A stretch of 64,000 nt of DNA, taken from assembly GCF_030684315.1 (NCBI RefSeq), contig NC_081354.1, positions 76,831,222 to 76,895,221 on the forward strand, given 5' to 3'. Positions within the stretch are counted from its first letter, which is position 1, and every line of letters begins with the position of its first letter. A program made the translations under genes and the position numbers. Positions 1 to 64,000 of this stretch are shown here, one piece after another. The stretch is from Stegostoma tigrinum (taxonomy: Eukaryota). The notes beneath the pieces are model-generated. The model saw only the letters and a program-made list of their open reading frames with translations, was not told where the DNA came from and made no database searches.

Positions 1-520
1 AACTATATGTTGTGGATCAAATCAGGGATCAGGAAACGTTTGATAACGAGGCAAGTTCAATACATGATCGCAGAGTAAAACAATTCCTAGGAAACAGTGA
101 CCATAACATGGTAGAATTTAATATTCAGTTTGAGAATGAGAAACTTGGGTTGGAAGCAACTGTGCTAAGTGTTCCTAAAGGTAATTGCATAGGAATGAGG
201 AGAGAGTTAAGTGGAGCAGACTGGGAACAGGGTTTAGCAGAATAAATGGATGAGGACCAGTTATAGATATTTCACAAGACTAACAACAAAGACTTATCGC
301 ATTGAGGAAGGAGGTTTCTCAGTAGGGGATAAACTGACCATGGTTAACCGGGGAAGTTCAAGGTGGCTCCAAATTGAAAGAAAAAGGTATACAATATGAC
401 AAATTTTAGAGGTCATATAGAGGAGTGGGATAGTTTTAAAAGCTAACAGAATTTAACTAAGAAATAATGAGAGAGAAAATAAACAGAGGGTAAATGAGCA
501 ACAAATATTAAGACACCCAA

Positions 521-873
521 GGGAGGCAATGGCCTACCAGTATTATCGCTGGATTGTTAATCCAGAGACCCAGATAACATTCTGTGGGCTCGGGTTTGAA
601 TCCTGCCGCGGCAGATGGTGGAAGTTGAATTTAATAAAATATCTGGAATTAAGAATCTAATGATGACCGTGAATCCATTGTCGATTGTTGGAAAAGCCCA
701 CCTGGTTCACCAATGTCCTTTAGGGCAGGAAATTGCCATCCTTACCTGGTCTGGCCTACATGTGACTCCAAACCCACAGAAATGTGGTTAACTCTGAACC
801 ACCCTCTGGGCAATTAGGGATGGGCAATAAATGTTGCCTAGCCAGTGACATCCTCATCCCCTTAATGAATAAA
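521..873 (+). mobile_element. tRNA-derived SINE with a LINE-derived 3' tail, inserted in the CR1
   Basis: Box-B-like gggtttgaatcct at ~592-604. The tail gggatgggcaataaatg...catcccc/ttaatgaataaa matches the LINE 3' end at 39155-39212. Confidence 0.8.
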
Positions 874-2000
874 GGAAGAGCTTCTTTAAATGTATAAATA
901 GGGAAAGAGGGGCCAAAGTGAATGTAGGCCCTTAGAGATTGAGGTTGATGGAACAGTTATAGGGAAATGCAGAGAAGTTGAATAATTAATTTGCATCAGT
1001 CTTCACAATAGAGTACACTAATAGCATTGCAAAAATACTGAATAGGCCAGGGACAAGAGGAGGACAGGAAATAATTACAATAACTAACTGGAGAAACTAA
1101 TGGGGTTTAAAACTGATGTATCTGCTGATGGCCCAGCATACGAAAGGAAGTAGTCTCAGAGACAGTGAATGCACAGGACATAATCTTCTTGCATTCCTTA
1201 CCCCATAATGTTGGAGGCGTGGATAGAGGATTGACTCACTAAAAGAAGACAGAGAGCTGGGATCAGTTTTGGCAGGGGGGTGGGGAGTGGCCTTTCAGAA
1301 TGGCAACCTGTAACTGATGGAGTGCCACAGGGATCAGAGCTGGAGCCATAATTATTTACTATCTATATTCATGACTTGGATGAGAATGTTGATGTACTAA
1401 AGCCAAATGTGCAAATGACACAAAGTTGGGAAGGCAAGTAGTGAGGATGGTGTAAAGGGGTTTAAACAGGTTAAGTGGGTGGGCGGAAACTTGGCAGATG
1501 CAGCATAATGTGGGAAAATGTGAGACTAGGCACTTGAGCAGGAGGAATAGAGGAGCTGAATATTATTTAAATAGGCAAGATGGAAGAAAGCTGCAACGCA
1601 GAAGAACTTGAGAGTCCTTACACATAAATCACAAAAAAAAGGTTAACAAACAAGTTCAGCAAGAAATCAGGAAAGTCAAATAGAACATTGGCCTTTATTT
1701 CAAAGGGAATGGAGTCTAAAAATAGGGAGAGATCTTACTAAAACTTTGCAAGGCACTATCAGACCACACCTAGAACGCTGTGAACACTTTGGTCCCCTTG
1801 TCTTTGGAAGGATTTACTGGCATTAAAGGCAATCTACAGAAAGTTTGTGAGGTTGATCCCAGACACGGGAGGGATCTTTTTATAAGGAGATGTTGAGTAA
1901 TTTCGGTCAGTACTTGCCAGAGTTTAGCAAAATGAGAGAAGGGCTTTTTTGCAAAGTACAAGATTCTTAGAAGACTTGATAGGGTAGATGTGAAAAGGTT

Positions 2001-2097
2001 TTTCTGAAGAAGGGTCCCAACCTGAAACGTCAGCTTTCCTGCTCCTCTGATGCTGCCTGGCCTGCTGTGTTCCTCCAACTCCACACCTTGTTATCTC
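2001..2097 (+). mobile_element. Solo ~97-bp PLE pseudo-LTR end carrying a hammerhead motif, inserted in the CR1
   Basis: Homologous to the 3' end of the PLEs at 25856-25950. Flanked by a 12-bp TSD with one mismatch: tgtgaaaaggtt (1989-2000) and tgtgaaagggtt (2098-2109). Confidence 0.85.
2004..2031 (+). ncRNA. Minimal type I hammerhead ribozyme motif, core intact
   Basis: CUGAAGA-A-GGGU(CCCA)ACCU-GAAAC-GUC. Stem I is very short. Confidence 0.7.
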
Positions 2098-2261
2098 TGT
2101 GAAAGGGTTGTTTCCCTTTTTGCGAGAGTCTATGGCCGGAGGGCATAATCTTTGAGTAATGTACAGCTCATTTAGGACAGAGATGAGGAATTTCTTCTCT
2201 CAGTGGGTAGTGATCTGTGGGATTCTTTATTGCAGCAAACTGTAGCAGCTGGATTATTAAC

Positions 2262-2855
2262 ATTGAAACATAGGAAATAAGAGCAGCAATAGGCCATTTG
2301 GCCCTTTGAGACTGCTCTGCCATTCAGTGCGATCATGGCCAATCATCAAACTCAGTTCCAGCTTTCTCTCCAAACTGTTTGAATCCTTTAGCCCTAAGAG
2401 GTAAACTCCTTCTTGAAAACGTTCAATGTTTTGGCCTCAACCGTTTTCTTTGACAGAGAATTCCACAGGTTCACCAGTCTCTGGATGAAGACATTTCTTC
2501 TCATCTCAGTCCTAATTGGCCTAACTCATATCCTTAGACTGTGACGCCTTGTTCTAGACTCCTTCATCATCGGAAACATCCTTCCTGTGTTTACCCCACT
2601 AGTACTATTCAAATCTTTTAGGTTTCTGTGAGAGTCCCTCATTCTTCTAAACTCCACCGAATATAGTCTTAACTGATCCAGACTCTCTTCATATGTCAGG
2701 CCTGCCATCTAAGTAATCAGTCTGGTAAACTTTTGTTGCACTCCTCCATTGCCAGAACTTCCTTCTGCAGATAAGGACACCAAAACTGCACGCAATATTC
2801 CTGATTTGGTCTCACCAAGATCCTGTAAAATTGCAGAAAGACTCTCTCCTCTGTG
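2262..2855 (-). mobile_element. CR1 LINE 3' fragment nested in the opposite orientation within the + strand CR1
   Basis: ORF 2526..2708 (LTYEESLDQLRLYSVEFRRMR...SRTRRHSLRI) is the CR1 ORF2 C-terminus. The host CR1 resumes at ~2856. Confidence 0.85.
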
Positions 2856-3117
2856 TATTAAGTATATTCAAGGCTGAGATCAACAGATCTGTAATCAGGA
2901 AGGGAATCAAGTGTTATGAGGAAAAGGCAGGAAAGTGGAGTTGAGGATTATTAGCTCAGCCATGATCTCACTGAATAGTGAGCATACTCAACGGGCTGAG
3001 TGGCCTAATTCTGGCTCTATCTCTTAATTTGTGTCTTCATGTAGATCACCAGGTGTAAGATATGAGTAAGGCCATTTACAGATGTTCTCCTTCCTTGTAT
3101 TAACATTAAGTTTTAAT

Positions 3118-4168
3118 ATTCTGAGAAAATGATAATATTTTGACTATCGTGGCCTTTGGACGTTTCTGGCTGGATAATTGCTGACCTTGTTGGAATGCTA
3201 CATGCCTGCCTCCTGGGAGCCCTGGTAATGTATATTCATTATAATATACTGACCTTGGGACCCGTACTGAGGCTGAAATGGATATCAGCCACAAAGCTAA
3301 TAATATTTTTTTCCTTTCGTGGTTTCCTCTGATTAGACAATCTGTTGGAGAAATGTGAGGAATGCATCACAAATCCAGAAACCAGTATGACTAGGATCTG
3401 CTTGCCATAGGGGATGATTTCCCTTGTCATTGAGATCAAAGTCTACTGCTGTACTAGTACTGCCTTTATGGAAGGCTACTGTAATTAGCTATGTCAGCTG
3501 GTATTCAGATTCAGCTCAAGTACACATCTCCCTAAACTGGCTGAACATTCTGCAACGTTTATTCATTTCCTTAGAATACATTTTAGTTTGGAGAATCCTC
3601 CTGGAAAGACACTTTTTTTCCTGAAGCCAGGATTAGGTTTTTACTATTGCAATTAACAGGACATTATTGTTAAGTGATGATTGCAACAGCATCCTACAGC
3701 ATGGTACAGTAACAAGTGTTGCTTTTTATTCTATTAATCTAAGCCTGTGTTAACCTTCACATAATCTGTATACCATTCAGAGGAAGGGGATGACGGAAGC
3801 CATTTTATCAAATGGTGACCTAATTTATATAGGTGCACATTGACCAGCAAACAGTTTCTTATATCTTCGCTTATACTTTTAATGTTTTTGCGTACCAAAT
3901 GCTGAACAGGTTTTAATTTGTGTTACTTTGTAGATGGCCAGATTGTCTGCCTTCTTAGCCTTATTCTAAAGTTTGCGTTTTCTGAGAAAATGATAAAGCC
4001 TGGCTACCACAGCCTTTGGACTATTCTGGCTGAGTAATTACTAAACTCTGTAGCGTGGTACACGCCTGTCTCCTGGAGGTCTTGATGCAGTATACTAACT
4101 ATTAAAGAGAGAGATAGTGACCTTGGGCTCCACCTTAATATTGAGCTGAATTGGATAGCAGCTGTAAT
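3118..4168. repeat. Pair of diverged ~180-bp direct repeats (~3118-3295 and ~3979-4168)
   Basis: Colinear shared blocks: ttctgagaaaatgataa, gcctttggac, ttctggctg, taatt, gcctg(c/t)ctcctgg, tgaccttggg, gctgaa(a/t)tggata. Confidence 0.7.
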
Positions 4169-4699
4169 TTGACTTAGTTTTGTTTTAACTAAGCTTTATT
4201 TGAAATGATCAATTTTACTAAGCCATTTTGATGATGATTGAAAACTCATCACTACTGTGCTTTCTGTGTCTGTCATAAAAAAAATCCCCAAAAAGTGGTT
4301 AATGATGTTGCAATAATTGAATGATTCATCATCCATACATAGTTTCTCAGGATGGCCATGAAACGCTCTGTGTGGTTTTTTTCCAGCTCTTACTTGAAAA
4401 CCTCTTTATATTTAAAAATAATAACAAATATATGGATCATTTTAAAAACTAGCTGTGCTCCTCATGATGCACATATGATGCTTAGTGTTCTAAAGAAAGA
4501 TTCAGAACGAGGTACATTCTGAAGGCAATTTTCTAAATTTGCCGTCTCAAATTCTATGAGCACGGACTCCTGATTGAATAAACATCCTTATATTGCAATG
4601 ATTTTGAAAAGCATTTTAATATCAGGGAGGTTATAAAATAAACTCTATAGTTAGATACAAAATAAAGAAATTTCTAATATTTCCTCTGCATTAAAGAAT

Positions 4700-4965
4700 T
4701 TAGCTTGCTACATTCAGACAAGCCTTTTACTGTCAAAGCCAATATCAAACAGCCTTTGACAGGAACCACATGAAGGAATATTGAGACAGGTGATCAAACA
4801 CTATACAGAATATTTAGGTCTTAAGGAGCAGTTTAAATTCCAGAGCTTAAGGCCAGGCAGCTGAGGCACAGCTGCCAATAGTGAAGCAATGACAATCCAG
4901 AAAGTACAAGAGGCCAAAATTGGTAGAGCACATAGATTGAAGGGGTGCAGGGCTAGAGGCGTTAA
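4700..4965 (-). mobile_element. Old L2-like LINE 3' fragment
   Basis: Reverse-complement similarity to the + strand copy at 6085-6440 (e.g. ggccaggcagctgaggc vs gccttcagctgcccaggcc; tacaagaggccaaaattggta). Confidence 0.6.
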
Positions 4966-4989
4966 TGTAGTTTATTATTTTCTGACTTT

Positions 4990-5720
4990 TTACCAATCTG
5001 TGCCTGAAAAATTTCTTTACACTGGTCTTCCAGTCTATCTGATGTATCAATAGGATTTCACAGCCTAACAGTTATTAAAATCCTGGGATCAGCTATATAT
5101 GTGCGTGCCGTTGTCATCTGGCGAAAGAACTATCAGACTATGTTGACCAGTTGCCTAGCAGATGCCGTTCAGCAGCATATCTGAATACATTAACCATATT
5201 ATCCACCATTTCTTCCATATTGACAAATAATACAGTTTTAACCTCTTGTTTGACAGTTATCTGGTTATTATTAGCTTGTGCAGTTTCTTGTATTAGCAGC
5301 TTCACCATCGTTCGTTTCTCCCATTTATATTTCTGGTATTCTGTTACCTGTTTGCAAAAGTGTATTTTCTGTGAAGAACTAGAGTCTGGAGCACGCATGC
5401 GTGGGTGTGAAAGAAAGGGGTACCAGCACAATCTGAAGGCTTCACTTTGAAGTTTTGATACTGAATTAACTTTGAGCCCTGGGAGAAGCTCGGCCAGCAT
5501 CATTGATTCTGCCACAACCAAATAAAACCGTGTGGCCTCCTTAGAAAGCAGCCACAAAGTATAGGCGGAGAGAAAGCGCAAGAAGTGGAAATTCCAGGCG
5601 TAAAGTGTAAAACACAATTGTCTGCAGCATCTAGTCTTAGTTGTTGCAGAACCTTCTGAACTTAGATTGGCTTCAGCAGTCACCTAGGTACCCCACAGAT
5701 TGCCACCAATCACCTCAACT
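4990..5720 (-). mobile_element. Decayed RTE-clade LINE C-terminal region, with an opposite-strand RTE fragment at ~5340-5540
   Basis: The minus strand gives TLYAWNFHFLRFL and RHLLG, resembling RTE 'TLY...FHLRCL...RLRWLGHV'. The plus strand gives IFCEELESGARMRGCERKGYQHNLKASL, resembling RTE 'LYGEL..G.R..GGQ.KRYKD.LKASL'. Confidence 0.6.
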
Positions 5721-6084
5721 GATAACAGTCAAGTTCACTTCAAAGAACAAACGAGGTTCTTGTGAACCTTTGCAATACAGAGGACACTAGCTATTTTAAT
5801 AAGGTTTCCCTTCTGTGACTAATCATCCCTGAAGCCTTTAGTAAAATGTGTAAATCGGGGTTTAGGTTTTAGGTGGTGTCAGTTTCTATTTTTAACAAAC
5901 AGTGAACAAGTTATGAGGAGTGAAAGAAAATACCTTCCTTGTCTCTGAAGGTCCTGATGGGTTTTTTGCTATAATATTCTTTTGCAGTTATTTCCGTCCA
6001 TGTCAGCAAACCTTAACTTGTTTCTTGGAATGTAAATTTAAATGTAATATTTCCTGCAGGGTTTCAGCAAAGAAAATTAACATT

Positions 6085-6440
6085 CTCACACTTGCTGTGG
6101 TCTGGCAACATCTTGATTTTAAATTTGCATCCCTTGTTTTCAAATTCCTGAATGATCTTACCCTTCCGTAACTCTGTAACCTTCTCCAGCCCAACAACAC
6201 TTCACATCTTTGTGCTGTACCAATTTTGGCCTCTTGTACTTCCTGGATTGTCATCACTTCACGATTGGCAGCCGGGCCTTCAGCTGCCCAGGCCTTAAAC
6301 TCTGGAATTAAGCTGCTCCCTAAGGCTAGCCAGTGTTTGATCACCTGTCTCAATATCCCTTCATGTGGTTTTGTGTCGGATGTTGTTTGATAATGCTCTT
6401 GAGATACACCGTGTGACAATTTGAAGAAGTCGTTGTTCTT
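6085..6440 (+). mobile_element. Old L2-like LINE 3' end
   Basis: DFKFASLVFKFLNDLTLP-type L2 C-terminus, followed by gccttcagctgcccaggccttaaactctggaat (AFS...P.LWN). Confidence 0.65.
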
Positions 6441-6536
6441 TGATCTGGTAATGAACTGGCTGTCCTGTTCTCCAATTAATTAAAATCTTGAGGTATTGAA
6501 AATTCCACATCTATGAAAGCATTTAGAGCTCATTCA

Positions 6537-6890
6537 GGGGCAACATGGGTGGCTAAGTGCTTAGCACTGCTGCGTCACAGCACCAGAGACCTGGGTTCAG
6601 TCCTGACCTCGGTTGACTGTCTGTGCGGAGTTTGCAGTTTTCCCCATGTCTGTGTGGGTTTCCTCTGGGTGCTCCAGTTTCCTTCCACAGTCCAAAGATG
6701 TGCAAGTTAGGTGGATTGGCCATGATTGATTGCCCATATTGTTCAGGGATGTGTAGGTTAGGTGCATTGGCCACAGGAAATGCAGGGTTACAAGGATAGG
6801 GTAGGGGGGTGGGTCTGGGTTGGCTGCTGTTCAGAGGGTTGGTATGATTCTCAGCATTTGATGGACTGGTTCTCTTCCTGCCCATAGTGA
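6537..6890 (+). mobile_element. HE1-like V-SINE (tRNA-derived)
   Basis: tRNA-like head (gtggctaagtgcttagcactg...gggttcagtcc), V-domain (gagtttgca..ttccccatgtctgtgtgggtttcctctgggtgctccagtttccttccacagtccaaagatgtgca) and CR1-derived tail. Confidence 0.85.
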
Positions 6891-7604
6891 ACTAACTTTG
6901 TTTGCTTGAGAGCATTTCAAGTAACTGCTGTTGCTGAACGAAAAGATTTCAGAGTCAAGTGCAATTTCTGTATGAAGACCTCAAATTGAATATTATTTCA
7001 GAAGTTTATTTTTTTAATTCATTTGTTTATCTATCTGCTTTCCTGAACCCAATGCAGTCTCATTACTTGGTTCAGAAGGCTAGGAAATTCTATCCCAGCA
7101 GTGGAACTGGATGCAGAATGGAGGGGGCTGCCTGTTTACTTTATTTCACCGTAGCTTGGGGCAGACACACATCAGAGCCATGGCCAGGGAACGTGGCCAT
7201 TCAGTTCCATTTGGGCCATCCAAGTAGCCAGCTTGACTTTTCTGGTTGCTATTTTATTTTTTTTTAAAACTCACTTTTCCGAGGAGAACCTCTGTCCAAG
7301 ACCAACCTGCTTCAGTAAGACAGGCCACACAGCTGACAAGAACCCAAAGCTGTTGGCCATCAAATTGGTTTAGCAATATTCAAGAATCTACGGACTGTGA
7401 GTCCCGAGGCAGCCAATTAGAAGGTTGTTTGTAGTAAAGTCACTTCGCTGGTCAGATTCCCAATGAGTGCAGTCAAACCTAATGTCAGAATCCTGAAACC
7501 TGCATGAAACCCCCACTACTGTGTGTCAAGAATAGCCGAAACTTTTACTGCAATTGTTTGCAAAGTAATTTTTTTCCCTGATTAATCTTAAAGAAATTTG
7601 TAAG

Positions 7605-8370
7605 AAACCCAGGCAGTGGATTACTTGGCAGGAAGAATAACCAAGTAACTTATTATATAAATGTTGAGAGATTGTAGAGGTCTGAGATGTAGAGGAATCT
7701 GGGTGTCATAGTGCATGAATCAAAAAAGGTTAGTGTGCACAATAAGAAAGTAATTAGAAAGTTAACAATATTATCAATTATAGAGAACATAAAACAGAGA
7801 AGTTATGCTTCAGTTATGCAAGGCCCTGTGAGACCATTGTCTGAAATTCTGTACTTAATATTGATCTCCTTATTTCAGGAAAGATGTAAATACATTGGAA
7901 GCAGTACAGAGGAGGTTTACCAAACTGATTGATGGACTGAATGGGTTCTTTTATGAGGAAAAGGTGGACATGCTAGGATTGTATCCATTGGAGTTTAGAA
8001 GATTACTTGAAACATAACAGATCTTGAGTAGTCTTGACAAGTAGATGCAGAAAGGACGTTTCCCTTTACAGGAGAATCAAGAACTGTGGGTCACTGTTTA
8101 AAGATCAGGGTAATTCATTTAAAACAGAGATAAAGTATTTGTTTTTCTCTCTGAGGTTTGTGAGTGTTTGGAACACCCTGCTTGAAAATGCAAATACATG
8201 AATATTCTTAATACAGAGGCAGAGAGATTCTTGTTAAGCAAGAGGGTGAAAGGTTATCACTGGTAGGTGGAAATGTGGATTTGAGGTTACAGTCATGATC
8301 TTATTGAATGGTAGGGCAGGTTCAAGAGACAAACTGGACTACTCCTGCTCCCTGCTGGTATATTCAAATG
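7605..8370 (+). mobile_element. Decayed CR1 LINE 3' region
   Basis: Motifs equivalent to RDLGV.VHES, LVRP.LEY and LEFRR, followed by a CR1 3' UTR ending ggactactcctgctccc. Confidence 0.75.
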
Positions 8371-8597
8371 TAGTGAGTGGACCAACAGCTAAGTATACTC
8401 TATTACAAATTATGGGCTTATCCCTTTTCTAGTTTAACTTTCCATTGCCCAAAATCCATTTGCAGAATGGAGTGTCACAAAGCTGTCATACTGAAATCTT
8501 CATAAATTGTAACCTTTCGCACAATCTCTGAAAAATGACCTGTTTGATAATTTATTGCAATGAAACCATGTAATTGTTATGTTGCCAGGTAACTGTG

Positions 8598-9405
8598 ATA
8601 AGAACATAAGAACACAAGAACCAGGAGCAGGAGTAGGCCATCTGACCCCTGGAACCTGCCCCGCCATTTAATAAGATCACGGTTGATCTTTTTGAGACTC
8701 ATCTCCACTTAGCCGCGCACTCACCATAACCCTTAATTCCTTTACTGTTCAAAAATTTATCTAGCCTTGCCTTAAGCACATTCAGTGAGGTAGCTTCAAC
8801 CACTTCACCGGGCAGGGAATTCCACAGATTCACAGCCCTTTGGGAGAAGTTCCTCCTGACCTCAGTCCTACATCTGCTTCCCTTTATTTTTAGGCGATGC
8901 TCTCTAGTCCTAGTTTCACCTGCTTGCGGAAACAACCTCCCTGCCTCCCCCTTATCTATTGCCTTCATAATCTTATATGTTTCTATAAAATCTCCCCTCA
9001 TTCTTCTGAATTCCAATGAGTATAATCCCAGTCTATTCAGTCTCTCCCCATAGTCCAACCCTCTCAATTCTGGAATCTACCGAGTGAATCTCCTCTGCAC
9101 CCCCTCCAGTGTTAGTATATCCCTTCTCAAGTAAGGAGACCAAAACTGCACACAGTACTCCAGGTGTGGCCTCACCAGGACCCTACGCAGGTGCAGCGTA
9201 GCCTCCCTGTTTTTAAACTCCATCCCTCTAGCAATGGCAGACAAAATTCCATTTGCCTTTTTAATTACATGCTGCACCTGCAATCCTATTTTTAGCGATT
9301 CATGCACAAAGACACCCAAGTCCCTCTGCACAGCAGTGTGCTGCGATTTTTTACCATTTAGAACATAATCCATTTTGCTGTTATTCCGACCAGAATGGAT
9401 GATGA
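8598..9405 (-). mobile_element. Relatively young CR1 (HER1-like) LINE 3' fragment
   Basis: ORFs 9077..9373 (RDLGVFVHESLK...LVRPHLEYCVQFWSPY) and 8699..9067 (RLGLYSLEFRRMRGD...VNLWNSLP), with a short repeat tail at ~8598-8620. Confidence 0.9.
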
Positions 9406-10914
9406 TGATCGTTCAAGAAAGTTTTATGCCACAAATGCATACCCATTGAGAGCTGGCTTGACACCGTTTAAATCATTTTACATAAGTCTCTAAAAGCCAG
9501 GAGGGTACCACAAGATCTTTTAGACCTAACTTACAATAACCCCTTTCAGTTGTACAGCCTTCCAAGATGATTGCACCCATCCAGTTTTGAGGCACTGAAT
9601 TTTATCACTGCAGTCTGAGGAACCAGACTTTCAGCTGCCAGGACCCAAAGCCCTGACGTTCCCTCCCTGTGCCTCTCTGTCCCTTTCTCTCATCTTGAGC
9701 CTATCATCTTCTGAATCAGCAACAATGTTATCACTAAAACAAAATAAGATTGATGTATGTAGATCGTTGCAGAAGTTTATAGACTTCGGTAGTTTGAATT
9801 TTTGGGAGGGGTGTCTTGAGGGATTTTTAATAAATGACTTAAGGTCTATTTCAGACGGACCTAGGGTTGAGTATCTTATTGCACTGTTGGACCTGTGCAC
9901 TGGTTATCTCGCTGAGGTCAAGGAACCTTTCATTGGCTTAAAATGGATTTGGTTTCAAACATGCATTGAGTCCTATAGATTTTATTGAGTCTCCTAGATG
10001 TACATGATTATGTTTACATGATAACAGGGCTCATATCTTCAGTGACGCCTGCGATTAAATTAATGAGAATGTATCCTACAAACTGAATTATTATCAGTTA
10101 TTTCCTCTGGATTGCAGTCTTTGCATTTTCCACTCCTCCCATACATTAGATGGTTAATGGAACTTCTAATGTTATTTTTGATCTTGCTACCAATCCCTTA
10201 AATGTTTTAATTCCTCAGGCATTCTGTCACTCCACATTTTGTTTCCATGGAATTTTGTTTTAGCTTTCCTAGGGTTGCTTGTAGAACTTGAAGACACTCC
10301 CATTGTCTGGTCATGGAACATTGGTCATGCTATTGTCATTTTTGTTTATTTTTACCTTTATCTTCCTCATTCCCTGCTGTTTAAACATCCACTCACCTCA
10401 AAATGCCCTTTGCATTCAGTACATTATGTTATATCATTTCCACTTGTGTTCCTCAGCAACCTCATCTAAAAACGAAGAAGCTCTGAAGCAAATGTGCATT
10501 TTGGCATAAATGAAAAATTTTAGTGCAGAAGAGGCTGGAGACTGGCTAATCTTATTACTGCAGCATCAAATTATTTTTTGCCAAATAGTTTATTGTCTCC
10601 TAGGTCTGAAGGAAATCACCTCCAGACATACATATTTGGGTGTGGTGCAGTGTCAGTCCCTAGTGTGTCCATAAACAAAAGATGTGACAGAAACTGTACA
10701 CAGTTTTCTACTTTATTTCCACGTCCATTATTTGGTTTTCCTTTAGTCCCGTTCAGAAGCACCTCTGGGTGATGATGTTTCTTTTGCTCCTAATTCATCA
10801 GAACTTTTGCCTGTGTCCAAATAGCATGAGAGGTGAATAGGCAGGAAGTTGCAGTTAAAGATATTTGCATATTTTAATCTACTATGGGTTTACCACTCAA
10901 ATGAAGAAACCGAT

Positions 10915-11040
10915 CATCTGCAAAAGCTGTGGTTGCTGGAAATCTGAAATCGTAACAAAAAAGGCTGCACATACCCATTAGGTCATGCAACTTCAATGGA
11001 GAGAGAAACAGTTAATTTTTCAGTTCTGTGACCTCTCATT
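10915..11040 (-). mobile_element. Very old PLE pseudo-LTR-like remnant (second subfamily)
   Basis: Reverse complement resembles the 22632 and 60480 copies (tttcagatttccagca..., ctgtttctctctcc). Confidence 0.4.
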
Positions 11041-11803
11041 ATTGCTGCTATCTATTTTGGACAAGTGTCCTGGCACCAACTGAACAATGCTAAGTAGAGA
11101 TGCACGTTATTAAGTGCCAGGTAAATTTGGTAATAAGTAGTAATTTCTGGAGAAAAATTCCTCAAAGGTTTGAGATACTGGAATTCCAAATTTTAAGAAA
11201 TTGTAAATTGAATTCAGTTGCTAATCATGAGTCATGCTGACACCATCATTAGGGCTTTACATTCAGCCTGCTTTAATGTTGTGACAATTAGATGAGGAAT
11301 GAAGGGAATCTTAAATTACACCAGAAGGATTAATTTGCAGATCCTTTGCTTATGAGTGAGCAATGCCATAGTGTTTTTGATTGTGAAGATTTACACCATG
11401 ATTCACAAGAATTGGTTTTCAAACTCAGGTTTTGAATTGGAGCAGCGCACGTTTTGAATTTCAAGCTGCATTCTCAACGTTATTACAATTATTATGTCCA
11501 ATATTCTGCAGCATAAAATAAATCAAACCTTATATTACCTTGAATTTTCAATTCTATCCACATTCCAGTCTGACCTGTACCGTAGCTCCATAATACAGGT
11601 CATGGGTTTGGAGGCACCTGTTGTACTCTTGTCCCTGGGCCTATTGATCCTGACCCCTTTTTCACCTGCAGTAGTGGGGAGGCCCAGGCTAATCAGGTGG
11701 GAGAGCCAGCGTCATGAAAGAAGGGGAGAACTTATTTAGGAGGACCCCTGAACCATTCGAGACATCCTGCCAATCTTGCATCACACGCTGCCCACCACCT
11801 CCG

Positions 11804-11826
11804 CCCCCCCCCCCCCCCCACCCCCG
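11804..11826. repeat. Poly(C) tract within a GC-rich decayed segment
   Basis: Run of about 16 C, then acccccg. Confidence 0.9.
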
Positions 11827-13334
11827 AACACAGCTCCCTTACCCATCACCCTTTCTTTGGCTCCTGCCCTAAGCATGACTTCAGTCCAGCCTCCCTAACT
11901 TCCTCCTCTTTAGGGCCTGCCTGTCGCTCCGGCAGAGGCCACCACTTCATTTGATGCTGCTGGGACGATGGAGGTGCCAGCTAATTGCATTGGGTAGACT
12001 CCTGACCGACTTTTTAATCTGGCAAGCAAGTTACAGGGCACTCGATAAAGTGCAGCCCAGGAAATGTTTTGAACAGCTAAGGAAATACTCTTTCTTGAGC
12101 ATCAAGTAAAGTTTGCTGAACTCGGTAACTGTATGAATTATAAGGTGTGAGCTGTACGTATCTCTGTCAAGAAAAGCAAACAAGCTTCATTTGGTTTAAT
12201 ATCTTTCCCTTATTCAATTGAAGGGTCTTATCCAGAGAGAGTAGTTTTTTTTCCACACAATCTTCAACTCCTCACCTTATTAATGATTCAACTTTGCTCT
12301 TGGGGTACCTTTCTTGGGTGATCACTTGACCAGAGAGGCAGAAATGCTCATACCACTGGCACCTTATTTAAAGTCCTTTAGAAGCAGCAAGCCAGGAGCT
12401 GGCCCTGGCATTCTGGCCTCGACCATTATCACTAAGGACACGACCAAGAGGCAAATGCTGTAGGTACTATGTTGATGAATCAAAGTACCACACAGCTACG
12501 TGTCCATACCTTTAAAAGTTCAAAGTTTCCTGCTATTGCTGCGTCTTCTGCATTAAATGCAATATATGCCACAGGGACTTGCAGCCTGAAACTGAGTGCT
12601 ATAAATCCCATGAGTTAAGAAACAAATGTGAGCCTCACAGAGGCTGGCAGCCTGTAGGTTTGTGCTGAGATTAGTGACCATGTTAAGAAAGCAATGCATG
12701 CTGGGACTGGCAATCTCTGATTAAGTGCAAAGTGAATGAATGTAAAGAAAGCAAACTAAGAGTCATAAAGATGCATCCTGCAATGATCTATGAGATACAG
12801 AATGACCTGACAGAGGTGTGCAAGTCATAACTGAGCTTCAGTAAATCATTAAAGGCTGAAGTGCTGTGGGAGTTGGTCCGAGAGCAGATGTGATGACATG
12901 GTGAGCCTGGTGGCTGACTGATACCAACTTGTGTGAACATATGTTCAGAGAGGATGGTGGCTATAGAGCATGCAGGGGCTTTGTTGTGAAGAAGTCGCTG
13001 AATGATGGCCACAATTAACATTTGGTGAACTACAGCCAACAAATACCCACCTTCATTTACAAGCCAAGAACTGATGTCTTCTATTTTTGCAGCTTAGGAA
13101 AAGATCATTGGAAGTGTTTACGAATAAGGTGAGTTCGCGCTTTAATAAGGTGCAAGTACAGAAATAAGACATCTACCAGTGAATAGTGAGATTCTAAAGT
13201 CACTATTTAAGGCTTGGGGGAACTTTGTAAATATTTTTGTCTAAGTCAAGTTACAGATGTTTTTCATTCTCAACATTTCCACACTTCACACCTGAGAGGG
13301 GAAATCCTGCCCGTTATTCTTAAATAAAGTCAAG

Positions 13335-16300
13335 CATAGAAACAGGCCCTTTGGCCTGTCATGTCTGTACCAACCAACAAATGTCACTAAACCCAATTAC
13401 CTGCATGGGCACATGGTCTTCTTTGCCCTGGCATTTTAATTACTCATCCAGATGCTTCTTAATGTTGCAAGATTATCGGTCTCCACCACACTCAGAGGCA
13501 GCATGTTCCATACTTCCTCTGGGTGAAAAGAAAAATGCTCAGATCTTCTCTAAGCCATTTTCTCCTCATTAAATGTATGTCTACTGGTCTTAGACATATC
13601 TGCCTTGGGGAACAGATTCTCACGATCTACTCTGTCGATGCCTCTCATAATTTAGTATATCTCAGTCAGATTCCACCACCCCTCAGCCCCCTCTGCTCCA
13701 AGGAAAACAAACCCAGCCTATCCTGCCTCTCCTTGTAACGGAAACTTTCCATATCAAGCCATAACCAGGTGAATCTCCTCTGCACCTTCTCCAGTGCAAT
13801 GACATCCTTCCAATAATGTGGCAACTAGAAATGCACACAATATTCCATCTGTGGACTAACCAATGTTTTATAACATTTTAACAAAGCTTCTTTACTACTA
13901 TATTCCACACCCTGCGTAGTAAAGGCAAGCATCCCTCATACTTTTTTAACTAACCTGACTAGCTGTGCTGACACCTTCAGGGATCTATGGTCTTGCACAC
14001 TCATTGAGTATGTACTTCCCTATTAGACCTCCCAAAATGCATCACTTCACACTTCTCAAGATTAAATTTCATCTGCTATTGCCTGGTCTAACTTGCAGCT
14101 GTTCAATGACAGACTGCAGCCTGACACTGTTCTTCTGGCCCTCTTGTGGTGAAGTGTTAGTGTCTGTTCCCTTGATTGAAAGACCTGGGTCCAAGTCCCA
14201 CTTGCTCCAGAGGTATGTGTGATAACATTTCTGAACAGGCTGATTAGAAAAATAGGTTACGTACAAAAAAAGGCAGTCATTCTATCAACAACACCCTCAA
14301 ATTTTGTGTCATCTACAAACTTACTAATTATATGTTCTACATTCACAACCAAGTCATTAACGTGCTTAACAAACAGCAAGGGTCCCAGCACTGATCCTTG
14401 TGTTACCATGCTAGTAACAGGCTTCCAATTACAAAGACAACCCTCCACTATTACCTTTAGCCTCCAGCTATTTTTTGGATCCAGTTTGCAAACTTGGAAT
14501 CAACTGGCTGTTACCTTTTGGACCAGCCTTCTGTGTGGAAGGCCTTAGCGAAGTCCATGTAACCACAATCAACTGCACTATCCCATATTTATATATCGTA
14601 AATATATTTAGTCACCTTTTCAAAAATTTCAGTAAGATTTGTCAGACAGGATCTCCATTTAGCAACTGATCAAAGACTGCCTTTTGAAGTGTTGGTTAAT
14701 CCTTTCTGGCAGAATTTTTTCCAATAATTTCCCTACCACTGATATGAGACTAACTGATCTGTAATTACGTGGTCTATCTCTGCTGCCCTTCTTGAACAAA
14801 AGAACTACGTTAGCTCTCCTCCAGTCATCTGGCACTTCACCTGTGGCAGGTGATGTATTAAATATCTCCACCAGGAACCCTTGCCACCCATTACAGCCTG
14901 GGATATATCTCTGAAATGTGCATCCTACTGAAACTTCAACCACTTGACTGGCTTCATTCCCTAATATTCGGTCTAACACTGCTCCATCTCTCGTCGGACC
15001 ATCTACATACTGGCACAAAAAGCTCTCTTGGATGCACTTGAAAATTCCAATACCTCTAATCCTTTCACACCCAAAATTCATTAGTGTTAGCAGAGTTGAA
15101 ATTCCCAACAACTATAAGCCTATTTATGTCTCACCTCCTATGATTTGCCTACATATCTGGTCCTCTATTCCCCTCTGACTGTTGTGCATTCTGTAATGTA
15201 ATCCCAGCAACGTAATGGCTGCTTTTTTTTTATTTCTAAGCTCTACTCAGGTGGCCTCATTTGAAAATTTATATAGAACATCCTCCCTCATTACTGCAGT
15301 GATGGTTTCCTCTATCAACTATGCAATGCCCCCACCTCTCTCAATCTGCCATCACACTTGAACCTTCTATGTCCTGGTGTGTTGAGCTGCCAGTTCTTGC
15401 TCAGTAATTGCGACAATATTGTGTACCTGCAGGCTGATTAATGCTCTTAAGTTCATCCGCCTTACCAATCAGGGTCCAGGCATTAAAATATTTATGATTT
15501 AGCTTTCTTGATCTCTCATATGCCTTATCCTGCTGATGTATTCTCGGCCCACTGAACTGTCCTAGCACTCCTTCTATATCTGACTGGACCTTGCTCCTGA
15601 CTTTACATCAACAGTGTACCTCACCCCACTACCAAATCAGTTCAAACCCTCCCCAAAAGGATGAGCAAACCTTCCAGCAATATCATTCCATTGCAGGTTG
15701 TACAGCTTCCACCTCCCCCAGAAATTTTCCTAATGATCTAAAACTCTAAAGCCTTTCCACCTACACCATCCATTTAGCCCCGTGCTCTATTCCTGTACTC
15801 AGTAGTACATAGCACTGGAAAAAGTCCAGAGATTACACCCTTTGTAGTCTTTCTTTTTTAATCCACGGCCTAAATTTCAATTCCTGCTGCAGGACCTAAT
15901 TTCTCTTTTACCAGTGTGGTTGGTGTTGTATCGCAGCTGCTAGCTGTTCACCCTCCCTCTTCAAAATGCTCTGCAACCGCTCCAAGACATCCCTCATCCT
16001 GGCACCAGGGACCCCATTTGAGAATCTCTTTTGCTGCCATCGAACCGCCTATCAGTTCCCCTTACAATCAAATACCAGGTCTCTAAATCTCTCCCAGTCT
16101 TTTTCCTCTCCTGCAGTTCAGCGCAGCCAAGCATGGCACCACAAACTTGGCCATTAGTGCTTTCCGCTGAGAGGCCATTCCCCCGCAACGGATCCCAACA
16201 TTGTCCATCTGTCTGACGGGGAATGTACATAGGGGACTCCTGCACTCCCTGTCGACGGTTACTAGTTTTCCTGGTGGTCACCCAGTGCTTTCCTGCCAGT

Positions 16301-16700
16301 GTAGCCCTTACATGTGGTGTGACCAGCTCGCTAAATGAGCTATCGAAGATGCTCACAGCCTCATGGCGACTCCACAGTGAGTCCATGCAGAGCTCCCGCC
16401 GCTCCAGGTCAGTCAAGACTGGAGCCGGACACATTTCCGGCATCTGTGCTCACTGTGGAGACTGGAAGTGTCTCTGAGTTCCCAAATATTCCAGGAGGAG
16501 CATTCCACAGGGGCGAGTTCTCCTGCCATTGTGATCCTTACCAACTACTGACAATAGACTAGGAACAACTTACTCAGTCTTACTCAGTCCTCACCAAAGC
16601 AGATTTCTCTCACTCTTTCTCTCTCAGATTCTCTATATTCCTGACAAACTACAAAACACATAATTAAGGACTTTACACTCTGTCTCCCCACCCTGTACTG
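13335..16700 (-). mobile_element. Near full-length but internally deleted CR1 LINE (ORF1 remnant, endonuclease, RT and 3' end)
   Basis: ORF1-like 15994..16443 (VTP...WVTTRK...QESP...IVRGTDRRF...RDS, the CR1 esterase-type ORF1). 14659..15111 gives FLCQYVDGPTRDGAVLD...VPDDWRRANV...NYRSVSLISVVGKLLE. 14257..14448 gives QGSVLGPLLF...KFVDDTK. Confidence 0.85.
14136..14271 (+). mobile_element. Short (~135 bp) tRNA-derived SINE inserted in the CR1
   Basis: Box-A-like tggtgaagtg, box-B-like gggtccaagtccc and an A-rich end. It interrupts otherwise contiguous CR1 RT sequence. Confidence 0.65.
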
Positions 16701-16765
16701 AGTTCCTAAAGCTGGTTCCCAAGCAGCCAATCCTCTTGCCCTACATCACTTTTTAAAACCACGAC

Positions 16766-17422
16766 ATTGCGAACCGAGCGGAGATGTTCTGGAAAGCAAT
16801 AAACAACTGCAACTCCCAGTCGCAAACCATTTCCACTCCCCCACCCATTCTTTAGATGACATGTCCATCATGGGCCTCCTGCAGTGCCACAATGATGCTA
16901 CCCGAAGGTTGCAGGAACAGCAACTCCTATTCTGCTTGGGAACCCTGCAGCCCAATGGTATCAATGTGGACTTCACCAGCTTCAAAATCTCCCCTTCCCC
17001 AACTGCATCCCTAAACGAGCCCAGTTCGTCCCCTCCCCCCACTGCACCACACAACCAGCCCAGTTCTTCCCCTCCACCCACTGCATCCCAAAACCAGTCC
17101 AACCTGTCTCTGCCTCCCTAACCTGTTCTTCCTCTCACCCATCCCTTCCTCCCACCCCAAGCCGCACCCCCATCTCCTACGTACTAACCTTAACCCACCT
17201 CCTTGACCTGTCCGTCTTCCCTGGACTGACCTATCCCCTCCCTACCTCCCCACCTATACTCTCCTCTCCACCTATCTTCTTTGCTCTCCATCTTCGGTCC
17301 ACCTCCCCCTCTCTCCCTATTTATTCCAGAACCCTCACCCCATCTGCCTCTCTGATGAAGGGTCTAGGCCCGAAACGTCAGCTTTTGTGCTCCTGAGATG
17401 CTGCTGGGCCTGCTGTGTTCAT
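16766..17422 (+). mobile_element. Penelope-like element 3' fragment (GIY-YIG C-terminus plus pseudo-LTR) with a ~32-nt 5' micro-inversion
   Basis: Nearly identical to 25304-25926. Encodes PVANHFHSP..H...RRLQEQQL.F.LGTLQPNGIN. 16766-16797 is the reverse complement of the immediately upstream PLE sequence. Confidence 0.92.
17352..17379 (+). ncRNA. Minimal type I hammerhead ribozyme motif, core intact
   Basis: cu-CUGAUGA-A-GGGU(CUAG)GCCC-GAAAC-GUC-ag. Confidence 0.75.
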
Positions 17423-18789
17423 GCAATGACAGCATATGGCATTTGAAATAAACTCTAGGTATACAAAGCAACGAATCTTGTTTTTTACATTCTTGTGGTC
17501 AACATTTCATTTACAACAAACATCTGCGCTTTAACTACCAATCTCAAGCAACTAACATTTTATGGATTCGAGCACAAATTCATTCACTGTAGTCCAATAA
17601 TTTATTTAATGTTGTTGAGTTACCTGGATGTGCCTGACAAATAATGATATTTATGCAGTGCTAGATTGTAGGTTGTGTCTCTCTCAAGAAGGTTTTGAAC
17701 AATTTCGTGCCAACAGGGACTCTCTTGCATTCTTAGAGAGTATAAGTGGTGGTTCAGCAAAATCTGTCGGTGCGAATAAAGATACTCTCTTATGTTCAGA
17801 GTATTCAGGCACCTTTTCTAACTTGTCCAAGATAGTCACCTTAATTGATGAAAGTAAATTTAAATTCACCCACTGGGACTCAGCATACTTTAATAAAATT
17901 CTGAGCAATGACTTGAATTGTATTAGCAATACAAAAGACAATTTGGGAGAGCTGCAGATGTGATTACTTATAGTTATGCATTTGGAGGCTGTTGAGAAAA
18001 TGCATAATAGAGTGAAAAGGTCATTTGTTTCAACTTGTTGCTAAAGTCATTACTTTCACTTTAATTGTCAGAAAAGCTTCAATGGCTTCGAGTTTTGAAA
18101 TTTATCGTGGCTGTAAAGGAAACAAATATGTTCTACTTTTTGTATTTTAAGTATTTTTGAATTAGGTCTGCTCATATTTTTGAAGTGTTTCCATTTGGAG
18201 GCACTGCATGATAAGCACTCAGTTTGTCTCCAAGATAATGATAAGACGCTGCATTCTTAGAAAATAGCAAAACAATAAACCTCAGTCCAATTTAACACAA
18301 TGCTGTCCTCTAGACACTGAAGTTTGCTTCAGGAAAATACTGCATTTGGAAAGTGGTTTGAGGATTTATGGCATTCGCTTTTGCATTTTTCTAAAAACAA
18401 AGACAGCAATTGATAGTTGAAGGAAGATTATAATCTAAAATGATAACTAAAGGAAACAGAGTCATGCCATGGAAAAATAGTCAAGACTGAAATAAGCTTT
18501 GGTTCAAAGAATAATTCAAGAAGAAGCAGGAGGGGATTGAAATTGGGTTTAGTTGCAAATTTGCAGTCACTTTGCATCTGCATGTTATTTTCTGCCACGT
18601 CACTCTAAATTGTATGCGTCAGGACAGAATGTGAATCCTAAGCTAAAATATTCTAGGTATGTTTTATGTTGCACCTCATAGAATACCAAGATGTAGTGCA
18701 ACCTTTAAAGAACAGGACACTGAGTAAATTATTAATGTGGAACTGTCAGTTCGAGTTAAATAAAGCTGCAGCTGGTATTGGTAAAGCAA

Positions 18790-19130
18790 TATTAAGACAA
18801 TCACAAATCCCAAAATCCCTCACAGATGTATCATGAAACAGAATTTGATGCTATATTTGCCCTTGTAGATGGTTGAGGTTGTGGCAAATGTCCAAAAGCT
18901 TGTTCATAAAACTAAGTTTAAAGGAACAGGTCAAAAGCAGAAAGAGAGGCAAAGAGTTTCAGAGAGGAGCAACCAGAGCTTCAAACTTAGCTGAAGATAT
19001 CTCTGCCAAAAATTGGTCATTAAAAGCTGGGAATGTTCAAGAGCGCAGAATTGGGGGAGTGCAGGTAGCCAGGGGCTATGGAGGTAATAGGGATTATGGA
19101 GATGTGGTAGAATATTCCCCATGGGCTTTG
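18790..19130 (-). mobile_element. Old L2-like LINE 3' fragment
   Basis: Similar layout to the other L2 remnants at 4700, 20400 and 36510. Confidence 0.45.
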
Positions 19131-19739
19131 GAATCTGCCATTATAGTCAAATATGGGGCATTTCACACTACGTGGAGAACAGACACAGTCGTCACCTTCT
19201 CACTGTTGGGCAATTAATGACCAGTGGGCAGACTCACTATCCAATTGAGGCTGGGGACAGGATCTTAAAGTTAGACAGCCAATAAGAGGCCCCCAGCACT
19301 GAAGAAGCAGTGAGAATACTTTTTTTAATTGAATGAGGGAATGGTTGCCTCATCTCCAACTTCATCAACTTGAGATAAAACAAATGGTCTCAGGCACTGG
19401 ACCATTGAAGGAAGACCGCTCCATCTGGCTGGTAATGGCAGGGAGAGCTGGCAGAGCCTCTAAACTTACCTGGAGCTCTGGGCTTTCTCCATTGGGCTGC
19501 AGCCAGAGGTCTCCTTCAAAGCTGCCCTTTGGTGCCTCCAGGGACTTGGAGACAACTGGAAAATTCCAGCTGGCTTTTGCCTATCCTCAAGCTCACCATC
19601 CTACCACTGGGGAAATAACATGGAGATAGAATGGGGCTGGCAAACCAAACAGAACTTAGATGTCAGCCTGCCTCATTCCCCATCTGCAATGGAGTTGAAA
19701 AGCTCCACTGGAAAATCATTCTTCTATGTAGCACTCTTC

Positions 19740-19915
19740 ACAACAGACCAATGCACTGCACAGCCAATGAAGTTCTCTTGAAATGTAGTCCTTAGTATAA
19801 TGTAGGGAAATGTAGCATTCAATTTGCGAGCTATATGCTTCCACAAGCAGCAATGATGTAAATCATCAGGCCATTGTTTTTAGGTGTTAGTTAAGGGTAG
19901 TAAAATATTTTTGCA
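19740..19915 (-). mobile_element. Decayed Deu-domain SINE (SacSINE1/AmnSINE1-related) fragment
   Basis: cagccaatgaagt...tgaaatgtagtc...taatgtagggaaa...caatttgc...ccacaagcagcaatg resembles the reverse strand of DeuSINE bodies and the copies at 27050 and 55598/57968. Confidence 0.55.
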
Positions 19916-20394
19916 TGTTTAGTTAAAAAAAGGGCTAACCTTTTCTGTAACATTAGATGTTAGGGTTTTGAGACACAATTGTTGTGTGTGTGAGGTGAAA
20001 ATGTGCTACATTAATGGTTCTGTGAAAAGCTGAGAAAAGAGAAGTTTCTGACAGAAGTCAATTATATATTGTATGGAAAAGGTTATCCCACATATGAACT
20101 GAGAAGGAGAAGCAGGTGTTTAGGAATATTTTTGACCCTTTCCTAACATTTTAACTGTAGATTATTTTTAGATTCCTTTCTAAAATCACGTTCATGAGTG
20201 AGAGTGAGTTCCGATTCAGCATAGCTTCGAGAATGCCTGTATTTGCCTTGAGATCAGGTAAACCTCTGAGAATATGCCTGGATAAAAATCAGCAAAACTT
20301 TGTTTGGTCAATGTTTTCAGGGACTGGATTGCCTTTTGTGCACAGAAAAATTCAATGTGACTTTAAAAATACCAACCAGAACAGATTGAATCGA

Positions 20395-21400
20395 AACAAC
20401 ACTCTGTATTCTGTAAAAAGCCTCAGGCACCTCACAGGAGATTTAAGAAACCAAATTTGGAACTGAAGTGCATGAAGAGGTTTGAGACCAGATGGCCAAA
20501 AACTGTCAGTCAGTATGTTTTGAAGCAGAACTTAAAGGAGGAAAGAATGGAAGAGAGATGGAACAGTTTGGGGATACAGAGTGGAGGGAAAATCCAAATT
20601 CACGAGCTGATGGCATTTAAATTTGGTGGGTGCAAAGATGATAGGCCTGCAGATACCTTGTAGGTTTGTAGGGTTGGAGAATGCTTTATAGATAGGGGTG
20701 GGACCACCTATATCAAAGAGCAAAGTGGTAGTAGGTAAATGAGACATGGTGCGCTTATAGTCAGCAGAGCTTTGGAAGAGGTGGATGAAAGTTCGAGGAT
20801 GGGAGGCTCCAGAAAATGTGTTTGAATAACCACTTCTAAAGATAACAAAAGACTGGATGAGAGTTTCAGCAGCAGATGAGCTGAGATAGGGATAATATCA
20901 GGTATTGCTATAGAAGTGGAATTGGGCAGTCCTACTGAAGACTCAAAAATGTGGTTACAAGCTTATCTCGGGGTTAAGTATGACCCCAAAAATGTGAACA
21001 GCCTAGGTCAGTCTCAGACTGTTGCCAAGGGATGGGCAGAGCCAAAGTTAAGGGGCGGAATTTAAAACAATACGTTTAATCTTCCCAATATTTCATCAGA
21101 GAATATCGATCAGTGTACTAATGTCAAACAAGCCACCTGACAATTTCACGGCTGTGGAGGAGGTGAGGTGTGGTTTTGGTGAGTTAGAGCTTCGTGTCAT
21201 ATATGTTGTGAAGACACTGGCACTATTTTTGGATAATACTGCTGAGGGGCCACATGTCACAAGAAATAGGAGAAGGTCAATGATAGATCTTTGGGGGACA
21301 CCAAAGGTAACAGAAGAGAGGCCACTTCTTCCCATGACTGAATAAATAATCATGGGGCCAGGCAAGAGTAGTTGCAACAGCTGGACACAGGAAGAGCTGC
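20395..21400 (-). mobile_element. Decayed L2-like LINE (RT region to 3' end)
   Basis: ORF 21096..21377 contains VTFGVPQRSIIDLLLFL (the GVPQGS.LGPLLF motif), and an L2-like 3' region lies toward 20400. Confidence 0.7.
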
Positions 21401-22631
21401 GTTTCTGTAGGTACCTTAGTGTGCAATCTGTGGGATTAATTGAACATCACTTGTAACACATTGTGGCAGGACTAGTGCAAAATCCAGTTTCTAGCCTTTT
21501 AGACTGTTGACGCAGCTATTGAGTTTCTGAGGTGACATTCGCTATATTAACACTTCACAAGAATACATACTTTTTGTCACAATTGAGCTAAGTGAAATAG
21601 AGGTGGATGACCAGAGATAAAACCTGTAGGCATTTTATAGTTCATTAGAACATGTTTTCCTTGTCTAGACATTTTGTAAGGAATATTCCCTTGTCTTGGT
21701 TGATGTGTTGTTTGGTCTGTAGTATGAAAGTGTGATCACGTGCTACGTCTGATAAAGATTTTGTGTTGGGGAAAATTGGTACTTTCCCATGCCAGAGACT
21801 GCACCTTACATTATGTTTCAATGGGTATTCTTGCATCTTTAACAGCTTACAGTTTCAGAAACCCAAAGTATCCAATTGTGGCAATATAAATTGAATGTTC
21901 ACTGTGCATTGTTCTCTGTCTACTTTGTTGTCAAAAAGCGTATTTGGAAAAGCAAGCTACTTCATTGTGACATTTTCCAGTTGCTACATGCTAAGACTTA
22001 AAGAGAAGTGTTTAAGATTCTGTCATATTACCCCAAAAATTACATAAATAGATGAGCAACTCATTAAATCCCCAGCAAAAATACAATGTTAAAACAAACA
22101 TTCACCAGTGTCAGTAAAGGCAACTGATGCCTGACTGAAAGCAGATAATGGCTACCACCAAGATGAATGTCAGTGATTAGCTTGTGCAGGTTTGAAGGAA
22201 ACATCATAAGGTAGAAATAGTACAGTAGATACCTAAACCCCTCACCTAGCTGAAGATTAGAGTCAATTAAAAGTGTGTTTGTTATACTGGAACAGTTGAC
22301 ATCTATTGTGCAGCACCAGCAAGGTCAAACATGATTGAGAACACCTCTATTATGTTCAATTATAGCAAAGATACATTGCAGGTTCATGTGATTAAAGCAG
22401 CTTTTCTTTTCTTAGTGTTAGTTTTAATCTTAACTGTATGATAAATGCAGTGTATTCAAACAGCAATGGAGGAGGCACGAAAGGATAGAATGCAACAGAA
22501 AATATCAAAGAACAGACTCTGCTTCTGATCTATAAGTCAAATTAGAACTTCTGGATCGGCAACACAGTGAGCAAATTGAGAAAATGATCCTCAATATCTC
22601 CACTTGAAACAGCCCTTGATTTTTCGTTAAG

Positions 22632-22740
22632 TTCTAAAGAAGGGTCACTGGAACTGAAGCATTCATTCTGATTTTTCTCCACAGATGCTGCCAGATTTGC
22701 TGAGTTCTTCTAGCAATTTCTGATTTGTTTTTGTCTTTGA
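22632..22740 (+). mobile_element. Old PLE pseudo-LTR remnant (second subfamily) with a degenerate hammerhead
   Basis: ttctaaagaagggtcactggaactgaagcatt...cagatgctgccagatttgctgagttcttctagca has the same layout as the young pLTR (hammerhead, then gatgctgc...ctgctg.gtt...cagc). Confidence 0.6.
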
Positions 22741-23319
22741 TTTTTCATGTCTGTTCACTGCAAGGAATTAGGCCATTTAACTGAGATGCTTGACCATGCC
22801 ATTGTAAATATCCAGTGGTGAAACACTGATAGAGTACTCTGAAAATGCAAATGCAGTTTGTCTGAAATGAGGAGCATTTTAGTGTCACTTCCCAGTCAGA
22901 TTTCCCTGTTTTTAGAAACAGAGATTTTGCTGCTTCTGGATATGTCAAAAACCAGTCATTCAAATACAAATACTATAAACATTCTCAGTCCACTTCGTTT
23001 GTGTTGGGATTAGTTAAACCCAAAATACTACCCATGCCAAGTGTGACAGCGTTATATGGTATTGTTTACTGCATATCAATCTTGTTATGGATCTCAACAT
23101 GAATTTTCCATCCTGAATACCAATATGTTGTTCAAGTTTGTAGTATGGTAGCTGGTTTTGACTCAAATTTGGGGACAACGCAGATACAGCAGCAACTTTT
23201 TCCCATAAGGAGTGAAAAACAAAATTGAAATACCCTCAATTTCTAACAACATGGTTGCAAGCACACTGGTTAAATTTGTCATCAGTATATTGCAGTGTGG
23301 TGTCAATTTGACTGTTCCG

Positions 23320-23403
23320 CTGATGCTGCCTAGCCTGCTGTGTTCCTCCAGTCCTCCATTGTGTTATCTCTGACTCCAGCATCTGCAGTTCTTACTATAT
23401 CTT
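23320..23403 (+). mobile_element. PLE pseudo-LTR terminal fragment with tail but no hammerhead
   Basis: ctgatgctgcctagcctgctgtgttcctccag...gttatctctgactccagcatctgcagttcttactatatct matches 45285-45366. Confidence 0.8.
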
Positions 23404-23557
23404 AACAGAAACATTTATTCTTTTTGACTTGTGGTATCCTTTGTACTAAACAATGGTCAAAAGCAAGAAAACAGGTCAGTCATTTGTCACCAAGATAATA
23501 AAATGTGAGGCTGGATGAACACAGCAGGCCCGGCAGCATCTCAGGAGCACAAAAGCT

Positions 23558-23585
23558 GACGTTTCGGGCCTAGACCCTTCATCAG
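23558..23585 (-). ncRNA. Minimal type I hammerhead ribozyme motif, core intact, in the inverted pLTR
   Basis: Reverse complement reads CUGAUGA-A-GGGU(CUAG)GCCC-GAAAC-GUC. Confidence 0.75.
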
Positions 23586-24051
23586 AGAGGGGGATGGGGT
23601 GAGGGTTCTGGAATAAATAGGGAGAGAGGGGGAGGCGGACCGAAGATGGAGAGAAAAGAAGATAGGTGGGGAGGAGAGTATGGGTGGGGAGGTAGGGAGG
23701 GGATAGGTCAGTCCAGGGAAGACGGACAGGTCAAGGAGGTGGGATGAGGTTAGTAGGTAGGAGATGGAGGTGCGTCTTGGGGCAGGAGGAAGGGATGGGT
23801 GAGAGGAAGAACAGGTTAGGGAGGCAGAGACAGGTTGGACTGGTTGTGTGATGCAGTGGGGGGAGGGGACGAACTGGGCTGGTTTTGGGATGCGGTGGGG
23901 GAAGGGGAGATTTTGAAGTTGGTGAAGTCCACATTGATACCATTGGGTTGCAGGGTTCCCAAGCGGAATATGAGTTGCTGTTCCTGCAACCTTCGGGTGG
24001 CATCATTGTGGCACTGCAGGAGGCCCATGATGGATATGTCATCTAAAGAAT

Positions 24052-25598
24052 AACTCCCCACCTACGTCCGTGACACCACCCATGCCCTCCAACCTCCTCC
24101 AGGACTTACAATTCCCTGGCCCCCAACACCTCATTTTCACCATGGACGTCCAGTCCCTATACACCTGCATTCCGCATGCAGATGGCCTCAAGGCCCTCCG
24201 CTTCTTCCTGTCCCGCAGGCCCGACCAGTCCCCCTCCACCGACACCCTCATCCACCTAGCCAAACTTGTCCTCACCCTCAACAACTTCTCTTTCGATTCC
24301 TCCCACTTCCTACAGACTAAGGGGGTGGCCATGGGCACCCGCATGGGTCCCAGCTATGCCTGCCTCTTTGTAGGTTACGTGGAACAGTCCCTCTTCCGCA
24401 CCTACACAGGCCTCAAACCCCACCTCTTCCTCCGGTACATTGATGACTGTATCGGCGCCGCCTCTTGCTCCCCAGAGGAGTTCGAACAGTTCATCCACTT
24501 CACCAACACCTTCCACCCCAACCTTCAGTTCACCGGGCCATCTCCAGCACATCCCTCACCTTCCTGGATCTCTCAGTCTCCATCTCAGGCAACCAGCTTG
24601 TAACTGATGTCCATTTCAAGCCCACCGACTCCCACAGCTACCTAGAATACACCTCCTCCCACCCACCCTCCTGCAAAAATTCCATCCCCTATTCCCAATT
24701 CCTCCACCTCCGCCGCATCTGCTCCCACGATGAGGCATTCCACTCCCGCACATCCCAGATGTCCAAGTTCTTCAAGGACCGCAACTTGCCCCCCACAGTG
24801 GTCGATAACGCCCTTGACCGCGTCTCCCGCATTTCCCGCAACACATCCCTCACACCCCACCCCCGCCACAACCGCCCAAAGAGGATCCCCCTAGTTCTCA
24901 CACACCACCCCACCAACCTCCGGATACAACGCATCATCCTCCGACACTTCCGCCATCTACAATCCGACCCCACCACTCAAGACATTTTTCCATCCCCACC
25001 CTTGTCTGCTTTCCAGAGAGACCACTCTCTCCATGACTCCCTTGTTCGCTCCACACTGCCCTCCAACCCCACCACACCCGGCACCTTCCCCTGCAACCGC
25101 AGAAAATGCTACACTTGCCCCCACACCTCCTCCCTCACCCCTATCCCAGGCCCCAAGATGACATTCCACATTAAGCAGAGCTTCACCTGCACATCTGCCA
25201 ATGTGGTATACTGCATCCACTGCACCCGGTGCGGCTTCCTCTACATTGGGGAAACCAAGCGGAGGCTTGGGAACCGCTTTGCAGAACACCTCCGCTCGGT
25301 TCGCAATAAACAACTGCACCTCCCAGTCGCAAACCATTTCCACTCCCCCTCCCATTCTTTAGATGACATGTCCATCATGGGCCTCCTGCAGTGCCACAAT
25401 GATGCCACCCGAAGGTTGCAGGAACAGCAACTCATATTCCGCTTGGGAACCCTGCAGCCCAATGGTATCAATGTGGACTTCACCAGCTTCAAAATCTCCC
25501 CTTCCCCCACCGCATCCCAAAACCAGCCCAGTTCGTCCCCTCCCCCCACTGCACCACACAACAAGCCCAGCTCTTCCCCTCCACCCACTGCATCCTAA
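24052..25598 (+). pseudogene. PLE polyprotein remnant: reverse transcriptase, Cys-rich linker and GIY-YIG endonuclease, with one frameshift near 24536
   Basis: RT motifs FTMDVQSLYT, QTKGVAMGTRMGPSYA, FLRYIDD and FLDL. Linker FPCNRRKCYTC. Endonuclease NVVYCIHCTRCGFLYIGET...RFAEH...VANHF...E...GIN. The sequence ttcaccgggcc lacks one T relative to ttcacctgggc in the second copy. Confidence 0.93.
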
Positions 25599-25855
25599 AA
25601 CCAGTCCAACCTGTCTCTGCCTCCCTAACCGGTTCTTCCTCTCACCCATCCCTTCCTCCCACCCCAAGCCGCACCCCCAGCTACCTACTAACCTCATCCC
25701 ACCTCCTTGACCTGTCTGTCTTCCCTGGACTGACCTATCCCCTCCCTACCTCCCCACCTATACTCTCCTCCCCACCTATCTTCTTTTCTCTCCATCTTTG
25801 GTCCGCCTCCCCCTCTCTCCCTATTTATTCCAGAACCGTCACCCCATCCCCCTCT

Positions 25856-25883
25856 ATGATGAAGGGTCTAGGCCTGAAACGTC
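25856..25883 (+). ncRNA. Hammerhead motif with core substitution C3>A, probably inactive
   Basis: AUGAUGA-A-GGGU(CUAG)GCCU-GAAAC-GUC. Confidence 0.65.
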
Positions 25884-26149
25884 AGCTTTTGTGCTCCTGA
25901 GATGCTGCTGGGCCTGCTGTGTTCATCCAGCCTCACATTTTATTATCTTGGATTCTCCAGCATCTGCAGTTCCCATTATCACTGAGTCATTTGTCACCAT
26001 GTACCTTACATATTGTTATGTACTGGGGATAAAATTGTCCTGGTTTGGTTCAAGATTGGATTTCCCTTTCCTTTCTAATGCTTCAGCTGAAATTGCAAAT
26101 ACAGGAGAGTAGCACGGAGGGACCTTATAACCAACCACTGGATTTTATA

Positions 26150-26245
26150 ACAAAGTGTGGGGCTGGATGAACACAGCAGGCCAAGCAGCATCTTAGGAGC
26201 ACAAAAGCTGGTGTTTCAGGCCTAGACCCTTCATTAGGAGGGTCT
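26150..26245 (-). mobile_element. Solo ~96-bp PLE pLTR end with a mutated hammerhead and a TSD
   Basis: Reverse complement of the pLTR 3' end, with core CUAAUGA...GAAACACC. 13-bp TSD with one mismatch: actggattttata (26137-26149) and actgaattttata (26246-26258). Confidence 0.85.
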
Positions 26246-27049
26246 ACTGAATTTTATAGTCTTGCTATATTAATGCAGAACTTATACCGGAAGAACACCA
26301 AAACTCTGCAATCTACCAGTGATCTTGCTCACAAAATTTGGATTTGATCACATTTCCTATAATCCGAAAATTTCTGTAAGCATTAGCTGGCATGATTTAT
26401 TCACATGGGCATCATTTTCACGTCTGAGAGAGTTTACTTTGATCCTGTGACATTTTGCCTCCAATGCTAATTAATCAAGGTTGCTGTAGGAGAGAGAAAT
26501 TACTTGGCAGGTGATAAGTATCATGCATGATGGTTCTTTTGAAATACAGTGGGGGCCTTGTATTTGTTTCAAATACCATTCTGATATTAATCTTTATCTA
26601 TTTATAAAGGAATTCAAAAACAACACAGTCACTGGCCTGTTGGGGTGGGTTTCTCTTTCCAAGTGAATAATCCAGGAATTATTCCCAACTAATTAAAAAT
26701 ACATCATTTTGTAGGTGTCGCCCTGGTGCAATATTAAATATTTGCTATGCTATCAAGATGAACTTCACCTCGGTGCATTCTCTAAGCCCTCATGTTATCT
26801 GCTGAAGAATAGTTGCCAGTCACTCTGAAAGGTGGTTTGTACCTATTTGTTTCACCAATACAGTTATCTGTTCCTCCTGTCTCTCAGAAATGCTGACTCA
26901 TATGTAAACTATACAAAGTGTAACATGTGTTTGAACAACATTACAGAGGGTTGCTGTGCTGACAATCATTCTTCAAGGGCATTCCAATTCAGCATGCTTC
27001 TTTTCTTACCTGATGCATATATCTCTCTTTAAGAAAAGGTAGTAGGTGG

Positions 27050-27430
27050 AAATCAAGGGCAAAAATATTTCAAGTACATTAGCATCTCACAATTTTAGGA
27101 AACCCCCAAACAGTGAAGTTTTGTTTTTAAATTTGTTCACTTATTTAAGCACAGCAGTTTCCCGCAAACCATGATGTGACGACAATGATCAGATAATGCT
27201 CCAGTGAGAAGTATTGAGTGATAAATATTGCCAGGACACAACAGAGAACTTCTCTGCTGGACTTTGGATTTATGAGGCAGACAGGGTAGGGCTTCAGTTT
27301 AATATCTCAGACTGCACCACCCTGAGAGCGCTGCATTAAATATCAGCATAGGTAATCCACTCAAATGGTAGGAGTGAGGGTCTTTGACCATTGAACCCAC
27401 AGGGTAGTGTGCTGTAAATTGAGCCCCGCT
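27050..27430 (-). mobile_element. Decayed Deu-domain SINE
   Basis: gataaatattgccaggacacaacagagaacttctctgct...gaggcagacaggg...cagtttaatatctca resembles the reverse strand of the Deu domain, with a tRNA-like head toward 27420. Confidence 0.6.
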
Positions 27431-27644
27431 GTTGCCGGAGGCAAACCAAATGTTAATGTTGTTTTTAAAGTCCACACCATATCCAAATTTACCTGATAGA
27501 AAGCTCAGACCAGGTTTCTGTACTAATCAAGAATTATTAATTATTACGAGTAATTAGACTCTAGCTACAGGTAAACAGATGTAAACCATTGGCATATAAC
27601 ACTACTAATTAAAACTCCACTCCCCTTATAAAGTCCCCCTTAGG

Positions 27645-30200
27645 CACCCACTTACAGGCGAAATAACAGGCGACAAAGCCAAGTTGAGTAAAATCGCTGA
27701 CAAAGATGTAACCTTCTCCGAAAAGCTCAGTGCGTTCTCTGCTTGTTTTGAACAGAAGGTCAGTGAAATGATGCCACCTGCCCTGACAGCCTCAGCAGCA
27801 CCTGTACCCACAGTCACCGCCACATGCATCAGACCAGCCTTCTTCAGGGTGATCCATGGTAATTGACAGGCCTGGATGGAGTCCCCTGAGTGGACCTGCT
27901 GGCAGAAGTATTCGCAAACATCTTTAACCTCACCTTACTGTGATATGAGATTCCCATCTGCTTCAAGAAGACCACCATCATAAGACCACAAGACATAGGA
28001 GCAGAAATTAGGCCATTCAGCCTATCGAGTCTGCTCAACCATTCAATCATACCTGATAAGTTTCTCAACCCTATTCTCCTGCTTTCTCCCCTTAACGCCT
28101 GATCCTCTTGATAATCAAGAACCTATATACTCAATGACCTGGCCTCCACAGCCTTCTGTGGCAGTGAATTCCATAGATTCACCACTCTCTGGCTGAAGAA
28201 GTTTCTCCTAATCTCCATTCCAATAGGTCTTCCCTTTAATCTAAGGCTATGCCGTCGGGTCCTAGTTTCTCCTACCAATGGAAACATCTTCCTAACATCC
28301 ACTCTGTCCAGGCCTTTCAGTATTCTGTAAGTTTCAATTAGACCCCTCCCCTCATTCTTCTAAACCCCCATCGAGTGTAGACTCAGAGTCCTCAAACATT
28401 CCTCATATGTTAAGTTTTTCTTTCCAGGGACCATTCTTGTGAACTTCCTCTGAACTTACTCCAGGGCCAGTATATCTTTCCTGAGCTATGGGGCCCAAAA
28501 CTGCACACAATAATTGAAATGAGGCCTGACAGAACCTCAGAGGTACATCCTGGCTTTTATATTCAAGTCCTCTCAAAAGAAATGCCATTCCATGCATTTG
28601 CCTTCCAAACTACTGACTCAGCCTGTAAGTTTACTGAAGAGAATCCTGAACTCGAACCCCCAAGACTCTTTGCACCTCAGACTTCTGAATTTTCTCCCCA
28701 TTTAGAAAATAGTCCATGCTTTTATTCTTCTTAGCAAAGTACATGACCTCACACTTTCAGTGCTCCATCTGTCCAAATCCTTCTGCAATCTCCCCGCATC
28801 CTCAATACTACCTGCCCCTCTACCTGTTTCATCCCGGTGCTAAAGAAAAATCAGACAACATGCCTTAATGACTGCTCAATAGTTGCTCTGACATCCACTA
28901 TTATGAAATGCTTTGAGAAGTTATTAATGGCAAACATCAACTCCAGCCTCCCAGATTGCTTTAATGTTCTACAATTCACCTACCATCATGATAGATCCAC
29001 GGCTGACACCACCTCCCTGGCCCTACACACATCCTTGGAACATCTGGATAACAAGGACACCTAAATCAGACTCCTAATTACTGACTGTCGCTCTGCCTTT
29101 CAACACCATAATTCCAACCAAACACTTGTCCAAACTCTGGTTCCGAGGACTGTGCTCTCTCCTGCGTAGCTGGATCTTCAGCTTCCTGACTCACAGGCCA
29201 CAATCAGTAAGGATAGACGACAGCACCTACTCCACAATAATCCTCAACACTGGTGTCCACAAGACTGTCCTTTACTTTAGTCCTTAAATACTCACTATTG
29301 TGTGGCCAAATGCAGTTCTAACTCCATTTAAAAATTTGCTGGTGACACCCCTGTAGTGTGTCAGATCTCAAACAGAGATGAGACAGAGTCTGGGAAAAAG
29401 ATAAAGAGTTTAGAGGCACGGTGTCAAGATAACAATCTCTCCCTCAATGTCAGCAAAATGAAGGAGCTGGCCATCATCTTCAGGAAGCAGACTGGAGGAC
29501 ACATCCTTGTCTGTATCAATGGTGCTGAGGTGGAAGTGGTCTAGAGCATCAAGTCCCTTGGACTAACTATTACCAAGGATCTGTCCTCATTCATGCATGT
29601 TGGCACTACTGTCAAGAAAGCATACCAATGCCTCTACTTCCTCATAAGGCAAGAGGAATTTGGCATGTCCACAAGGAATCTGATGAATGTTTATAGATAC
29701 TCCATGGAAAGTATTCTATCCAGATACATCACAGCTTGGCCTGGCAATTGCTCTGCCCAAGACCTCAAGAAATTACAGGAAGTTGTGAATGCAGCTCTGA
29801 CCATAATGAAAACCAGCCTTCCTTCCATTCAATCCATCTATATTCTCTCTGCCCGGGAAAGCAGCCAACATAATCAAAGACCCCTCCCACCCTGCTTATA
29901 TTCTCTTCCACCCTCTTCCATTGAGCAGAAGATACAAAAGTTTGAAAACATATACCAACAGATTTAAGAACATCTTCTTCTCCATTGTTATCATACTTAT
30001 GAAGGGACCTCTGATATATTAGAGTTGATTTTTCTCTGTACCTTCTCTGTAGCTGCGTAACACTATATTCTGTATTCTGTTCGATTACACTGATGTACTT
30101 GCACAAGATATGATCTGTTTGGTTAGCATGCAAAGCAATACTTTTCACTGTGTCTCAGCACAAGTACACTAAGAAGTCAAGTCAAAGATAAATAAATAAA
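27645..30200 (+). mobile_element. Rex1/Babar-clade LINE (RT region and 3' end), split by a CR1 insertion
   Basis: TCLNDCSIVALTSTIMKCFEKL...LQFTYHHDRSTAD..SLALHTSLEHLD (28837..29064), CQDNNLSLNVSKMKEL and VKKAYQCLYFL...ESILS..ITAW.GN. The tail ends aagtcaagtcaaagataaataaataaa. The KTTI|IPV motif is split at 27981/28828. Confidence 0.88.
27982..28828 (-). mobile_element. CR1 LINE 3' fragment nested in the Rex1 element
   Basis: Begins with the CR1 tail (taagaccacaagacataggagcagaaattaggccattcagcc) and contains CR1 ORF2 C-terminal motifs on the minus strand. Confidence 0.88.
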
Positions 30201-31229
30201 TATGGAAAATAGATTATCAGCGGAGATAGAAAAAAAATGGAAAAACAGTTCAGTGGTCTTTGCTTTCCAATTCTGATGTTAAGAAGATTCTACTTTGCCT
30301 AACAAGACCCTTGGTGTTCATTTGTCTTCCTTTGGAAGGTTCTAATGGTTTGCAGTAAGTACACAGTGATTGATTCAGTCGCCATTAAAACGTCTTTTAC
30401 TTATCAGTTTAAATTCAAAAGTCACAGCTCGTAGTAACTGCTGCAGGATATATAAGTGGTTTTCTTCCCGTTTAAGCTGGTTTTGTTTCACTGCTGAGAA
30501 CAGGTAGCTTCTGAGGGGAGCATAACTGCACACACTTCTGTGTCTCTCTCTCTGTGTCTTTCTAACATGTTTCTAGTCCCAACCTGTACGTTTCACTGAG
30601 AACCAATCAGCTTCACTTGTCAACAACTCCATGGCTCCTAATTGTCTCCTCAGTGCAAGAACCCAGAGGCATAAAAACAGAGTTCAAAGTAGGTATTGAA
30701 TTCCTTGCTATGAAATTATGCAGTGATCCTGGTAAATGCCTGTGCTCTTTTTTTTATTAAAGTACAATCCTTACTCCTTGCAGTATGCAGTTTTTAAAAG
30801 ACACCAAAAATAGAAAGACACGGTCCTTCCACCTTAATCCCTAAGATGAGTATGCTGTCAAGTGCTGGTGGTCTATTTGATGACCTGATGAGAAATAAGG
30901 GAGTTTTGAGATGGAGCTCAAGATGATGTAGGATTCGAAGGCAAGCATTGTGGAGAATGTTGATAGCAGTTTTAGAAGGAAGCAGGATCTGCCAAAGGAA
31001 AGGGAGACATTGAGAAGATCGGTGATCAGCGTGTCTGAGAGTAAGATGGTTTGTTCACTCTGCAGGTCAGATCATTAAAGCAATAAGCTGACAATAATAG
31101 ATGAGATGTACAGTAATGTTACAGTTTAACATAAATTTAAGTTTTCAATACCCTAGCCTATAATAGTTGAACCTGAAGACCGATCTAAACTATATTGCTG
31201 ACTCTTTTGAAAGAATTTGAACACACAGC

Positions 31230-31680
31230 AGTGACTTGCATATGTACGGCACCTTTTACATAATGATACGTTCCAAGATATTTCACAGGAGCACTATAAA
31301 ACACAGTGTAACGTTGACCAACTTAAATAGGTATTAATCAAAGAGGTATATTTTAAGGAGTGACTGAGAGGAGGAAAGTGAGGTCAAGAGGTACTGAGGT
31401 AGAGGAATTACAACATGTTAGCAGCAAAGTAAAAAGTGATCAGTCCTAACAGATCTATACTGGTTTCAGTGCTGCACGTAAGCCCATTCCCACCATCCTT
31501 CATCTGACCTTGCTAATCCTATTCTCCTTCAAACATCTAGCTGCCTTCGCTTAGAATGCATATGTGCTTCTTTGCCTCAATAACTGTTTATGGAAGCAAG
31601 TACCATTTTACCTACACTCAGTGAACAAAGGTTTTAGTTATAAACATGATGCCTGATTTGGCCCTGCCTATAAGTACGTT
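31230..31680 (-). mobile_element. Old L2-like 3' end (31230-31410) followed by an old CR1 3' end (31410-31680)
   Basis: Degenerate similarity to other in-window L2 and CR1 3' ends. Confidence 0.45.
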
Positions 31681-32379
31681 TGCTCTGTCTACAGCAGTCT
31701 TGAAAGAGCATGTAGGGAGGAAGTGTTTCCCCTGGCAAGTAACAAGATGTGACAGTTTTCAAATAAATAGAAGAAGTACTAGCTTCCTCTTGAAAGAAGA
31801 CTTCCCCAGGCTCCTCACTTGAGGATAATCTCTGGGTCAGTGTTTGCTAAGCATGAGGCAGCTCTGCCTTCAGTGCTGGCTCCCAGCTCACATCAACGAT
31901 CCTGGCACTTCATCAAATGGCAATAAATTACTGTCTGCCATGCCTGTTTCAATCAGGCCCGCACTTTGCCTCAGCTTCATGCCGTCAATTGGACACCAAA
32001 CCTACTGTCCTGACAATTAACATTGGGCCCCTTGAAAATGAGAGGCTGTGTTTTCTTCTCTCTTTGGCAGGATCAGGATCTGTAATTGATCTTAAAACCA
32101 GTTTCCCAACCCCAAAAGGAAATTCAGACCCATGGACGTTGGCACATAAAATTTGGCTATGACATTCAACACTGCTCACTGGGCCCAGTCCGACCATCCA
32201 AGTGCTTGTACAGGTTTTGGCACATGGGGAAAGAGCAGGAATCCTCAGGCGAAAGTCAGTTGGAGGGGGATTGCATCATATAATGTAGATAAAAGAAGGT
32301 TGATAGCATTGTCTCAGTGTTAAAAATATTAAATTGTCAACAGCAACTGCAGAACTGCAGCTGGTCGCAATTTTATTTT

Positions 32380-32982
32380 GCTAACGATATTTGCATTGAA
32401 GTGTAAGAGTTGGGATGTTATGTCGTGGCTGTACAGGGCATTGGTTTGGCCAGGTTTGGAATTCTGCATTCATTTCTGGTCTCCCTACTAAAGGAAAGAT
32501 GTTGTTAAACTTGAAAGGGTGCAGACAAGATTCACAAGGATATTGCTGGGGTTGGAGGGTTTGAGTTACAGGCTGAATAGGTGGGGCTATTTTCCCTGGA
32601 GCATCGGTGGTTGAGGGGTGACCTTCAAGGTTTATATAATCGTGGGGAGCATGGATAGGGTGAATAACCAAGCTCTTTTTCCCAGGGTGGGGGAGTCCAA
32701 AACTAGACGGCATAGGTTTAAAGTGAGAGGGGAAAAATTTAAAAGGCAAGTAAAGGCCAACATTTTCAATATGTAATGAGCTGCCAGAGGAGTTGGTAGA
32801 GGCTGGTACAGTTACAATAATTAAAAGGCATATGGATGAGTATATGAATAGGAATGGTTTAGAGACATATGGGCCAAATGCTGGCAAATGGGAATGGATT
32901 AATTTAGGATATCTGGTCAGATTGGATGAGTTTTACCAAAGGATCTGTTTCCATGCTGTACATCTCTATGACTCTACGACTT
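32380..32982 (+). mobile_element. CR1 LINE 3' fragment
   Basis: LYRALVWP.LE..IHFWSP, ESKTRRHRFKVRG and ELPEELVEAG motifs, with tail ctctatgactctacgact. Confidence 0.85.
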
Positions 32983-35330
32983 TAAGTATCCCACTTATCT
33001 TCTGGAAAATGGCGTTAGAATGTCTGTCTTCCTTCAAGCTCCAACCACTCACTTGGTTCATGCCGTTTACAAGTCAGAGATTTGTTAGAGAATTTGCCTA
33101 GTACCTCGGATGAATTTGTTCACTGAGTTAAAGGTTAGACACATCTTTTGCCCAACTTTGTGCTCAGTTACATACATGGTGAATTACTGCAGTTAGCACC
33201 TAATTATTCACCACAAACTGAAGTTTGTTATCTATGTCAGAATGTTTTTGTACATTATTGCGTTTTCCACCATTATTCTTGGACGAAGCATGAAGCTGTG
33301 AATGGAGCTCCTTCACTCTTGTTGATTAACATTGTGCTTGTCACAATGAGGAAAGCTAATACTGGCAATCAAGCTAATTTGTATTTGGACAATCAGCTTC
33401 GAGCACTACAAAGTCAAGGTTGTACTCATGGAATGCAATGTTATGGAGTAACAAAATCCCTTGATTTGCTTCAATACCCAAAAGCAATGTTTTTGTTATG
33501 CACATGAGAAATTATACATAAATGCCAATGTAGCAGAAAATTTTTCATTTAATTTCTTTCAGCCAGATTTAACCCAGGTTCTGAAGGCCAATTCATGTCC
33601 CACTGCCCTTGTCTGTCAGAAATTCTGCCCTTCTGCTTATCTGTTCTTATGTGCCTCTGTCTCTTGATCCCAACTGGGGTCAGATGTGCAGAATTTTGCA
33701 GTATGGATACTTTACCATATGCGGTTAAAGAAATAAATGATTAAACTTCACAGATCAGTGTATGTCTGATCTGTAAAAGTGTTTGGCTTCTTTTGAAGCA
33801 AACTGTGTTCAGGACTTGTCAGATCAATAATGGAACGGCATCAGTCGGGGCTAAGGTACTTCAATGATTACTAGACCTTTATTTAATTGTTCTCTGTTAC
33901 ATTTCTGCTTTTAATTTTCGAGGTCTCTCCAACCACTTTGTGGGGATTGGAAAAGGAATTTATTTTCTGGTGCCCTTCGCTTCAAAGCATTCTTGACCTC
34001 ATAAGCATAGTTAATTTGACTTGTTAAGAATTTTAGCAAGGTATACATTCTTTTAAGTCAATTGAATCTGCTTATTTAGGAAACTTTAAATCTTCTAGGA
34101 TTTGAAGCTTTTGTGTTTACTTAATTCTTTGGAAGACGAATACTACCCAGACCTCTTGAAAAGTGCAATGTATGATGCAGTCTCAGATTTCTCACTGGGA
34201 CCATTTTTTCCCACTGATTAAAGATTCCTTTTGTTATTCAACTTTGCATATAGGGGGTGCATTTTGTAGGATTAGGAGATCGTTGTCTGGATTTCCTCAG
34301 TGGGATATTTGGTGGCCTGTGGAGAGGGGCCAAAGGTTATAGCAGCTTTTAGGGAATTTGGTGTACGACCTTTTTCAAATTGTTTTGGATTACCTCAACA
34401 AAACAGCTTATCCCATGTATTCAAGTAACTTATGGTTAAACAAATGCCCAATTGGTATTTTTTAATCTGAATTCTGAGAGAATATTAAACATTAAACTCA
34501 AAGGTAAGTGAGTAACATTTATCTTCAATCTGTCTTTAATAATCAGATTTGCTTTGCATTCTTTTGATCCATTAAAGATTGCCAAATTCATATTAACACT
34601 ATTTCAAAAAAATGTAGTTTAGACATCAATTAAACTTGAAGCTTTGGAATCAGTTTTGAAATATGATTCACTTATATTAGTTTACTGATGGCCATGTTCA
34701 ATCAGAAATAACCATTTGCAAGACTTCTAATTCAGTGACCAGACAAGAAAATTGAAAGTTGTTTGGGCTTTAAAAACAAAATTCATTGCTTTAATAATTT
34801 CAGAAGTAAGTCTTTAAGATTTTTGGGGAAAAACACGCACAGTTTCCTAGAGGATTGAAACCAGCTATATTTTGGTGCTAAAAGATGCAGAGAAAGGAGC
34901 AGATGTGTTTGTATAAAGTGCACTGCATTTGGATCAGTATTGCTTTTTATACCAAATTCTTAAGCACATTAGCCATTGAGACAGAAATATCTTTGCGCAT
35001 TGTTAACAAAACACTGTGCACATCTTTAAAAGCTGGAATAGTGATTGATTGTACTCAAAATTCAAAGCTAAAGTAGCTATGCTCATATAAGCCATTGATT
35101 GCCAAAAAGAACAAGACCATTCTTCAACAGGGTTTTGTGAATCACTAATTCTGTGCAGGTGGTGCCTGGATTGTGACTTTCCTCATTACTGAGGGTCAAG
35201 GTTAAAAAGTGTGGTGGCACAGTTTAATTATCAAAGCAACTTAAAGCCCTGCAGGAGGTCAATTGCAACCATGATTGAAAGGTCTGAGATGTTTTCCTCT
35301 GATTTAGTCTATTTCTTTTTTCTTTTCTAG

Positions 35331-35485
35331 GTTGAGGAAGGAGGGAAAGCGGACTTGCTAACAAGCAAACTGCAGGTGGGGGATGAAGTGGTCAATATCA
35401 ATGATGTGGAGCTGAGTGGCTACAGACAAGAAGCCATCACTCTGGTGAAAGGTTCCTACAAGACCCTGAAGCTGCTCATTCGCAG
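35331..35485 (+). CDS. shroom3: Internal coding exon (155 nt, phase 0 start, phase 2 end) for the C-terminal half of the Shroom PDZ domain: [51 protein letters not shown]
   Basis: Strong acceptor (atttcttttttcttttctag|G), donor (CAG|gtatga) and an open frame. The peptide closely matches the SHROOM3 PDZ as I recall it ([52 protein letters not shown]) and fits SHROOM2/4 less well. Absent from the ORF track. Confidence 0.92.
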
Positions 35486-36154
35486 GTATGAGATGCAGTC
35501 CAGATGAAGATACTCCATAAATCCAGTAAAGACAACTAAAGTACTGGAAAACCTCTGTAAAGGAAGGGAAAATGTATTTGAATCAGACATTGAGAATGAC
35601 TACAGTTTTCATTTCTTTGCAGATGTTATGTGAATTTCTTTGTATTTTTAACATTTTTAAAGCAATTTCCATTCCTGCAAAAGCCCCTGCTTGTTGCAAC
35701 TGATAGAGAGCATCTGAATGTGTTTCATCTGCTTCCCTGCTTCAGAAGCTGTTTTCAAAATTAGATATAATTTAACTTTGTATCATCTGAATAACTTCAA
35801 TCTCTCAATCCTAGCTCATGGATTGACGAAAGAATTACATTTTTATGAATAAGACAGCAGACAAAGCACCAACTCTCTGCATTCGTATTTTTAATTCTAG
35901 TCATTAAAAGGAAGAGCTTGGCAAACAACCTGACTTAGAGAAAGAAAGAAAGAGCTGTAATGTTCCTTAAGAGAAGCAATGCCAAAACAGGAACTGGATT
36001 TAAGTCATCCACTGGGGTGGTTGATCATGACGGTGAACTGACAGTTTCACGTTGCAACCTCCAACCCACACAGGACTGATGTTGCCTTGTCTCATTTTAA
36101 AATCAAACCAGTAAGCTGAAACTGTAGGATGTTTAAATTACAATTTTTAGAGCT

Positions 36155-36487
36155 GAGTCATAGAATCCCTACAGTGTGGAAGCAGGCCTTTTGGCCCATC
36201 AAGTCTGCACCGGCCCTACAAAGAGCATCCCACCTATCCCTGTAACCCTGTATTACCCTAGGCTAACCCACCTAGCCTGCACAACCCTGGACACTATGGG
36301 CAACTTAGCATGGCTGGTCCACCTAATGTGCCCACCTTTGGACTGTGGGATAAAGCCAGAGCCCCCGGAAGAAACCCACACAGGCACAGGGAGAATGTGC
36401 AAACTCCACACAGATGGTCACCCAAGTTTGAAATCGAATCTATGTCCCTGACACTATGAGGCAGCACCTCTAACCACTGAGCCACTA
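36155..36487 (-). mobile_element. HE1-like V-SINE
   Basis: Reverse complement shows the tRNA head (gtggctcagtggttagag), the V-domain and the ctatgactc tail. Confidence 0.85.
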
Positions 36488-36788
36488 GACTGGATGGCAT
36501 CTATACAACATGAACATGAATTTATTTAATGCCTTTGACACAGAAAATTGTTAGAAGGTAAATCACAGGAGTATTTCAAACAAAGGTCAATGCTGAGTGT
36601 AATATTGTGTCCAAACGTTTAGTGAAAATTTTAGGGTTAAAACAAAGTCTTAAAGGAAGAAAGAGACATAAGGAGGTGTGGCAAAGAATTCCAGAGCATA
36701 GGGTCCAGGTGGCCAAAAATGCAGCTAATAATGTTGGTGCAATCAGAAGTGGTGTTGATGCTAATGCAGTGACATCAGCATATATATG

Positions 36789-36988
36789 GATAACAAGTTG
36801 TAGAGCTGGATGAACACAGCAGGCCAGGCAGCATCAGAGGAGCAGGAAAGCTGACGTTCTTCAGAAGAAGAGTGCAGACCCGAAACGTCCGCTTTCCTGC
36901 TCCTCTGATGCTTCCTGGCCTGCTGTGTTCATCCAGCTCTACACTTTGTTATCCCAGACTGTAGCTTGGGCAGTTCCTACTATCTCTG
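36789..36988 (+). mobile_element. Palindromic non-coding PLE mini-element (inverted pLTR ends) with a 14-bp TSD, inserted in an L2-like remnant
   Basis: Arms ~36789-36858 and ~36884-36953 are near-perfect reverse complements. TSD agcatatatatgga at 36777-36790 and 36989-37002. The hammerhead at 36862-36889 has U4>A. Confidence 0.88.
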
Positions 36989-38049
36989 AGCATATATATG
37001 GAACCTTACATTAGATTGGGTGGCTGCTGTGGAATGGCATGTCGATGACAAATAGAGGGAGGCGATGGATCGGTATGCAAGCAACCATAGATACAAATCG
37101 TCTTAGTTTCCAAATAACAAACCACTCTGAGATCTACTCCTGAAAGTTATGGATTGTAAAAATACTCAAAGGTCTGTATTTTTAAAATTTTTTTCACATG
37201 CTCTGGCACCTCTGTTGTGTAGATATTTAAAACCAGCATTCAGCTGTAACTATTCCAGTTACAGTACTTACCATGATTAGACTGTGGGAAATAACTGGCC
37301 GGTTAGTCAATGAAGGAGCCCAGCAGTAGACAATTAGGTGGTATTGATATACAGCGCCTGTGAATCATGGACGTAATGTCCAAAATCTTGATATTTGTAT
37401 TATCACAAAGTTAAAATTGGATTTAACTTGTGACACAAGCAGAATAAAATCAAGGATGAAAACTATTTGTCTATTTATGTTTCATGATCGTACCAGTTGC
37501 GATGTTTTTGTACCTATGGTATTTTAATGTAAGAACTCTTATACCTCTAAATAGTTGGTCTAGTCCACAAAACTGGTTTTTAGGTCATTAATACAGGCAA
37601 ATCAATTGGCTTACCTGTACCTTTTGTGAACACTGATTTTGCTGATAAAACATTACACGGCCAAATATTGTTTAGCACTAACACTCAGCAACACGCTATT
37701 TAGTACATTTTAAATAGACATTAGAAACACTGATCTGTTCCATTGTCAGTCATTTGATTTTCCACAAGCATTCAGCATTTTTAGCACCAGGTGCTAATTC
37801 TGAACTTTTAAATCACCCTGCCTTCACAATTTAAATCTCCTTGGTGTATGAGTTTCAATCATAACTCAATTGTTAGCTTTCTTCGTGTCAGAATATTGAG
37901 GGTTCACTTCAAGCGTACATTTTTGTAAATGTTATTAACTGCTAAACCTGTTTGAACATGGGATTTTTGTGCAGTCCATCCTACAAACTGTGACACTGAC
38001 CCCAGTCACCCATAAATCTAAGAGGAAATTCAAGTGAAACCTTTTTACT

Positions 38050-38700
38050 CAGAGTGGAATCTGTTGTGTTTGGAATTGTGTATTTTCTGTGGTTGCATCT
38101 TTTCCCTGCTACTGACGAGTGAGTCATCAGTATCACAGTCTGCAGTGCGATAGGGATGGGTGTGAGCAACAGCGGACAGATGGCATCTTCTGGTGATTAT
38201 CAAATCGGGCTGATGGTCAGTGGAAGATGACAATATGACAGTGTTGGTGTAATGTACAGTTCATACTATGCTCAAGGGTCCAGTAGCTGCTGTCTGCTTT
38301 GGTCATCTTGCCAGTACTGTGTTTACCTAGGCACATTTATCATGAAACTCTGATCTAGTTCTTGTATTGCAATCCAGCAGGAGAAATAACTTTTCTCCAC
38401 ATGGCTGATATTCCACAATTTCAAATCGGGTGTTGTAAGAGTAATCTTTGTTTTCAGTATTGGTGTATAAGGTCGGTGCATAAGCACAAATCATGATGAT
38501 AACATCTTCATCTGAAAGTGTCATGTTTACAGTGGTCATCTGCACTTTTCTACTGCCTGTGAAAGGTATAATTGGCCTTGTGTGTTGCTCCAGTGTCAGC
38601 CAATGCAGTCTGTTGGAGAACAGCAATTTCTTTTTCTCAGCGCGGTGGCTCAGTAGCAGCACAACACGTGGGCACCTCTGCCCGGGAGTCCAGGACTCAT
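38050..38700 (-). mobile_element. Decayed RTE-clade LINE, APE endonuclease region
   Basis: IICAYAPTL...ENKD..Y...KLFLLLDCN.R and HQPDLIITRR.HL..V.HT..Y.TADCDTDDSLV, matching RTE 'SAYAPT...LGDFNARVG...HQLDLI...DCDTDHSLV'. Confidence 0.8.
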
Positions 38701-38904
38701 CTATTCCATTGGTTTTACTTCTTTTCTTTCTATGCTTTTTGTTTAATGTTTTCATTCTTGATGTCACCTCTCCTGCTTTTAACGACTTCAGCGAAAGTTG
38801 TCTTTTATTGGCCCAGGCCCAATGACGAGGTGCCATGTGATAGAAATGAGTTACGTCACTGATCACTGAGAACATCCGAGTCACTGATGCAGGGACTAAA
38901 GCTT

Positions 38905-39215
38905 AAAACAGAGCATTACCTTCCAAACCCATGGCCATTTCCACCTGGAAGGACAGGGGCAGCGGATACATGGGAACACCACCACCTGCAAGATTTTCTC
39001 CAAACCATTCACCATCTCGACTTGGAAATATGTTGCCATTCCTTCACGGTTGCTGGGTCAAAATCGTGGAATCCTCCTTTAAGGGCATTCTGGGTCAACC
39101 TACAGCATGAGGATTGAAGCAGTTCAAGAAGGCAGCTCGCTACCACCTTCTCAAGGACAACTAGGAATGGGCAATAAATGCCAGTGATACCAACATCCCA
39201 TGAATGAATAAACAA
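38905..39215 (+). mobile_element. 3' end of a CR1/L2-group LINE (a different family from the HER1-like CR1); a further fragment lies at ~39430-39592
   Basis: RTGAADTWEHHH, SFTVAGSKSWN and gcagttcaagaaggcagctc...catcccatgaatgaataaa. The second piece encodes MGAAPTTLGKFDIIRNK. Confidence 0.7.
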
Positions 39216-39624
39216 CAATGTGCTTTATCTTGGTGCTTGAGACCAGTACTCCCACTTGAACAATGAGGCACCAGACTGGAGAATCACTTTGGTATCTGTG
39301 TATGTACTGTCCCTGAGGCTGCTTGCTTCTTATGACTAAGTAAGGATCTTCAATTCCTTATGTACTGTAACACTCCTTTATTTACATCTATTCATTTGTA
39401 GCTGTCTGCTTGCTTACTGATGTCACTCATACAATCGGCCTTTGTAGGTCAGAGGCTAGGAATTCTGCAGTGAATAACTCACCACCCAACTCCCCAAAGC
39501 CTATTCATCATTCACAAGGCACAAGTCCCATCCGACCGATGGGTGCAGCTCCAACAACACTCGGGAAGTTTGACATCATCCGAAACAAAGTACTGTAACT
39601 CTCTTAATTCCACTGGAATTTAGA

Positions 39625-41135
39625 ACAGTAACAAAGAACAAAGTATGGCACATCACAGGAACAGGCCATTCAGCCACACTAAGCCTATGCTGACATATCA
39701 CGCCCCTCTAAACTAAAAACCTTTTGCCTCTATTCCCTGCCCATCCACATATCTACCAAGATGCCTCTTAAACATTGCCATTGTATTCGCCTCCACCACC
39801 ATCTGTGTCAGCACTTTCCTCTGGCAGGGAATAGAGGCTAATGTGAAGTGATGCATTTTGGAAGGTCCAATGCAGGGGGAAAGTATCCAGTAAATAGCAG
39901 AGCCCTTAATAAGCAGTAATATATACAGGGATCTAGTTGTACAGGTCGACAGCTTCCTGCAAGTGGCAATACTAGTGGATAAGGTGGTCAAGAAGATGTT
40001 TGGCATGCTTGCTTTCATTGGTCAGGATATAGATTATAAAAATTCATCTGCCATTTTTCCACCCAAGTCTCCAGCCTACCTGTAAACTCTGGCAATCCTC
40101 CTCACTATCTACAGCTCCCCCAATCTTTATGTGGTCCGCAAACCTACTAATCAGACCACTTACATTGCCCTCCCCATCATTTATATATATTACTAACATT
40201 AGAGGGACCCAGCACTGATCCCTGTAGTAAACTGCTGGTCACAGATCTCCAGTCAGACAAACACCTTGCCATCACTACTGTCTGTCTTCTATGACTAAGC
40301 CGGCTCCACATCCACCTTACCAGCTCACCACGGATCCCATCTAACTTCAGCTTCCGTATCAGCCTGCCATGAAGGACCTTGTCAAAGGCTTTGTTAAAAT
40401 CCATGTCGTCAACGTCCACTCCTCTGTCCTCAGCAATCATTTTGTCACTTCCTCAAAGAAATCAATCAAGTTTGTGAGACATGACCTCCCTTGTACAATG
40501 CTATGTCATCTCTTGCTAATAAGTCTATATTTTTCAAAATGTGATGAAATCCTAAGAATCTTCTCCAATGATTTCCCGAACACTGCTGTGAGGCTCAGCA
40601 GCCGCTAATTTCCCAGACTATCTCTGTGCCCTTCTTAAATAAAGCAACAATGTCAGCTAATCCCTGATCCTGTGGGACCTATCCCCTAACTAAACAGGAT
40701 AAAGAGATTACTATGAGGCTCCAGCAATTTCCTTCCTTGCCTCTCACTGGGTATTCTGGGATAGATCCCATCAGGTCCTGGGGACTTGTCTACCCTAATG
40801 TTTTTCCAACCACCCAACTCCTTTTCTATATCGACATTCTATGGAATATCAACATAACCCTCTCTAAACTCGCCATCTAATATGTCCTCCTCCTTTTAGA
40901 ATACCGATGAAAGTATTCATTAAGGACCTTACCCACTTCTTCTGCCTCCATGCATAAATTCCTTTTTTTGTCCTTGAGTGAATGTACTCATTTTCTAACT
41001 ACCCTCTTGATCCTAATATATGAATAAAATGCCTTGAAATTTTCCTTAATCCTATTTGCCAATGACAGTTCAAGGCCTTTTTAGCCCTTCTCACTCCTTG
41101 TTTAAATTCTTTCCTGCTTTCTACATATTCTCCTC
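39625..41135 (-). mobile_element. CR1 LINE fragment with an internal inverted segment (~39835-40045)
   Basis: DFNKAFDKVLHGRLIRKL...QGSVLGP on the minus strand (40177..40440) and a 3' tail at ~39625. 39835-40045 reads as CR1 on the plus strand (CEVMHFG...RDL.VQV). Confidence 0.85.
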
Positions 41136-41500
41136 AAGAGATGACTTGAGACAAGTGTATAAGATCCTGAATGATCTTGGCAAGGAGGGAAAAAACATTA
41201 CGAGGTGGTCCCGAAACAGGAGGCACCATTTTAAAATTGGGCATCACCTTCCAGGAAAGCAGTTGGGATAATATTTTCTCACATGAGGTTTCTCACATGA
41301 TAGCCTTTGCCTCAGAAGGTGGTCGTGAGGTCATTAAACATTTTTAAGGCGTAAGTAGATGAATTCTAGTCAGGCAAGGGAATCAAAAAAAATGGGGGAA
41401 TAGATGGGAATGTGCAATTCAAAGACAAACAGATCAGCCACGATCTTATTGAATGGCAGGGTAATTCAAGGAGTCGAATGATCCACTTCGGCCTCCACTC
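41136..41500 (+). mobile_element. Decayed CR1 3' end
   Basis: DLRQVYKILND motif and a CR1 3' UTR (ggcaagggaatcaa...atcagccacgatcttattgaatggc). Confidence 0.7.
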
Positions 41501-43284
41501 TATAGCAGTTCTAAATTCATTTGGCTCATATTCTTGCCAGGCAACGCTGTTAAATTCAGAGCATTGCTTTATGTTAAGTCTCAGAATGTAAAGATGGGCA
41601 CCTGTATTGACAAAGAACTGACCAGCCGAGGAATATACTATCAGCTAGCCCCTTTCAGATTAGCTTAATTTCTTTTAATAAATGGCCATTAAATTGGTAA
41701 GGAGCAAGTTGTAACATAATCATTAGGCATGTCTGCAGGATCAGATTTCCAAAGAAATACAACTATAAATGGATTAACCTCACTGACCCATATTATGGGG
41801 TATAGGGAATGTGTCCCAAATATAATTCACCTGGTATGAAATTGTTTTCAAATTGCTTTAAGTTCAAAAGCTAATCAAAGCACATTTTATAAATGTCATC
41901 ATTTCTTAAAATAAAGCAAACCAAAAGCATTGCGTGAGGATTTATGCTCATCGTGATGTGGTTTGACCTCTCAAGTTACTATGGCATTGAAATGAGTTTG
42001 CAGGGAGTAAACATCAGAACAGGAACACTAATATTAGGACACACCTTTTGACTAAATCAAATGAATTGAAATGGGGAGTGACTGCCACTTTCCCACACTC
42101 AAACAAATATTTTTCTTTTGAAGATCTCTTTCTGTCTAGCTTTATTGCTGAATTCATGAAATTGCCGTGATCTATGAAAAGGTTTTAAGCTTCCTCCCAG
42201 AGACCATGACCAAGTCTGTTTTATTCAGTTAAGCCCTATCATCTGTTTAGTGTGCAGTATAATCATTCTGGTCTACAAAGGAGCCAAACAGGATGTAAAT
42301 GTTTTAATGATGGTCAAAGTACATTTTAGTTTATTGTTATATCATTTACTGTGTGGAAAATCTCCAGTATGTACTCAGATGAAGATTGCAGTACAACAAA
42401 ACTTGTATCAGGGGAGTGAATTTTGTTAATATGAACAGCATTAACAAGAGGAATCAGAGGTGAGATCCCTAAAATAAAACACAAAGGTGATTTGCCCTTT
42501 CTGATAATTTGAAAGATGACAGGTAAGACGTAAGTTAAACTTTTAAATATTTGCAAAGTCTTGTAATAAGCTGCAGCGTCTAAAATACAAAAATATCTAT
42601 TAATAAGCATTTAATGCAATTTGCCTGTGTAGGTGTATGAGTTACACAATAGAACTGCTTGGTTTCAAGTAAAAAACACTGAATGGCGTTGGCCATGAAA
42701 TTTAGAAAGTTGAGTTAGTTATACAGGTTTATTGTTTGGCTGAGTCGCTACTACATGCTCTTACTGCAGCATGTTGTCTGGCTATACCTGTCCTTTTCAA
42801 ATTTTTGTCCTTTTCAAGCTTTTTCAAGTTAACGGCAAGTAACTTGTTTTATTTTGCAGACAATTGTAAAAGCAACTGCATGGGGTAAATTTCACAGATG
42901 ACTCATTGTGATGCAGTTGAGTAACAGTTGAAGCTATCATTTGTGAACTGGCTGACAAGAATAATATGGAGCCAATAATTTAATTAACTGATTTATTTCA
43001 GACAATGTTGTGTGTTTAAACTTTTTCAAAGCTAGTAATTATGTCTCTTAAATCATGGTTACATGTAAAGTTGTAATATTCATTTGGTACAAGAATTTTT
43101 CTTCACTTAACAAACTTGCTTCTTCAATTACTGAATTTTTTTTAATGAGGAATTGCCATTTGGGCAAACACAATTTAGGACAGTGCCTGTCAATCCCACC
43201 ACAGTCCAAGATACTGTCTTCAGGAGGTGAGAGTGGAGAAAATGGTCATCAAATAACAGCATTTAGAAACATAATTTTGGATCA

Positions 43285-43618
43285 ATCATTCAATTTCTAT
43301 GATGTGGATGAGGCCATTCAGCCCAATGAATCTGCACAAACCCTCTGATGACCATCCCACCCTGTACCCCATCCCCATAACCCCACATTTCCCGAGGTTA
43401 ATCCACCTAGCCCTCACATCCCTGGACTTCACAGGGCAACTTAGCATAGCCAACCCACCTAACCTGCACATCTTTCGAAGTGTGGAGCACCAGCTGGAAA
43501 TCCCCACAGATATGAGGAGCACGTGCAAACTCCACTTGGACAGTCACCTAAGGCAGGAATTGAACCAGAATCCCTGGCACTGTGAGGCAGCAGTGCTATC
43601 TGCTAACTAATTGCCACA
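43285..43618 (-). mobile_element. HE1-like V-SINE
   Basis: Reverse complement of the head, V-domain and tail seen at 6537 and 49333. Confidence 0.85.
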
Positions 43619-45136
43619 CTCTTCACAGGGATGGAGTTGTGAGGGGATCTCCACTCCCAGGTCCATAATCCCAAGTTAGGCTCACCAGTGCCTGGGTAAG
43701 TGCCAGGTAAACTCTTAATAAAACAGACCCCCTCCAAAGCAGCTAATGTGGGACTCTCACCAGCTGTCCAGCTGGTGGGCAAGATTTCCATCACCTGGAA
43801 TAAATTGCATTACATAATCTTACCAGTCACAACATCGAATTACCTCTTAATGCTTCCAAAATGTTTTCTGCCCACTACTGTTCTCCATACATGGAAGACC
43901 ATTCCAGATTATTAACTGGTGCATGAAATGCACCTTTCGAAATCATAACTAGAATTGTAGAAGAACTGATTTTCTTGAAGGAACAGAAACGTTTCCAATT
44001 TGTGAATTGTCTTTGTAAAGCACAAAGAGAGACATTATAAAACAAGTGAATTGAATGTCCATGAAATGATACTTCATTGATCAGTGCTAGACAGAATATT
44101 TGAGTTATGGTCTGACTCGAAAGCTTTATGGAGTTTGATCGTGACGATCACTGATTTGTATGCTCTAGTTTTGACAATATGGATGAAGTTTCACCTTGGT
44201 TTGTTGGCTCCTGCTTTACATTGTGTGAGAGTTCTTAACATTGAATTCAACTATGTCACCATTAGAGTGGTGTTCATGTGTCAACTCAGCTGCTTCCTAA
44301 TATGCAATACTTTCCATTGATTCAATGCTCTCTCAACGGAAGCATTTTGTGTAACTCATTTAGTAAGTTCTGCTTCCTCCAAATTAATTACTCCTTCTAC
44401 TTTAAATGCTCAGTGCTCAAAATTGAACAATTTACATTGTGTTTCTGTAACCAAGCCATTGATGCAAATTAGAAATTGTAATGGTGCCAATGTTTGTCCT
44501 TGGGAGACTGCACTCAATGTTTCCCACTCTTCTCCCCTATCACTGCCACTCCACAGATTTACATGTATACCATAATGAATAGCTATTGTTTTGTTTTTCA
44601 GCCAATTTCTTATCTATTCCCAAATTTTACAACTTTTATCAATAATATAATACCTCACCTTGGATCCTGGGGCTGGCACTGAGTTCTAGAATATGGACAA
44701 TATGAGCTAATTTAGTCTGTGCCAGTGATGTATTACAAATAACAAAAACATGCCATTATCTGGAAAAAGTCATTTTACATGAAATACACTGCTGTTGATT
44801 ATTAATGTGGAATCTGAAAGGTGATTACTACCACTGCATAAGCATTATATCAGTCTGTATAATGTGTTGGTCAGAAAAATGGTGAGATTGGCATACTAAC
44901 CCTCCTCAATGGGCATGATTGGGCATCAGCACCTAATAAGCCATCTACAGCTGGCCAGGATATGTCTTTTGGACTGACATGCCAAACTTGTGCAAGGCTC
45001 AATAGCTCCCACGGTGAAGTCAGGGCTTCCTCAAAGTGGGGCTGGAGCAACTGTGTGTGACTTATTTTCCAAGCTTACATGGCAATTCAGTAGTATCATG
45101 TAGGAGGTGGAGGATTGGGAAGTTCAGTTTATTTTT

Positions 45137-45366
45137 GAGATAACACACTGTGGAGCTGGAAGAACACAGCAGGTCAGGCAGCATCAGAGGAGCAGGAAAG
45201 TTGACGTATCGGATCAGGACCCTTCTTTAGGTTCTTCATTTCTGAAGAAGGGTCCCGACCCGAAACGTCAGCTTTCCTGTTCCTCTGATGCTACCTGGCC
45301 TGCTGTGTTCCTCCAGCTCCACACTGTGTTATCTCTGACTCAGCATCGGAAGTTCTTATTATTTCT
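45137..45366 (+). mobile_element. Palindromic non-coding PLE mini-element with back-to-back hammerhead motifs and a TSD
   Basis: Arms 45137-45230 and 45242-45335 are reverse complements around an 11-nt spacer. TSD ca(g/a)tttatttttga at 45125-45138 and 45367-45380. Confidence 0.9.
45242..45269 (+). ncRNA. Minimal type I hammerhead ribozyme motif, core intact
   Basis: CUGAAGA-A-GGGU(CCCG)ACCC-GAAAC-GUC. The opposite-strand partner (45203-45230) has CUAAAGA and GAUAC substitutions. Confidence 0.75.
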
Positions 45367-48300
45367 CAATTTATTTTTGATGCTGGATGACCATTTTCTT
45401 GACCTGAGATCATGTCTACAGATTTCAACAGATGTCAGCAGCTTTCCCTAGCAAAACCTTGCAAGGTGCTGAAAGATCCCATTGACTACAGGGCACAAAA
45501 CACATGGAAGCTCTGCATCATACATTAGAAATGCCATTGAATTGTTTAAATCAGCAGATCATATGCGGGGTGGATTGAAGTTGGCTCATTTGGGAGCAGT
45601 CAGTTGGTAGCAGATGTCTTAAAGGGTGGAAGGACATTCATTGAAGGAATTTGCCCAATCTTACTTCAAGTTTGATTTTCATCCTACCTGATTTGTTCTG
45701 AACAAAGGCATTACACAATCAAGAGTAGAGAACAGAATGGCTCGAAAAAATCACTATTCAGCAAAATGCCAACTTTTTTTACATCAATTGTTTGTGGATT
45801 TCATCCATGTATTTCAGTCCTCAAATTTTTTAACGCATACTGTGCCAGATTTTGAGAGGAACTTGCATCAATGCAACAAAGCCCAGCATTCATTGGAATT
45901 GCTTCTGCCCCAACTGTCATCTTTTATCAGCAGTTTTCGCAAACAGATCTAACAGTGATCACTATTATAACATCCCATCCAGTGAGCTGTGTAACTTGTA
46001 CTGGAGTTAATTGAGCAGAAAAGGTTTCTGTTAAAGCCAATTTTACTATATTGTTCTCATTGTCATCACTTAACTTGCTTTGTCGATAACTGACAATTGC
46101 AAGTTGACTGCGATAAAATGTTATCCAAGTTTAAAATATTCATGAAAACATTATTATTGTGTAATAATTTCATCTCCAGAATTTTGAAGAATACCTTGAA
46201 AAGATTGATTAATTAAATTTACTTTCCTGGTACAGTGCAGTTAATTGGATCATTTTGATGCATTTTTAAAATAATCTAACTTTCTGATATTAGTTCCTGG
46301 TGACATGCATCTTTAACCGTATTTGTGGGACGAACCTAAACACAAGAAAGACTTGCATTTTTTGAACACAACTCTCAAATGTCTCAAAAGATTTCACTTA
46401 ATACGATGACATTACAAAACGGTTGCTGTTATGTTGGGAAGATGTGGATCAAGATGAGAAATGTTATGTTAACTGTCTTTTGTTGTTTTGAATGGAAAGA
46501 TGTTAATTTATGTTTATGCACAGGGGAATAAAGCAATAAGGAGATTTTAAATAGACAAAATTCCTCCTGTTGATAATTTTACAGAAAAGATATACAAACA
46601 GGCATACACAGGAAATCCTGCTTTGTACTTGAAACTGTTTTTAATAAAAGCAGTGGAAAGAACTTCATTCCAAAAGTATTCTGCAGATTATTTTCAAAAT
46701 CTTGAGTATTTTATATTAGTTGTTTGGATTGATGCCGTAATTAGTGTCCAGCTTCTATCTCTGTGGCCTTCAATTGAATTTTGTCTGGCTGTTGAAAGCT
46801 GGTTTGCATGTTCCAATTAGTTCTACTACATTAATATGGCTTCTAAAGAGAGCCTGACACAAAAATGTAGTAAATGAAAAAATTAAGCAAAATATTCATT
46901 TGAAGGGACAGCCTAAAGATAAAGCGCTGGAAGTAACAGTGACCATTTGTTAATTGAAAACTGTCCAGATGGTTTGCCCCATTCCCGTGACTTTCTGAGC
47001 CCATGACGTTTGGGTGTCAGTCCCGTTATTCTGACTTCCCTCAGTATTCTCCTGCACAGTTCTTCTCAAAACAACACACCTTTCGGCTGCAGTTATTTCT
47101 CTGTTCCAGGCAGCACTCATCCCCACCAGAGCGACAGACACTCACACTCACACCTCATCTTTCTAAACTCTCTCAGCTATCATTCCATTTGACAGATGGT
47201 GCCCTTCCATTTTCTGGACACTAAATATTACCAGCACTGATCTCCCTGTCACCCACCCCGACCTCGGATCACATCCACTTGTTTTCCCTGCAGAAGCAGA
47301 TACGGAATAACTTGGTGAAAGGTAGAAATGGTGGGTGGGACAGGCAGTGAGGGTGCTGTGGGTCATCATGGCGGATGCCTTGTTGGCTACAGGCAATGTG
47401 TGTTCATCTAATGCACAGGGAAGAAGTCTTATTCCAGGAAGCTGCAGATATTCACAGCAACTAGCCTCAACCTCATGAGACACTGATGCTTACGCATATT
47501 TAGAGAGTGCATCCTCTAACTGTGGACCTTATTTTGTGGGTCTCACCTCCTTCCATTTGGATTCTAGAGTGCATGCGATTTGCGAAGCAGAATGTGATTG
47601 AGAGGAAGGCAGCTGATACTGCTGCTTGTGTTGCTGGACAAGTTAACAGTGATAGACGTCCTGCTCTTGTCGCTCAGCAGATGTGGACAGTTGTGCTACA
47701 TAAACTGCTGTCAAGACAAGATTGGCAACTGGGCAGTGAAGCTGAAGGTGGCTGAAGTGCAGGGCAGGTGAATGACTTTGCAATTACCTATTGTATAGCA
47801 ACTACAATTCCTGACAGATGGATTGCTATAAACAGCAGCCTTTTTCCTGGTCTGTAGTTCTTCAGTTTAACTGAGTGAAACCTTCCAAGCTTGCTAGTTT
47901 CAGAGTGAACGCTCTTCCTGCTGGATGGTGGCCTAGTCTGACCTGGTGGGTTGCAGTCACAGCTTGTGACTATTCCCAGGAGTGAATCCATGTGCAGAAT
48001 CTGACCGTTGTCTTGCTTAGGCCAGAGGGAGTCTCCACTGCATTCACAGCCCATCACCAGGAGAAAATAGGGTAATGGTGATGGCAGGGTGGGGTGATGA
48101 GATCACATTGGGATCACAACCAAATTTCTGCAATTTCTTACCCTGCAAGCCCCTAAACCTGCTTCACAAGTTAGAACTGTTTCATTGCATTTTTCAATAA
48201 TTTGAAATAATGTGTTAAAATTTGCTTTTGTGATGGCAAAAATCCATCTGTACTGTAGATTAAAGTGTAAAGAAAGAGTTTATAAATGGAATGGTCATTT

Positions 48301-49332
48301 TTAGAAAGCCAGTTGGCAATATTGGCTGCTGCAGGAAGAACTAATGCAGCGGTGCAGCTGCTTGAACACAACAGCCATGTGCCTTAAACATCTTAAAGTA
48401 GAATTCTAAAGGGGTGTGAGAAACACAGGCTCAGGTGACAATTGTGGCAGAATTGGATGAGATGTGCGATGAGACCAATGTTAACATCGGGAGCATCTTG
48501 CTGCATCTTTTATCTTTCTGACAAGCCGTGGGGCAAATTGCCAATTGAGGGGACATAATGGCTGGGCAAAAGCCTTACTGATGGCCCAACACACTTTGTT
48601 AGTATTCAGCTTTCTGTCCTCCCAAAAGTGCAAATCATGCCAGATACCAAGAGAAAACAGCATGGAAATAAGAGCAGGAACCTTGCAAATTGTGCTCATA
48701 TATGCTCCAAAGAACCTCCCTGTTGGGCACCACCAAACAGCATCTCAGGGCATGTTTTATGGGCATGGGCTGGAGGTGCCTTTTATCCACAGACATTGGC
48801 ATCTAATGTTCGCCAACACTTTGTGATCATCCTGGCGCCTCTCCCACCATCACTTGCAGGCTGCTTGAGAAGAACAGACTTGCATTGTGAGGCACACTGA
48901 CAACTAGCATTGAAATGCTGCTGCAAGGACACTGATTGGAGTGGGAGGCACATAGCTGTCCGCCACTCTTGTTTCTCCCTGTGCATGTGGATGAAGACTC
49001 TGGCTGTTGACATCACAGGGACCCATCCAGTCTGAGGCTGAGCTGGTAGCTGGTCCTCCACAGCCTCTGAGTGTCAGGAGCCAGGGCTGTTTCTCCCACA
49101 GCCAGCAGCAGTGAGGTGTTCAGCCGTTTGCACTCCCACACTCCTTGTGGCTAACAGGTGTCAGTATCTAAGCTGGTTTGGCAGAGGTGCAGGAGGCAAA
49201 TTTGTTGATGCTTCCTCTGAGATATCAATATCCTCATCCTCAAAGGTCAAGGGCTTCTGGTGGATTGCGGCATTTCCCAGCATAGGTAGTAGACATGCTA
49301 GCTGTATCTGCAAGACCAAGATCTGTAAGGTC

Positions 49333-49645
49333 AGGGCGGCATGGTGACTCAGTGGTTAACACTGCTGCCTCTCAGTGCCAGCGATCCGGGTTTGATTCCA
49401 CCCTCGGGTGACAGCCTGCGTGGATTTTGCAAATTCTCCCCGTGTCTGCATAGCTTTCCTCTGGGTGCTCCAGATTCCTCCCACAGTCCAAAGATGTGCA
49501 GGCTAGGTGGATTAGCCGCGCTAAATTGCCCATAGCATTCAGGGATGTGGAGATTAGATGGCAACAGGGGGTGGGTCTGGGTGGGATGCGCTGAAGGTCG
49601 GTGTTGGGACAAAGGGCCTGTATCCACACTGTAGGGATTCTATGA
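49333..49645 (+). mobile_element. HE1-like V-SINE inserted in the Harbinger-like region
   Basis: gggcggcatggtgactcagtggttaacactgctgcctctcag...gggtttgattcc head, V-domain and tail acactgtagggattctatga. Confidence 0.88.
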
Positions 49646-50154
49646 AAATGAGAGAAGATGTTGTGGCCAGTGGTTAGAAGTGATATGCAATGAAAGACAC
49701 TGACTGTGGTGTTACTGTGAGAGTTGCAGTGGAATGAAGAGTGGTATTTATTTGGTTGGCAGGACATGGAGTTCTCAGCATCTTCACAGAAGTTGTCCCA
49801 TCTTCCCCTGTGAAGGTTCAGGGTAACCGTCACCTGTACATTTTCTACCTGCCCAGTTATGGGCTCTCATCTCCTGTAATGAGGGAAAGGGAGGAATTGA
49901 ATGAGTTAAAAGTGGGTGACATGGTGTTAGTGCAGGTGGCAAAAAGGTGGTGAGGTGTTCTGAGGGAGTCAGTAGGCAGGAGCAGGGCATGGGGGCTTCC
50001 TCGTGGATGGGTGGCAAGTAGATGGGGACGGCGTATTTGAGAATGGGTAAGGGAAGTTGTTGAAAGCAATAATGAGTGTGGCAGCGCATGAGCCTTGGTG
50101 AGACGGGCGTGCAGTAGCAGAGAAGCAGTGAGTGTGAAGTATCAGAGAGAAGAA

Positions 50155-50370
50155 TGTGATATCTCTTCTGGCCTGACTGACCAATCCTTCACAGCCTGGA
50201 GACTGCACTGATCTGGGTGGTGACCTTCGACAGGCTGCCAGGTTCTGGTGGAGCAGCCTCCTCTATCGGTCCTCTGAGAAGACGACCGCTTTCTTTTGCA
50301 ATACCCCCTCAATCTTGAACTCCAGGTCCCAGTTGGGGAATCACGGTGCTATCTTCCTCTTCTCTGACAT
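50155..50370 (-). pseudogene. Harbinger-associated Myb/SANT-like DNA-binding protein N-terminus, with stops and a frameshift
   Basis: Manual translation: MSEKRKIAP*FPNWDLEFKIEGVLQKKAVVFSEDR*RRLLHQNLAA/(W)SKVTTQISAVSRL*RIGQ..QKR, resembling 'APRF...LE.L...V..RR.VLF......AW.EVA..VSA.S...R...QC.KR'. Confidence 0.6.
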
Positions 50371-51619
50371 TTTCTGCACATGTCCTTGTCCAAGCAGGGC
50401 AGCCTCAGAATGCCTGTGCTCATTCGATGAAGTGCTGGCCTTTTGCCAGATATCACTGAGTGGTGAGTTGTTCTGGGAATAGCGGGTAGCAAGATGGGGC
50501 TGGAATGGGTTTTAAGGGATGCTGTGGGGTGGTAGGTAGTTACTGAGTTGGTGGTCAGATACTGCGAGTGAATTCACTTGGTCTTATGGTAAAAAAGCCT
50601 CTGAAAATGCAACGCCGTCCAGATTTGTTCAAAAGAAAACATAAGATTCAGCCCATTTGGTTAATGACAAGATTCTGATACGCTCAGCATTTGGATTTGT
50701 TTCCTTCACCAACTTGAGATTGCTAGAAACCAATTCCTGATGATGACAGTTAGCCTGCTGTGTCTTCAACAGCCCTTTGCCAGTGCTGTTTCTCTGGTGC
50801 TGTCCAATATGCACTAGAACAGCTTTGGTCTCTGCTTTCCCCTTGCATTCATAAACTACTGACTCAAGGAACCAGCAGTATCGAAATCATGTGTCAGTCA
50901 TATTCTGTACAATGAAGTTGTGAATAAAATTGTAGTTGACTTACCAAGGGTTCAGAGTGCTCCCTTTCACATCAGAAAGAACAATCCAGTAATTGTGTCG
51001 CATATAAGGTTTTGTGATTTTAATTGGGTACAGAAATTCCAGAAGATAGTTTGATACTTGCATCATGCTGTCAGTATCCTAGTCATTTGGCAAAAAGCAA
51101 CTGTTCATCCACATCACAGACAGACAATGTAAGTGGACAGATTGACGTAGCTGGATTTCAGCCATCATTTCAGTGTACTGGCCTTTGAGGAAGCAATCTT
51201 TGCCACCTATTACGTTGGTTCCAAGAACACAAAATTGATTTAAAATGGAACTATTTCTCATTTGAGGCATGTATAATGAAGCAGTAATTTCACTTAGATT
51301 GTTTCCTGAATGACTTCCAGAAATACTTCTAATAGTGTTTGCTAACAGGACATGTCCATTTGTGAAATTAGTTTTATAACATTTACTTTCAATATTTACT
51401 TACTTTTATGTATATGAATATCCAGAGTAGAGTTTGAACCTTCATTCCTCCAGCTCAGAGGTGAAAGTGCCCCCACTGAACCAAGCCTAAATTTCAGAGC
51501 GATTGTTTATTGAGTATACTTTCTGTCATTGTGGAGGCAAAGTCCTTGTAAAATGAAATGATTGCAATGGGAAGAACCAAAGCATCTTTCCTGATGTCTA
51601 AATTTACAGACCAATTAAT

Positions 51620-52812
51620 TAATCAGCTAGAATTCTTTGAGAAAGTCACAAATGGGATAGATAAAAGAGAACCTTTGGATGTAATATATTTGGATTTTCA
51701 GAAGACACTTTAGCAAGATACCACATTTACTTAATAAGATAGGAGCCCATGGTGGTTAAGGTATTATATTAGCATGATAAAGAATTGGTCACCAATAAAA
51801 AACAGACACCTACATTAAAGAGGCAATTTCAGGATTGCACCCTATAACTCATGGTGTGCCACAAAGAGTAGCACGGGGCTATGTTTATTTTGAATATCTA
51901 TGGATGACTTGGATGAGGAAAGTGAATGTACTATAGCTAAGTTTGTATATGACACCAAAATAGGAGAGAAGGCAAGTAGTGAGGATGATAGAGTCTGCAG
52001 AAGGTTACACAAGTGGGCAAAAATTTGGCAGATGGAATATAATATAGGGCAACGTGAGGTTATGCACTGTTTGGGAAGAATAGAGGAGCTGAAAATTATT
52101 TAATTGGTGAAAGACGTCCGTGAATCACAAAAAGCCAACATCTAAGTTCAGTGGGTAATAAGGAGGCAAATGCAATGTTAGCCTTTACTTCAAAGGGAAT
52201 GGAGTATAAGTAGGAAGGTATTGTTAAAGCTATACCAGGCACTGGTCAGACCATAGCTGGAATACTATGAACAGTTTTGGACCCCTAATCTAAATAAAAA
52301 TATACTGGCATTGGAGATAGTCCCGAGAGTGTTTGCTTGGCTGGTATCAGTTATGGAGAGACTGTATTATGAGGACAGGTTGAGGAGGTTAGTCCCGTAG
52401 TCATTAGAAAATAGGGCCATGAGAGATGACCATAATGAAACATACAAGGCTCTTAGAGGTTTGACACGGTAGATGCACTAACATTGTTTCCCCTTATGGG
52501 AGAGTCTAGGACCAGTGAGCATAATCTCAGAATAATGGGTCACACATTTCAGGCAGAGATGAGGAGGAATTTATTTTCTAAGGAGGTAATAAGTCAGTGA
52601 GATTCTTTACCACAGAAGGCTTTCAATGCTTGATCTTCACTATTCAAGGCTGAGATAAACAGATTTTTAATCAGCAAGGGAATCAAGCATTATGGCAAAA
52701 AGGCAGAAATGTAGAGTTGAGGTTTATCAGATCACCCACAATCTCATTGAATGATAGAACAGACTCATAGGGATGAATGCTCTTCTCTGCTTCTGTGTCA
52801 TTATGACTTACT
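51620..52812 (+). mobile_element. Decayed CR1 LINE (RT to 3' end, internally deleted)
   Basis: LEFFEKVT...DVIYLDFQK, DDLDE...AKFVYDTK and WQMEYN motifs, followed by a CR1 3' UTR. Confidence 0.85.
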
Positions 52813-54739
52813 AACTTAATCTGTTATTATCCTGTAGTTTTTAAATTTAGAAATAACTACCTCCTGTATTGATCTTTCATGAATGGACAAATCCTGAAGG
52901 AACTGTGCTAAGAACAAACTGTTTCAATGTGCTACAGCAGAATTCAAACATAGTGCTAATGAAAGTTTATATTAAAAAAAGTTATACTGTTCAGTATAAT
53001 TAAAGCTAGAGGAACTGCAAGCAGAGTTCTTATGAACCCAATGAAGACAAAAGCTGCTTTTCTTTAGTGCTTATAAAGTTATCAATTGGCTTAAATAAGC
53101 CCTTTCTCTGGCTGCAGAAAAGAATGATGATGCATTTTTTTATTGTGTCACAGTCTAATACAGACTCTGCAGTTTTTCTTAAAGTTTCAGAAGAGTCATG
53201 GACAATTGTTAAAGCATGTGTGAAACATCAGCAGTCTCATTGTAAGGTTGTAATATAACTGCACTGTCCAATCTTAGCTCTTCATATAAGCAAACATGTT
53301 GGAAGCAACCTAATAGCCTCAAAGCCCTTTGGCTGTGGGAATGAGTAGAATTGTCCATGTCAAATGCTTTTGATTTTAGTTAAGTGATTGTCCTCCATTG
53401 AAGATATTGACTGGTGGAATTTTGATGCAGGTAAGACTGGCTGCTGAGCTTCTTGACATTAGATAGCTGAAGTAACACAAAGACTGTCACTTTAGGAAGA
53501 TACTGGAGGAGATCTGATGTGTAGGTACCACACCCCAGCAGTAATCAACAATATCAGAGTACATGAGGAGAAAATAGACCTTTTTTTAAAAAAAACATAG
53601 GCATAAATGAGTTAAAGTCGCCTCTGGCTGTTTCTAAGCTGCCAATTGCAGTCTCTAATTATCATTACAGAGGAATGTTGAACAGGACACCAGATTGGGG
53701 TTCACATGCAGAGTAATGAGGGAGAAAATAGACTGTTTGTGCTGGAAGAACATAAATCTTACACGGAAGGAACTATTCTGTTCATGCCCAGCAGTCAGTG
53801 TTCAGGAATTGTCTTAATGATTTGCATGAGAATGGATGGCTCGTGAAATTTGATGCAACATTCACCTTGGTGAAATTATATTGTCATCATACAAAATGAT
53901 TACTCTGATGAAATATAAGTTGAATCTCAGTCATGTTTGATTTCCGTGTCAAGTTTATTGACATGAGAATTTGATTTTCTTGGTATATGTGCACACCAAA
54001 TTCAATCATTGGGCAGACGCTTGTACATTATATTACTTGATATAAAATTTTAAAAAACGTAACTTGTCTCATTTATCTAAATAAAAAATGCTGATAAAAT
54101 GCAATTTTATATCCTGCTGTACTGTTTGGAAAACCTAATGACACCACCTCGCGCATTTCACGTATGTAACATATTGTTTATTCCTTTTACATAAATCTTT
54201 GTATTAATGGAGTTTGTCATTGAATGCAATGCTAGGAAGAGTGTGTTGACTATAATCATAGAAATAAATTGCATTGGATCCATTTTCACTAACATCCAGA
54301 GTAACAAAACTATTAAAAATGTTCCTAACTATAAAGTCCTTCCAATCATCAAAAATGGCAGACTTACACCTATATGTGTGTTTTGCTTATGTATTATAAT
54401 ATGCTGGGTTTTTTCTCAAGTAATTTTTGTTTTCCTGAGTTTCCAAGTTCTGCGTTATCATGTACCATATCTAACAGTACAGGCATGCCGCACAGTTTAG
54501 CCAAGCTTCCACCAAGGTAACTACTGAAGTGGCGAACTGAAAGTACACTGAAAGATGATGTACCTTCATTGCATGCTCTTCTCTTTCTCTTGCACTCCCT
54601 GCGATTCTGTCCCTCTATCTATCTCTGCCTTTTCTGAAATGCTTGGACGCTCCACCTCCTGCTCAAAGGCTTGTCTGAGTTTCGAACATGACAGTAAACA
54701 AAAAATATTTATGTGGCGCCTTTTTATTGTACAAAAGTG

Positions 54740-55280
54740 ACACCAAGCCACACAAGAAGATAGGACAGATGGCTTAAAATTTGCTCAGACATATGTTTTC
54801 AGGAGGTAACAGTAGGGAGGTGGAGATGTCGAGAACAGCATTTCAGAGTTTATGGAGGAGATAACTGAAGACTCAGCCAGAATGGTGGGCTGATTAAAAT
54901 GAACATTGTTTGGAAACCAGAAGGAGATGAATGTGCATTTCTTGAAGGGGATGAGCCTGAAAGAAATTCAACAGACAAAAGGGATAGTGAAACCATTGGA
55001 AGGATTGGAAATAAAAATAAAAATTTTTAAGAGCATGACATTGCTTGACCAGGAGCCAATGTTAATCAGTGAACATAAGGGAATAGTGAACAGGATTAGT
55101 TGCAGTCTAGGATATGGACAGCAGAGTTTTAGATGGCCTAAAAGTTTGCAGAGGGTACAATGTGGGAGTGAATTGAAACAGTCAAGTCTGCGTTTATTGA
55201 AGGCCTAAATGAGAACTTCAGCAGCCGAAGAACTGAGACAAGACAAAGTTGCATGGTATTAAGGAAGCAAAAATTGACAC
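54740..55280 (-). mobile_element. Old L2-like LINE fragment
   Basis: ttggaaggattggaaataaaaat...caggagccaatg...gacagcagagttttagatg...cagtcaagtct...ttcagcagc is colinear with the 20600-20900 L2 remnant. Confidence 0.55.
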
Positions 55281-55744
55281 AAATATTGATGACATAATTC
55301 TGTGGTTTGAACATTAAAGAATAACTACAGAGATCCGAAATGAGAAAAATACCTCCTAAGATAGACAGGGAAGTTTATTTATGTGGGAGATGAATATGCT
55401 GCCACATTCATGTTCTTCTTTGAAACTATATGCTTTGAAAAAAATGGAATGTGAAAAAATACAGTGCATCTTTAATCTTCAAATCAGCTACACAGTGGTC
55501 ATTTGGAAATATTAAGGGGTTTTTATAAAGTATATGTCTTTTAATAACAATTTGAATTTGTGGCACACCTGTTTAATTCTCCGGTTTCAATATGTCTTAC
55601 AGCTGATGAAGTACTTTTAATGCAATAACTTCAATAATGTATCAGAGATAATGGGAACTGCAGATGCTGGTGAATCCAAGAAATACAAAGTGTGGAGCTG
55701 GATGAACACAGCAGGCCAAGCAGCATCTCAGGAGCACAAAAGCT

Positions 55745-55772
55745 GACGATTCGGGCCTAGACCCTTCATCAG
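55745..55772 (-). ncRNA. Hammerhead motif with substitution GAAAC>GAAUC, probably inactive
   Basis: Reverse complement reads CUGAUGA-A-GGGU(CUAG)GCCC-GAAUC-GUC. Confidence 0.65.
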
Positions 55773-57865
55773 AAAAGGGGGATGGGGAGACGGTTCTGAA
55801 ATAAATAGGGAGAGGGGGAGGCAGACCGAAGATGGATAGAGGAGAAGATAGGTGGAGAGGAGAGTATAGGTGTGGAGGTGGGGAGTGGATAAGTCAGTCC
55901 GGGGAGGATGGACCGTTCGAGGAGGCGGGATGAGGTTTGTAGGTGGGAAATGGAGGTGCAGCTTGAGGTGGGAGGAGGGGATAGGTGAGAGGAAGAACAG
56001 GTTAGGGAGGCGGGGACGAGCGGGGCTGGTTTTGTGATGCAGTGGGGGAAGGGGAGATTTTGAAACTTGTGAAGTCCACATTGATACCATTGGGCTGCAG
56101 GGTTCCCAAGCGGAATGAGTTGCTGTTCCTGCAACCTTCGGGTGGCATCATTGTGGCACTGCAGGAGGCCCATGATTGACATGTCGTCTGAGGAATGGGA
56201 GGGGGAGTTAAAATGGTTCGCGACTGGGAGGCACAGTTGGTTATTGCGAACCGAGCGGAGGTGTTCTGCAAAGCGGCCCCCAAGCCTCCGCTTGGTTTCC
56301 CAAATGTAGAGGAAGCCACACCGGGTACAGCGGATGCAGTATACTACATTGGCAGATGTGCAGGTGAACATCTGCTTAATATGGAAAGTCATCTTGGGGC
56401 CTGGGATGTGGGTGAGGGAGGAAGTGTCGGGGCAAGTGTAGCACTTCCTGCGGTTGCAGGGGAAGGTGCCGGGTGTGGTGGGGTTGGAGGGCAGTGTGGA
56501 GCGAACAAGGGAGTCACGGAGAGAGTGGTCTCTCCGGAAAGCAGACAAGGGTGGGGATGGAAAAATGTCTTGTGTGGGGGGGTTGGATTGTAGATGGTGG
56601 AAGTGTTGGAGGATGATGCATTATATCCGGAGGTTGGTGGGGTAGTATGTGAGAACGAGGGGGATCCTCTGGGGGTGGTTGTGGCAGGGGCGGGGTGTGA
56701 GGGATGTGTTGTGGGAAATGTGGGAGACACGGTCAAGGATGTTCTCGACCACTGCTGGGGGCAAGTTGCGGTCGTTGAAGAACTTGGACATCTGGGATGT
56801 GCTGGAGTGGAATGCCTCATTCTGGGAGCAGATGCAGCAGAGGCGAAGGAATTCGGAATAGGGGATGGAACGTTTGCAGGGGGGTGGGTGGGACGACGTG
56901 TATTTTAGGTAGCTGTGGGAGTCAGTGGGCTTGAAATGGACATCAGTTTCTAGCTGGTTGCCTGAGATGGAGACCGAGAGGTCCAGGAAGGTGAGGAATG
57001 TTTTGGAGATTGCCCAGGTGAACTTGAGGTTGGGGTGGAAGGTGTTGGTGAAGTGGATGAACTGTTCGAGCTCCTCTTGGGAGCAAGAGACGGTGCCAAT
57101 ACAGTCATCAATGTAACGGAGGAAGAGGTAGGGTTTGGGGCCAGTGTAGGTGCAGAAGAGGGACTGTTCCACGTAACCTACAAAGAGGCAGGCATAGCTT
57201 GGGCCCATTCGGGTACCCATGGCCACTCCCTTTGTCTGTAGGAAGTGGGAGGAATTGAAAGAGAAGTTGTTGAGGGTGAGGACGAGTTTGGCTAGGCGGA
57301 TGAGGGTGTTGGTGGAGGGGGACTGGTCGGGCCTGCGGGACAGGAAGCAGCGGAGGGCCTTGAGGCCATCTGCATGGGGAATGCAGGTGTATAGGGACTG
57401 GATGTCCATGGTGAAAATGAGGTGTTGGGGGCCAGGAAATTGGAAGTTCTGGAGGAGGTGGAGGGCGTGGGTGGTGTCAAGGACATAGGTGGGGAGTTCC
57501 TGGACCAAGGGGGAGAAATTGGAGTCCAGATAGGTGGAGATGAGTTCGGTGGAGCAGGAGCAGGCGGAGACAACAGGTCGGCCAGGGCAGGCCCCACTGC
57601 TTCCCAAAACCAGCCCAACCGGTCCCCGCCTCCCTAACCTGCTCTTCCTCTCACCTATCCTCTCCTCCCACCTCAAGCCGCACCTCCGTTTCCCACCTAC
57701 TAACCTCATCCCGCCTCCTTGACCTGTCCGTCCTCCCCAGACTGACCTATCCTCCCCACCTCCTCACGTATACTCTCCTCTCCACCTATCTTCTCCTCTA
57801 CCCATCTTCCGTTCGCCTCCCCCTCTCTCCCTATTTATTTCAGAACCCTCTCCCCATGCCCCTCT

Positions 57866-57893
57866 CTGATGAAGGGTCTAGGCCCGAAACGTC
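57866..57893 (+). ncRNA. Minimal type I hammerhead ribozyme motif, core intact, in the inverted pLTR
   Basis: cu-CUGAUGA-A-GGGU(CUAG)GCCC-GAAAC-GUC-ag. Confidence 0.75.
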
Positions 57894-58129
57894 AGCTTTT
57901 GTGCTCCTGAGATGCTGCTTGGCCTGCTGTGTTCATCCAGCTCCACACTTGGTTTTCATCAATAATGCAGCAGTCAATTTGCATCCAGCAAACTCCCACA
58001 AATAGCAATATGATAACGAACAGTTAAACCAAATTTTGTAATAGCTATTCAGGGATAAGTATTGGAATAACATCAGCATCACTTTCCCACCATCTCCTAT
58101 ATTATTTGATTTCCTTTGTTCCCAAATTC

Positions 58130-59135
58130 TATTTGTTAGAATCTTAGATATACTCATTACCATAGCATCCACAGCATTCTCGGCAAGTCAGTTCTTAGGA
58201 TCCACAATTCTCTGAATGAAAACCATTTCTACTTCTCAAAATCTGAAATGGCTGCTCCAAGTTTTAGATTCTGCAACAACCTCTGGACATCTAGCATGTC
58301 AAAGACTCTGAGAAGCATGCTTAATGGGTCCTTATAATTAATTCTTCTAAACTCCTGAGAGTATAAACCCAGTCTTCCCAATCTCTCCTCGAACAGCCTT
58401 CTCAATCCATGAATTAATCTGGAATTTTTTTGTTGTAAAGTAGCATATTTTTGGTATGGAGTCTAATTGAGTACTGTATGAATAGTGGAAGTGTGGTCTC
58501 AACTAAGCCTTTATACTGCAGCATTCTTACAGTAAATGCGAAAATACTATTTGTGTTCGTCACTGCCTGCTATTTCTGCATGTTAACTTTCTGCATTTTA
58601 TATACAAGGATTCCCAAATCTCTTGGCAAAGCAACATTTCCTAGTCTCTCCGTCTTTGAATCATTTTTCCCTCCGTAGTTTTGTACTTCATTCGCCCACT
58701 CACTTAACTAATCATTTAATCAATCTTATAGCCTGTTTGCATTCAACCCAATGCCTACTTTCCCACCTAGCTTATCATCAGCATGTCTGTTCACCTAAAC
58801 CATAGACATAAATCATAAATGGCGAAGGCCCACACAATGATCTTTGCGACAGCCTCGTCCTTACATCCTGCTGTTGCCAAATATACTGTTTTTATCTATT
58901 TTGAGTTCTGTTTGTTAAACCAATACATAATCCATCCTTTTATTAGCCCCAATTCCTTGTTATTTTGTGTAATCTGTTTCTCAGCACTTCTAGAAAGTCT
59001 TCTGAAAATCCAAATAGACTACATCAACAGATTCCCATTTATCTACCTTATTAGTTACACTCTCAAAAATGAATAGATTTGTCAAACATAATTTCCTTGC
59101 CATAAGACTGTGTTGACTGTGCCCAGTTATATTGT
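58130..59135 (-). mobile_element. Very old CR1 LINE fragment
   Basis: Reverse strand shows remnants of LDFQK.F (tctgaaaatccaaatagactacatc), tttgtcaaaca and the CR1 C-terminal region. Confidence 0.65.
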
Positions 59136-60369
59136 ACTTGCTTGTTATAATTAGGCATTATTTCATACTTATCGGGAAGCTCTACTCAGACTGTTCAGAA
59201 TCTACAAATTGTCTTGCTCAGTGATGTGCTGAATATTTCCAGCAGTTTTTGTCTTAATTTCAGATATCTAGCTTCCTACATTATTTTCACATTTCTTCTC
59301 CTTTTGTGTTACAAAATAGGTAGCCTATGACTGAATTTTGCATCTACAACACAAGGACCTTGCTCACACCTGGTCTTTCTTTTGGGATTCAGCTGAAAGA
59401 TAAAATCTATATAATGACCTGTGCAATTACTACATCCTTCTTGTACCTGCTATTTAACGCTAGAAATATTCTAGTTGCATCCTTTGATGGAAGTAAAGCT
59501 GACAGACTCTGACGGGAGAAGGCGTTCTTCAATTTCACTCCCAGATCAGGAAGCAAGTTTTGACACAGGAATCGCATTCAATAGCAGGAAACACCTGATG
59601 AAAGCAGAGGTGCTTTCTCAAAGGGCCCAGGTAGCAATGAATAGACAGATTGTTCCAAGAAACCCTGACGTAATTGTTCTCAGATTGTTGCTGACAATGA
59701 AATCTGCTGATGACTTTACAAATGGGAGTTGAGAGGAGGTAGAAAAAAATGTTTTTGTGCTCATTGTGATATAGTGGCTTGCCTGTACTCAGCAGGAGAT
59801 TTTCCTGGTCCAGTAACTATAGGATTGTGCCACATGTCATTATGGTTAAAATAAAGAAGTAAAAATGAACTTCATGTATACTCATGCACTCAAAATATTT
59901 AGCCAAATCCATCATTAAAAAGTGGCCCAAATGGTTAGTTGTTAAGGTATGGAAAAGAGATATCACATGATGACTAGTGAAATTAAGTTATTACAAGTCC
60001 CTCCTAATATGCCAATTAAAAGATTAATTAAATTACTCCGACTGAAATACATATGATTGAACTTGGTTTACAAGCTTGATTTTTCCCCTTCACAGTTGCA
60101 GGCAGGTAGTCAGGAGTATGGGATGTAACTTTGCTGTGTGGCATTCGTGTAATATTTAGTGTGCTCAACACACAACATATGAATGGATTGAAGATGGAAT
60201 TGCATAATCAGTAGCTAAGGGTTCAATTTAATTGAATGAAACTCTGTGCTTGCATTGGAAGTTTTGACAGAGTATATTACTTCTTGGGGAATACCATGTT
60301 CTGTCTGCATTGTACACTGTCTTTTGAAGGCAGGTGTTAAGATCCATCCAATCCCAAAAGACTGTCTAT

Positions 60370-60560
60370 TGCAGAGAAAACACAGTACTGGAGAAACTCA
60401 GCCAGCCTGTTAGAATTTGAGAAGAGAGAAACAAAGCTAACTTTTCAAGTCTAATGTCACTCCTCTTCAAAACTCAGTCGATGCTGCCAGAACTGCTGAG
60501 TTTCTTGAGCATGTTTTTATTTCAGATCTCCAGCATCCATAGCGCTTACTTTTGTTTGTC
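60370..60560. mobile_element. Old palindromic PLE mini-element of the second subfamily
   Basis: The left arm (ctggagaaactcagccagcctg) is complementary to the right arm (cagaactgctgagtttcttgag), followed by the tail tttcagatctccagcatcc. Confidence 0.55.
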
Positions 60561-60799
60561 TTTTGCAATAGCTGCTTTTGATACTATTGTACTTATAATA
60601 CCTGAGCAAAGATTATATTGTTTATGCGTCAGATACAGTCTTCATACAAAGTCAATATTACCAATAAGTAGATAACATTTTTTTTTCAGTTTTTGAATAG
60701 CCAATGCTTGAATGTGTGGGCAACCTTGTCTTTTTTTTGCATTATTTAAAATATTTATATGGTTCCTTGTGAAGCGGTTTAGATAATATTGATTTCATT

Positions 60800-61575
60800 C
60801 TGGTCGCCATATGATCAGGATGCTTTGGAAAGGGTACAGAACAGATTTACCAGGGCATAGCTACAAATTGAGGGGTGATAGATTCAAGACAGATGTCAGA
60901 GGCGGTTTCTTTACTCAGAGAGTGGTAAGGGAGTGGAACGCCCTGCCTGCCAATGTAGTTAACTCAGCCACATGAGGGGCATTTAAACAGTCCTTGGATA
61001 AGCATATGAATGATGATGGGATAGTGTAGGGGGACGGGCTTAGATTAGTTCACAGGTCGGCGCAACATCGAGGGCCGAAGGGCCTGTTCTGTGCTGTATT
61101 GTTCTATGTTCTATGTTGCCTGGCATTTTAGCTATGAAGAAATGGTTGACAGACTGGGTTTGTTTTCACCAGAACGCAAGAGGTTCAGGGGCAACCTAAT
61201 AGAGGTTTATAAGATTGTGAATGGCATGGATAGCATGGAAAATATGAGGCTTTTTTCCCAGGATGGAGGGGTCAATTACTAGGAGACACAGTTTCAAGGT
61301 GTGAGGGGGGCAAGTTTAAAAAACACATGCGAGGGAAGTTTTTCACACAAAGGGTGGTGAGTGCCTGGAACTTGCTGCGAGAGGAGGTGGTGGAAGCAGC
61401 CACAAGGGCAGTTTTCAAGAAGCACCCGGACAAATACATGTATAAGAAGGGAATAGAGGGATATGGATCCTGTAAGTGAAGACAGTTTTAGAATGGAAGG
61501 ACAAAATGTGTCAGCCCAGGTGTGGAGGGCTGAAGGGTCTGTTCCTGTGCTGTACTATTCTTTGTTCTTTTTTCA
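60800..61575 (+). mobile_element. CR1 3' fragment with a younger CR1 3' end nested inside (~60853-61115)
   Basis: The host reads ALERVQNRFTR|...FSYEEMVDRLGLFS. The insert ends in the tail tattgttctatgttctatgtt. Confidence 0.85.
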
Positions 61576-62684
61576 TTGGCAACATCATGGCCTGGGGCAA
61601 ATTGGACATACGCTTTCTTTTCACCATCAATGAAAATGTATTTTAAAATCCCCTTGCTAAGTCTTTATGTAGGATTTTTAAAAGATTTTGACTTAATTTG
61701 AGCAAAGGATTAAAATTTCTTAGGAAAGGATATTTATGTGATGGTTGTTAAAATGAAATAAGACAGGGTCCTGACTTGCATGGTATCTGTATAAGTGCTG
61801 GGACCTTTCTCACCCTTCTGAAGTGATTAACCTTGATGATGCCTCAGCAGAACACAATGGATTATTTTTGAGAGATGCTTAGACAAACTAATTACCAAGT
61901 CCCTGCTTGCAAACCCATTCATTCTCTGTATCCATAATAAGGAAGCAGTTCAGTTTCTATTTGGATGATTTCAGCCAAACTTGTATTTGTTTCTCTACAT
62001 TGTTCACAGTATTAGGTTTTATCCGTCCACTTTGGGTTTTTTTTTTCTCTCAGTTGCCATTGAATTATCATGAAGCTGTGCAAGTTTCCTATGGCCCAGC
62101 AACTCAGAGATGAGAGATTTCCTTTTGGAGTGAGTGAAGGTTTCACATAATTGATTGATGGGGAAATAGTTCTTGGTGCATAGATTGGTTGATTCGCGAT
62201 CCTAAAAATCAAACTTCTCTGCAAGAGTTTTCACAACTAAGTGCTGCATTCTAGTAAATTATTGAAGTTTAATTTTCTCTGATTAAAAAATAGATGTCTC
62301 TTTTGAAAATGGTGGATAAAACAGGTTTGCATTTTCACTGGTCCCCTTGTCCTCTGTTCAAACAGTCAATGACCATCTGTAGGCCTCAGCATTTCAGGTC
62401 ATGAGAATCTTTGATTCTGAGAGGCATTCTAGCCAGGCCCAAACTTGATCACACCCAACCTCCCTAGAAGTGGGTGTCTAATAGGGATCATTGGATGGCA
62501 TTTGAGACATGGGCCCAAAGCTGTTTTACACCACTACCAACCTGGGAACCCTGCCACAGATTGCAGTGACTTACTGCCAAAGCCTCAGCTGTCTTTTATT
62601 GAATAAAGTATTTTAAATTCATCTCGTCATATGCCTTGCTTTTCTGCCCTCCAATGATGTTGAAGTATATAACATACTGAGTGC

Positions 62685-62890
62685 AATTGGAATAGAATCA
62701 GTCCACACAGAACCAGGCTATTTGGCCCTTTGTGCTGTGTTGGCCCTTTGAAAAAGCTATCCTTTTGGTGCTAGATCCCTGCTATTTCTGCATAGCTCTG
62801 CAACTCCACTTCTTCCAAATAAATATCAAATAAATATTCAATCTGCGTCTGCCACCCTTTCAGGTGATGTATTCCACATCGTTGCATTCA
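62685..62890 (-). mobile_element. Very old CR1 3' end
   Basis: atagaatc...aggctatttggccc...tctgccaccctttcaggtgatgtattccacatc. Confidence 0.5.
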
Positions 62891-64000
62891 AAGTATAGTT
62901 TATGATACATGAAGTGCAGTTTGTATGCCTCTTCGCCGTGTGATTTTATTTCTAACTGGAGAAAGACAGTGACTGAAAAATTATTTGAGCAGAGGCGTGA
63001 CTGTTGGTCATAAGATGCAACTAATTTCAGCTTCAGAAATGTTCCTGTGTCATGTCTATGTTAATTGGTGAACATTCCTTGCGTTTCTGTGCAGAACATG
63101 AACTTACTCCCACTGCACCTCCCTTAGTTACACACACCAGCAAAGAGAGGAACAGGTAGTGCTTATAGGTTGATGTGTGAAGGGGTGGAGTCTTACTGCA
63201 GTGGAAAGAAAGCTTAAAAAATGTTCTGGTGTTTTTACCAAGTCTTAAGAAGTGATTTAAATTAAACCTTTTCCTTAAACAGCCTGAAACCATTACATTA
63301 ATTACTTTATTTTGGCAGTGTGTGGGTGTTTTGCTAAATTCCCTGGGTGTCAGGTGTTATTTTGTTTCACACAGAAACTGGCAGTCAGTACATCAGAGCA
63401 CGCTGACTTCATAGTTTCAGGTTAAGTTGGTTTTGATTGGTTTGCAGGAGGAAAGTAATTTGAGCCTCCTTTCTATTTGTCTGTTGGACACTTCCTTCTG
63501 CAAGGTGCCCTCGTTGAGATCAGTTGAGTCTTGCTTGCTTTAGGGAAGTCATTCTCATGTTGAAACGTAGTATTAACGCAGGCTCTTAAACTCCTTTGTT
63601 GGTTAATTATTGTTGGGAAGCCTGTGGTACTGGTCTCCATGGAAGAGGTACATCTCCCTGCGTTTACTTGCTGATTTGTGTGCCATGCCTGAGGTATGTG
63701 CTCAACTGCATTTTTTTTTGTTTTCTGCAACAAATACGCAGGAGGAACATTGATGCAAAGACCAGCGCTGACTAGTTCACTGTTTAGAATTCGATTTAGC
63801 CAGATTGCTTTATATTTTATCTTGCAAGTACTATCCAACTTTTCATATATTTATGAAAATTGCTTTCCCTTTGGTCAGCCATATTCACAAGAAACTATTT
63901 GAGTTCTCTTAAAGTAGAGTCGTTTTTTATTATAAGTTGATTTGTTTACTATTTTCTTTGCCAATGAGTCGTTACTTGTAGATAGAAGGAAAGAGCAGGC

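Follow-up and report, generated by a model that had tools for sequence, protein, structure and literature searches.

Penelope-like elements with a minimal hammerhead motif in Stegostoma tigrinum: tiny copies as likely run-off products of a capped RNA

The stretch of Stegostoma tigrinum DNA that was analyzed (64 kb, hereafter the window) holds Penelope-like copies, and the tiny ones are likely to be run-off cDNAs of a capped RNA predicted to start 4–5 nt upstream of the hammerhead core, not a ribozyme-cut family. Run-off copying from the start of a capped RNA would explain how these elements insert. A broader reading is put forward more tentatively, namely that the ~600,000 arms may form a fossil record of Penelope insertion. 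Under it, the hammerhead would be the tip of the capped RNA, one RT dimer would prime both nicks at two fixed sites, solo hammerheads would be strong-stop-like, and the RT would sometimes re-copy the segment from the cap to +37 in a telomerase-like manner, seeding tandem hammerhead arrays. The element itself is of the Penelope type, and its pseudo-LTR carries a minimal hammerhead motif, both kinds being already known.

The coding element and its copies

A preliminary description of this DNA had proposed a Penelope-like element with RT and GIY-YIG domains in a shark. Both domains were matched (RVT_1, E 5.6e-7, 29.9 bits with a cut-off of 29.6; GIY-YIG, E 4.9e-4, 20.8 bits, below the cut-off of 22.6), and one natural frame of 570 aa spans the RT and the C-terminal GIY-YIG, the window's own copies being frameshifted. 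The closest named proteins were those of zebra shark at 92% and of whale shark at 87%; the PDB sequence search gave no match and the protein atlas only generic GIY-YIG clusters. The Neptune-type linker was also found between RT and endonuclease (CX4CXXC, as CNRRKCYTC). The CX2-5CXXC linker type is also common to Nematis; the Neptune clade is a putative assignment from linker and vertebrate host. The unit is ~3.6 kb long, its first 130 nt being the ribozyme and tail, followed by the ORF, whose first in-frame ATG lies after the tail at ~+166 (positions are numbered from core base C3 = 0). The pseudo-LTR was recognized in a partial tandem (locus L247), where a 3' fragment, ribozyme and tail continue straight into the 5' ORF.

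All ten hammerhead sites reported earlier were present, the minus-strand numbers given there being low coordinates. C3, the first core base, lies at 2004, 17352, 25856, 36862, 45242 and 57866 on the plus strand and at 23585, 26237, 45230 and 55772 on the minus strand. The cleavage positions predicted at 17379, 45269 and 57893 were correctly placed, and the distance of the motif from the element end was borne out, the cleavage triplet lying ~65 or 100 nt from the two ends. The whole core is intact in five copies (2004, 17352, 23585, 45242 and 57866) and substituted in the other five (25856, C3>A; 26237, G5>A and a broken triplet; 36862, U4>A; 45230, G5>A and GAUA; 55772, A15.1>U). Hence, the statement that the core is largely conserved goes too far for individual copies.

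Every copy in the window is solo or inverted, and retrozyme-like head-to-tail units with a hammerhead each were absent among them. Two solo tiny copies, both tailless, occupy 2000..2100 (+; old subfamily, core 2004-2031) and 26147..26242 (−; core 26237-26210), and a tailed one at 23302..23405 (+) starts downstream of the ribozyme. The site at 22634, described as a degenerate copy, is indeed a decayed tiny copy (22630..22730, +), but it belongs to family C, another Penelope-like family that carries a hammerhead. The 5'-truncated copy 16766..17425 (+) comprises a 32-bp inverted piece (16766-16797), an endonuclease C-terminus and the core 17352-17379, and its TATA-like TATTTA at 17318 (+) would place the RNA start at 17348.

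Head-to-head insertions make up the remaining copies. In the first, a short inverted arm without tail (23490..24051, −; core 23585-23558) meets a long arm (24052..25991, +) with an RT fragment, a frameshift near 24535, the zinc-finger linker, GIY-YIG, TATTTA at 25822, the core at 25856-25883 and a tail to ~25985; a 15-bp target-site duplication flanks the insertion (left copy 23478..23492, right copy 25985-25999). Two tiny palindromes follow. That at 36789..36990 has a tailless minus arm starting from +22, a tailed plus arm (core 36862) and a 14-bp target duplication (36777-36790 and 36989-37002), and that at 45136..45369 has a tailless minus arm (core 45230), a tailed plus arm (core 45242-45269) and an 11-bp duplication (45128-45138 and 45370-45380). 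In the last, a tailed long arm (55636..57592, −; frameshifted RT and GIY-YIG region, TATTTA 55807, core 55772-55745) joins a tailless short inverted arm (57593..57956, +; TATTTA 57832, core 57866-57893), with a predicted start at 57862.

The motif occurs beyond chance. A loose pattern gave 6 hits and 1.31 ± 1.19 in shuffles, a structure descriptor 105 hits in 1.664 Mb and 0, 0 and 0 in three shuffles, and a tight pattern 128,321 exact matches genome-wide and 0 for its reversed control. The Rfam search suggested earlier returned no hammerhead in the 64-kb window at E up to 5 (7 matches, none hammerhead); matches to microRNA hairpins on the two palindromes, all below threshold, were treated as inverted-repeat artefacts. 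The family covered ~8% of the sampled DNA (138,464 of 1,664,000 bases, computed with the low-complexity filter off) and is therefore a main component of this shark's genome, from which hairpin RNA is likely to arise. Four families whose flanks differ or are unrelated retain the core together with a palindromic helix III, the palindrome being ACGU in the main family and AGCU in family E. The endonuclease region of family C is 42–65% identical to that of the main family, and its long copies carry TATAAA 29 nt above TCAGTT, an arrangement resembling a promoter consensus.

Breakpoints, paired copies and the origin of tiny copies

Breakpoints were mapped on 331 copies located by their 3' part only. 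Starts fell at −8..+3 in 115 of them (9.6 per nt) and over −190..−14 in 36 (0.2 per nt), and 6,931 palindromic junctions genome-wide keep both core starts within 24 bp. Among the 100 palindromic-junction arms listed, counted by hand, 33 stop exactly at −4 and none passes −7. This hard stop at −4/−5 lies 30 nt below the TATA-like box, with TATTTA at −35..−33 in 92 of 101 long copies. A similar pile-up was observed in family C (73/141 starts at −10..+4); family D had none near its ribozyme (1/23 at −10..+4). An untemplated G stands just before a start at −4, −2 or −5 in ~51 of the 100 direct-repeat junctions listed (of 239), by a hand count in which certain loci occur in more than one row. In solo short copies, the CTCT leader does not clearly follow a G (C 24, G 8, T 2, A 0), in a class that included some long copies. 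The TATA spacing, the hard stop and the frequent untemplated G fit a capped transcription start, so that a start site and a cap are predicted here from DNA junctions. The stop also coincides with the beginning of a C-run, so polymerase stalling could produce it. In a set of 20 copies selected because they extend into the 5' ORF, the upstream edges varied, several having the full upstream repeat. The possibility of an intron with its end just above the ribozyme was set aside, the short copies having no shared upstream exon.

The 331 copies included 91 inverted pairs. A tail was found on exactly one arm in 83 of them (shuffle mean 45.7, maximum 63) when small indels were accepted, and in 72 under a stricter call. 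The two arms were of the same length class in 87 of 91 pairs (shuffle mean 52, maximum 67), and a shared flank of at least 7 bp, taken as target duplication, was present in 45 of 60 tested pairs versus 3.7% in controls; solo short copies showed a duplication in 18 of 62. One-tailed pairs of the same length class with target duplications fit two cDNAs primed on both target nicks. Arms share alleles (15/203 mismatches versus 27.8% at random), which could come about by gene conversion, and subfamilies were mixed in 6 of 91 pairs. Correlated arm lengths, sought as a sign of simultaneous synthesis, were not found within long pairs (rho 0.17, p 0.42). Microsatellite targeting was not evident in the flanks inspected.

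Another explanation of the palindromes is fold-back or self-priming, for instance on an antisense template, with an endonuclease cut leaving one tail and −4 being a stall or fold-back point; a route of this kind has been suggested previously (PMC3846280, PMC8557442). It would account for the shared alleles and length class and for the stop at the edge of the C-run, and the TTATC-like motif in which both insertion ends finish could be recognized by the endonuclease. Nevertheless, under it the arm with the tail should in every case extend further 5', and this arm was longer in 9 and shorter in 8 pairs, and in 25 and 23, without bias, so that copying of one arm from the other is excluded. Moreover, other upstream C-runs show no peak, the extra G and the TATA spacing in two families are left unexplained, and PMC11167929 traces the tail to two start sites of the RT. 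Taken as a whole, this explanation is quite improbable.

The mechanism preferred here, run-off copying of a capped RNA, would proceed as follows. The TATA-like box at −34 would drive a capped RNA from −4. The element protein would nick both target strands ~10–15 bp apart, and two cDNAs would be primed on RNA from one source, at ~+92 and ~+127; once joined, these would form a head-to-head insertion in which one arm has the tail. Tiny copies would result where the template is the 5' pseudo-LTR or a short RNA made from a dead pseudo-LTR, both cDNAs then running off at the cap. [quoted passage not shown] The hammerhead, acting as a dimer with help from the protein, is predicted to cut only a minority of RNAs after +27, which would take off the cap or shorten the 3' end.

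The preliminary description had instead separated coding masters from ribozyme-only, ribozyme-processed passengers, which would form a self-propagating non-coding family (SINE- or retrozyme-like) borrowing the RT. This is improbable, although several observations point its way. The ratio of long to short copies in three subfamilies was 70/54 (young), 11/21 and 15/64 (old), so the old subfamily is mostly short and the young one is not. Arms of tiny pairs have rare alleles in common (18 versus 3.9 at random, maximum 12), as if many mutated loci were sources; starts are locally in excess at the cleavage site; and non-autonomous Penelope pseudo-LTR derivatives have been described (bioRxiv 10.64898/2026.07.22.740005). 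Against it, every subfamily holds coding and tiny copies. None with at least 8 copies was short-only or had diagnostic alleles absent from coding copies, in a split based on two diagnostic stretches only, and the tail type of the supposed old passengers occurs on copies bearing RT and endonuclease. The ribozyme is present whole and uncut in most tiny copies, only 6 of 331 copies starting at the cleavage site; tiny copies have no TATA-like box and their junctions vary. Short tandem junctions, the only tandem class counted, were rare (239) compared with the inverted ones (6,931), and a head-to-head pair cannot yield two sense ribozymes in one transcript. In a weaker form of the passenger idea, tiny copies may stem from short RNAs transcribed off dead pseudo-LTRs and copied in trans.

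Conservation and cleavage of the hammerhead

The motif has the features of minimal type I hammerheads in its core (CUGAnGA, GAAA, UH), the extra base after A9 and the G10.1-C11.1 pair, and its palindromic helix III would allow a dimer. Helix I has 2 bp in young copies, as had been cautioned, 2 plus 1 in old ones and 4 bp in family C; the 4–5 bp of the minimal type I were absent from young and old copies. In three subfamilies, the commonest letter at each of the 16 core columns is that of the core, and the earlier expectation of excess core conservation was upheld against the whole flank (0/16 versus 24/99 columns differing, p 0.017) but was not significant against the downstream flank alone (0/16 versus 8/65, p 0.16).

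A rather unlikely reading is that the motif of the young subfamily is a decaying, non-cleaving relic kept as promoter, 5'UTR or protein-binding sequence. Besides the downstream comparison, it draws on the short helix I, adjoined by a U-C mismatch fixed in 150 of ~156, on the 36-nt RNA start, predicted to fold at 84% into a hairpin burying the core, and on the failure of 8 of 9 Xenopus dimers to cleave in vitro. When stretches of 78–139 nt were folded, their stability did not exceed that of shuffles (z −0.3 to +1.1), and predicted dimers were extended duplexes in which the hammerhead form was not obtained. What speaks against a relic is the comparison with the whole flank, with the free position N7 varying between subfamilies while core columns do not, the pair variants in helix I (U-A, U-G and C-G; 15, 47 and 103) and in the last pair of helix II (U-G and U-A; 191 and 56), and the retention of core and palindromic helix III across the four families. 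The evidence supports a minimal hammerhead maintained by selection. A relic is compatible with every step of the run-off mechanism (unit layout, capped start, twin priming, run-off) except hammerhead cleavage. As to the latter, young copies whose first base is that of the cleavage site (+28) numbered 1,001, versus 125 at +26 and 413 at +30, a confounded excess from which some templates may be cleaved.

Comparison with known systems

The association of hammerheads with Penelope elements was published in 2014 (Cervera and De la Pena, PMC4209133) and reported in fish Neptune elements; sharks are not named in its text or two supplement files as examined. The minimal type I hammerheads of that study share with the shark motif the pseudo-LTR location, the extra base between 9 and 10.1, the G10.1-C11.1 pair and the palindromic 15.2-16.2, and occur mostly solo or as opposite-strand pairs 100–700 bp apart. 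Helices II and I have 4 and 2 bp here and 7–8 and 4–5 bp in Schistosoma, helix I of D. virilis also having 2 bp. The copy number, 128,321 exact matches, contrasts with the 2,000–9,000 per genome given there, and truncation points are mapped here but not in that work.

In the study of the Anolis carolinensis element Poseidon (Frangieh et al., 2024, PMC11167929), the anole protein nicks and extends both strands in vitro, uses two internal start sites separated by the tail and takes mainly uncleaved RNA as template. The ribozyme just ahead of two tail-separated RT start sites, the extension of both target strands and the uncleaved main template would have counterparts in the shark. Poseidon belongs to another clade, lacks the zinc-finger linker and starts its ORF inside the ribozyme, unlike the shark ORF. 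In the parts consulted, that study gives neither a transcription start nor a class of run-off products, nor a statistic on one tail per pair.

Neptune elements (Craig et al., 2021, PMC8557442; Arkhipova et al., 2013, PMC3846280) likewise have an RT, a CX2-5CXXC linker and GIY-YIG at the C terminus, together with partial tandems, an inverted 5'-truncated copy, an often one-ended tail and target duplications. Tail and palindromes were put down there to endonuclease resolution or antisense self-priming, differently from here. Non-LTR retrozymes (Cervera and de la Pena, 2020, PMC7229834; Li et al., 2026, bioRxiv 10.64898/2026.07.22.740005), found in one chondrichthyan genome, are also non-coding, hammerhead-bearing and pseudo-LTR-derived. 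They are tandem arrays yielding circular RNA, whereas the shark tiny copies are solo or inverted, with short tandems a small minority.

The link between ribozyme and Penelope and the non-autonomous derivatives were thus already in print, and what the shark copies add is a record of insertion that is unusually easy to read. They give countable answers as to why solo minimal hammerheads are common and why inverted copies are one-tailed, and, the ribozyme being placed at the predicted RNA cap, its role becomes directly testable.

Hammerhead motif and the element that carries it

All ten motif sites of the preliminary description were present in the window; the full core was intact in five of them and carried substitutions in the other five. 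The motif pattern gave 6 matches in the window vs 1.31 by chance, and 128,321 genome-wide vs 0 in the control. An Rfam scan of the window did not recognize the hammerhead motif. ORF fragments in the window matched RVT_1 and, under the curated cut-off, GIY-YIG. A copy outside the window, L236, held a natural 570-aa frame with RT motifs, a CX4CXXC linker and an endonuclease, relative to which both long window copies were frameshifted. The nearest named proteins were those of zebra shark, at 92%, and of whale shark, at 87%, followed by bamboo shark and rays (63–75%), which makes a carpet-shark host likely. The identification of a hammerhead-bearing Penelope element was upheld.

The element unit measured ~3.6 kb in a partial tandem, L247, where a 3' fragment, ribozyme and tail continue into a 5' ORF. 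In this locus (oriented 531-660), numbering from core base C3 as 0, the frame of the main ORF includes an ATG at +46, a TGA at the tail end (~+127) stops this frame and the next in-frame ATG lies at ~+166, an arrangement known from one full copy only; the ATG at +46 may reflect either an upstream ORF or read-through. A 39-bp tandem repeat at the ORF end (window 25386-25526, 17050-17170 and equivalents) differed in copy number among elements. Two ray proteins annotated as host-gene isoforms (P0006, P0089) matched the element ORF at 63–64% and are probably element sequence taken into gene models.

The sample comprised the window and eight blocks of 200 kb drawn from six large contigs (1.664 Mb in total), and copies in it were located by an anchor placed entirely downstream of the ribozyme. 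From 342 anchors, one at a block edge and ten poorly aligned were removed, leaving 331 copies for analysis. The density in this sample was ~200 arms (element copies) per Mb, which extrapolates to ~636,000 arms in the genome, and the element occupied ~8% of the sampled DNA. The window also held other dispersed repeats (1293-3216, 6538-6813, 8699-9184, 14659-15111, 28109-28530, 36158-36485, 43303-43598, 49334-49645 and 51827-52779), some of which we take to resemble CR1-type LINE reverse transcriptase fragments, and one a short interspersed repeat.

Start points and the role of the ribozyme

Among the 331 copies, 115 started at -8 to +3, 89 at +4 to +60, 10 at -13 to -9 and 117 farther upstream. 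The cleaved 3' product would begin at +28, a start found in six copies (6/331), and the proposal of a ribozyme-processed retroelement was largely not upheld. Young copies genome-wide started at +28 in 1,001 cases, at +26 in 125 and at +30 in 413, an excess that is suggestive only, since these three positions alone were compared and microhomology at AGCT or one-base indels explain many of the rows listed. In 100 listed rows of direct-repeat junctions, the first unit ended at +27 in ~7 and at +37 in ~41. Most templates are apparently uncut.

Tight palindromic junctions numbered 6,931 genome-wide; by hand count of 100 arms listed, 33 ended exactly at -4 and none past -7, though the search pattern permitted more. 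TATTTA was found at -35 to -33 in 92 of 101 long copies. Family C, a further hammerhead-bearing family, showed the same pile-up of starts (73/141 at -10 to +4), and here TATAAA lies 29 nt upstream of TCAGTT, an initiator-like sequence with its A at -4; both labels follow the general TATA and initiator consensus. Starts at -10 to +4 made up 6/23 in family E, for which the reference was poor, and 1/23 in family D, with no pile-up near the ribozyme. By hand count, an extra G preceded the start in ~51 of 100 listed direct-repeat rows; a G of this kind is known to be left when a reverse transcriptase copies a cap. The extra G was not clearly present in solo copies. Several copies extended from -4 into the ORF and then showed a second -4 start, as expected from template jumps at the RNA 5' end. 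From these patterns we infer a capped transcription start at -4.

Selection on the hammerhead fold was evident. No core column differed between subfamilies (0/16), against 16/34 upstream and 8/65 downstream; p was 0.017 against all flanks but 0.16 against the downstream flank alone. N7 varied between subfamilies, and the two pairs of helix I were maintained across U-A, U-G and C-G states. Three other families in the sample retained the core despite different stems and flanks, one of them with an AGCU palindrome. Two features count against activity: helix I has only 2 bp, and the 5' end of young copies is predicted at 84% to adopt a hairpin burying the core.

Head-to-head pairs and short copies

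Two long head-to-head insertions (23490-25991 and 55636-57956), each with two arms on opposite strands, and two tiny palindromic ones (36789-36990 and 45136-45369) lay in the window together with several solo copies; target duplications of 9–15 bp flanked the pairs. In the sample, 182 of the 331 copies formed 91 head-to-head pairs (61 short-short, 26 long-long, 4 mixed), compared with two tail-to-tail neighbours. Exactly one tail was found in 83/91 pairs, and a flanking duplication, most commonly of 14–15 bp, in 45 of the 60 better-preserved ones. Paired arms of the young subfamily mismatched at 15/203 variable sites vs 27.8% for random arms, and subfamilies were mixed in 6/91 pairs. Copying of one arm from the other would also yield similar arms, and was ruled out because the tailed arm extended farther 5' in only half of the cases. 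Two cDNAs, each primed on one of two target nicks, would produce such pairs; this two-nick priming fits best and is consistent with the in vitro behaviour of the anole enzyme (PMC11167929).

The tiny palindromes at 36789-36990 and 45136-45369 fold into long hairpins with weak scores against microRNA precursor models, and thousands of such loci could supply small-RNA pathways.

The view of coding masters with ribozyme-only passengers did not fare well, each subfamily having long and short members (young 70/54, middle 11/21, old 15/64). Thirty loci chosen by their old-type tail were examined for upstream content: L055 had RT and endonuclease immediately upstream, L034 an endonuclease fragment, and L038 and L050 retained the upstream repeat. 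A separate family of tiny copies was rejected on the tested sites, as old-type tails also occur on RT/endonuclease-bearing loci. Copying in trans from dead pseudo-LTRs may also occur, given the enrichment of the old subfamily in short copies (15 long, 64 short) and the rare alleles common to both arms of tiny pairs (18 vs 3.9).

Further families and relation to known elements

At least three additional hammerhead-bearing families were found in the sample (blocks L061-L220). Family C (141 copies) has a 4-bp helix I, a GUU triplet and a PLE protein upstream; family D has a long helix II, and a PLE protein match was looked for and not found; family E has an AGCU palindrome and a TATA box upstream. 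Helix I, 4 bp long in family C, is shortened to 2 bp in the youngest subfamily, the one with the most long copies. Short tandem ribozyme repeats also occur genome-wide, with 41–48 bp units running mostly from -4 or -2 to +37 plus an extra G (for instance G000:C4:28276039-28276132 and G000:C1:153245743-153245894). They look like one template segment copied repeatedly and could seed retrozyme-like arrays.

Among the papers listed by a literature search of sources outside subscription journals, none dealt with shark Penelope hammerheads, with a start site placed at the ribozyme, or with twin priming in Penelope elements. Related work includes PMC4209133, PMC8557442, PMC3846280, PMC7229834, PMC2377424, PMC6765202 and a preprint whose supplements name its chondrichthyan and families (bioRxiv 10.64898/2026.07.22.740005). 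The main value of the present analysis lies in the junction statistics, which render the insertion mechanism and the role of the ribozyme testable; the element itself is very abundant and belongs to an already known kind.
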